A DNA stretch of 26,275 nt from Thermincola sp. (GTDB lineage: Bacteria > Bacillota > Thermincolia > Thermincolales > UBA2595): NCBI GenBank assembly GCA_032027005.1, contig JAVSMW010000006.1, forward strand, positions 111,268-137,542, read 5' to 3'. The notes under the pieces were generated by a model. That model saw only the letters and a list, made by a program, of their open reading frames with translations. It had not been told where the DNA came from and searched no databases. How positions within the stretch are numbered: the stretch's first letter is position 1; each line of letters begins with the position of its first letter. Positions 1 through 26,275 of the stretch are shown here, one piece after another. The position numbers were made by a program, and so were the translations under genes.

Positions 1-1
1 A

Positions 2-937
2 GACCTCGATAGCGGGCGGCAGACAATGGGCATCCACCGCATCCAGGTACGCGGTCCAAAACGTCTTGGAGTATACCTGGCCAGCCGGACGTCGACAGAA
101 TTTTACCGTCGGGCAGAAAAAAAGAATATGCCACTGCCCGTAGCCATTGTAGTCGGTGTCCACCCGGCGATTTTAATGGCATCAGTGGCATGGTATCCTT
201 TTGGGGACAAATTGTCCCTGGCCGGGAGCTACCTGGGGGAACCGGTCCGGCTGGTAAAAAGTTTCAGTAGTAGCCTGGAAGTTCCGTCTGAAGCAATGTT
301 TGTCATTGAGGGTGAGATTTTGCCGGGAGTTATGGAAAAGGACGGGCCTTTTGGCGAAAGTTCCGGTGTTTATGTTCCGGACATAACTAATACCATTCAG
401 GTGACCGCAATCACCATGCGGCGTGAACCGATTTTTTCCGCCTTTGTGCCATGGTCAGGCGAAGATGGGCTGGTTTTTTCTCATGCTTACGGCTCTTTTG
501 TTGTGCAAGAATTAAAGCGTTCTTTTCCGGCGGTTATTGGTCAGTGTTTTGATTTTCGATGCGGAGGATTACTGGTGGTCCAGATTGAAAGCATGGCCAG
601 AACCGAAGTGCGGCGTCTCCTTTACCATGTATTGGTCAACAACCCTTATGTGAAACAGGTTGTTGTCGTCAATGGGGATGTCGACATCTTTGATCAACAG
701 GAAGTGAACTGGGCAATTCTGACCCGTAGTCAGCCGGATATTGACTGGCTGATTCTGCCGGATATCCCAGGTTCACCGATTGATCCTTCGACGAGGCAAG
801 GGACGGGGTCCAAAGTGGGAATCGATGCTACTTATCCACCGGAAAAAGAGGAGATCTTTGCCAAAGTTGCACCGCCTGAACAGGCCCGGGCCAGGGCGAA
901 GGAAATTTTGGGCAAGGCCGGTTTTAATGTGGGCTAA
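2..937 (+). CDS. UbiD-family (prFMN-dependent) decarboxylase, C-terminal ~310 aa; the 5' end is off the left edge of the window
   Basis: The frame is open from nt 2, with no stop before the ATG at 26. UbiD hallmark blocks are present: MGIHRIQV, MPLPVAIVVGVHPA, VIEGEILPG..KDGPFGESSGVY, ITMRREPIF, VVVVNGDVDIFD..VNWAILTR, GIDATYP. It is shorter and more canonical than the other paralogues here. Confidence 0.85.
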   Translation, partial: DLDSGRQTMGIHRIQVRGPKRLGVYLASRTSTEFYRRAEKKNMPLPVAIVVGVHPAILMASVAWYPFGDKLSLAGSYLGEPVRLVKSFSSSLEVPSEAMFVIEGEILPGVMEKDGPFGESSGVYVPDITNTIQVTAITMRREPIFSAFVPWSGEDGLVFSHAYGSFVVQELKRSFPAVIGQCFDFRCGGLLVVQIESMARTEVRRLLYHVLVNNPYVKQVVVVNGDVDIFDQQEVNWAILTRSQPDIDWLILPDIPGSPIDPSTRQGTGSKVGIDATYPPEKEEIFAKVAPPEQARARAKEILGKAGFNVG

Positions 938-1115
938 AAAGCTTAGCCTGCTCCAGTTTTGATGTAATGAGTTATTGATGTTATGCTTGTACAAATTTTT
1001 TATCAGGATATTTCGTATGCAAAATAATTCTCTGAAGAAAATCTTTTCGGCGTAAATACCATTGGAAACAGGCGATAATCGCGTTTAAGTGATGAAATGG
1101 AGGAGGGCGCTAAGT

Positions 1116-2540
1116 ATGAATTATAGGCAATTCCTGGATTGTTTAGAACGGCAGGGGGAGTTAAAACAGGTAGACCGGGAAGTGGATTGGAACCTGGAGG
1201 CGGCGGCGGTTTTGGCCATGGTTTACCGGATGGAAGGACCGGCAGTACTGTTCAATAAGATCAAGGGTTATCCGCCGGGATACCGGATGGCCGGAGCTCT
1301 ATACTCGGGACCGCGCCGCCAGCCGTGGCGGAAATTGGCCATGGCGCTGGACATCGACCCCGACGGCGGTTACCGGAAATGGCTGGAGGAGTTTAATCGC
1401 CGCCTGGATCATCCGATCAAACCGGTAGTTGTTCCGGATGGACTCTGCAAGGAAGTAATTCTTACCGGCGAGGAGGCGGATATCTTTAAACTGCCTATTC
1501 CGTACCTGCATTTAGGCGACGGGGGCCGTTACGGCGGCACGCTGCCGGTAACCGTCACGCGTCACCCGGTCCGGGACTGGGTCAACGCCGGCAACTACCG
1601 CTGGATGGCCCATGACAAACACAGGCTGGGTGGAGACTTTCAGCCAGGACAGCATATGGCGGATATGTATTTTGTTTACGAAAAAAAGGGTGAAGCTATG
1701 CCGTTCTGTATGGCCATGGGTGTCAACCCGGCCCTGGATATTGCCGCAGGGGTTTCTTTACCGGTAGGAGCTAATGAATATGACGTGGCGGGGGGACTGC
1801 AGGAAGAGCCTCTCCAACTGGTGAAAGCCGAAACCAACGATCTGCTGGTCCCGGCGGATGCCGAGATCATCATCGAAGGTGAAGTGCGACCGCATGAAAG
1901 GCTCGAAGAAGGTCCCTTCGGCGAGTATGACGGCTTTATGACTACGCGGCTTCCCCAACCGGTCTACCACATTAAAGCTATAACCCACCGCCGGAATCCG
2001 ATCTTGCCGGTAGCTCCGGAAGGGTATCGCTTCAATGATACCGGTGCCATGTCGTGCGCCATCCTCTCGCCGGTCCTGCAGTGGCGGCTGGAAAAAGATG
2101 GCTTTAATGATGTATTGTTTTACAATATCCCGGAGGCTTCCTGGGCGTGGCCGGTGGTGGCCACCAAGCCTATTTCCGATACCGACCTGGGGAAATTAGT
2201 TTCTGCCGTCTGGTCGGTACCGACCATGGGGTGGCTGGATAAACTGTTGCTGGTTGATGAGGATGTGGATATTACCAGTACCGAGGAACTTCTAGAGATT
2301 TTGGGTACCCGCCTGCAAGCGGATCGGGTATATCAGAGCAAACCCAATAAACCCATCTCCTTTATTGCCGCTTGGGCTACAGAAGAAGAGCTGCGGCGGG
2401 GTCTGGCCAACGCTTTGACGTATGATTGTGTTACGCGGCCGGAGGAGGACAAACCGGAGAAAATAACCATTGAAACCCTGTTGACGCCGGCAACGCGGGA
2501 ATGGCTGGACAATTTTTGGCTCCGGGCAGTTTCCCAGTAA
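1116..2540 (+). CDS. UbiD-like carboxylase/decarboxylase, alpha-type (module A)
   Basis: The ORF runs 1089..2540. I prefer the ATG at 1116 because GGAGGAGGG sits 8 nt upstream. UbiD blocks: FLDCLERQGEL, HLGDGGRY, WVNAGNYR, MPFCMAMGVNPA, NDLLVPADAEIIIEGEV..EEGPFGEYDGF, ITHRRNPILP, LLLVDEDVDI. Confidence 0.9.
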   Translation: MNYRQFLDCLERQGELKQVDREVDWNLEAAAVLAMVYRMEGPAVLFNKIKGYPPGYRMAGALYSGPRRQPWRKLAMALDIDPDGGYRKWLEEFNRRLDHPIKPVVVPDGLCKEVILTGEEADIFKLPIPYLHLGDGGRYGGTLPVTVTRHPVRDWVNAGNYRWMAHDKHRLGGDFQPGQHMADMYFVYEKKGEAMPFCMAMGVNPALDIAAGVSLPVGANEYDVAGGLQEEPLQLVKAETNDLLVPADAEIIIEGEVRPHERLEEGPFGEYDGFMTTRLPQPVYHIKAITHRRNPILPVAPEGYRFNDTGAMSCAILSPVLQWRLEKDGFNDVLFYNIPEASWAWPVVATKPISDTDLGKLVSAVWSVPTMGWLDKLLLVDEDVDITSTEELLEILGTRLQADRVYQSKPNKPISFIAAWATEEELRRGLANALTYDCVTRPEEDKPEKITIETLLTPATREWLDNFWLRAVSQ

Positions 2541-2597
2541 ACGGCGGGAAAGGCCGCAAGATTTACAAGTAAATAAATGAGGTAAAGGAGGATAATT

Positions 2598-4145
2598 ATG
2601 CTTTTCCGGGATTTTCTCGACGAACTTAAGCGCTGCGGTGAATTAACCGAAATAGCGGAAAAGATACATTGGGACCAGGAAGTGGCTGCGGTTACTGCCA
2701 TGTCCCAGCAGAAGGGTGGGGCGGCCCTCCATTTTACTCAAGTGCAGGACGGAAACGGTTCGTCGCTGGTTGGAGCTCTGTTTTCCGGACCGGGTACTTT
2801 ATACGGCAATCCTGGCGGTAGGACCCCTTGGACGAAGATGGCCATCGCGCTCGGTTTTAATCGCGATATTTCCTACGAGGAATTATGCGAGGAGTTACTC
2901 AAACGCCGGGAGCGACCGATGCGCCCTACTGTGGTCTCTTCGGGACCGTGCAAAGAGGTGGTAAAAGTTGACGATGAGGCGAGTCTTGCCGATTTTCCCT
3001 TTCCCAGGCACTACGCCAAGGACGGAGGCCGTTACCTGACGGCGGGCGTACTGGCAGTGAAAGATTATTACGGTCGCTGGGCTAACTGGGGAGTGTATCG
3101 CGCCATGGTGCTTTCGCCACGCGAACTGGTAGTCAACATCAGCCCTGAATCCCAGGCCGGTCGGCTGCTCGCGGAATACGAACAGCACGGCAAGCCGATG
3201 CCCTGCTGCTTCTTTTTAGGAGGTAATCCCGCGGCTTTTGTCGCCGCGGCGGCACCGGTGCCTGAAGGCATCTGGGAGGCGGAAATGGCGGGTGCGTACA
3301 TCCAAAATCCGCTGGAACTGACCAGCGCGGTAACCAACGACCTGCTGATCCCGGCAGATGCCGAAATGGTAATCGAAGGAATGATTATGCCGGGCGAGCG
3401 CCATGCCGAGGGCCCGTTCCCGGAATACGTCAGGTATGCTCCACCCCGGCCCCGGCCAGTGATGCGGATAACTGCAATTACCCACCGCAAAAGTCCGGTG
3501 CTTCCATTCGTAGCCGAAGGTTGCAAGGTGAGTGATTCCATGGCGCTGCGCTCAGTGCTGGCTTCCGTTGAACTGCTGTACAAAGTGCGCACTCAGACCC
3601 AGCTTCGGGTCAGGTGGATCTACCTGCCGGTAGAGAGTCGGCTTTCAATTTGCGTGGTCGGGTGTGATCCTTTCTATCGGGGGCACAACTTCTGGGTAGC
3701 CAATGTACTTAGCCGGTACAAGGAGATGGCCTGGTTTGACAAAATCCTGATGGTGGACAGCGACATTAATCCGTCGGACATGACGGAAGTAGTAAACGAT
3801 TGGGCTCAGAAAACCAGGCCCGAAAAAGGTTATGGCTTCTGGGCGGAAGAATATTCCCACGCTGCTGGGCGCACCGCCGCTTATGCCGGGGAAGGGGAAC
3901 CGACGCGAACGGTTGTCTGGGACTGTTGCTGGGACGATAGCTGGAAAAAAGAACAGATCAGGGCCAGGGTCAGTTTTGAAAGCTCCTTCCCGACGGAACT
4001 CCAGGAGAAGGTGGTCAGTTTCTGGCCCGAGTACGGGCTGCCCGGCAAACCGTTTAAAAAACTTGTAGAGCCTTCCTGGACCCGCGGGCCGCTGCACCCG
4101 CCTGAATTCACAAAAATACCGGGAATAGGAGGTGAAGACCAGTGA
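2598..4145 (+). CDS. UbiD-like protein, divergent beta-type (module A)
   Basis: AAGGAGG lies 6 nt before the ATG at 2598. UbiD fold blocks are kept: FRDFLDELKRCGEL, AKDGGRY, WANWGVYR, NDLLIPADAEMVIEG, ITHRKSPVLPF, ILMVDSDIN. The acidic loop reads EGPFPEYVRYA (nt 3408-3440) instead of EGPFGEYxGY. The C-terminal extension RVSFESSFPTELQEKVVSFWPEYGL is shared only with 8211..9707. Confidence 0.88.
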   Translation: MLFRDFLDELKRCGELTEIAEKIHWDQEVAAVTAMSQQKGGAALHFTQVQDGNGSSLVGALFSGPGTLYGNPGGRTPWTKMAIALGFNRDISYEELCEELLKRRERPMRPTVVSSGPCKEVVKVDDEASLADFPFPRHYAKDGGRYLTAGVLAVKDYYGRWANWGVYRAMVLSPRELVVNISPESQAGRLLAEYEQHGKPMPCCFFLGGNPAAFVAAAAPVPEGIWEAEMAGAYIQNPLELTSAVTNDLLIPADAEMVIEGMIMPGERHAEGPFPEYVRYAPPRPRPVMRITAITHRKSPVLPFVAEGCKVSDSMALRSVLASVELLYKVRTQTQLRVRWIYLPVESRLSICVVGCDPFYRGHNFWVANVLSRYKEMAWFDKILMVDSDINPSDMTEVVNDWAQKTRPEKGYGFWAEEYSHAAGRTAAYAGEGEPTRTVVWDCCWDDSWKKEQIRARVSFESSFPTELQEKVVSFWPEYGLPGKPFKKLVEPSWTRGPLHPPEFTKIPGIGGEDQ

Positions 4146-5074
4146 GCGAAAAACATGCTGCCGGATTACGGGAGTTGCAGGCGGTAAATATCAGCATGAG
4201 CTGCGATCTTGCTTGCGAGCGCTGCGAACGGTTTTTTGACTGCGAGGCTCCCCAGAAGCACGATATCTACAAGCGGGGGCGGATGGAAAAAGCCCGCCGG
4301 AATATGGAAAGAGTGCGCTATAAAATAGCTATTGTTGGGGGAAAGGGCGGGGTTGGCAAATCGACCCTGACGGCTAACCTGGCCTGTGCTCTGGCTAACG
4401 ACGGTAACCGGACCAGCGTTCTGGACCAGGATTTCGACGGGCCGACCATTCCGCGCATGCTGGGGGTAACTGATAAAAAAATGATGTTTTCCGAAAAGGG
4501 CATCCAGCCCGTGGAGGGGATATTGGGGATCCAGGTGGTTTCGACAGGCTGTGTTGTCGGCACCGATGAGGTGCTGACCTGGTTTCATGACATGCGGCGG
4601 GGCGCCACTGAGGAATTCCTGGCTCACGTGGATTACGGGGAACGGGATTACCTGCTGATCGACCTGCCGCCAGGGACCAGCTCGGATTCGGTAAACCTTA
4701 TGCAGTATATTCCCGACCTGGCCGGGGCAATTATTATTACCGTTCCCTCTGATGTATCCCAGGTAGTGGCCCGCAAGGCCGCACTGCTCTGCGGGAAAGC
4801 GGGAGTACCGATTCTGGGTGTGGTTGAAAACATGAGCGGGTTTGTTTGTCCTGACTGCGGGCGAGTAGTCAATATTTTCCGTAGCGGAGGAGGAGAAAAA
4901 CTCGCCGAATCTCTGGGTGTTCCTTTCATGGGGAATATTCCCCTTGATGCCAAGCTCAGTGATGCGGCGGACAGTGGCCGACCTTATGTCTTAGATTACC
5001 CGGATAGCCCTGCGTCCAAAGCTTTGCAAGGGATAGCTGCTTACTTGAGGGAGATACTGGAAAAGAAGAATTAA
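4142..5074 (+). CDS. Mrp/Nbp35-family P-loop ATPase with N-terminal 4-Cys motif (paralogue 1 of 5)
   Basis: The GTG start overlaps the upstream stop (GTGA), and AGGAGGTG lies 7 nt upstream. It has the deviant Walker A GGKGGVGKST and DLPPGTSSD (canonical Mrp has DxPPGTGD). The N-terminal motif is C21-x3-C25-x2-C28-x5-C34 (nt 4202-4243). A C-terminal CPDCG is present. Confidence 0.9.
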   Translation: MSEKHAAGLRELQAVNISMSCDLACERCERFFDCEAPQKHDIYKRGRMEKARRNMERVRYKIAIVGGKGGVGKSTLTANLACALANDGNRTSVLDQDFDGPTIPRMLGVTDKKMMFSEKGIQPVEGILGIQVVSTGCVVGTDEVLTWFHDMRRGATEEFLAHVDYGERDYLLIDLPPGTSSDSVNLMQYIPDLAGAIIITVPSDVSQVVARKAALLCGKAGVPILGVVENMSGFVCPDCGRVVNIFRSGGGEKLAESLGVPFMGNIPLDAKLSDAADSGRPYVLDYPDSPASKALQGIAAYLREILEKKN

Positions 5075-5082
5075 TTTTTTAT

Positions 5083-5115
5083 GGCCGGTTGAGGTATCGA
5101 CCGGCCTGCTATTTT
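5083..5115 (+). terminator. Rho-independent terminator candidate ending module A
   Basis: The stem GGCCGGT (5083-5089) pairs with ACCGGCC (5100-5106) around a 10-nt loop. It is followed by TGCTATTTT. Confidence 0.6.
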
Positions 5116-5238
5116 GTGCGCTCGTTATGGTTGTTAAAAGTTAAAAAAAGAAAATAATCTTGTCTTAAGAGGTTAGAACCGTTAAAGCTTAATTTTGTCC
5201 AATTTAACCTATGATTTGTGCAGTTGCCAACTTAATAA

Positions 5239-5266
5239 TTGTCTAAATGCAAAGATGTTATATAAT
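5239..5266 (+). promoter_or_regulatory. SigA-type promoter candidate (cassette copy 1)
   Basis: TTGTCT (5239-5244), a 16-nt spacer, then TATAAT (5261-5266). Confidence 0.45.
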
Positions 5267-5381
5267 TAAAACACACTTAATCTGGAAATTAACAAAATAA
5301 TAATAGCATTAAATTAGCGTGCGAACTGGGACCTGTTGTGGCGGGGGAGTGAATGGATTCGGCGGTTTGATTGCAAAACAA

Positions 5382-5395
5382 GTTCGTATACGAAC
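5382..5395. promoter_or_regulatory. Perfect 14-bp palindrome GTTCGTATACGAAC, candidate operator
   Basis: The sequence is self-complementary. Related copies lie at 6047-6060, 6069-6082, 16174-16187 and, more weakly, 16238-16251. Confidence 0.5.
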
Positions 5396-5732
5396 AAAAC
5401 TGGTGAATATTTAATACATATAAAGTGATTTCCGGCTATAAAATAAATGAACTCCAGATATGGTCTAATATCAGGGAACGGCAAAAAATGCTCGAAATAT
5501 TACAGGAATGGGAATGCGTAGATAACTTTGAACACTGTATTCGTAGAAAATCCGGAGAAACAATTTGTGAGATACTTGCGGTGTGGCTTATGACAATGAC
5601 AAGTATCACAGTTTCAGAGTGTTTTAGGAAGAAAAAAAGGGGGTAGATGAAAATGAAAATAAATACTATTAACCGTTAAATCTCAATTTTGTTCAATTTA
5701 ACCTAAGATTTGTGCAGTTGCCAACAAAATAA

Positions 5733-5760
5733 TTGCCTAGAAATAACGATGTTATATAAT
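5733..5760 (+). promoter_or_regulatory. SigA-type promoter candidate (cassette copy 2), likely driving 5845..6069 and module B
   Basis: TTGCCT (5733-5738), a 16-nt spacer, then TATAAT (5755-5760). Confidence 0.5.
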
Positions 5761-5844
5761 TAAACCATACATAAATCTGGAAACTGAAAAAAATAATAGT
5801 ATTTAACTAGCGTGCGAACAATTTGTGAACAGGAGGTGAAATTG

Positions 5845-6069
5845 ATGTTTAAAAAACAAAATACTACAATACCTAAAATGGGAGAAAAACTAGCAAAAAT
5901 TACCGAAGCAATTGCCGAAAAGGAAAACTCAAGAATCGAAGAAAAAACTTACCGTAGAAATTGTTATGAGGTTTTTCCATTTCTGACTGGAACCTGTTGT
6001 GGCGGGGGAGGGGATGGATTCGGCGGTTTGTTTGATTACAAAACTAGTTCGTATACAAACAAAAACTAG
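5845..6069 (+). CDS. Small hypothetical protein (74 aa) with a Cys/Gly-rich C-terminal segment (GTCCGGGGDGFGGLFDY)
   Basis: AGGAGGTG (5831-5838) lies 6 nt before the ATG at 5845, downstream of the promoter candidate. I recognise no domain. The 3' third lies in repeat part B and runs into the operator-like repeats. Confidence 0.4.
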   Translation: MFKKQNTTIPKMGEKLAKITEAIAEKENSRIEEKTYRRNCYEVFPFLTGTCCGGGGDGFGGLFDYKTSSYTNKN

Positions 6070-6082
6070 TTCGTATACAAAC
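6047..6082. promoter_or_regulatory. Two tandem operator-like sites GTTCGTATACAAAC with starts 22 bp apart
   Basis: The direct repeat AAAACTAGTTCGTATACAAACA occurs twice (sites 6047-6060 and 6069-6082). Each site is a 13/14 match to the 5382 palindrome. Confidence 0.5.
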
Positions 6083-6277
6083 AAAAAAAGTTCTCGCACA
6101 ATCAAAAATTATTCGCATCCGAAGCTAGGATAAGTTTTCGGGACCAGGGTGGCGAAAATGTGTGGGAAATTTAAATAAAAATAATATTTGCCAATTTAAG
6201 AAGGGGGTGAAGCTTATGTTGTGAAGAACTTCAGTGGAGCCCGAATAAAACACATTAATAGGAGGTGCACAACTTTA

Positions 6278-7822
6278 ATGGCAGTAAAAAGAATTGATGA
6301 TCTGAGAGATTACCTTGATGTTCTGGATCAAATGGGTGAAATATGTCATGTTAAGGATGAAGTTGACTGGAAACTGGAAATGACGGGAATTGGAGCTATG
6401 TCCAACCGTATCGACGACAAAATCCCACTCTTTGAAAACATTAAAGGCTACCCCAAAGGTACCAGGGCGTCAACTGACCTCTACCGTGGCAGCCACGGAG
6501 CTTTGTGGCGGCGGATGGCCTTGTCCATCGGCTTATCCCCGGAAATTTCCTATTCAGATTACATGGATGAATACATTAACCGTTTCAATCACCCGATCCG
6601 CCCCATTGCCGTGGATAAGGGTTCATGCCAGGACGTTGTACTGATCGGGAAAGATGTCGATGTTTTAAAAACACTTCCGGTTCCGTATATCCACGACGGT
6701 GACGGCGGTCGTTACCTGACCATGCACGCGATGATTGTCAAGGATCCTGATTCGGAATGGGTCAACTGGGCCAATTACCGTGCACTAGTTAATACCAAGA
6801 ATAAGATCAGCTTTCTCTTCTGCCCTGGCCAGCAAAACCCCAACCTTTACTATTATAAGTATGAAGCTAGGAACCAGCCCATGCCGGTTGCCATAGCCAT
6901 TGGCGGGCACCCTGCGGTTTGGTATATGGCCACAACTCCATTGCCAGCAGGGGTCAGTGAGGTCGATTATATCGGCGGCATGATCCAAAAACCGGTTGAG
7001 TTGGTCAAGTGCGTGACGAATGATCTTTATGTGCCAGCAAATGCGGAGTATGTGATTGAGGGCGTTATGATGCCCCACGAACGCATTGATGAAGGTCCGT
7101 TCGGTGAGTATCTTGGTTACATGCACGGCCCGCGCCGTCCGATGCCTTTTGTTCGGGCTACGGCCATTACCCACCGGAAAAACCCGATCCTGCCGATCTG
7201 CGTTGAGGGAACCGGGGTAGGGGAGTCGAATAACGTCTGCAATACCAGTTTCAACGCTCTGTTAACCCCAGCGCTAATGGTTTTCCTGCGGCAGCTAGGT
7301 TATCCGGTCAAGTTTGTAACTGGTCCCGAACTTAACGCGTGGTCATCCCTGATTGCGGCTACCAAAATTCCTTATCCCGGGTATGCCAAAGAATTAGGCG
7401 AACTGCTACTGACCTGTCCCGGACCTTCCATGTACTATGACCTTACTTTCCTAGTGGATGAAGATATTGACATTACCGATATGGAAAAAGTTTGGGAAGA
7501 AATTGTTTTAAAAGCCCATCCAACAAAGGATTGGAATAACTTCGGCGACGCTGAAGCGCCAAGGTCGTCGCTGAATATCTACCAGACAGCCGAAGAAAAA
7601 GGAGCCCTAGCTAAGGCGTCCTCCAAGGGAAAAACGTCAAAATGCTGGATTGACGCCACAACCAAGGAATGGAACGAAACTACGGACGGACCGAAACGCA
7701 TGGAGTTCGATCTTTTATATCCGACCACTAAGGATTGGGTGACCAGCAACAAAGAAAAATACGACCTGCCAAAATATAAGGATTTCCGTGAGGAAGGTTT
7801 ACGCTGGATTGAACAAAAATAA
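6278..7822 (+). CDS. UbiD-like carboxylase/decarboxylase, alpha-type (module B)
   Basis: The ORF runs 6221..7822. I prefer the ATG at 6278 because AGGAGGTG sits 9 nt upstream. UbiD blocks: LRDYLDVLDQMGEI, HDGDGGRY, WVNWANYR, MPVAIAIGGHPA, NDLYVPANAEYVIEGVM..DEGPFGEYLGYM, ITHRKNPILP, FLVDEDIDI. Confidence 0.9.
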   Translation: MAVKRIDDLRDYLDVLDQMGEICHVKDEVDWKLEMTGIGAMSNRIDDKIPLFENIKGYPKGTRASTDLYRGSHGALWRRMALSIGLSPEISYSDYMDEYINRFNHPIRPIAVDKGSCQDVVLIGKDVDVLKTLPVPYIHDGDGGRYLTMHAMIVKDPDSEWVNWANYRALVNTKNKISFLFCPGQQNPNLYYYKYEARNQPMPVAIAIGGHPAVWYMATTPLPAGVSEVDYIGGMIQKPVELVKCVTNDLYVPANAEYVIEGVMMPHERIDEGPFGEYLGYMHGPRRPMPFVRATAITHRKNPILPICVEGTGVGESNNVCNTSFNALLTPALMVFLRQLGYPVKFVTGPELNAWSSLIAATKIPYPGYAKELGELLLTCPGPSMYYDLTFLVDEDIDITDMEKVWEEIVLKAHPTKDWNNFGDAEAPRSSLNIYQTAEEKGALAKASSKGKTSKCWIDATTKEWNETTDGPKRMEFDLLYPTTKDWVTSNKEKYDLPKYKDFREEGLRWIEQK

Positions 7823-7888
7823 GGTCGGGTTATAATATCCAGACCTTAAAAACCAAAACATCAAAATATAGGAGGTGCATAGTTAGAT

Positions 7889-8185
7889 ATGGCCAAGTAT
7901 GAGATGTGGGTTAAAGAGCTAAAAAGATTCAGGAATGAAATTCAGGATGGGACACCGGTAAAAGTGGATGTTCGAGACGAGAGCCTGAACTGGCATGCAG
8001 TGATAGCCATTATTTCGGAAACCCCGATCAAGGATGGAGTAGAAACAGTGATAGTTGGGGAAGGTGGACCGGTTTCCTATGTCAACAAGCCGGTATACCT
8101 TAAAATTGTCGAAGAACTGGACGAAGACGACCAATATGTTATCAAAGATATGGACAGATACAACAAAAGACTGGGTGATGTCTAA
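7889..8185 (+). CDS. Small hypothetical protein (98 aa) between the alpha and beta UbiD genes; candidate small subunit
   Basis: AGGAGGTG lies upstream and the gene is tightly packed (66 nt and 25 nt gaps). It has an acidic C-terminal segment, YLKIVEELDEDDQYV. I recognise no domain. Confidence 0.6.
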   Translation: MAKYEMWVKELKRFRNEIQDGTPVKVDVRDESLNWHAVIAIISETPIKDGVETVIVGEGGPVSYVNKPVYLKIVEELDEDDQYVIKDMDRYNKRLGDV

Positions 8186-8210
8186 TAATAAGCAGGAGGT
8201 GTAGTCATAA

Positions 8211-15151: not shown

Positions 15152-16158
15152 TGGCAATAATTAAAAAGAAAACTAATAATATTAAGAAAATTACTTCATT
15201 CAATGTTAATCTTTCATGTGTTATTGATGAAGAAAGTGGCCGTATCGCCTGCGAGAAGTGCGAAAAGTTTTTTGACTGCAAGGAACAAAGCAAGTGGGAC
15301 GTTTATAAACATGGGCGGCTAGCGCTGGCCCAGCGGAAAATGTCGTCAATTAAACATAAAATTGCCATTGTTGGCGGCAAGGGTGGCGTGGGCAAGACCA
15401 TGCTGGCCGTCAACATTGCCGCCGGACTGGCCAAGCGCGGGAAACGGGTGGCGGTCCTTGATTCCGATTATGACGGGTCCAGCGTCCCGAGGATGCTGGG
15501 GGTGGCTGATAAAAAGCTTTATATGGGTGCACAGGGTATTGAACCGGTGGAAGCTTTGCTGGGTATCAAGGTGGTTTCCATGGGGAACCTGAGGAATGAT
15601 AACGATATTGTTACGTGGTATTCCGATAGCCGACGGGGAGCCACAGAAGAGTTTATTACTCATGTCAACTATGGTGAGCTTGATTACTTGATTGTTGATT
15701 TGCCGCCGGGCACCAGCGCCGACACGGTGAACAGCATGCTGTTTATCCCGGATATGACCGGTATTGTCTTCATTACTGTTCCTTCCGAGGTTTCTCAGGG
15801 GGTAGCCTTACGGGCTGCTACGATCTGCGGCAAGGGCGGCGTCAAAGGAATCGGGATTGTTGAGAATATGAGCGGTCATGTCTGCCGGCACTGCGATCAT
15901 CGTTCCGAGATATATTCTACAGGGGGCGGAGAAAAACTCGCCGAAGCTACGGGAATACCACTGATCGGCAAGTTGCCGGTTGAAGGTTATGCCGGTATGG
16001 CCTGTGATGAAGGTGTACCGTTTGTGGTCGCCTACCCGGAAAGCGCATCCGCCAAAATTATGGAAAAAGTTGTTGATAAAATAGAAGAAGAAGTTCTTAC
16101 CAGTAGACGCGATTTGAGCCACCTTAACACGGATTACGGAAAACGCTCCTGGTGGTAA
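15151..16158 (+). CDS. Mrp/Nbp35-family P-loop ATPase with N-terminal 4-Cys motif (paralogue 5)
   Basis: An ATGA overlap with the upstream stop suggests translational coupling. It has GGKGGVGKTM, DLPPGTSAD, C23-x10-C34-x2-C37-x5-C43 and CRHCD. Confidence 0.88.
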   Translation: MAIIKKKTNNIKKITSFNVNLSCVIDEESGRIACEKCEKFFDCKEQSKWDVYKHGRLALAQRKMSSIKHKIAIVGGKGGVGKTMLAVNIAAGLAKRGKRVAVLDSDYDGSSVPRMLGVADKKLYMGAQGIEPVEALLGIKVVSMGNLRNDNDIVTWYSDSRRGATEEFITHVNYGELDYLIVDLPPGTSADTVNSMLFIPDMTGIVFITVPSEVSQGVALRAATICGKGGVKGIGIVENMSGHVCRHCDHRSEIYSTGGGEKLAEATGIPLIGKLPVEGYAGMACDEGVPFVVAYPESASAKIMEKVVDKIEEEVLTSRRDLSHLNTDYGKRSWW

Positions 16159-16173
16159 AAAAATGCGTAGAAA

Positions 16174-16187
16174 GTTCGTATAAGAAC
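16174..16187. promoter_or_regulatory. Operator-like site GTTCGTATAAGAAC (13/14 match to the 5382 palindrome)
   Basis: It lies in the 248-bp gap upstream of the small-protein/UbiD/ligase/UbiX module. A weaker copy, TTTTGTATATGAAC, lies at 16238-16251. Confidence 0.45.
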
Positions 16188-16406
16188 AATAAAGTACTCT
16201 GGGAGAGTTCTGATTAAGGGGAGGTGATAAAAACGTTTTTTGTATATGAACACAAAAGTAAACCGGGGGAATCGGAGGGGAGGTGAAAATAAAGAAAAAT
16301 TTTAAGACGATTGACAGGAAGAGGATAAGTTATCTAGGGTTTTGCTTCACACGTTGCGGGAATAATTTGTTTATTTAATTTAAAAAGCAAAGGAGGAGAG
16401 GTTTTA

Positions 16407-16787
16407 ATGTACGAAAAACCGTCAAACCGTTTGGAAATCCATAAAAATTTTACTTTTGGACCTGATCCTGATGAATTGAAAAAGCAGGAAGGCCGGGAGG
16501 TTTACGATGTAATCATCCTGTCGGACTCCATTGATGAGCTTACCAGTCAACAGAATCAGGAAATTACGCTAGCCATCAGGTTGCTTACTCCTAAAGACAG
16601 AAAGATGAGGTACTGCACTAGGACGGTCAGTGCGATGATCAGCAGCGATCCGACCAAATACCGTGATCGTTTGCATGTGCGGTTCCAGCGGGGGTTATTG
16701 CATCCGAAACCCTGGAGTATTGAAATTGTTAAAGAACTTGAGGGCTTGATGAGCTTGGAAGCCGATCACACCATAGCACGTTCTTAA
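16407..16787 (+). CDS. Small hypothetical protein (126 aa) immediately upstream of a UbiD gene (the abcD position by synteny)
   Basis: AAGGAGGAGAGG lies upstream and the next gene follows after 22 nt. I recognise no domain by eye. The assignment rests only on gene order. Confidence 0.6.
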   Translation: MYEKPSNRLEIHKNFTFGPDPDELKKQEGREVYDVIILSDSIDELTSQQNQEITLAIRLLTPKDRKMRYCTRTVSAMISSDPTKYRDRLHVRFQRGLLHPKPWSIEIVKELEGLMSLEADHTIARS

Positions 16788-16809
16788 ATATTGATAGAAA
16801 GGAAAGGTG

Positions 16810-18345
16810 ATGTCCAAGATGTATCGTGATTTAAGAGGATATATTGACGCATTGGAAAAAAACAACCAGTTAGTCAGAACCAATAAAGAAGTGGACTGGG
16901 ATCTTGAAGCCGGCGCCATAGCCCGGCTTGGTTACCAGTTAGACTCAAAAGCCATGTTGATGGAAAATATTAAAGATTATCCTGGTTTCCGGTATCTGGG
17001 TGGTGTATTTAGCAACTGGCAGCGGGCAGCGATCGCCATCGGGCTAAATCCTAACGCCTCCCGGCGCGAAATCCAGGATACATATCGCGAAAGGCTGGAC
17101 CATCCGATTAAGCCAATTATTATTGAGGATGCTCCCTGTCAGGAAAATGTCATTACCGATGAAGACGTCAACCTGTTCGACCTGCCGGCCCCCATGGTTC
17201 ACGACGGTGATGGCGGCAGATACCCAACTACCTGGTCTTTTGTAGCCACTCCTTCATATAACACCGACTGGATCAACTGGGGGATGTACCGCCAGATGAT
17301 TCATAACGAAAGGACATTGGGCGGCCTGGTGCTGCCTTCCCAGGATATTGGTATCCAGTATTACGGTGGCTGGGAACCAGCAGGTGAAAAGATGCCCTTT
17401 GCCGCTGTGATTGGCGGTGAGGTATTGACCACTGCTGTGGCTGCCGTTCCCTACGGAGTTGGACGGAGCGAGGTTGATTTCGCCGGGGGCTTGCTCCTGG
17501 AGCCGGTGGAGTTGGTCAAGTGCGTTTCAGTTGACCTTCTGGTCCCGGCCAATGCCGAAATCATTATTGAAGGATATGTCAGCCCGAAAGAACGCTGCTA
17601 TGAAGGGCCTTTCGGAGAGTATACCGGTTACCGGACTTCGCCGCGGATGCCGCGGGTGGCCTACCACGTGACCGCCATTACTTACCGCGATAACGCTATT
17701 ATGCCCTTTTCTAATATGGGCGTGCCGACAGATGAATGCGATATGATCGCCAATACGCTCTGGCGGGCCGACCTGATGCGGGTTCTGGAAGAAAACGGTA
17801 TACCGGTACTTGATGTATCGATGCCGACGGAAATGGTTATGCACTCAGCATTCATTTCCATCAAGAAACCTTACAGCAGTATTCCCAATAAGGTAGCTAA
17901 GCTGATCTTCGGTGAAAAGAATACTGGTCTTTTCCTTCACCAGATTTATGTTTGCGATGAGGATGTTGATGTTCAGGATCTATCTCAGGTTATGCATGTT
18001 TTTGCCACAAAATGGCATCCGAAACGGGGAACGCATTTCTTCGACAAGACGGTCGGCGTGCCGCTGCACCCATTCCTTGACATGGAAGAGAGAACCTGGA
18101 GCAAGGCATCTAAGGTTTGCTTTGACTGCACCTGGCCCAGCGAATGGTCGCCTACGGCGGAAGTCCCGGTCCGCTCCAGCTTCTGGGATATTTACCCAGA
18201 ACGGGTTATAGAAAAGGTCTGCAGCACCTGGAAGGAGTTTGGCCAAGATCAGGATATGCTGTCGGCACTGGCAGATTACAACCGCATCGGTCGTTGGCCT
18301 GGTAGTGAGACTTTTAATAAACCGGTAGTGACCAAGAAAAAGTAG
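16810..18345 (+). CDS. UbiD-like carboxylase, alpha-type (AbcA-like by synteny)
   Basis: The ORF starts at 16807. ATG 16810 or ATG 16819 could be the start, and AAAGGAAAGG lies upstream. UbiD blocks: LRGYIDALEKNNQL, HDGDGGRY, WINWGMYR, MPFAAVIGGE, LLVPANAEIIIEGYV..YEGPFGEYTGYR, ITYRDNAIMPF, IYVCDEDVDV. Confidence 0.9.
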   Translation: MSKMYRDLRGYIDALEKNNQLVRTNKEVDWDLEAGAIARLGYQLDSKAMLMENIKDYPGFRYLGGVFSNWQRAAIAIGLNPNASRREIQDTYRERLDHPIKPIIIEDAPCQENVITDEDVNLFDLPAPMVHDGDGGRYPTTWSFVATPSYNTDWINWGMYRQMIHNERTLGGLVLPSQDIGIQYYGGWEPAGEKMPFAAVIGGEVLTTAVAAVPYGVGRSEVDFAGGLLLEPVELVKCVSVDLLVPANAEIIIEGYVSPKERCYEGPFGEYTGYRTSPRMPRVAYHVTAITYRDNAIMPFSNMGVPTDECDMIANTLWRADLMRVLEENGIPVLDVSMPTEMVMHSAFISIKKPYSSIPNKVAKLIFGEKNTGLFLHQIYVCDEDVDVQDLSQVMHVFATKWHPKRGTHFFDKTVGVPLHPFLDMEERTWSKASKVCFDCTWPSEWSPTAEVPVRSSFWDIYPERVIEKVCSTWKEFGQDQDMLSALADYNRIGRWPGSETFNKPVVTKKK

Positions 18346-18469
18346 AATGAAGGGTTAAAAAAAGTATTCATGGTTTCTGGTTGTTAAACATGAGCAGGTA
18401 CAGAAGATGATTTTTAAAATGGAAAACGTAACTTTTGTGCCTGCTCAGACTAATTTTAAAGGTGGTGGA

Positions 18470-20032
18470 ATGATGACCGGGGGTAGCTTGATAATTCCTG
18501 AAAATTATAACGCTGTATCTTTTTTCGTTGACCGTCACCTGGCCGAAGGGCGTGGAGATAAGACGGCAATCTATTACCTGGATCAAAAGATTTCCTACCG
18601 GGAAGTAGCCGAAAATGTCAACAAAACGGGCAATGCCTTTTTAAATCTCGGAATTGAAACGGAGGACAGGATTCTTCTTTTACTTCTGGATTGTCCGGAA
18701 TTTGTTTACAGCTTTTTTGGCGCCATTAAAATCGGAGCTGTTCCTATACCCACCAATACGATGCTTAAGCCTACCGATTACGAATACCTTTTAAAAGACA
18801 GCCGGGCTAAGGCAATTGTTGTCAGTGAGGAACTGATTGAAAATATTAATGAAATTTCCAGCAACTTGCCCTCTGTTGAGCATATTATCGTCGTCGGTCG
18901 GTCGGGGCCGGGACAATTGAGTTTTCATAATCTTATTAAAAATGCCTCTCCGGTATTGAGCTTGGCTCCGACCATCAAGGATGATCCCTGTTTCTGGCTA
19001 TATAGTTCCGGCACCACTGGCTTCCCCAAAGGAGCAGTTCACTTGCAACATGATATGGTTTACTGTGCGGAGAACTATGCCCAAAAAGTTCTTAATATCA
19101 ATGAAGATGATGTGACATTTTCCGTAGCCAAGCTGTTTTTTGCTTACGGCCTGGGTAACGGGCTTTACTTTCCGTTCTCAGTGGGAGCGGCTACAGTTTT
19201 ATCTCCCCAACGTCCACTGCCTGAACATGTTTTTGAAGTTATTGAACGATACCGGCCAACGCTTTTCTTTGGTGTTCCGACTTCGTATTACGCTCTCCTA
19301 CAGTTAGCCGAGAAAGAAAACAAATATGATTTGAGTTCCATCCGTTTATGTGTTTCAGCAGGAGAAGCACTGCCGGAAATTATCTATCAACGCTGGATGG
19401 AAGAATTTGGCCTGGTAATTTTAGACGGTATCGGCTCGACCGAAATATTACACATCTTTATTTCCAACCAGCCCGGAGAGGTAAAACCCGGGAGCAGCGG
19501 CCGTCTGGTCCCTGGCTATGAAGCAAAAATCCTTGATGAGGATGGATGTGAAGTATCAACTGAAGAACAGGGGACCCTTTATATTAAAGGAGACAGCATT
19601 GCTTCTTATTATTGGAATAAACACGAAAAAAGCAAGCAGACTTTTGTTGGCGAATGGATCAATACCGGCGACAGGTATTACCGGGATAAGGATGGATATT
19701 TTTGGTATATGGGACGCGGGGATGATATGATTAAGAGCGGCGGGATTTGGGTGTCTCCGGTCGAGGTGGAAAGCACTTTGCTGCAGCACACGGCTGTTTT
19801 GGAGTGTGCCGTAACCGGGTGGGCCGATTCCGACGGGCTAATCAAACCCAAAGCCTTTGTGGTGCTGAAGCAAAACTCTCACGGAAACCAGGCCTTGGTG
19901 GAGGAGTTGCAGCAATTTGTCAAAAACAAAATTGCTCCGTACAAGTACCCGCGCTGGCTAGAATTTATTGATGAACTTCCGAAAACCGCTACCGGAAAGA
20001 TTCAAAGGTATAAGCTCCGGCAAGGGGGATAG
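18470..20032 (+). CDS. Aryl-CoA ligase (AMP-forming) of the benzoate-/4-hydroxybenzoate-CoA ligase subfamily
   Basis: The ORF starts at 18407. I prefer ATG 18470 or 18473, after AAAGGTGGTGG. Motifs: YSSGTTGFPKGAVH, YNAVSFFVDRHLAEGRGDKTAI, WINTGDRYYRDKDGYFWYMGRGDDMIKSGGIWVSPVEVE, PKTATGKIQR. Confidence 0.88.
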   Translation: MMTGGSLIIPENYNAVSFFVDRHLAEGRGDKTAIYYLDQKISYREVAENVNKTGNAFLNLGIETEDRILLLLLDCPEFVYSFFGAIKIGAVPIPTNTMLKPTDYEYLLKDSRAKAIVVSEELIENINEISSNLPSVEHIIVVGRSGPGQLSFHNLIKNASPVLSLAPTIKDDPCFWLYSSGTTGFPKGAVHLQHDMVYCAENYAQKVLNINEDDVTFSVAKLFFAYGLGNGLYFPFSVGAATVLSPQRPLPEHVFEVIERYRPTLFFGVPTSYYALLQLAEKENKYDLSSIRLCVSAGEALPEIIYQRWMEEFGLVILDGIGSTEILHIFISNQPGEVKPGSSGRLVPGYEAKILDEDGCEVSTEEQGTLYIKGDSIASYYWNKHEKSKQTFVGEWINTGDRYYRDKDGYFWYMGRGDDMIKSGGIWVSPVEVESTLLQHTAVLECAVTGWADSDGLIKPKAFVVLKQNSHGNQALVEELQQFVKNKIAPYKYPRWLEFIDELPKTATGKIQRYKLRQGG

Positions 20033-20087
20033 CTTCTCAAATATTGTTCTATGTAAATACTTGGACAGGAAAATGGAGGGATGAAGA

Positions 20088-20681
20088 ATGAAAAAGCTTG
20101 TTGTGGGGATATCCGGCGCAACAGGTGCCATTTACGGAATCAGACTATTGGAAGTACTACGCGAACTTGAGGTAGAGACGCATCTGGTTGTATCTGAAGG
20201 AGCGGCGCGGACTATCCGGATGGAAACGCAGTATGAATTTTCCGAAGTGACCAAGTTAGCTACACATGTTTATGACATTAAAAATGTCGGAGCTTCCATA
20301 GCAAGCGGATCTTTTCCAATCGATGGTATGGCTATCGTTCCCTGTTCCATTAAAAGTCTTTCGGCTTTGGCTAACTCTTACAATGATAATTTGTTAATTA
20401 GGGCGGCCGATGTTAACCTTAAAGAAAAAAGGAAAGTAGTGGTTATGGTTCGGGAGACGCCGTTGCATGTCGGCCACCTGCGCCTGATGATGCAGGTGGC
20501 CGAAGCCGGCGGGGTTATTCTTCCTCCAATGCCTGCTTTTTACCACCAGCCCCGGAGCCTCCAGGAAATAATTGATCAAACAATAGGGAAAGTTCTGGAT
20601 CAATTTGGTTTAGATGGTAAACTTTTTTCTCGATGGGAAGGCAGCGGAATATTAAGGTCTGTCAGCAAAAAAAGCATTTAG
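20088..20681 (+). CDS. ubiX: Flavin prenyltransferase UbiX (prFMN synthase)
   Basis: MKKLVVGISGATGAIYGIRLLEVL, MAIVPCSIKSLSALANSY.DNLLIRAADV.LKE.RK, PPMPAFYH. These form a classic UbiX/Pad1 pattern, and the protein is 197 aa. Confidence 0.93.
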   Translation: MKKLVVGISGATGAIYGIRLLEVLRELEVETHLVVSEGAARTIRMETQYEFSEVTKLATHVYDIKNVGASIASGSFPIDGMAIVPCSIKSLSALANSYNDNLLIRAADVNLKEKRKVVVMVRETPLHVGHLRLMMQVAEAGGVILPPMPAFYHQPRSLQEIIDQTIGKVLDQFGLDGKLFSRWEGSGILRSVSKKSI

Positions 20682-20690
20682 GGAAGTAAA

Positions 20691-20740
20691 CAGGGCCGCT
20701 TTAGAAATCTTTGAATATGTAAGCGGCCCTGTTATTTACT
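20691..20740 (+). terminator. Rho-independent terminator candidate ending the carboxylase locus
   Basis: A perfect 11-bp stem, CAGGGCCGCTT (20691-20701) with AAGCGGCCCTG (20721-20731), encloses a 19-nt loop. The tail is TTATTT. Confidence 0.65.
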
Positions 20741-20784
20741 CGCAGTTAGATGGGGAGGTTAATATTAGACGAGGTGAGGTTAGG

Positions 20785-21816
20785 ATGGATTCTCAGAAAA
20801 AAAGTTTGAGAGCCGTTATTTTCAACCCCGAAGGTGTTTTGTTTACTACTCGGGAAAACAGTAACCCACTGTCGGAGGGAATTCAAGAAGAGCAGCAGTT
20901 GATTTCTCCTTCTAAAATTGACATAAAGCCTGGCGCCGTAGAAAATTTGGTTTTGCTTAATCGAATGGGTTTCAAAATAGGCCTTTTGTTGTTAAGTCAT
21001 CACCGGGATTTTGAGCAGGCTTTAATTCATTTGGGCTTAATTTCCAAAAATATTTTTCTAATTTCCGATGCTAATACTCAAAATTACTATCAAGAAGGTC
21101 ATAAGTTGATCTTATTAATTAAAGAATGTCTGCAACAAATGGAAGTTAAGATTAACGAAACTTTTTACGTGGGAAGTACACCTGATGATTATTGGGCTGG
21201 GCATATTATCGGGATGAAAACATTAGCTATCGGCAATGGCTTAAATAATCAGAATTTGCATCAGAATTTGCCACAGCCGACTAATATTTTTCCGGAAATT
21301 CATGATCTGATAAATTTTATTTACGAGTTAGAAAAAAGTCAGCGTACACTCTTTTTAACCGAAAATATTTATAAGACTTTTCGCGGTTTAAGCTCAAAAT
21401 TCTCAGTTTTTTCAGAACGTTATGGGATTCCTCCCGCTCAAATGGCTGCCATGCAAAAACTTCGCAAGAAAGATGGGGTTGCTATATCTCAACTCGCCAA
21501 AGAGATGGGACTTTTGCTTAGTTCAATTTCCGGTTTGGTTAACAGGATGATTAAGCAAGGATTAATTACAAAAAAGAAGGATGAACGGGATAGCCGGGTT
21601 AGCAAGATTTATGTTACTGAGAAAGGAAGGGAAATCATTGGTAAATTATCTTCTTTTAGCCTGGAGATAGAGAACTATTTTGAAAATTATGTCGACAAGG
21701 AAGATCTTTTATGTTTAAGTAGAAATTTACAGAAAATTACCAGTGTACTGGATACGAAACCATATTTTAACTCTGAATCCAAAACATACACCGAGTTTCG
21801 GGAAGCGAATAATTGA
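20785..21816 (+). CDS. Fusion regulator: N-terminal degenerate HAD-like domain plus C-terminal MarR-type winged helix
   Basis: The C-terminal part is typical MarR: ISQLAKEMGLLLSSISGLVNRMIKQGLITKKKDERDSRVSKIYVTEKGREII. The N-terminal part follows the HAD layout, but motif I is VIFNPEGVL (both Asp lost) and motif IV is VGSTPDD. Confidence 0.75.
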   Translation: MDSQKKSLRAVIFNPEGVLFTTRENSNPLSEGIQEEQQLISPSKIDIKPGAVENLVLLNRMGFKIGLLLLSHHRDFEQALIHLGLISKNIFLISDANTQNYYQEGHKLILLIKECLQQMEVKINETFYVGSTPDDYWAGHIIGMKTLAIGNGLNNQNLHQNLPQPTNIFPEIHDLINFIYELEKSQRTLFLTENIYKTFRGLSSKFSVFSERYGIPPAQMAAMQKLRKKDGVAISQLAKEMGLLLSSISGLVNRMIKQGLITKKKDERDSRVSKIYVTEKGREIIGKLSSFSLEIENYFENYVDKEDLLCLSRNLQKITSVLDTKPYFNSESKTYTEFREANN

Positions 21817-21884
21817 ATGTGAAGAACCTTAACTTAACCTTAAAAAGATTAATCCATTATATTGGCCAAATCCATTAATATCCA

Positions 21885-21925
21885 GGGTAGTGATTTCAGG
21901 TCAGTGTCAAAATCACTACCCTTTT
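21885..21925 (+). terminator. Rho-independent terminator candidate
   Basis: A perfect 12-bp stem, GGGTAGTGATTT (21885-21896) with AAATCACTACCC (21910-21921), encloses a 13-nt loop. It is followed by TTTT. Confidence 0.75.
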
Positions 21926-22011
21926 AAATAGATTCATTTGTACTGCATAAGTCCTGAAAAAAATCACGTATATATGACCATCTAAATATTTGGATTGGAA
22001 AATATTATAAT

Positions 22012-23853
22012 CTTGAATTCGGAAAGTAAACTATAGAAATTCAGTATTATCAAGGCTTTAAAACCATTTTTTAGTGTAAAAATATTGACAAAAAAGAGAG
22101 AACACCACTTCTTTTCCGGAATTGTTTAAGTACCCAAACCAAAACATTCCAAAGGATGGTGACCCTCTAAAATGATGGTATCACAACTCATAACCATAAA
22201 TCAATTAGAAAATTTGTCAAGGCAACAAAGGCGTCAACTAGAACGAGAATACGAGAGAAAACTACATTCTGTACAACGCCGGACACGCAATTGTAATCTT
22301 CCGGTTAGTTTCGACAATCTGTCTATTACTGCATTCGGTAACTTCGGTAATTTGGAGGCTTTCAAGCAGGCTATCGATTTTCGAAGTATGTTTAATCGGG
22401 TTCGACTTAATCGTCATCATAACTGCAAATATACTGACGCTGAGTTACTGGACACCATTATTGATGCCATTTCGCTGGGATTATTACGGTTTTCCCACAT
22501 GAATATCCTGCAAAATGATCCCGGATATCAGAAAATCAAAGAGATAAAGCGGATACCGGATGAGAGTACTTTGCGGAATTTTTTGTCTCTGATATGTGAG
22601 CAGAAGGCCTTAGTTCAACTGGCTCTAGTTAATCAAGAACTGCTGTCACTTAAGGCCAAATCTGATGCACCCCGTGAAGTTTGGCTGGATATTGACGACA
22701 GTGTTCTCACAGTTTTCGGAAACCAAGAGGGGTCCGAAGTAGGTTACAATCCCCGTTACCACGGGCGGCCTTCCTACAAAGTAAAGGTAGCCTTTATCGC
22801 TGGAACTTGCGAACTGGTAAATGCCAGATTATACTGTGGGAAAGTAGCCAGCAACGGTCAGTTTATGGATTTCCTTAAAGAGACCTTGGCCATATTAACT
22901 GCCCAGAATATCATTGTAAAAGGCATCCGCATGGATAAAGGCTTCTTTGACGAAGATAACTTTGCCTACCTGGAAGAACAAGGTATCGAGTATGTTTGCA
23001 AAGCCAAGCTAACCAGTACTATGCGTAAGGTCATCAAATATCTGGATGAACAAAACCAGTGGCAGCAGTTGAGTAAACATTATGCTGCAGCAGAAATCAC
23101 TCTTCCCCTGCCGAAATGGTCAAAAGCGCGCAGGTTTGTGTTAATCCGGGAGACCCAGAAGCCACAGGTAATTGATAATCAACTTTGCTTTGACCTGGAA
23201 ACCCATGATTATCAAGTGATAGTAACTTCCAGTGAGGAATACAACCCAGAGGAGGTATGGCACGAATACAACAAGCGCTGTAACATTGAAAATAAAATTG
23301 ATGAACTCAAAGTAGGCTTGGGTTTTGAAAAAATGAGCCAGGAAGAAATGGATAGAAATGTTGCCTTTATGTGGCGGAAAGTACTGTCCTACAACCTGCT
23401 CAATTGGTTTCGACTGGCCTTGTTGGATGGCAAGGATAGTCACGCAGAAGTGCCAACTATCCGGCGCAAAATATTGAATGTACTAGGGAATATAGTTGGT
23501 AGCAACCGTTATCGGCATGTAAAATTAGCCCCAAACCCTTGGTTGCAAAAAGTATTGAAGACTATCAAAGAGAAGTTGCAAATATTCCTCAGCCAACAGG
23601 TCTGGATTGCCGTAAGTTCGGGCTAATACTAAACAAGGACGAAAACCAAAACCCAATAACCACTTTCCCATTCATTTATAGGCGGGGCTTGTTAATTACA
23701 CTCTAAACTCTGGCACTTTTGGGTAATGTAACCATAATACCAATTGCCTGACAAGTCAGGTGTCTAATGAACCAAAAACCGCAGTGCCATATCCTGCAAT
23801 TTTGTATTTTTAAGCCATTAGGTGAAATCCGGGAAGTACTTTCCGATTTCAAG
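22012..23853 (+). mobile_element. IS element (~1.84 kb), IS1380-family-like, complete copy
   Basis: The terminal inverted repeats are CTTGAATTCGGAAAGTA (22012-22028) and the reverse complement of 23837-23853, CTTGAAATCGGAAAGTA (16/17 match). The flanks show a possible 5-bp duplication, ATAAT, at 22007-22011 and 23854-23858. The element contains a single DDE transposase ORF. Confidence 0.8.
22172..23626 (+). CDS. DDE transposase, IS1380-family-like
   Basis: The 484-aa product has the block GYNPRYHGRPSYKVKVAFIAGTCELVNARLYCGKVASNGQFMDFL. This resembles the IS1380 signature (GYNP..G..SY.P...F......LR.GN..S..G). A C-terminal YNKRCNIENKIDELK block is also present. Confidence 0.8.
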   Translation: MMVSQLITINQLENLSRQQRRQLEREYERKLHSVQRRTRNCNLPVSFDNLSITAFGNFGNLEAFKQAIDFRSMFNRVRLNRHHNCKYTDAELLDTIIDAISLGLLRFSHMNILQNDPGYQKIKEIKRIPDESTLRNFLSLICEQKALVQLALVNQELLSLKAKSDAPREVWLDIDDSVLTVFGNQEGSEVGYNPRYHGRPSYKVKVAFIAGTCELVNARLYCGKVASNGQFMDFLKETLAILTAQNIIVKGIRMDKGFFDEDNFAYLEEQGIEYVCKAKLTSTMRKVIKYLDEQNQWQQLSKHYAAAEITLPLPKWSKARRFVLIRETQKPQVIDNQLCFDLETHDYQVIVTSSEEYNPEEVWHEYNKRCNIENKIDELKVGLGFEKMSQEEMDRNVAFMWRKVLSYNLLNWFRLALLDGKDSHAEVPTIRRKILNVLGNIVGSNRYRHVKLAPNPWLQKVLKTIKEKLQIFLSQQVWIAVSSG

Positions 23854-24145
23854 ATAATATTATTTCACATTTTTTTGTAAACTAGGATTTTATTTTTCTG
23901 GCATAAGCATTATAATATAGATAAAAGTTTGTATGAAAAATATTGGTAACAAAAGTTTTCCAAACTTTCGAAAAAACAGTATCATTTCCTTAGCCGCAGA
24001 CTATACGAAACTGACCCGTAACCGATTGTGAGGTGCAGATCCAGTCGTGTTAGTAAGAAATTTGGCAGAAACTGTCTTCGGGTGTAATTCCCGGATCTTT
24101 TGTCAAAGTTTGGTATTTCTGAACACTTATTTGGGGGAGTATTTT

Positions 24146-24643
24146 ATGACGAATAACAAAACTTCTAATGAGGCTGCTGCAGTTACTCAACATCTTTTAA
24201 ATGTTTACCGGCAGCTTTATAACAGGTATAATGAATTTGCGGCACAATTTGATCTTACAGCAACCCAGTTGGCATCCCTTGACAAGTTATCGATAAGTGA
24301 TGGGATGACGGTAGGAGAATTGGGCCAAATTATTGGAATTGAACGCAGCAGCGCAACGGGCTTTGTTAATCGAATGGTGGCTAAAAAGCTGATTGTCAAA
24401 TATCAGGATCAAACGGATAAAAGGTTAATGAGGATATACCTGACAACGAACGCCAAAAAAAAATTAGAGGCCAAGAAATCTGAGCAGTATTCATTTTCAA
24501 GAACTATTGGCGCTTACTTGGAAAGCCAGCTAATTTCAGACGAAATTACTCAGTTAAATCTTCTACTCCAGACAGTGGGTACCGCATTGGAGAAATTCTC
24601 TGTGTGGAAGGGTAAGGAAACCGGGGCAAGAGAAGAAAACTAA
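24146..24643 (+). CDS. MarR-family transcriptional regulator
   Basis: The ORF starts at 24047. I prefer the ATG at 24146, with GGGGGAG 6 nt upstream. The wHTH reads LTATQLASLDKLSISDGMTVGELGQIIGIERSSATGFVNRMVAKKLIVKYQDQTDKRLMRIYLT. Confidence 0.85.
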   Translation: MTNNKTSNEAAAVTQHLLNVYRQLYNRYNEFAAQFDLTATQLASLDKLSISDGMTVGELGQIIGIERSSATGFVNRMVAKKLIVKYQDQTDKRLMRIYLTTNAKKKLEAKKSEQYSFSRTIGAYLESQLISDEITQLNLLLQTVGTALEKFSVWKGKETGAREEN

Positions 24644-24737
24644 TATATCCAACTGAGTTTGAAACCCCAAAGTGACACTTGACAGGTGCATATAAACCCT
24701 TACTAAAATTTAGAGGCCCCTTACAGGTCAAAATAAA

Positions 24738-24762
24738 GGGCCGTCTTTTCGGCCCATTTTGG
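24738..24762 (+). terminator. Rho-independent terminator candidate after the MarR gene
   Basis: GGGCCG (24738-24743) pairs with CGGCCC (24750-24755) around a 6-nt loop. It is followed by ATTTTGG. The A-rich 5' flank may let it work in both directions. Confidence 0.6.
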
Positions 24763-25005
24763 CAAATAATATGATTGAACGCAAAACGTCCGGGTTAATT
24801 ACAACCGGCGCCTCTGCGCACTATGCGTCATCTTTTATTATTTAAATATGAATCAACAAGTGTGATCTGCCCAGGTCACGCTTTTTTGTTTGGCCTTACC
24901 CTGCGGGTGAGGTGGTGTAAGATATTACTACATATAGAAGGGAAAATGGCAAATAATGTCGAAGTCACTTAAATTATAAATGCGGATACCAATTTGGAGG
25001 GTGCC

Positions 25006-26196
25006 ATGAACCAAGGTGAGGAATATTTCCGCAAACTTATACAGTTATCAGCTGAAGAACAGCTGAGTGCAAGTGAGGAGCGGTTCCGGAGTTTGGTAGA
25101 GGCATCTCCCCTTGGGATTATGGTTTTTGACACCGAGGGTGTAATTACAACCATTAATTCCAGTATGCTGAAGATATTGGGTTCGCCTTGTCCGGGAGAA
25201 GCTGCTGATATTACCCTGCCTTCGGGTCAACCGTTATTGGATCCAGTTATTTCAGACAGAATTTTAAAGTGCATAGAATCCGGAGAATCTGAGGTATATG
25301 AACACTCTTGTACCTTAGAAGAGAATTCAGTCTGGTTACAGTTTTACATCAGCCCTCTGAACAATGGCCATGGAAGGGTAACAGGCGCTCTGGCCCTGGT
25401 GGAGGAGATTTCTGACAGGAAGAATATGGAAAATGAACTTATTGAAAAAGACCGGAGAATCCAAAAGGAACTTCAATTGGCCAATGCCATTCAATCGAGT
25501 TTATTTCCTATCAATTTACCCCAGGTTCCCGGCGTTACCGTTGCTGCCACGGCAGTATCAGCCAATGAAGTGGGTGGGGACTATTGTGACCTGTTTGTCA
25601 CCAAATATAATAAACTAGGCATTGCTATAGGGGATGTGATGGGGAAGGGTGTTCCGGCTGCCCTTTTTGTGGCTTTGACTTACGCCTTCGTTAGAAACTA
25701 CGCCTTGGAGTTGGATGAGCCCAGCACTTTGGTGAACCGGGTAAACAGGGGACTTTACGCACAGCTTGAGCTGACCCAGCAGTTTATTACCTTTTTCTAT
25801 GGTATTTATGACCCCGAGTCCCGAAATATAGTTTATACCAATGCCGGTCACAACCCGCCATTAGTATATCGGGCGGCCACCGGAGAATGTGAAGGCCTGC
25901 CTGTTCGTGATTTTATAATGGGTGGGATGCTGAATGCCCAGTACCGGGAAGGCTTATTTTCCCTGTTTCCAGGAGATGTGGCGCTTTTTTACACTGATGG
26001 TTTGAAAGAAGGCCGAAATCGGGCTAAGGAACAGTTTGGTATGGATCGGATTATCAACTGTCTCAAAGAAAACCATATTCATGATCCTGCCAGCATTCAG
26101 GAAATCCTCTCTTATGAGTTTGCAGAATTTCTTGATGGAGAACCGCCCTATGATGATGTAACAATGGTTGTTATTAAACTTGAAATCGGAAAGTAA
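25006..26196 (+). CDS. PAS-domain PP2C-type (SpoIIE/RsbU-like) serine phosphatase
   Basis: The PAS domain reads ERFRSLVEASPLGIMVFDTEGVITTINSSMLKILG. The PP2C/SpoIIE blocks are ANAIQSSLFP, ANEVGGDYCDLF, GIAIGDVMGKGVPAALF, YTNAGHNPP, LFYTDGL and YDDVTMVVIK. I prefer the ATG at 25006, after GGAGGG. Confidence 0.85.
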   Translation: MNQGEEYFRKLIQLSAEEQLSASEERFRSLVEASPLGIMVFDTEGVITTINSSMLKILGSPCPGEAADITLPSGQPLLDPVISDRILKCIESGESEVYEHSCTLEENSVWLQFYISPLNNGHGRVTGALALVEEISDRKNMENELIEKDRRIQKELQLANAIQSSLFPINLPQVPGVTVAATAVSANEVGGDYCDLFVTKYNKLGIAIGDVMGKGVPAALFVALTYAFVRNYALELDEPSTLVNRVNRGLYAQLELTQQFITFFYGIYDPESRNIVYTNAGHNPPLVYRAATGECEGLPVRDFIMGGMLNAQYREGLFSLFPGDVALFYTDGLKEGRNRAKEQFGMDRIINCLKENHIHDPASIQEILSYEFAEFLDGEPPYDDVTMVVIKLEIGK

Positions 26197-26275
26197 ACTA
26201 TAGAAATACTGTGTTATCAAGGCTTTAGAACTATTTTTTAGTGCAAAAAATTTGACAAAAAAAGAGGAAACACCA
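26179..26275 (+). mobile_element. Left end of a second, diverged copy of the IS1380-like element (runs off the right edge)
   Basis: 26179-26275 aligns with 22012-22109 with scattered substitutions and a 1-bp indel. It starts with CTTGAAATCGGAAAGTA, identical to the right IR of copy 1, and has the same orientation as copy 1. Confidence 0.8.

What the first reader, a model, noticed from the sequence alone, without database searches (positions are those of the whole stretch)
1..20740. Super-cluster of six UbiD paralogues, five Nbp35/Mrp-like ATPases, small subunits, an aryl-CoA ligase and UbiX: candidate multi-module arene carboxylase locus
Seen in sequence: about 20 kb of co-directional, tightly packed genes, several with 4-nt overlaps, and only three convincing terminators (5083, 20691, 21885).

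The recurring parts list is alpha-type UbiD, beta-type UbiD, one or two P-loop Fe-S-type ATPases, and a small protein of about 100-130 aa. The locus ends with a benzoate-CoA-ligase-type enzyme and UbiX.

Established knowledge: UbiD enzymes use prFMN made by UbiX and catalyse reversible (de)carboxylation of aromatic or unsaturated acids. Heteromeric UbiD-type complexes are known for phenylphosphate carboxylase. UbiD-like genes are the candidates for anaerobic benzene and naphthalene carboxylation. As I recall, ParA/MinD-like ATPase genes sit in the naphthalene carboxylase cluster of culture N47.

Inference: the locus encodes several paralogous carboxylases for unactivated or poorly activated aromatics, with the product acid then thioesterified by the ligase. 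The number of paralogues and the 1:1-2 pairing with Nbp35-like ATPases go beyond anything I know to be biochemically characterised.
Basis: partly seen in the sequence, partly recalled or inferred. Interest (0 to 1): 0.88.

Follow-up and report, generated by a model that had tools for sequence, protein, structure and literature searches.

The report
Thermincola putative benzene carboxylase supercluster
This is the already published gene cluster that benzene-degrading, oxygen-free Thermincola bacteria are thought to use to attach CO2 to benzene; read in full it holds six UbiD-type enzymes, six iron-sulfur ATPases and four small subunits, but the chemistry itself has still not been demonstrated.

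Summary
On the + strand the window carries six UbiD genes (the first cut by the window edge), five Mrp/Nbp35-type ATPases, four small proteins, a benzoate-CoA-ligase-family gene and ubiX. A sixth ATPase and a MarR gene lie just upstream of the window.

The locus is not new. The window is identical to contigs of the NRBC nitrate-reducing, benzene-degrading culture (Thermincola/Thermincolales MAG). Its proteins are identical to those on the metatranscript "contig-100_0" of a Dutch benzene culture. There, genes 6-9 are the published ubiX, bzlA, abcA and abcD, 96-98% identical to culture BF (2010).

- The UbiDs fall into the four subunit classes of the N47 naphthalene carboxylase, with the beta/beta' pair duplicated.
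- U5 lacks the catalytic residues.
- All ATPases carry an Nbp35-like N-terminal four-cysteine motif and a C-terminal CxxC.
- Three, probably all four, small proteins are PpcC-gamma paralogues.
- A GTTC-N6-GAAC operator-like repeat precedes three transcription units.
- Minimal gamma-alpha-2xMrp modules exist in other phyla.

Most likely function: an ATP-coupled, prFMN-dependent benzene carboxylase, followed by benzoate-CoA ligation. Benzene carboxylation remains biochemically unproven.

Novelty: already known. Interest: moderate.

The parts
2..937 (+). U1: UbiD of the HmfF / N47_K27460 class. Its 5' end lies outside the window; full length is 443 aa.
   Evidence: Pfam UbiD and UbiD_C. Full gene is L086 7009-8340. 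Best PDB match is HmfF 6h6x, 287 bits. Groups with the K27460 clade in the NJ tree. Motif is DGPFGE.
1116..2540 (+). U2: UbiD of the beta class (N47_K27500 class), with a canonical active-site motif.
   Evidence: Pfam. Motifs NAGNYR, E and EGPFGE. Groups with U4 and K27500.
2598..4145 (+). U3: UbiD of the beta' class (N47_K27480 class). Motif is EGPFPE, with both Glu residues kept.
4142..5074 (+). M1: Mrp/Nbp35-type Fe-S P-loop ATPase. It overlaps U3 by 4 nt.
   Evidence: PF10609 E 2e-77. N-terminal CDLACERCERFFDC, GKGGVGKS and CPDC.
5083..5106 (+). Terminator hairpin that closes module A.
   Evidence: 10-bp stem with 7 GC pairs. Free energy -21.3 kcal/mol, z -5.5.
5107..6277 (+). AT-rich control region. 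It holds a tandemly duplicated promoter-like unit, TTCGTATACGAA-type repeats at 5383, 6048, 6070 and 6112, and a 74-aa ORF at 5845-6069.
   Evidence: GC 0.34. Sequence. Motif count of 9 against 0.99 expected. The peptide core is conserved in a relative with mostly synonymous changes.
6278..7822 (+). U4: UbiD of the beta class, with a canonical motif. The N47 orthologue K27500 has lost the Arg.
7889..8185 (+). h98: small subunit sitting where K27490 sits in N47; probably a distant gamma-like protein.
   Evidence: hhalign against the h131 family gives 78.6% probability, E 1.7e-5; against the gamma family only 9%.
8211..9707 (+). U5: UbiD of the beta' class with a degenerate active site; probably non-catalytic.
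   Evidence: SWSDER replaces NxGxYR, the metal-binding Glu is absent, and the motif is EGPYPN. The UbiD_C match is below threshold. The sequence is identical to the culture-BF-era UniParc entry.
9801..10730 (+). M2: Mrp/Nbp35-type ATPase, orthologue of N47_K27520.
   Evidence: 57% identity. Tree and motifs. It is gene contig-100_0_18, reported as 99% identical to BF D8WWN7.
10774..11697 (+). M3: Mrp/Nbp35-type ATPase, orthologue of N47_K27510.
   Evidence: 52% identity. Tree. Identical to contig-100_0_17.
11773..12141 (+). h122: small subunit of the N47_K27470 / NPH_5862 family; related to the gamma family.
   Evidence: BLASTP E 1e-4 and 6e-6. hhalign against the gamma family gives 94.2% probability, E 1e-7.
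12186..12389 (+). Zn67: FmdB-family zinc-ribbon protein.
   Evidence: TIGR02605, 49.6 bits. Transcribed.
12421..12858 (+). CTP-dependent-riboflavin-kinase-like protein. Inferred role: supply of FMN for prFMN synthesis.
   Evidence: PF01982 E 4e-29. Scores are below the NCBIfam equivalog cut-offs. The gene recurs next to ubiX in many UbiD loci.
12930..13607 (+). HAD-IA hydrolase.
   Evidence: PF13419. HAD genes also follow the N47 cluster. Absent from the relative L001.
13670..14065 (+). h131: a second PpcC-gamma-like small subunit.
   Evidence: hhalign against the gamma family gives 97.7% probability, E 2.3e-12.
14102..15151 (+). M4: Mrp/Nbp35-type ATPase.
   Evidence: PF10609. Motifs. Best PDB match is Cfd1 6g2g. 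Of its 119 best homologues, 116 share the N-terminal four-Cys motif.
15151..16158 (+). M5: Mrp/Nbp35-type ATPase, overlapping M4 by 1 nt.
16174..16251 (+). Two GTTC-N6-GAAC-type operator-like repeats upstream of abcD.
   Evidence: Hits at 16175 and 16239. The same position is conserved in L002, L090 and L001.
16407..16787 (+). AbcD: PpcC-gamma-like small subunit.
   Evidence: PF09662, 30.8 bits against a cut-off of 25. It is contig-100_0_9, reported as 97% identical to BF AbcD.
16810..18345 (+). AbcA (U6): alpha-type UbiD, the presumed catalytic subunit.
   Evidence: TIGR02723 scores 431 bits, below the 564.6 cut-off. Canonical motifs. The fragment of contig-100_0_8 is identical, and the authors report that gene as 98% identical to BF AbcA.
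18407..20032 (+). BzlA: benzoate-CoA-ligase-family enzyme.
   Evidence: TIGR02262, 670.9 bits. PDB matches: anthranilate-CoA ligase 4wv3 and benzoate-CoA ligases 2v7b and 4eat.
20088..20681 (+). UbiX flavin prenyltransferase.
   Evidence: NF004685, 265.5 bits. Identical to contig-100_0_6.
20685..20740 (+). Hairpin directly after ubiX.
   Evidence: Free energy -24.7 kcal/mol, z -5.4. The U-tail is weak.
20785..21816 (+). HAD-like plus MarR fusion regulator.
   Evidence: MarR E 8e-10 and HAD_2 E 7e-6. The fusion is conserved after ubiX in L002, L001 and L090.
21884..21922 (+). Hairpin directly after the regulator gene.
   Evidence: Free energy -18.1 kcal/mol, z -5.35.

Best explanation
Identity. 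The window is the putative anaerobic benzene carboxylase (Abc) locus of benzene-degrading Thermincola (Thermincolales UBA2595), as sequenced from the NRBC culture.

Proposed working, with the basis of each step marked.
1. Cofactor supply (inferred from family membership). UbiX, helped by the riboflavin-kinase-like and HAD proteins, supplies prenylated FMN.
2. Carboxylation (inferred by analogy to the published proposal for N47 naphthalene carboxylase). A heteromeric UbiD enzyme binds benzene to prFMN by 1,3-dipolar cycloaddition, deprotonates it and adds CO2 to give benzoate. The enzyme is built around AbcA (alpha) and AbcD (gamma). It is probably joined by the beta/beta' pair U4/U5 and by the gamma-like proteins h98, h122 and h131.
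3. ATP coupling (inferred; the least certain step). The Nbp35-type ATPases act in pairs, M4/M5 and M2/M3, as integral partners. Each has two Fe-S-type cysteine sites. They couple ATP binding or hydrolysis, and possibly electron transfer to or from prFMN, to this endergonic reaction.
4. Pull by the ligase (family membership shown, role inferred). BzlA converts benzoate to benzoyl-CoA and so pulls the equilibrium.
5. Module A (role unknown). Mrp-MarR-U1-U2-U3-M1 is a separately terminated, duplicated beta/beta' module of the same regulon.
6. Regulation (sequence shown, binding inferred). MarR-family regulators bind GTTC-N6-GAAC repeats in front of modules A, B and C.
For: Identity.
- Window proteins are found exactly on NCBI GCA_029980345.1 JARXNP010000595.1 and GCA_029980365.1.
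- The sources name them Thermincola sp..
- JARXNP is the NRBC metagenome.
- Seven proteins compared in full length were checked against Table S3 of Atashgahi 2018. Six are identical and the HAD hydrolase differs only at its called start. The fragments shown for four more are also identical.
- That paper reports genes 6-9 as 96-98% identical to UbiX, BzlA, AbcA and AbcD of culture BF.

Expression.
- All 18 genes from M2 to the transposase lie on one assembled transcript with high read counts. In sample 2: AbcA 37338, BzlA 29797, M4 10145, M2 7456.
- The literature reports benzene-linked expression of abcA and abcD, and abcA copy number tracking benzene loss.

Subunit logic.
- BLAST, the NJ tree and hhalign map U6, AbcD, M2, M3, U4, h122, U5 and U1 onto N47_K27540-K27460. 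Apart from K27460, these are reported as the components of the N47 complex: three UbiDs, two ATPases and three linker proteins, about 750 kDa.
- Minimal gamma-alpha-2xMrp loci occur in Syntrophales, Nitrospinota and an unbinned metagenome contig.
- The whole supercluster is conserved at 53-88% identity in a second lineage.

ATPases.
- The Walker A motif and both cysteine sites are intact in all six.
- No conserved cysteine cluster that could be an Fe-S client exists in the UbiDs or the small proteins.
- Naphthalene carboxylation is ATP-stimulated and has a standard free energy of +14 kJ/mol.

Ligase. It belongs to the benzoate-CoA ligase family, not the PaaK type used for naphthoate and phenanthroate.
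Against: - No enzyme assay for benzene carboxylation exists. The 2026 literature still calls it unverified.
- One summary says the cluster is induced by benzoate as well as benzene. Another says benzene only.
- Other benzene degraders use an unrelated flavoprotein route.
- Physical association of the ATPases with UbiDs is reported only for N47, and I saw it only second-hand.
- One of three sampled members of the Mrp subfamily has no UbiD neighbour.
- ATP dependence in N47 extracts could be indirect, through the ligase.
- The relative L001/L089 lacks bzlA and the HAD gene.
- The trees are neighbour-joining without bootstrap support.
Confidence: 0.65

Rival explanations
1. One reading: modules A, B and C are three or more independent carboxylases, each UbiD(s) plus ATPase(s) plus small protein, acting on different unactivated aromatics.
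For: - Each module has its own UbiD with an intact catalytic motif: U2 (and U3), U4 and U6.
- Each module has its own Mrp proteins.
- Module A has its own MarR gene and terminator.
- Self-sufficient gamma-alpha-2xMrp units exist elsewhere.
- The GC3 of U2-U3-M1 differs from the rest of the locus.
Against: - Modules A and B lack an alpha-class UbiD, and module A has no gamma-like protein.
- In N47 the alpha, beta and beta' classes are reported to sit in one complex.
- There is only one ligase.
- The same operator-like repeat precedes all three units.
- The culture is maintained on benzene alone.
- The three modules travel together in a second lineage.
Confidence: 0.2
2. The Mrp/Nbp35 ATPases are not catalytic subunits. 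[quoted passage not shown]
For: - The family is best known as Fe-S carriers: closest PDB matches are Cfd1 and Fe-S carrier proteins, and the best NCBIfam model is MrpORP.
- The physiological oxidant for prFMN maturation in strict anaerobes is unknown.
- The later, carboxyl-exchange steps of naphthalene carboxylation need no ATP.
Against: - Six copies, expressed within a few-fold of AbcA per unit length, is a lot for chaperones.
- There is no cysteine-rich client in the locus.
- The ATPases are reported as members of the N47 complex.
- The 1-nt and 4-nt overlaps with neighbouring genes suggest stoichiometric production.
Confidence: 0.3
3. The locus does not activate benzene. It (de)carboxylates another aromatic acid or a phenolic intermediate, and its expression in benzene cultures is secondary.
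For: - UbiD enzymes are mostly decarboxylases.
- U1 resembles HmfF and VdcC.
- One account reports induction by benzoate.
- U6 gives its best equivalog hit to PpcA.
Against: - U6 scores below the PpcA equivalog cut-off, 431 against 564.6 bits.
- There are no phenylphosphate synthase genes in the window or its flanks.
- Published summaries report that AbcA and AbcD are not made on phenol.
- abcA abundance tracks benzene loss.
- The nearest characterised system acts on naphthalene.
Confidence: 0.12

Closest known systems
Putative anaerobic benzene carboxylase cluster abcD-abcA-bzlA-ubiX (culture BF, Abu Laban 2010; NRBC, Luo 2014; Dutch culture, Atashgahi 2018)
   Same: It is the same locus. The gene order is the same. 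The proteins are identical to the Dutch transcripts and 96-99% identical to BF according to the authors. The source organism is the same.
   Different: Published descriptions centre on four genes plus 'MarR and an MRP homologue'. The window and its flank show six UbiD, six Nbp35-type ATPases, four gamma-like proteins, cofactor-supply genes and a shared operator-like repeat.
Naphthalene carboxylase cluster N47_K27540-K27460 (and NaphS2 NPH_5855-5865)
   Same: It has the same subunit classes: alpha, gamma, two Mrp, beta, linker, beta', linker and a K27460-type UbiD. HAD and IS4 genes lie nearby. Reported features are a complex of about 750 kDa, stimulation by ATP and a proposed prFMN cycloaddition.
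   Different: - Identities are only 30-57%.
- The gene order is rearranged, with the beta module first and the alpha module last.
- The beta/beta' pair is duplicated.
- There are six rather than two cluster Mrp proteins, and two extra gamma-like proteins.
- U4 keeps the catalytic Arg that K27500 has lost.
- The ligase is benzoate-CoA-ligase type, not PaaK type.
Phenylphosphate carboxylase PpcABCD (Thauera / Aromatoleum)
   Same: It is a heteromeric UbiD enzyme with alpha and beta subunits and a PpcC gamma subunit. AbcA lies in the same alpha clade at about 44% identity.
   Different: - The substrate there is pre-activated by phosphorylation.
- Those loci have no Mrp ATPases.
- AbcA, AbcD and the beta-type UbiDs all score below the Ppc equivalog cut-offs.
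- No pps genes are present here.
Nbp35/Cfd1, Mrp/ApbC and MrpORP Fe-S carrier ATPases
   Same: The PF10609 fold, the deviant Walker A motif, the C-terminal CxxC and an Nbp35-like N-terminal four-Cys motif.
   Different: - Scores are below the MrpORP and ApbC equivalog cut-offs.
- The subfamily has its own signature, CxxC-x-[KR]-[FY]-[FY]-[DE]-C.
- Members are repeatedly encoded inside UbiD carboxylase loci.
- No Fe-S client is evident in the locus.
HmfF (2,5-furandicarboxylate decarboxylase) and VdcC-type UbiDs
   Same: U1 matches HmfF at E 3e-84 and groups with N47_K27460.
   Different: This applies to U1 only. The VdcC model scores far below its cut-off, 264 against 650 bits. The role of U1 in the locus is unknown.

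Membership tests
UbiD (prFMN-dependent (de)carboxylase) family | Three-domain UbiD architecture (UbiD_N, Rift-related domain, UbiD_C) | tested here: met
   All six match PF01977 at E 1e-37 to 1e-67. The U5 C-domain is below threshold. U1 is complete in L086.
UbiD (prFMN-dependent (de)carboxylase) family | Catalytic and metal-binding residues: N-x-G-x-Y-R, the metal Glu, and E-G-P-F-G-E | tested here: inconclusive
   Met in U2, U4 and U6. Variant in U3 (EGPFPE) and U1 (DGPFGE). Not met in U5 (SWSDER, no metal Glu, EGPYPN).
UbiD (prFMN-dependent (de)carboxylase) family | Binds prFMN and catalyses (de)carboxylation | not testable with these tools
   Needs biochemistry.
Putative benzene carboxylase Abc locus (culture BF type) | Near-identity to AbcA, AbcD, BzlA and UbiX of culture BF | tested here: met
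   This is indirect. The window proteins are identical to contig-100_0 proteins, which the authors report as 96-98% identical to D8WWP7-D8WWQ0. BF-era UniParc entries fall in the same 90% clusters.
Putative benzene carboxylase Abc locus (culture BF type) | Synteny Mrp-abcD-abcA-bzlA-ubiX-MarR | tested here: met
Putative benzene carboxylase Abc locus (culture BF type) | Benzene-dependent expression | not tested
   Literature only. Table S3 shows high co-expression in a benzene culture but has no contrast condition.
Putative benzene carboxylase Abc locus (culture BF type) | Converts benzene plus CO2 to benzoate | not testable with these tools
   Never shown in vitro, according to the 2026 literature.
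N47-type naphthalene carboxylase complex | Subunit set: alpha UbiD, gamma, two Mrp, beta UbiD, linker, beta' UbiD, linker | tested here: met
   BLAST orthology, NJ trees, and small-protein BLAST and hhalign. The equivalent of h98 (K27490) is only positional.
N47-type naphthalene carboxylase complex | Works with a PaaK-type 2-naphthoate-CoA ligase; the substrate is naphthalene | tested here: not met
   The ligase belongs to the benzoate-CoA ligase family. PAH ligases are PaaK-like. The source culture grows on benzene.
Phenylphosphate carboxylase PpcABCD | Scores at or above the NCBIfam equivalog cut-offs for the alpha, beta and gamma subunits | tested here: not met
   Alpha 431 against 564.6 bits. 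Beta at most 181 against 469. Gamma 32.5 against 135.6.
Phenylphosphate carboxylase PpcABCD | Linked phenylphosphate synthase genes (ppsABC) | tested here: not met
   None in the window or in 10-kb flanks.
Mrp/Nbp35 Fe-S P-loop ATPases | PF10609 fold with deviant Walker A motif GKGGxGK[ST] | tested here: met
   All six.
Mrp/Nbp35 Fe-S P-loop ATPases | C-terminal CxxC (bridging-cluster site) and Nbp35-type N-terminal four-Cys site | tested here: met
   All six have both. The N47 K27520 orthologues have C-E-C instead.
Mrp/Nbp35 Fe-S P-loop ATPases | Equivalog to MrpORP or ApbC; carries and transfers Fe-S clusters | tested here: not met
   For the sequence test, M1 scores 251.5 against 450 (MrpORP) and 192.9 against 348 (ApbC), and M0 scores 209 against 450. 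Cluster binding itself is not testable here.
Benzoate-CoA ligase family (TIGR02262) | Score above the curated cut-off | tested here: met
   670.9 against 375.25 bits. PDB benzoate-CoA ligases match at E 1e-135 to 1e-146. Substrate specificity cannot be read from sequence.
UbiX flavin prenyltransferase | Score above the curated cut-off | tested here: met
   NF004685 265.5 against 188 bits; TIGR00421 254.1 against 108.9.
PpcC gamma-subunit family (PF09662) | Pfam gathering score, or a profile-profile match | tested here: met
   AbcD scores 30.8 against 25 bits. h131 matches at 97.7% and h122 at 94.2% by hhalign. h98 is inconclusive.

The most novel reading that the evidence does not exclude
The Nbp35-type ATPases, each with two Fe-S-type cysteine sites, are obligatory energy- or redox-coupling subunits. 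That would define a distinct class of ATP-dependent prFMN arene carboxylases.
- The minimal unit of this class is gamma + alpha-UbiD + two Mrp, seen on its own in Syntrophales, in Nitrospinota and on an unbinned metagenome contig.
- Thermincola combines three such co-regulated modules into one benzene-activating machine.
- The ATPases may also solve the open problem of how strict anaerobes generate or regenerate the oxidised prFMN iminium without O2.
Probability: 0.4. Interest if true: 0.8.

Novelty: already known. Interest (0 to 1): 0.4.

Why it matters
How benzene, the most inert common pollutant, is activated without oxygen is a decades-old open question. This locus is the leading candidate for the carboxylation route, and abcA is already used as a field biomarker.

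The finding itself rediscovers that locus. The value added here is a fuller parts list and testable structure:
- Which UbiDs can be catalytic: U2, U4 and U6, and possibly U1 and U3. U5 probably cannot.
- Every ATPase has both Nbp35-type cluster sites.
- At least three of the four small proteins, and probably all four, belong to one gamma family.
- Which genes form the conserved minimal unit.
- A candidate MarR operator.

These points tell an experimenter which genes to co-express to reconstitute activity.

Tried and rejected
- The Rfam gathering scan of the whole window gave no hit.
- The ORM2 'Magic' benzene cluster was checked as a possible identity. It is unrelated: flavoprotein, Hdr-like and CoA-transferase genes, no UbiD.
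- The GTDB species-representative scan did not contain the source organism. The best hits were Nitrospinota at 60%. Identity came from exact-protein look-ups instead.
- Luo 2014 and Heker 2023 are not held in the library. Abu Laban 2010 and Koelschbach 2019 were seen only through other papers' summaries.
- Literature searches found no report of biochemical characterisation of benzene carboxylase.
- I looked for a conserved cysteine cluster in the UbiDs and small proteins that could be the Fe-S client of the Mrp proteins. None was found.
- The AlphaFold2 model of AbcD from 15 sequences had mean pLDDT 63.9, and Foldseek against the PDB gave nothing below E = 1. The fold is unassigned.
- The link between h98 and the gamma family is unproven: 9% directly and 78.6% through h131.
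- The CCGGGxDGFGG peptide motif was searched in all 94 loci and found only in Thermincola-type loci.
- The idea that the Mrp subfamily is exclusive to UbiD loci is rejected. A Dehalococcoidia member has no UbiD neighbour.
- My first statement that the N47 K27520 orthologues lack the C-terminal cysteine pair was wrong. They have C-E-C.

Full report
1. OBSERVATION

From position 2 to 21816 every called gene is on the + strand. Pfam and NCBIfam scans give the following order:
- U1: UbiD, 2-937, 5'-truncated by the window.
- U2: UbiD, 1116-2540.
- U3: UbiD, 2598-4145.
- M1: Mrp/NUBPL ATPase, 4142-5074.
- A 1.2-kb AT-rich gap.
- U4: UbiD, 6278-7822.
- h98: 7889-8185.
- U5: UbiD, 8211-9707.
- M2: 9801-10730.
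- M3: 10774-11697.
- h122: 11773-12141.
- A Zn-ribbon protein: 12186-12389.
- A CTP-dependent-riboflavin-kinase-like protein: 12421-12858.
- A HAD hydrolase: 12930-13607.
- h131: 13670-14065.
- M4: 14102-15151.
- M5: 15151-16158.
- A PpcC-gamma-like protein: 16407-16787.
- U6: an alpha-type UbiD, 16810-18345.
- A benzoate-CoA-ligase-family enzyme: 18407-20032.
- UbiX: 20088-20681.
- A HAD-MarR fusion: 20785-21816.

The count of six UbiD and five ATPases is therefore correct.

The three proposed terminators are all significant hairpins placed directly after stop codons, with z about -5.4.

Only one 4-nt overlap and one 1-nt overlap exist, so 'several 4-nt overlaps' is overstated.

2. IDENTITY

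Exact-sequence look-ups place the window on several assemblies:
- NCBI GCA_029980345.1 contig JARXNP010000595.1.
- NCBI GCA_029980365.1.
- JGI assemblies, including a 329-kb contig.
- Logan runs ERR4335696 and ERR4335697.

The sources name the proteins 'Thermincola sp.' (MDT3699762-781). The same 90% clusters hold sequentially numbered 2010 UniParc entries, and U5 is identical to one of them.

JARXNP is the metagenome of NRBC (Cartwright-NO3), a nitrate-reducing culture fed only benzene since 1995. [quoted passage not shown]

Table S3 of Atashgahi et al. 2018 prints the proteins of metatranscript contig-100_0. M3, h122, Zn67, the RFK-like protein, h131 and UbiX are identical to the window, and the HAD hydrolase differs only at its called start. 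The printed fragments of M4, M5, AbcA and BzlA also match exactly. The authors report genes 6, 7, 8 and 9 of that contig as 96-98% identical to UbiX, BzlA, AbcA and AbcD of culture BF, and gene 18 (M2 here) as 99% identical to BF D8WWN7.

The window is therefore the published putative anaerobic benzene carboxylase locus.

3. EXTENT

The locus continues upstream of the window with a sixth Mrp ATPase (343 aa), a MarR gene (186 aa) and the first 131 codons of U1. The full set is six UbiD, six Mrp, four small proteins, the cofactor-supply genes, one ligase and three MarR-type regulators.

4. ANATOMY OF THE UbiDs

An alignment with N47, NaphS2, Aromatoleum and Nitrospinota sequences shows the state of each active site:
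- U6, U4 and U2 have the canonical N-x-G-x-Y-R, metal-binding Glu and E-G-P-F-G-E.
- U3 has EGPFPE.
- U1 has DGPFGE.
- U5 has lost the Asn, the metal Glu and the second catalytic Glu (EGPYPN). Its N47 counterpart K27480 is also degenerate (EGPFGS).
- N47 K27500 has lost the Arg, whereas its Thermincola counterparts U4 and U2 keep it.

A neighbour-joining tree without bootstrap and BLAST give four classes:
- Alpha: U6 with the Nitrospinota genes at 60% identity, K27540 at 48% and PpcA at 44%.
- Beta: U4 and U2 with K27500.
- Beta': U5 and U3 with K27480.
- A fourth class: U1 with K27460.

Against solved structures:
- U6 and U4 are nearest to Fdc1 and HudA. They are far from phthaloyl-CoA decarboxylase, which scores 74 bits.
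- U1 is nearest to HmfF at E 3e-84.
- No close relative of U6, U4 or U1 has a solved structure.

5. ATPases

All six share three features:
- An N-terminal C-x3(10)-C-x2-C-x5-C motif, like the N-terminal cluster site of Nbp35.
- The deviant Walker A motif GKGGVGK[ST].
- A C-terminal CxxC.

The same N-terminal signature occurs in the carboxylase-linked Mrp proteins of N47, NaphS2, Nitrospinota, Syntrophales and Clostridia. It also occurs in 116 of the 119 best database homologues of M4.

In the tree, M2 and M3 are the orthologues of K27520 and K27510, and M4 and M5 pair with the two Nitrospinota ATPases. The best solved relatives are Cfd1 and Fe-S carrier proteins, but the MrpORP and ApbC equivalog cut-offs are not reached.

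I found no conserved cysteine cluster in the UbiDs or small proteins that could be an Fe-S client.

6. SMALL PROTEINS

- AbcD passes the Pfam PpcC-gamma threshold.
- The h131 family matches the gamma family by hhalign at 97.7% probability, E 2e-12.
- The h122/K27470 family matches it at 94.2%.
- h98 matches h131 at 78.6% but matches the gamma family directly at only 9%.

At least three of the four small proteins, and probably all four, are therefore gamma paralogues.

An AlphaFold2 model of AbcD was of mediocre quality (pLDDT 63.9) and had no structural match in the PDB.

7. COMPARATIVE CONTEXT

Among 79 loci encoding alpha-type UbiDs, most are phenylphosphate-carboxylase clusters without Mrp genes. 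Ten carry Mrp genes.

Module arrangements found in other organisms:
- A Syntrophales MAG has gamma-alpha-Mrp-Mrp behind a sigma-54 activator.
- A metagenome contig has Mrp-gamma-alpha-Mrp.
- Nitrospinota have Mrp-alpha-gamma-alpha'-Mrp.
- A Desulforudis contig has Mrp-Mrp-UbiD-small-UbiD-small...UbiD.
- One Dehalococcoidia member of the Mrp subfamily has no UbiD neighbour.

A second lineage (JGI 3300040748) carries the entire three-module supercluster at 53-88% protein identity, but lacks bzlA and the HAD gene.

Thermincola's locus thus looks like three parts:
- Module C: a self-sufficient alpha module, h131-M4-M5-AbcD-AbcA.
- Module B: an N47-like beta module, U4-h98-U5-M2-M3-h122.
- Module A: a duplicated beta module, M0-MarR-U1-U2-U3-M1.

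8. REGULATION AND EXPRESSION

A TTCGTATACGAA-like inverted repeat occurs 9 times in the window against 0.99 expected. Its positions are:
- Upstream of U2.
- In the gap before U4, four times.
- Twice before abcD.
- In the flank, upstream of M0.

The GTTCG(T/C)ATAAGAAC copy just after the M5 stop is conserved in four Thermincola-type lineages. It is absent from the sigma-54-regulated locus and from the N47-type loci. I infer a MarR operator and an internal promoter before abcD. This fits the roughly three-fold higher read density of AbcD, AbcA and BzlA compared with the upstream genes in Table S3.

All genes from M2 to the IS element lie on one assembled transcript in that benzene culture.

Published summaries report three further points:
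- abcA and abcD products are present on benzene but not phenol. The accounts differ on benzoate.
- abcA copy number tracks benzene loss.
- Biochemical proof of benzene carboxylation is still lacking.

9. MECHANISM

Shown here: family memberships, motif states, subunit orthology to N47, co-transcription and the ligase type.

Inferred:
- prFMN is supplied by UbiX, with the RFK-like and HAD proteins.
- Benzene undergoes cycloaddition and carboxylation on AbcA, as proposed for naphthalene.
- The Nbp35-type ATPase pairs provide ATP and possibly redox coupling.
- BzlA pulls the reaction forward. It is of the benzoate-CoA ligase type, not the PaaK type used for naphthoate and phenanthroate.

The role of the ATPases is the weakest link. 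Naphthalene carboxylation is ATP-stimulated, but possibly indirectly. The physiological oxidant for prFMN maturation in strict anaerobes is unknown, so a maturase role is a live alternative.

10. VERDICT

- Novelty: already known.
- Interest is moderate (0.4). The underlying question, anaerobic benzene activation, is important and open, and the fuller parts list defines the reconstitution experiment. A specialist would recognise the locus at once.

Noticed in passing
window 5845-6069 (+); truncated second copy at 5325-5413; relative L089 9115-9357: A 74-aa ORF lies just upstream of U4. Its Cys/Gly-rich core, PFxTGxCCGGGxDGFGGL, is conserved in the second lineage with 8 synonymous and 4 non-synonymous codon changes over 20 codons, so it is probably a real small protein. 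It has no Pfam or NCBIfam match and occurs only in Thermincola-type loci.
   Followed up: partly
window 5180-5400 versus 5670-6080; L089 8300-9100: The promoter-like unit in the AT-rich gap before U4 is tandemly duplicated (TTGTCT/TTGCCT-16-TATAAT at 5239 and 5733). The corresponding region of the relative is also duplicated.
   Followed up: partly
window 1012, 5383, 6048, 6070, 6112, 16175, 16239; L002 2105 and 2176; L090 3474; L001 9352; L089 738 and 9110: A GTTC-N6-GAAC / TTCGTATACGAA-like inverted repeat lies in the intergenic regions before U2, U4, abcD and the upstream MarR operon. Its position is conserved across four lineages. It is a candidate MarR operator.
   Followed up: partly
window 20785-21816: The regulator after ubiX is a fusion of a HAD-like domain and a MarR winged helix. 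The fusion is conserved in this position in L002, L001 and L090. The HAD-like part might be a ligand-sensing domain.
   Followed up: no
window 22172-23626 and just beyond the window end (L082 16255-17709): Two copies of an IS4-type DDE transposase bracket a MarR gene and a PAS-SpoIIE phosphatase gene. This is a composite-transposon-like arrangement directly downstream of the carboxylase locus. N47 also has an IS4 element beside its cluster.
   Followed up: no
L086 1892-4754 (- strand), upstream of the window: A diversity-generating retroelement (reverse transcriptase RVT_1, bAvd, and a target protein with the FGE-sulfatase fold) lies next to the start of the locus.
   Followed up: no
window 1116-5074: U2-U3-M1 have GC3 of 0.60-0.62, against 0.43-0.57 for most other genes of the locus and a MAG mean GC of 44.5%. 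This value resembles the GC3 of the whole cluster in the relative, which could mean a more recent acquisition of this block.
   Followed up: partly
many loci (for example L012, L017, L033, L072): A cassette of a U1-like UbiD, UbiX and a CTP-dependent-riboflavin-kinase-like gene recurs downstream of phenylphosphate-carboxylase genes. This suggests a general cofactor-supply module for prFMN.
   Followed up: no
L035 (Thermodesulfobacteriota MAG, CAZCTP010000002.1): Eleven UbiD-family genes lie in tandem within 21 kb, with no Mrp ATPase gene among them.
   Followed up: no
L007 9068-9988, L020 8482-9507, L006 10733: The N47, NaphS2 and Syntrophales orthologues of M2 (K27520 class) carry C-E-C instead of the CxxC found in all other members.
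   Followed up: no

What the first reader, a model, noticed from the sequence alone, without database searches (positions are those of the whole stretch)
4142..16158. Five paralogous Mrp-type ATPases carry a eukaryote-Nbp35-like N-terminal Cys motif plus the C-terminal CxxC: possible ATP-driven Fe-S partners of UbiD enzymes
Seen in sequence: all five proteins (4142, 9801, 10774, 14102, 15151) have the deviant Walker A GKGGVGK(S/T). All have a C-terminal CxxC (CPDCG, CHKCG, CPDCG, CEHCG, CRHCD).

All also have an N-terminal C-x3-C-x2-C-x5-C motif; paralogue 5 has C-x10-C-x2-C-x5-C. None has the DUF59/MIP18-type N-domain I expect in bacterial Mrp/ApbC. They also share DLPPGTSSD in place of the usual PPGTGD, and a private block (W/M)FHDMRRG.TEEF.

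Established knowledge: eukaryotic Nbp35 binds a stable [4Fe-4S] at an N-terminal Cys motif (C-x13-C-x2-C-x5-C as I recall). The CxxC pair bridges a labile cluster across the dimer. NifH/BchL-type reductases belong to the same SIMIBI ATPase class and use a subunit-bridging cluster for ATP-coupled low-potential electron transfer.

Inference: five copies embedded among catalytic genes argue against a housekeeping Fe-S carrier role. They could be dedicated maturases for a metallo/prFMN site. More interestingly, they could be ATP-dependent activators or reductases that keep prFMN in the right redox state or drive an otherwise unfavourable carboxylation.
Basis: partly seen in the sequence, partly recalled or inferred. 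Interest (0 to 1): 0.85.

Follow-up and report, generated by a model that had tools for sequence, protein, structure and literature searches.

The report
UbiD-carboxylase-linked Nbp35-type Mrp ATPases
Five related ATPase genes with six invariant cysteines lie inside the putative benzene-carboxylase gene cluster of a Thermincola bacterium. They belong to a distinct branch of the Mrp/NBP35 family that is almost always encoded next to UbiD-type carboxylases, an association already reported for naphthalene and phenanthrene carboxylases, and their function is still unknown.

Summary
Five + strand paralogues (44-60% identical) are Mrp/NBP35 P-loop ATPases (Pfam PF10609, E 1e-68 to 1e-77). Each has GKGGVGK[ST], an N-terminal C-x3(or x10)-C-x2-C-x5-C and a C-terminal CxxC. 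All six Cys are invariant in 213 relatives.

The window matches a Thermincola MAG and carries the abcD-abcA-bzlA-ubiX arrangement of the putative benzene carboxylase.

The subfamily is not housekeeping. All 13 independent informative places, the window included, encode UbiD genes nearby, mostly within 45 bp. None of 127 generic Mrp/MinD control loci does. The link extends to a clade in apparently aerobic Proteobacteria.

The N-terminal motif is not eukaryote-specific or private. About 10% of generic prokaryotic Mrp proteins carry it without any UbiD neighbour.

The association itself is published: 'ParA/MinD ATPase-like, MRP' subunits of the N47 naphthalene carboxylase complex, and apaD/E/H in the phenanthrene cluster. 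Their function is still listed as unknown in 2026.

The module contains no obvious Fe-S client. My best reading (about 0.4) is a dedicated ATP-dependent, Fe-S-bearing maturation or reactivation factor for the prFMN carboxylase. Tandem gene pairs and natural two-module fusions suggest it acts as a homo- or heterodimer. Direct energy coupling of carboxylation remains a serious rival. The mechanism is untested.

The parts
4142..5074 (+). M1, Nbp35-type Mrp ATPase (310 aa), clade A. N-terminal Cys motif at 4202-4243, Walker A at 4340-4363, switch II DLPPGTSSD at 4661-4687, CxxC at 4847-4861.
   Evidence: PF10609 at E 2.2e-77. 100% identical to a Thermincola sp. MAG protein, MDT3703201.1. The GTG start overlaps the stop of the upstream UbiD gene (GTGA). 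A terminator-like hairpin at 5083-5106 follows. Motif coordinates.
9801..10730 (+). M2, Nbp35-type Mrp ATPase (309 aa), clade A. It is the first gene of the tandem pair M2-M3.
   Evidence: PF10609 at E 1.1e-72. Clusters with M1 in the PPGTSSD clade. Motifs.
10774..11697 (+). M3, Nbp35-type Mrp ATPase (307 aa), clade B (DIPAGTSSE). It is the second gene of the tandem pair.
   Evidence: PF10609 at E 2.6e-68. Forms a separate clade with the second-copy genes of other loci (L004-L006).
14102..15151 (+). M4, Nbp35-type Mrp ATPase (349 aa) with a C-terminal extension of about 40 aa. It is the first gene of the pair M4-M5, directly upstream of abcDA.
   Evidence: PF10609 at E 4.2e-70. Its stop overlaps the M5 start (TGATG). 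It forms a singleton clade.
15151..16158 (+). M5, Nbp35-type Mrp ATPase (335 aa) with the C-x10-C-x2-C-x5-C variant and DLPPGTSAD.
   Evidence: PF10609 at E 3.4e-70. It has its own clade of 316-343 aa proteins with x9/x10 spacing.
26..4145 (+). Module 1 partners: three UbiD-like genes (26-937, listed ORF 303 aa whose UbiD match starts at model position 57; 1089-2540; 2598-4145).
   Evidence: Pfam UbiD_N, UbiD and UbiD_C. NCBIfam UbiD family.
6221..9707 (+). Module 2 partners: UbiD-like 6221-7822, a gamma-like small protein 7889-8185, and UbiD-like 8211-9707.
   Evidence: Pfam. The small protein is related to small proteins in other Mrp-UbiD loci.
13670..14065 (+). Gamma-like small subunit (131 aa) just upstream of M4.
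   Evidence: BLASTP hits to small ORFs next to UbiD genes in L003, L004, L006, L143, L145 and L147, with E as low as 2e-14.
16407..20681 (+). The abcD-like (16407-16787), abcA-like UbiD (16807-18345), bzlA-like AMP ligase (18407-20032) and ubiX (20088-20681) core of the putative benzene carboxylase cluster.
   Evidence: Pfam Phenyl_P_gamma, UbiD, AMP-binding and Flavoprotein. phenyl_P_alpha at 431 bits. The synteny matches the published abcD-abcA-bzlA-ubiX description (PMC13101534).

Best explanation
The five genes encode a distinct, UbiD-dedicated branch of the Mrp/NBP35 (Nbp35-type) P-loop ATPases. They are accessory subunits of the UbiD-type arene carboxylase modules of this benzene-degrading Thermincola, one set per module: M1 alone, M2+M3, and M4+M5.

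Proposed mechanism, with the basis of each step:
1. ATP binding closes a homo- or heterodimer through the signature lysine. The motif is shown invariant here. The behaviour is inferred from the family.
2. The dimer holds a bridging [4Fe-4S] on the two CxxC pairs and one stable [4Fe-4S] on each N-terminal four-Cys motif. This is inferred from Nbp35 and ApbC. Only the invariance of the six Cys is shown here.
3. The dimer docks on the UbiD/gamma-like core. The evidence here is operon structure and translational coupling. The published N47 work counts the ATPase-like proteins as part of the complex.
4. ATP hydrolysis is used to mature or reactivate the prFMN enzyme. That means loading the cofactor and, under anoxic conditions, taking up the two electrons of the prFMNH2-to-iminium oxidation through the clusters. 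The role would be analogous to chaperone/reactivase NTPases such as MeaB, HypB or CooC, and it would not be general Fe-S supply. Step 4 is inference only.
For: Family membership:
- PF10609 scores 230-260 bits.
- An AF2 model has pLDDT 89.9, and its closest solved structures are Cfd1, AF2382 and ApbC, followed by the Mrp-type HypB.

ATPase and cluster ligands under strict selection:
- G67, K68, G69, G70, G72, K73, D95 and D174, together with C21, C25, C28, C34, C236 and C239, are invariant in 64-213 diverse relatives.

Dedication to UbiD:
- All 13 independent informative places (11 proteins looked up, 2 genome loci, the window) have a UbiD gene nearby; 14 of the 16 loci scored do. In the 14 loci scored, 12 have the nearest UbiD within 45 bp; the two added afterwards have it 32 bp (L153) and about 1.7 kb (L151) away.
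- No UbiD is found at 0 of 127 generic Mrp/MinD loci, or at 0 of 58 with at least 3 kb on each side.
- The UbiD stop overlaps the M1 start and the M4 stop overlaps the M5 start.

No Fe-S client in the conserved module:
- UbiD-like and gamma-like proteins lack Cys motifs.

Heterodimer idea:
- Tandem A/B gene pairs occur here and in L003-L006 and L153.
- Natural two-module fusions exist (P0235, P0236).

Literature:
- Naphthalene carboxylation is oxygen-sensitive and ATP-stimulated (PMC12016498).
- UbiD enzymes can need chaperones, and O2-independent oxidative maturation of prFMN is an open problem (PMC10865409).
Against: - No biochemical data exist for any member. Fe-S binding is inferred from motif spacing only. 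A Zn or Fe(II) site at the N-terminus is not excluded, and one database fragment of the family was even auto-annotated as a Zn-ribbon protein.
- No Mrp/NBP35 member is known to transfer electrons or to handle flavins.
- In N47 extracts the carboxyl-exchange half-reaction runs without ATP. So the cofactor is already active there, and the ATP effect may act on a forward catalytic step or merely reflect pull by the CoA ligase.
- A clade of the family occurs in apparently aerobic Proteobacteria, where O2 could mature prFMN.
- My context sample is small (12 independent places plus the window). The proteins were chosen for contig length and diversity before their contexts were seen, but they are not a random sample.
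Confidence: 0.4

Rival explanations
1. Catalytic-cycle energy coupling. The ATPase dimers are true catalytic subunits. Their ATP hydrolysis drives a conformational step of the UbiD core, for example domain closure for cycloaddition to an unactivated arene, or product release. This would make the slightly endergonic carboxylation of benzene or naphthalene run forward. The clusters would be structural or regulatory.
For: - Naphthalene carboxylation in N47 extracts is reported to be 5-fold to strongly ATP-dependent, while the later exchange steps are ATP-independent. The reaction is about +14 kJ/mol (PMC12016498).
- The ATPase-like proteins are counted as complex subunits (PMC10570749).
- ATPase motifs are invariant, and translational coupling with UbiD suggests fixed stoichiometry.
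- Domain motion is known to matter in UbiD catalysis on aromatics (title and abstract of PMC8379154, listed).
Against: - The review itself says the ATP effect may come from the CoA ligase.
- An earlier study found the reaction ATP-independent.
- This model gives no reason why all six Cys, including the N-terminal four, are invariant.
- No SIMIBI ATPase is known to drive a carboxylation.
Confidence: 0.25
2. Metal insertase. The proteins are HypB/CooC-like metallochaperones. The N-terminal Cys site and the dimer-interface CxxC bind a metal ion (for example Fe2+) rather than Fe-S clusters, and they deliver it ATP-dependently to the prFMN/metal site of the UbiD subunits.
For: - The Mrp-type HypB of Thermococcus is among the closest folds (TM about 0.70).
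- The architecture of an N-terminal Cys site, an interface Cys site and a SIMIBI NTPase recalls Ni chaperones (own knowledge).
- UbiD enzymes need a divalent metal for prFMN binding, and chaperone-assisted activation has a precedent in LpdD (PMC10865409).
Against: - The usual UbiD metal is Mn2+, which is not a thiolate-preferring ion.
- The C-x2-C-x5-C spacing and its register relative to the first beta strand match the Nbp35 cluster motif. That comparison used a NUBP1 sequence recalled from memory and is a lead only.
- Sequence similarity is much higher to Fe-S carrier Mrp proteins than to HypB (E 1e-47 to 1e-49 versus 1e-22).
Confidence: 0.12
3. Pathway-dedicated Fe-S carrier. The proteins are ordinary Mrp-type cluster carriers recruited to supply [4Fe-4S] clusters to Fe-S enzymes of the downstream aromatic pathway (benzoyl-CoA reductase-type enzymes, ferredoxins), and they merely share an operon with the carboxylase.
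For: - This is the established function of characterised family members (PMC6345978).
- Some related loci have HGD-D/BcrAD, ferredoxin or POR genes close by (L001-L004, L150, L151).
Against: - The invariant neighbour is UbiD, not an Fe-S enzyme.
- The window and the minimal Proteobacterial module (small protein, UbiD, UbiD, Mrp, two small proteins, with UbiX and PNPOx following in L143/L144) contain no Fe-S protein.
- Five paralogues with clade-specific surface residues are hard to justify for generic delivery.
Confidence: 0.1
4. Housekeeping or positioning ATPases. The proteins would be MinD/ParA-like or general ApbC proteins that happen to be multi-copy here.
For: Database names such as 'ATP-binding protein involved in chromosome partitioning'.
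Against: - Scores fall below the cut-offs of the ApbC, MinD and ParA equivalog models.
- The CxxC and N-terminal Cys motifs are present.
- Conserved UbiD adjacency contrasts with 0 of 127 controls.
Confidence: 0.02

Closest known systems
[quoted passage not shown]
   Same: - The same gene neighbourhood: several UbiD-like genes, PpcC-gamma-like small genes, HAD genes and one or two tandem Mrp-like genes.
- Desulfatiglandales proteins fall in the same clade at about 58% identity to M1 (P0042's 90% cluster).
- Function is unknown in both.
   Different: - This window has five copies in three modules instead of two.
- I could not compare directly with the N47 sequences because they were not available to the tools.
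- The Cys motifs and the Nbp35 relationship were not found discussed in the open-access texts searched. No paper holds both 'UbiD' and 'Nbp35'.
Eukaryotic Nbp35 (NUBP1) of the cytosolic Fe-S assembly scaffold Nbp35-Cfd1
   Same: - Deviant Walker A, a PPGTS-type switch II and ENMSGxxCxxC.
- An N-terminal four-Cys motif ending in C-x2-C-x5-C about 23-24 residues before the first beta strand.
- Likely hetero-pairing of two paralogues.
   Different: - The first spacing is x3 (x9/x10 in the M5 clade) instead of x13.
- WRGP is replaced by WFHD..RR..TEEF.
- The genomic context is a prFMN carboxylase, not Fe-S protein biogenesis.
- BLAST does not align the N-terminal motif itself.
Bacterial ApbC/Mrp and MrpORP Fe-S carriers
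   Same: - The same Pfam family and fold, and the same CxxC bridging-cluster motif.
- MrpORP is the best NCBIfam hit at 225-251 bits.
   Different: - Scores are below both equivalog cut-offs (348 and 450).
- There is no DUF59 N-domain and no C-terminal Di-Nase domain.
- A PPGTS(S/A)D-type switch II (PAGTSSE in M3) replaces PPGTGD.
- Thirteen subfamily-specific positions lie within the ATPase core.
Mrp-type HypB (Thermococcus kodakarensis) and CooC-type Ni chaperones
   Same: - A SIMIBI ATPase dimer that serves one specific metalloenzyme.
- Close fold (TMq about 0.70).
   Different: - Much weaker sequence similarity (E 1e-22).
- Different metal-site motifs.
- The client here is a flavin (prFMN) enzyme.
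NifH/BchL/CfbC ATP-dependent reductases
   Same: - The SIMIBI class, a subunit-bridging cluster in an ATP-dependent dimer, and partnership with a catalytic core.
   Different: - Only the P-loop region (about 35-43 residues) matches (PF00142 at 21-33 bits against a cut-off of 25).
- The cluster ligands sit at different positions.
- Membership is not met, so this is an analogy only.
LpdD prFMNH2-binding chaperone of UbiD-type gallate decarboxylase
   Same: An accessory protein encoded with UbiD/UbiX that assists activation of the holo-enzyme (PMC10865409).
   Different: An unrelated small Pba3/4-like fold, with no NTPase and no Cys motifs.

Membership tests
Mrp/NBP35 (ApbC) P-loop ATPase family, Pfam PF10609 | Profile match above the gathering score | tested here: met
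   230-260 bits against a cut-off of 27.1 for all five proteins.
Mrp/NBP35 (ApbC) P-loop ATPase family, Pfam PF10609 | Deviant Walker A GKGGhGK[ST] with the signature lysine | tested here: met
   GKGGVGKS/T is present in all five. Both lysines are invariant in the 64-sequence alignment.
Mrp/NBP35 (ApbC) P-loop ATPase family, Pfam PF10609 | Conserved CxxC about 160-170 residues after Walker A | tested here: met
   C236 and C239 are invariant in 213 of 213 sequences.
Mrp/NBP35 (ApbC) P-loop ATPase family, Pfam PF10609 | Fold of solved members | tested here: met
   The AF2 model (pLDDT 89.9) is closest to Cfd1 6g2g, AF2382 2ph1 and ApbC 8zkc, with TMq 0.71-0.74.
Mrp/NBP35 (ApbC) P-loop ATPase family, Pfam PF10609 | Binds and transfers [4Fe-4S]; has ATPase activity | not testable with these tools
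   This needs anaerobic biochemistry.
Nbp35 subtype (N-terminal stable [4Fe-4S]) | N-terminal C-x13-C-x2-C-x5-C motif | tested here: inconclusive
   The spacing is C-x3 (x10 in M5) followed by C-x2-C-x5-C. The last three Cys have the same spacing and register as in NUBP1, but the first spacing differs. The NUBP1 sequence was recalled from memory.
Nbp35 subtype (N-terminal stable [4Fe-4S]) | Works as a hetero-complex with a paralogue (Cfd1) | tested here: inconclusive
   Tandem A/B gene pairs, translational coupling and natural two-module fusions are suggestive. No interaction data exist.
Bacterial ApbC (NCBIfam NF008669) and MrpORP (NF041136) equivalogs | Score above the curated cut-off, plus the full domain architecture (DUF59 N-domain, or C-terminal Di-Nase domain) | tested here: not met
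   157-193 bits against a cut-off of 348, and 225-251 bits against 450. The MrpORP matches stop at model position about 250-258 of 365. No DUF59 domain is present.
NifH/BchL-type ATP-dependent reductases (PF00142) | Full-length profile match with the NifH cluster ligands | tested here: not met
   Only profile positions 2-43 (the P-loop) match, at 21-33 bits. NifH chains match only query positions 62-104.
ATPase-like subunits of UbiD-type arene carboxylases (naphthalene carboxylase type) | Encoded adjacent to UbiD-like and PpcC-gamma-like genes | tested here: met
   This holds in the window and in all 12 informative independent related places, against 0 of 127 controls.
ATPase-like subunits of UbiD-type arene carboxylases (naphthalene carboxylase type) | Sequence orthology to N47_K27520/K27510 | not tested
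Only Desulfatiglandales MAG members of the same clade were seen.
ATPase-like subunits of UbiD-type arene carboxylases (naphthalene carboxylase type) | Physical membership of the carboxylase complex | not testable with these tools
   Reported for N47 only at second hand (PMC10570749). The primary paper is not held.

The most novel reading that the evidence does not exclude
The UbiD-linked clade is a new functional class within Mrp/NBP35. It would be an ATP-driven Fe-S 'activase' that exchanges electrons with prFMN, a NifH-like job evolved independently in the Nbp35 branch. This would provide the O2-independent oxidative maturation or reactivation of prFMN. It would also explain the ATP dependence and oxygen sensitivity of anaerobic benzene and naphthalene carboxylation, and why these enzymes have resisted heterologous reconstitution.
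Probability: 0.2. Interest if true: 0.88.

Novelty: new member of a known kind. Interest (0 to 1): 0.55.

Why it matters
How anaerobes carboxylate benzene and PAHs is unresolved. The role of ATP in naphthalene carboxylation is disputed, and how prFMN is oxidised to its active form without O2 is unknown.

This analysis shows that a sharply defined Nbp35-type ATPase clade travels with heteromeric UbiD carboxylases. The clade has invariant ATPase residues and six invariant Cys, and it extends beyond anaerobic hydrocarbon degraders.

That points to a concrete missing component for reconstitution experiments: AbcDA plus M4/M5 plus UbiX. It also gives specific residues to mutate, and it corrects a published reading of these genes as 'multidrug resistance protein' homologues.

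Tried and rejected
1. The genome-contig scan with the five-paralogue alignment was dominated by the generic GGKGGVGK pattern. It returned only two true subfamily loci. The other 56 were reused as controls.

2. The metagenome-contig scan with a sub-alignment lacking Walker A was dominated by the generic ENM pattern. It returned 80 generic Mrp loci, also reused as controls. A systematic census of the subfamily was therefore not possible. Context evidence rests on 12 look-ups (11 informative-or-short proteins listed in the report) plus 2 genome loci.

3. The primary papers on N47 (Koelschbach 2019, Heker 2023) are not held. Their content is cited only through a review and through secondary papers.

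4. I looked for an Fe-S client inside the module. UbiD-like proteins show only one well-conserved single Cys column, and the small proteins have none. The carrier-for-module idea was downgraded.

5. Apparent loss of CxxC in clade B was an artefact of my regular expression (ENL instead of ENM). All members keep the motif.

6. Rfam found no riboswitch or other RNA family in the window.

7. Dimer or complex structure prediction and Cys-Cys distances could not be obtained. The tool models single chains and returns no coordinates.

Full report
**1. Observation**

The window has five + strand ORFs at 4142-5074 (M1), 9801-10730 (M2), 10774-11697 (M3), 14102-15151 (M4) and 15151-16158 (M5). Over columns aligned across the wider family they are 39-60% identical to one another.
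- All five match Pfam PF10609, the NUBPL/Mrp-type P-loop NTPase, at E 1e-68 to 1e-77. No other domain is found.
- The alignment and motif scan confirm GKGGVGK[ST] and the C-terminal CPDCG/CHKCG/CPDCG/CEHCG/CRHCD.
- They also confirm the N-terminal C-x3-C-x2-C-x5-C, which is C-x10-C-x2-C-x5-C in M5.
M3 has DIPAGTSSE and M5 has DLPPGTSAD. The FHDMRRG.TEEF block is exact only in M1 and M2.

**2. Where the window comes from**

M1 is 100% identical to a protein of a Thermincola sp. MAG, MDT3703201.1. The surrounding genes are as follows.
- Six UbiD-like genes.
- PpcC-gamma-like small genes.
- An abcD-like / abcA-like / AMP-ligase / ubiX run at 16407-20681.
- A CTP-dependent riboflavin kinase, HAD hydrolases, MarR regulators and an IS4-type transposase.

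The abcD-abcA-bzlA-ubiX order is the published arrangement of the putative anaerobic benzene carboxylase cluster of Thermincolales (PMC13101534; PMC5852087).

**3. A defined subfamily**

Two searches of the 5.8-billion-protein collection gave 212 relatives.
- Of the 120 best relatives of M1 (55-100% identical), 119 carry the exact C-x3-C-x2-C-x5-C. All carry a D-x-P-[PA]-G-T-x-x-D switch II (DLPPGTSSD or DMPPGTSSD in 117) and the ENMxxxCxxC motif.
- In an alignment of 213 full-length members, all six Cys (C21, C25, C28, C34, C236, C239 in M1 numbering) are present in 213 of 213.
- Both Walker A lysines, D95 and the Walker B Asp D174 are invariant.

Against 106 generic PPGTGD-type Mrp representatives, the clade is distinguished by D99, T146, R152/R153, T156, E157/E158, Y165, S180, D182, N185, Q207 and A220.

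Clustering gives the following clades.
- Clade A (M1, M2; PPGTSSD).
- A clade B group (M3; PAGTS[SA][DE]).
- The M5 clade (x9/x10 spacing, about 335 aa).
- M4 as a singleton.
- A 'clade 3' with mostly PAGTG[TV]E.

In the 50%-identity representative library the subfamily collapses to a handful of clusters. Scores then fall from 466 to about 340 bits and merge into generic Mrp proteins.

**4. Is it linked to UbiD?**

I looked up genomic places for 13 relatives, choosing them for contig length and diversity before seeing their contexts.
- Ten of eleven subfamily relatives had UbiD genes nearby: P0010, P0024, P0101, P0174, P0210, P0145, P0162, P0138, P0235 and P0241. In most cases the UbiD gene is directly adjacent.
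- The eleventh, P0185, lies on a 1.4-kb contig and is uninformative.
- A borderline protein, P0242 (339 bits), lies on a 3.3-kb contig and showed none. It was not counted.
- P0024, P0174 and P0210 were each read at two places, which gives the duplicate loci L002/L003, L143/L144 and L145/L146.

The two subfamily loci recovered from reference genomes (L005, L006) also have 3-4 UbiD genes.

A uniform HMM re-scan gave these counts.
- Of 14 subfamily loci, 13 have a UbiD gene, and 12 of them have it within 45 bp.
- Of 127 loci carrying generic Mrp/MinD/FlhG-type genes, none has one. The count is 0 of 58 when at least 3 kb is available on both sides.

The linkage holds even for clade 3. Loci labelled Steroidobacteraceae, a TARA ocean scaffold and a Chloroflexota MAG share a compact module. 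It reads small protein, UbiD, UbiD, Mrp and two small proteins, sometimes followed by UbiX and a PNPOx-like gene. The subfamily is therefore dedicated to UbiD enzymes and is not confined to anaerobic hydrocarbon degraders.

**5. What is not special**

The N-terminal motif is not private to this clade or to eukaryotes.
- Seven generic Mrp genes in the control loci carry C-x3-C-x2-C-x5-C with no UbiD nearby. One is in a Ruminococcus genome.
- Fifteen of 139 scorable representatives across the family, including the top subfamily ones, have a looser C-x(2-20)-C-x2-C-x5-C motif.
- PPGTS is the Nbp35/Cfd1-type switch II.

The last Cys of the motif lies 23-24 residues before the first beta strand in both proteins. 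This is a lead, not a test.

The published phylogeny of the family already places several Mrp proteins of anaerobes nearer to Nbp35 than to ApbC (PMC6345978).

**6. Structure**

- An AF2 model of M1 built from a 64-sequence alignment has mean pLDDT 89.9 and pTM 0.88. Residues 21-40 score 85-90.
- Foldseek against the PDB ranks Cfd1 (6g2g), AF2382 (2ph1), ApbC (8zkc) and AF_226 (3kb1) first. The Mrp-type HypB follows, then FleN, MinD and FlhG, with NifH much further down.
- No solved chain covers residues 1-40.
- NCBIfam equivalogs for ApbC, MrpORP, MinD, ParA and NifH are all missed by wide margins.

**7. What is already known**

The neighbourhood is published.
- The N47 and NaphS2 naphthalene carboxylase clusters contain 'MRP, Fer4_NifH superfamily' and 'ParA/MinD ATPase like' genes next to UbiD-like and gamma-like genes. 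Desulfatiglans TRIP_1 has homologues that are expressed (PMC6849830).
[quoted passage not shown] - For the benzene cluster, an 'MRP homologue' was reported as co-transcribed with abcAD but read as a multidrug resistance protein (PMC5852087). The present analysis shows it is the Mrp/NBP35 ATPase.
- No held paper contains both 'UbiD' and 'Nbp35'. The Cys-motif and Nbp35 angle appears not to have been discussed in the open-access literature searched.

**8. Mechanism**

*Shown here*
- Family membership.
- Strict conservation of ATPase residues and of six Cys.
- Operon-level and translational coupling to UbiD. The UbiD stop overlaps the M1 start (GTGA), and the M4 stop overlaps the M5 start (TGATG).
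- Tandem A/B pairs here and in L003-L006 and L153.
- Natural fusions of two complete modules (P0235 at 638 aa, P0236 at 624 aa).
- Absence of any Cys-motif protein that could be an Fe-S client in the conserved module.

*Taken from the literature*
- Naphthalene carboxylation is highly oxygen-sensitive.
- ATP dependence is disputed: absent in one study, 5-fold to strong in later ones. The carboxyl-exchange half-reaction is ATP-independent, and the ATP effect may be due to the CoA ligase (PMC12016498).
- Some UbiD enzymes need chaperones, and O2-independent oxidative maturation of prFMN is unexplained (PMC10865409).

*Inferred*
- ATP-dependent homo- or heterodimers carry one bridging cluster and two N-terminal [4Fe-4S] clusters.
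- They dock on the UbiD/gamma core.
- They act as a cofactor-directed maturation or reactivation factor.

I put this at about 0.4. Within it, electron transfer between the clusters and prFMN is about 0.2 overall. The rivals are catalytic-cycle energy coupling (0.25), a metal insertase (0.12), an Fe-S carrier for downstream enzymes (0.10), and housekeeping or positioning (0.02).

The ATP-independent exchange reaction argues somewhat against a pure reactivase. The invariance of all six Cys argues against a purely mechanical ATPase.

**9. Why five copies**

The window looks like three carboxylase modules.
- Module 1 spans positions 1-5074 (GC 0.50-0.58) and holds three UbiD genes and M1. It ends in a terminator-like hairpin.
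- A 1.1-kb AT-rich gap follows, and then module 2: two UbiD genes, a gamma-like gene, M2 and M3.
- Module 3 holds M4, M5, abcD, abcA, bzlA and ubiX.

Other loci have one or two copies per module. The count therefore reflects stacking of modules, each with its own ATPase set.

**10. Verdict**

- The 'eukaryote-like' label is misleading.
- The gene association is already in the literature.
- The mechanism is open.
- Novelty: a new member of a known kind. The window's five genes belong to the published ATPase-like component of arene carboxylase clusters.
- Interest is moderate to high, because the result names a specific, testable missing component for an unsolved enzyme.

Noticed in passing
window 5382-5395, 6047-6060, 6069-6082, 16174-16187: The 14-bp perfect palindrome GTTCGTATACGAAC occurs four times (once exact, three times with one mismatch). 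The chance expectation is 0.03. The sites lie upstream of the UbiD gene at 6221 and between the M5 stop and the abcD start. They are probably the operator of a cluster regulator, for example one of the MarR-type genes at 20785-21816 or 24047-24643.
   Followed up: partly
window 1-6220: GC content is 0.50-0.58 over positions 1-5000, 0.34 over 5001-6000 and 0.42-0.52 afterwards. A terminator-like hairpin sits at 5083-5106 right after M1. Module 1 (three UbiD genes plus M1) looks like a separately acquired unit.
   Followed up: partly
window 12421-13607 and 20088-20681: An archaeal-type CTP-dependent riboflavin kinase (PF01982) and a HAD hydrolase sit in the middle of the carboxylase cluster, with UbiX downstream. 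This may be a dedicated FMN/prFMN supply line.
   Followed up: no
window 4142-4145, 14102-14122 and 15149-15171: The stop of UbiD gene 2598-4145 overlaps the M1 GTG start (GTGA). The M4 stop overlaps the M5 ATG (TGATG). M4 and M5 both begin with MAIIKKK. The overlaps suggest translational coupling.
   Followed up: partly
window 14102-15151 (M4, C-terminal ~40 aa) and 7889-8185: M4 shows a weak similarity to the gamma-like small protein s98 (29% over 41 aa, E 8e-4); the aligned stretch of M4 was not located. M4 might carry a fused linker-like tail.
   Followed up: no
P0235 (638 aa), P0236 (624 aa); locus L151 8001-9917: Natural tandem fusions of two complete Nbp35-type modules exist, each module with its own N-terminal Cys motif, Walker A and CxxC. 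The P0235 locus has a molybdopterin oxidoreductase directly upstream and a UbiD gene 1.7 kb away on the other strand.
   Followed up: partly
L143, L144, L145, L146, L148 (clade 3 loci): A compact module of a 99-aa protein, UbiD, UbiD, Mrp, a ~118-aa protein and a 140-aa protein, followed by UbiX and a PNPOx-like gene in L143/L144. It occurs in apparently aerobic Proteobacteria (Steroidobacteraceae label, TARA ocean scaffold). The substrate is unknown.
   Followed up: partly
window 8211-9707: This UbiD-like protein has ISWSDER where its paralogues have N-x-[GA]-x-Y-R (read). From memory, the Asn of that motif is a metal/prFMN-phosphate ligand in Fdc1. This subunit may therefore be non-catalytic.
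   Followed up: no
window 20785-21816: This 343-aa protein combines an N-terminal HAD-like domain with a C-terminal MarR winged helix. That is an unusual regulator architecture next to the cluster.
   Followed up: no
window 22172-23626: An IS4-type DDE transposase (PF13701, PF01609) lies just downstream of the cluster.
   Followed up: no
literature, PMC5852087: The 'MRP homologue' co-transcribed with abcAD was interpreted there as a multidrug resistance protein. It corresponds to the Mrp/NBP35 ATPase genes analysed here.
   Followed up: yes

What the first reader, a model, noticed from the sequence alone, without database searches (positions are those of the whole stretch)
16407..20681. Small protein-UbiD-benzoate-CoA ligase-UbiX order matches the proposed anaerobic benzene carboxylase locus
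Seen in sequence: a 126-aa protein, an alpha-type UbiD, a ligase with the benzoate/4-hydroxybenzoate-CoA ligase C-terminal signature (GDRY..D.DGY..Y.GR.DDM.K..G.WVSP.EVE), and UbiX. All four are closely spaced and end in a strong terminator.

Established knowledge (my recollection, not verified here): the benzene-induced locus from an iron-reducing Peptococcaceae enrichment was described as abcD-abcA-bzlA-ubiX.

Inference: this module is an orthologue or close paralogue of that locus. If so, the upstream ATPases and small proteins in this window would be parts of the benzene carboxylation machinery that have not been appreciated.
Basis: partly seen in the sequence, partly recalled or inferred. 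Interest (0 to 1): 0.7.

Follow-up and report, generated by a model that had tools for sequence, protein, structure and literature searches.

The report
Known anaerobic benzene carboxylase gene cluster
This stretch is the already published putative "anaerobic benzene carboxylase" gene set (abcD-abcA-bzlA-ubiX) of a nitrate-reducing, benzene-degrading Thermincolales bacterium. The useful extra is that its most faithful gene neighbours are not the ligase or UbiX but pairs of iron-sulfur-type ATPases, whose role is still untested.

Summary
16407-20681 holds four same-strand genes: a 126-aa gamma-like protein, an alpha-type UbiD, a benzoate-CoA-ligase-family enzyme and UbiX. A strong hairpin follows them.

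The proteins are exact matches to a "Thermincola sp." MAG from the Canadian NRBC benzene culture. They are 97%, 98% and 96% identical to sequences I infer to be AbcD, AbcA and BzlA of culture BF. This is the published locus itself.

The four genes are the tail of a 16-gene cluster (6221-20681). It carries a counterpart of each subunit type reported for the N47/NaphS2 naphthalene carboxylase cluster, some recognisable only weakly or through intermediates. It also has a second ATPase pair, a zinc-ribbon protein, a CTP-type riboflavin kinase and a HAD hydrolase.

In seven lineages with AbcA at 60% identity or more, AbcD plus at least two Nbp35-like ATPases always sit next to AbcA. The ligase and UbiX usually do not. 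Conversely, relatives of the ATPase at 44% identity or more lie in UbiD clusters, and those at 40% or less never do.

The ATPases are recognised in the naphthalene literature. One benzene paper noted them but read them as a "multidrug resistance" protein. Benzene carboxylation itself remains biochemically unproven.

The parts
16407..16787 (+). abcD: 126-aa gamma-like small subunit with a roughly 45-aa N-terminal extension
   Evidence: Pfam PF09662 at 30.8 bits. 97% identical to UPI0001DC1278. 52-67% identical to the small ORF directly upstream of AbcA-like genes in six other lineages. 36% identical to the NaphS2 87-aa small ORF, the gamma gene (NPH_5856) by position in the published gene order. 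Only 35 of 1.84 billion representatives match the profile, and 3 of them cover the N-terminal part.
16819..18345 (+). abcA: alpha-type UbiD, the likely catalytic prFMN subunit (the ORF is open from GTG 16807)
   Evidence: Three UbiD Pfam domains. 98% identical to UPI0001DC1279. Equivalents of Fdc1 N168, R173, E233, E277 and E282 are present, with H191 replaced by D as in all AbcA-like proteins and NaphS2 alpha.
18407..20032 (+). bzlA: benzoate-CoA ligase family enzyme
   Evidence: TIGR02262 at 670.9 bits against a cut-off of 375. 96% identical to UPI0001DC127A. Solved relatives: anthranilate-CoA ligase 4wv3 at 538 bits, benzoate-CoA ligases 2v7b at 492 and 4eat at 454.
20088..20681 (+). ubiX: flavin prenyltransferase that makes prFMN
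   Evidence: NF004685 at 265.5 bits against a cut-off of 188; TIGR00421 at 254 bits.
20690..20732 (+). Hairpin after ubiX, a probable terminator
   Evidence: 12-bp perfect stem, 19-nt loop, dG -26.2 kcal/mol, z -5.1. Weak T tail; not called by the consensus scan.
14102..15151 (+). Mrp4: Nbp35-like P-loop ATPase, first member of the pair that tracks AbcAD
   Evidence: PF10609 at 236 bits. N-terminal C-x3-C-x2-C-x5-C, GKGGVGKS and CxxC motifs. Orthologues at 76%, 72%, 67%, 66% and 55% identity sit next to AbcA-like genes in L001, L090, L091, L002 and L005.
15151..16158 (+). Mrp5: Nbp35-like P-loop ATPase, second member of the pair that tracks AbcAD
   Evidence: PF10609 at 236.7 bits. C-x10-C-x2-C-x5-C plus CxxC. 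Orthologues at 74%, 65%, 68%, 62% and 54% identity. Closest solved proteins are Mrp/Cfd1-type Fe-S carriers 2ph1, 8zkc and 6g2g, matching residues 62-314 only. Metagenome relatives at 44% identity or more are UbiD-linked; those at 40% or less never are.
16173..16188 (.). Palindromic motif AGTTCGTATAAGAACA between Mrp5 and abcD, a candidate operator
   Evidence: One of four copies in the window, against 0.1 expected. GTTCG[T/C]ATAAGAAC is an invariant island in otherwise diverged Mrp5-abcD spacers of L093, L094 and L001.
6221..7822 (+). UbiD4: first gene of the cluster (other callers start it at 6278)
   Evidence: UbiD family, TIGR00148 at 251 bits. 85% identical to L001 and 36% to NaphS2 NPH_5859-type. 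Catalytic triad complete, with H191 replaced by Q. The 90% cluster holds UPI0001DC1269.
7889..8185 (+). 98-aa gamma-like small protein between UbiD4 and UbiD5
   Evidence: 54% identical to the L001 102-aa protein. Linked through the L002 84-aa protein to the NaphS2 83-aa small ORF (NPH_5860 by position). The cluster holds UPI0001DC126A.
8211..9707 (+). UbiD5: degenerate UbiD, probably non-catalytic
   Evidence: The Fdc1 N168, E233 and E282 equivalents are S, A and N. 77% identical to L001 and 31% to NaphS2 NPH_5861-type.
9801..10730 (+). Mrp2: Nbp35-like ATPase, counterpart of N47_K27520 / NPH_5857
   Evidence: 57% identical to NaphS2 L007:8569 and 84% to L001. Motifs.
10774..11697 (+). Mrp3: Nbp35-like ATPase, counterpart of N47_K27510 / NPH_5858
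   Evidence: 51% identical to NaphS2 L007:9594 and 76% to L001.
11740..12141 (+). 133-aa gamma-like small protein, counterpart of the NaphS2 139-aa small ORF (NPH_5862 by position)
   Evidence: BLASTP: 32% identity, E 2.5e-5 to the NaphS2 139-aa protein; 55% to L001.
12186..12389 (+). 67-aa FmdB-type zinc-ribbon protein
   Evidence: PF09723 at 51 bits; TIGR02605. Homologues in L001 (58%) and in the minimal Nitrospinota locus L005 (45%).
12421..12858 (+). CTP-dependent (archaeal-type) riboflavin kinase, inferred to supply FMN for prFMN
   Evidence: PF01982 at 101.5 bits. The same gene type recurs in L001, the N47 locus L011, L065 and L100.
12930..13607 (+). HAD-IA phosphatase of unknown substrate
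   Evidence: HAD_2 at 102 bits. Best NCBIfam hits are CTE7 and YjjG types. HAD hydrolases are also listed in the N47 cluster (PMC6849830).
13670..14065 (+). 131-aa gamma-like small protein preceding Mrp4
   Evidence: 66% identical to L001. Its L001 orthologue (66% identical) gives weak BLASTP links to AbcD-like and gamma proteins, E 1e-4 to 4e-3; the window protein's own hits are E 0.03-0.04.
20785..21816 (+). HAD-like domain fused to a MarR domain, a candidate cluster regulator
   Evidence: MarR at residues 216-272 and HAD_2 at 43-149. A MarR gene occupies the same position in L001. Co-transcription of MarR is noted in PMC5852087.
5381..6083 (.). Three further copies of the palindrome (5381, 6046, 6068) in the AT-rich region upstream of UbiD4
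   Evidence: 0 or 1 mismatch each. The region is 34% GC and internally duplicated.

Best explanation
This is the published putative anaerobic benzene carboxylase locus abcD-abcA-bzlA-ubiX, in the genome of the Thermincolales (GTDB family UBA2595) benzene degrader of the NRBC nitrate-reducing culture.

The four genes are the 3' end of a same-strand, closely spaced 16-gene cluster (6221-20681). This cluster is a rearranged and expanded version of the N47/NaphS2 naphthalene carboxylase cluster.

Most likely mechanism:
- Shown by sequence: AbcA is a UbiD-family enzyme with the prFMN-type catalytic residues intact.
- Inferred: AbcA adds CO2 to benzene to give benzoate, working in a large complex. 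The complex would include AbcD and three other gamma-like small proteins, UbiD4 (possibly catalytic), UbiD5 (degenerate, structural) and two heterotypic pairs of Nbp35-like Fe-S/ATP-binding proteins.
- Inferred: BzlA uses ATP to trap benzoate as benzoyl-CoA and so pulls a near-equilibrium or endergonic carboxylation forward.
- Inferred: UbiX makes prFMN, and the riboflavin kinase (perhaps also the HAD phosphatase) supplies its flavin precursor.
- Inferred, low confidence: a conserved palindrome ahead of abcD and of UbiD4, together with the adjacent HAD-MarR protein, provides regulation.
For: Identity of the locus:
- Exact protein matches to the Thermincola sp. MAG. The contig length equals the MAG N50 in PMC11465651.
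- 97%, 98% and 96% identity to the inferred BF AbcD, AbcA and BzlA.
- UniParc identifiers 1269 to 127A run in the same order as the window genes from UbiD4 to BzlA.

Family assignments. Catalytic residues.

Correspondence with the NaphS2 cluster:
- AbcA 49%, AbcD 36%, Mrp2 57%, Mrp3 51%, UbiD4 36%, UbiD5 31% identity.
- The 133-aa protein is 32% identical to its counterpart; the 98-aa protein is linked through an intermediate.
- UbiX is present in both clusters.

Linkage of the ATPases:
- AbcD plus at least two Mrp genes are adjacent to AbcA in 7 of 7 lineages at 60-100% identity, in three different gene orders.
- Among 80 genome loci with AbcA relatives, Mrp neighbours occur only at 44% identity or more.
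- Among 37 metagenome loci with Mrp5 relatives, all seven at 44% identity or more that hold enough DNA contain UbiD genes. None of the 27 at 40% or less do, including nine loci of 10 kb or more.

Literature:
- AbcAD were detected only in benzene-grown BF cells; abcAD and bzlA were highly transcribed only with benzene in this culture's parent (summary in PMC5852087).
- N47 naphthalene carboxylase is proposed to be a roughly 750-kDa complex encoded by one cluster (PMC12016498). It is reported to comprise UbiD-like, ParA/MinD-like and linker proteins (PMC10570749).
- Naphthalene carboxylation appears ATP dependent, by an unresolved route (PMC12016498).
Against: - No enzyme activity has ever been shown for AbcAD. 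As of 2026, benzene carboxylation is still called a proposal.
- Ligase substrate cannot be read from sequence: the best solved relative is an anthranilate-CoA ligase, and PMC5852087 says the same for 4-hydroxybenzoate versus benzoate.
- bzlA is missing from the 83%-identical locus L001. The ligase and UbiX are both missing from the Nitrospinota locus and from L090-L092. AbcAD-Mrp modules may therefore act on other substrates in other organisms.
- The mapping of the UniParc identifiers to BF accessions is inferred, not looked up.
- Complex formation, Fe-S binding and ATPase activity are inferred from motifs and from the naphthalene system.
- A 248-nt gap separates Mrp5 from abcD, so a single operon is not established.
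Confidence: 0.75

Rival explanations
1. AbcAD is a UbiD (de)carboxylase for a different aromatic substrate, for example a phenolic or other benzene-derived intermediate. Benzene itself would be activated by another, unidentified enzyme, and the locus would only be co-induced.
For: - No in vitro activity has been reported.
- AbcA scores 431 bits against the phenylphosphate carboxylase alpha model, and AbcD hits the gamma family.
- Ligase specificity is unresolved (PMC5852087).
- AbcAD-Mrp modules occur in groundwater Nitrospinota MAGs with no ligase nearby.
- Other benzene degraders (ORM2, BzS1) lack abcA and appear to use different chemistry.
Against: - AbcA is below the PpcA equivalog cut-off (431 against 564.6), and AbcD is far below the gamma cut-off (32.5 against 135.55).
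- There is no phenylphosphate-synthase or delta-subunit gene in the window.
- AbcAD proteins were reported in benzene-grown but not phenol- or benzoate-grown BF cells (PMC5852087).
- The nearest characterised system by gene content is the carboxylase of another unsubstituted arene, naphthalene.
Confidence: 0.15
2. The Nbp35-like ATPases are ordinary Fe-S cluster carriers that mature other Fe-S enzymes of the aromatic pathway. They would not be functional parts of the carboxylase.
For: - The closest solved and curated relatives are Fe-S carrier proteins: 2ph1, 8zkc, Cfd1 6g2g, and MrpORP and ApbC.
- The CxxC motif is the carrier-type bridging-cluster site.
- L002 carries Fer2/molybdopterin genes in the same cluster.
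Against: - Minimal loci (L005, L092) contain only Mrp, UbiD, gamma-like and zinc-ribbon genes, with no Fe-S client.
- Linkage is reciprocal and clade-specific.
- The proteins come as conserved heterotypic pairs, with orthology maintained across lineages.
- The N47 homologues were reported as carboxylase complex components (PMC10570749).
Confidence: 0.2
3. The four-gene module is a diverged paralogue of the BF locus with another role.
For: - The window holds five further UbiD paralogues and a second UbiD-UbiD-UbiD-Mrp block (1-5074).
- The window UbiX is alone in its 90% cluster.
Against: - 96-98% identity over full length to the inferred BF proteins, with the same order of neighbouring genes.
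- Cluster membership is not informative here: BF AbcA, at 98% identity, also sits in a different 90% cluster.
Confidence: 0.02

Closest known systems
[quoted passage not shown] 2010), with its counterparts in the Canadian (Luo et al. 2014) and Dutch (PMC5852087) nitrate-reducing cultures
   Same: Same four genes in the same order and on the same strand. 97%, 98% and 96% identity to the inferred BF AbcD, AbcA and BzlA. The upstream genes from UbiD4 onward follow the same order as the BF UniParc series. The window comes from the Canadian culture's degrader.
   Different: Essentially nothing for the four genes. Block A (1-5074) has no BF counterpart in the clusters I could read. UbiX identity to BF was not measured.
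Naphthalene carboxylase cluster of N47 (N47_K27540-K27460) and NaphS2 (NPH_5855-5865)
   Same: Alpha-type UbiD, a gamma-like protein, two Mrp/ParA-MinD-like ATPases, two further UbiD-like proteins and small 'linker' proteins. UbiX and flavin-supply genes lie nearby: RibBA in NaphS2, RibK in N47, HAD in N47 (PMC6849830). AbcA-like and NaphS2 alpha share the H191-to-D change.
   Different: - Identities are only 31-57%.
- The gene order is rearranged: the UbiD4 block comes first and abcDA last.
- The benzene cluster adds a second ATPase pair (Mrp4/Mrp5), a fourth gamma-like protein, a zinc-ribbon protein and an in-cluster ligase.
- UbiD4 keeps the full catalytic triad, whereas its NaphS2 counterpart has lost the arginine.
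Phenylphosphate carboxylase PpcABCD of Thauera / Aromatoleum
   Same: UbiD-type alpha-like subunit and a small gamma-like subunit. This was the original basis for naming AbcA and AbcD.
   Different: - AbcA and AbcD are below the equivalog cut-offs (431 against 564.6; 32.5 against 135.55).
- There is no delta-type phosphatase subunit and no phenylphosphate synthase in the window.
- Ppc clusters are not described as having Nbp35-like ATPases (my recollection, not tested).
Eukaryotic Nbp35 / bacterial Mrp-ApbC Fe-S carrier ATPases (SIMIBI P-loop NTPases)
   Same: Deviant Walker A GKGGVGK(S/T), a C-terminal CxxC and, like Nbp35, an N-terminal four-cysteine motif ending C-x2-C-x5-C. The best solved matches are Mrp/Cfd1 proteins.
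   Different: - All five are below the MrpORP and ApbC equivalog cut-offs.
- They occur as conserved heterotypic pairs inside UbiD carboxylase clusters.
- They form a group separated from generic Mrp at about 40-44% identity.
- No Fe-S client protein lies in the minimal loci.

Membership tests
abcDA-bzlA-ubiX benzene carboxylase locus (culture BF) | AbcA orthologue (near-identical alpha-type UbiD) | tested here: met
   98% identity over 508 aa to UPI0001DC1279. The equation with D8WWP8 / GU357992 is inferred from consecutive identifiers and equal lengths.
abcDA-bzlA-ubiX benzene carboxylase locus (culture BF) | AbcD orthologue directly upstream of abcA | tested here: met
   97% identity over 126 aa to UPI0001DC1278. 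The gap to abcA is 31 nt.
abcDA-bzlA-ubiX benzene carboxylase locus (culture BF) | BzlA ligase and UbiX directly downstream on the same strand | tested here: met
   BzlA is 96% identical to UPI0001DC127A. UbiX follows after 55 nt. UbiX identity to BF was not measured.
abcDA-bzlA-ubiX benzene carboxylase locus (culture BF) | Expression induced specifically by benzene | not testable with these tools
   Reported for BF and for this culture's parent, as summarised in PMC5852087. The primary paper PMC4068673 is not held.
abcDA-bzlA-ubiX benzene carboxylase locus (culture BF) | Catalyses benzene + CO2 to benzoate | not testable with these tools
   Never shown biochemically, according to the papers read.
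UbiD family prFMN-dependent (de)carboxylases | UbiD_N, UbiD and UbiD_C architecture, and subfamily score | tested here: met
   Pfam 69.7, 202.1 and 79.6 bits. TIGR00148 at 292.7 bits against a cut-off of 244.85.
UbiD family prFMN-dependent (de)carboxylases | Catalytic R-E-E and metal/phosphate ligands (Fdc1 R173, E277, E282; N168, H191, E233) | tested here: met
   AbcA has N, R, D, E, E, E at these positions, H191 being replaced by D. UbiD5 fails at three of the six positions.
Phenylphosphate carboxylase alpha and gamma (TIGR02723, TIGR02725 equivalogs) | Score at or above the curated equivalog cut-off | tested here: not met
   AbcA 431 against 564.6; AbcD 32.5 against 135.55. Related to Ppc, but not Ppc.
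Benzoate-CoA ligase family (TIGR02262) | Score at or above the subfamily cut-off | tested here: met
   670.9 bits against 375.25.
Benzoate-CoA ligase family (TIGR02262) | Benzoate, rather than hydroxy- or aminobenzoate, as substrate | tested here: inconclusive
   The best solved relative is anthranilate-CoA ligase 4wv3 (538 bits), ahead of benzoate-CoA ligases (492, 454). HbdA scores 411 against a cut-off of 1000.
UbiX flavin prenyltransferase | Score at or above the subfamily cut-off | tested here: met
   NF004685 at 265.5 against 188; TIGR00421 at 254.1 against 108.9.
Naphthalene-carboxylase-type multi-subunit UbiD complex (N47/NaphS2) | Homologues of each reported subunit type: alpha, gamma, two Mrp/ParA-MinD, two further UbiD and small linker proteins | tested here: met
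   Pairwise identities 31-57%; small proteins give E values of 1.6e-9 and 2.5e-5, or are linked transitively.
Naphthalene-carboxylase-type multi-subunit UbiD complex (N47/NaphS2) | Physical high-molecular-mass complex of these proteins | not testable with these tools
   Only gene linkage was tested. The roughly 750-kDa complex is reported for N47 only (PMC12016498).
Mrp/Nbp35 Fe-S P-loop ATPases | Deviant Walker A, a CxxC bridging-cluster motif and an Nbp35-type N-terminal four-cysteine motif | tested here: met
   GKGGVGK and CxxC are invariant and the four N-terminal Cys are 90% or more conserved in 11 sequences. PF10609 scores 236-260 bits.
Mrp/Nbp35 Fe-S P-loop ATPases | Binds Fe-S clusters and hydrolyses ATP | not testable with these tools
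   Motif-level inference only.

The most novel reading that the evidence does not exclude
The Nbp35-like proteins are not Fe-S delivery factors. They would be a dedicated clade of carboxylase partners that bind ATP and Fe-S clusters and are required for prFMN chemistry on unactivated arenes.

There would be two heterotypic pairs. Mrp2/Mrp3 is shared with naphthalene carboxylase. Mrp4/Mrp5 is specific to AbcAD-type enzymes and more tightly linked to them than the ligase or UbiX.

Like NifH or the activator ATPases of benzoyl-CoA reductase, they would use nucleotide-driven conformational change, with or without electron transfer through a bridging cluster. This could drive the unfavourable first step (arene addition to prFMN). 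Alternatively it could generate and keep the oxidised prFMN form without O2.

That would make anaerobic benzene carboxylase a directly ATP-dependent enzyme, and would settle whether the ATP requirement seen for naphthalene carboxylation is direct.
Probability: 0.3. Interest if true: 0.8.

Novelty: already known. Interest (0 to 1): 0.3.

Why it matters
Anaerobic activation of benzene is one of the last unsolved reactions in hydrocarbon microbiology, and abcA is already used as a field marker for it. Re-identifying the locus adds nothing new.

The comparative result does sharpen what should be expressed and purified. The conserved unit is AbcD-AbcA plus a pair of Nbp35-like ATPases, set within a full naphthalene-carboxylase-like subunit complement and a flavin-supply set. 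AbcAD alone, or AbcAD with the ligase and UbiX, is probably not enough. This may help explain why activity has not been reconstituted. It also makes the question "is arene carboxylation directly ATP dependent?" testable with defined mutants.

Tried and rejected
- **Luo et al. 2014 (PMC4068673):** the primary transcriptome paper for this culture is not held. I relied on summaries in PMC5852087 and PMC11465651.
- **BF AbcA contig:** looking up the contig for the inferred BF AbcA (P0183) found nothing on record. BF synteny therefore rests on the order of UniParc identifiers.
- **AbcD fold:** the AlphaFold model has mean pLDDT 63.9. Foldseek against PDB gave no match with E of 0.001 or better, and a PDB sequence search found nothing. 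No fold assignment was made.
- **Riboswitches:** the Rfam gathering scan of the whole window gave no hit, so there is no FMN or other riboswitch ahead of RibK or UbiX.
- **Terminator scan:** it missed the post-ubiX hairpin because of its 19-nt loop. Folding was needed.
- **HAD as a Ppc delta subunit:** rejected. The best hits of the HAD at 12930-13607 are HAD-IA CTE7/YjjG types, and phenyl_P_delta is not among the best 25.
- **Zinc-ribbon protein as a VdcD-like UbiD partner:** only the generic FmdB family is hit. Left open.
- **'Paralogue, not orthologue':** rejected on 96-98% identity.
- **Palindrome in other loci:** exact-pattern searches in 129 loci found nothing. An alignment of the spacers then showed a conserved variant, GTTCG[T/C]ATAAGAAC.
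- **90% cluster membership as a proxy for identity:** misleading. BF AbcA is 98% identical yet sits in another cluster.

Full report
**1. The observation**

The window carries 24 substantial ORFs, all on the + strand. At the reported coordinates there are four genes.
- A 126-aa protein (16407-16787) hits Pfam Phenyl_P_gamma at E 3.4e-7 and 30.8 bits, against a gathering score of 25.
- A UbiD protein (16807-18345) has all three UbiD domains. The NCBI-annotated start is 16819. It scores 431 bits against the phenylphosphate carboxylase alpha model and 181 against beta.
- A 541-aa ligase (18407-20032) scores 670.9 bits on the benzoate-CoA ligase family model, whose cut-off is 375. It contains the quoted C-terminal motif.
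- UbiX (20088-20681) scores 265.5 bits against a cut-off of 188.

The gaps between these genes are 31, 61 and 55 nt. After ubiX there is a perfect 12-bp GC-rich stem with dG -26.2 kcal/mol and z -5.1. Its loop is 19 nt and its T-tract is weak, so the consensus terminator scan missed it.

**2. What the locus is**

- Sixteen window proteins are exact matches to NCBI entries MDT3699763-82 / MDT3703200-19 from a 'Thermincola sp.' MAG. The longest NCBI contig is 277,970 bp.
- That length equals the N50 of the 20-contig Thermincolales MAG from the nitrate-reducing benzene culture NRBC. The two accession series fit the two deposited versions of that MAG (PMC11465651).
- The same 90% clusters contain UniParc entries UPI0001DC1269, 126A, 126B, 1271, 1272, 1274, 1277, 1278, 1279 and 127A. 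Their numerical order follows the window gene order from UbiD4 to BzlA.
- Direct comparison gives 97% identity (AbcD-like against 1278), 98% (AbcA-like against 1279) and 96% (ligase against 127A).
- I infer that these entries are the BF-culture proteins. The basis is their 2010-era consecutive numbering and equal lengths, and the consecutive UniProt entries D8WWP7-D8WWQ0 listed for BF AbcD, AbcA, BzlA and UbiX in PMC5852087.
- That paper also reports more than 96% identity and the same order in a Dutch culture, and cites the Canadian culture as the third example.

The finding is therefore the published locus itself, in the organism in which it was studied transcriptomically.

**3. The surroundings**

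The four genes end a run of 16 same-strand genes (6221-20681) with gaps of -1 to 93 nt, apart from 248 nt before abcD. The order is:

UbiD4, 98-aa protein, UbiD5, Mrp2, Mrp3, 133-aa protein, 67-aa FmdB-type zinc ribbon, CTP-dependent riboflavin kinase, HAD-IA phosphatase, 131-aa protein, Mrp4, Mrp5, AbcD, AbcA, BzlA, UbiX.

- Upstream there is a hairpin, then a 1.2-kb AT-rich spacer. Beyond that lies a higher-GC block (1-5074) holding a UbiD fragment, UbiD2, UbiD3 and Mrp1.
- Downstream are a HAD-MarR fusion, a DDE transposase, a MarR and a PAS-SpoIIE phosphatase.

**4. Comparison with the naphthalene system**

The NaphS2 contig holding the closest named relative of AbcA (48-49% identity) reads: UbiD, 87 aa, Mrp, Mrp, UbiD, 83 aa, UbiD, 139 aa, UbiD, 93 aa, UbiX, RibBA. 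The published annotation of the N47 cluster is alpha, gamma, MRP, ParA/MinD-MRP, UbiD, hypothetical, UbiD, hypothetical, UbiD, then two HAD hydrolases (PMC6849830).

Pairwise identities map the two clusters onto each other:
- AbcA to alpha, 49%.
- Mrp2 to the first Mrp, 57%, and Mrp3 to the second, 51%.
- UbiD4 to NPH_5859-type, 36%, and UbiD5 to NPH_5861-type, 31%.
- The block-A UbiD fragment to the fourth NaphS2 UbiD, 39%.

The small proteins map as follows:
- AbcD to the NaphS2 gamma protein: 36% identity, E 1.6e-9.
- The 133-aa protein to the NaphS2 139-aa protein: 32%, E 2.5e-5.
- The 98-aa protein to the NaphS2 83-aa protein, through an intermediate.
- The 131-aa protein: only its L001 orthologue links weakly to AbcD-like and gamma proteins.

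These small proteins appear to share a C-terminal [KR][IV][ILV]E-acidic motif. On these mostly weak or transitive links I treat them as one gamma-like superfamily.

The benzene cluster thus contains a counterpart of every subunit type reported for the naphthalene carboxylase complex: three UbiD-like, two ParA/MinD-like and three linker proteins (PMC10570749). The N47 complex is proposed to be about 750 kDa (PMC12016498). The benzene cluster adds a second ATPase pair, a fourth small protein, a zinc ribbon and an in-cluster ligase.

**5. Which UbiD is catalytic**

I aligned the paralogues through the AbcA-Fdc1 alignment and read off six positions.
- AbcA keeps the equivalents of Fdc1 N168, R173, E233, E277 and E282. 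H191 is replaced by D. This change is shared by every AbcA-like protein examined and by NaphS2 alpha.
- UbiD4 is also complete, with H191 replaced by Q.
- UbiD5 has S, A and N at the N168, E233 and E282 positions, so it is probably non-catalytic. Its NaphS2 and L002 counterparts have also lost E282.

**6. Are the ATPases really linked to AbcAD?**

*Forward test.* I looked at contigs encoding AbcA relatives at 83%, 78%, 71%, 63%, 62% and 60% identity.
- All carry a 124-127-aa AbcD-like gene directly upstream of the AbcA-like gene, 52-67% identical to AbcD.
- All carry two or three PF10609 ATPases next to it, in three different arrangements: upstream, downstream or flanking.
- Those ATPases fall into Mrp4-type (55-76% identity) and Mrp5-type (54-74%).
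- UbiX is adjacent only in the 83% locus. A BzlA-grade ligase is adjacent only in the window and its 86% relatives L093 and L094.
- In 80 species-representative genome loci with AbcA relatives, Mrp genes within 10 kb occur in only four: Nitrospinota (60%), N47 (48%), NaphS2 (48%) and one Thermodesulfobacteriota MAG (44%). The many loci at 45% identity or less have none.

*Reverse test.* I looked at 37 metagenome loci encoding Mrp5 relatives.
- Of the ten at 44-86% identity, seven contain UbiD genes. The other three are contigs of 1.2-4.8 kb.
- All 27 at 40% identity or less lack UbiD genes, including nine loci of 10 kb or more.

The conserved core is therefore AbcD-AbcA-Mrp-Mrp, and these ATPases form a group specific to UbiD clusters.

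**7. What the ATPases look like**

An 11-sequence alignment shows an invariant GKGGVGK(S/T) and an invariant CxxC. It also shows a 90%-or-more conserved N-terminal C-x3(or x10)-C-x2-C-x5-C. This is the two-site layout of eukaryotic Nbp35; that comparison rests on my own knowledge. The closest solved proteins are Mrp/Cfd1 Fe-S carriers, and they match only the P-loop domain. All five window proteins are below the MrpORP and ApbC equivalog cut-offs.

**8. Mechanism**

Shown:
- family membership;
- intact catalytic residues in AbcA;
- the gene linkages described above.

Inferred:
- AbcA carboxylates benzene by prFMN chemistry, as proposed for naphthalene (1,3-dipolar cycloaddition; PMC12016498).
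- BzlA pulls the reaction by forming benzoyl-CoA.
- UbiX and RibK supply prFMN. The HAD may be a riboflavin-pathway phosphatase or a DMAPP phosphatase, but this is speculative.
- The extra UbiD-like proteins, small proteins and ATPases build a large complex.

Whether the ATPases couple ATP directly is open. For naphthalene, 'carboxylation seems to depend on ATP' but it is 'not clear yet' whether directly or through the ligase (PMC12016498). Minimal loci have no Fe-S client protein, which argues against a plain carrier role.

**9. Regulation (side result)**

- The palindrome AGTTCGTATACGAACA occurs four times with at most one mismatch, against 0.1 expected. Three copies lie ahead of UbiD4 and one lies 15 nt after the Mrp5 stop codon.
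- Exact searches in other loci found nothing.
- An alignment of the Mrp5-abcD spacers from the window, L093, L094 and L001 shows GTTCG[T/C]ATAAGAAC as an invariant island in otherwise diverged sequence.
- This is a candidate operator, possibly for the adjacent HAD-MarR protein. It suggests that abcDA-bzlA-ubiX may have its own promoter.

**10. Novelty and verdict**

The four-gene finding is already known. The suggestion that the upstream ATPases and small proteins belong to the machinery is well supported by linkage, but it is only partly new.
- The naphthalene and phenanthrene literature lists and discusses their homologues.
- A benzene paper noted a co-transcribed 'multidrug resistance protein MRP homologue', which misreads the Mrp name.
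- I found no paper in the searchable library linking the benzene cluster to Nbp35-type Fe-S ATPases.

What this analysis adds:
- the subunit-by-subunit mapping between the two clusters;
- the AbcAD-specific Mrp4/Mrp5 pair;
- the reciprocal linkage tests;
- the degenerate state of UbiD5;
- the narrowness of the long-form AbcD family: 35 of 1.84 billion representatives match, and three of them cover the N-terminal extension.

Benzene carboxylase activity remains unproven.

Noticed in passing
window 5075-6220: An AT-rich (34% GC) 1.2-kb spacer lies between Mrp1 and UbiD4 and contains an internal duplication: 5177-5280 / 5671-5774 at 86%, 5294-5326 / 5787-5819 at 88%, and 5325-5373 / 5986-6034 at 92%. 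A hairpin sits at 5083-5106, just after the Mrp1 stop. A small ORF with a strong AGGAGG site (about 5845-6069, 74 aa, MFKKQNTT...TGTCCGGGGDGFGGLFDYKTSSYTNKN) ends in a Cys/Gly-rich tail, and its 3' end overlaps two copies of the palindrome. NCBI numbering leaves one CDS (MDT3699765) unaccounted for here.
   Followed up: partly
window 5381-5396, 6046-6061, 6068-6083, 16173-16188; L093, L094 and L001 Mrp5-abcD spacers: The palindrome AGTTCGTATACGAACA occurs four times against 0.1 expected. The copy between Mrp5 and abcD is conserved as GTTCG[T/C]ATAAGAAC in three related clusters whose flanking spacer sequence has diverged. It is a candidate operator, perhaps for the HAD-MarR protein at 20785-21816.
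   Followed up: partly
window 1-5074: A second, higher-GC block (51-57% against 36-51% for the other genes in the window) encodes a UbiD fragment (39% identical to the fourth NaphS2 UbiD), UbiD2, UbiD3 and Mrp1 (58% identical to Mrp2). None of its protein clusters contains a BF-series UniParc entry. It may be another arene carboxylase set or a horizontally acquired duplicate.
   Followed up: partly
window 22008-22095 and 26175-26262: An 88-nt direct repeat (89% identical) brackets a DDE_Tnp_1_4 transposase, a MarR and a PAS-SpoIIE phosphatase. A DDE_Tnp_1_4 gene fragment also sits beside the NaphS2 naphthalene carboxylase cluster (L007:617-1042).
   Followed up: no
L007:1531-3450 (NaphS2) and L011:about 1925 on the minus strand (N47): Both naphthalene degraders carry a fused double-Mrp protein (639 aa in NaphS2, with two PF10609 domains) a few kb from the carboxylase cluster. 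The N47 locus also has a CTP-type riboflavin kinase next to it. The NaphS2 cluster ends in UbiX followed by RibBA.
   Followed up: no
L014 (CAZCTP010000002.1, Thermodesulfobacteriota MAG): Eleven UbiD-family ORFs lie in tandem within 21 kb with no Mrp gene. Other contigs of the same MAG (L039, L065) carry further UbiD genes, and L065 has one Mrp and a RibK.
   Followed up: no
L005 / L010 (Nitrospinota groundwater MAG JACOWJ010000024.1) and L092: A minimal module is present: Mrp, AbcA-like, AbcD-like, a second AbcA-like (64% identical to the first, with R173 replaced by H), Mrp and a zinc ribbon. It has no ligase and no UbiX. An ECF riboflavin-transporter S component lies about 2 kb downstream. 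The substrate is unknown.
   Followed up: partly
L099-L101 (JGI metagenome contigs): A further cluster type has Mrp5 relatives at 44-45% identity: ligase, UbiD, Mrp, Mrp, UbiD, UbiD, then RibK and UbiD. It shows that the Mrp-pair-plus-multi-UbiD design extends beyond the AbcA and naphthalene clades.
   Followed up: no
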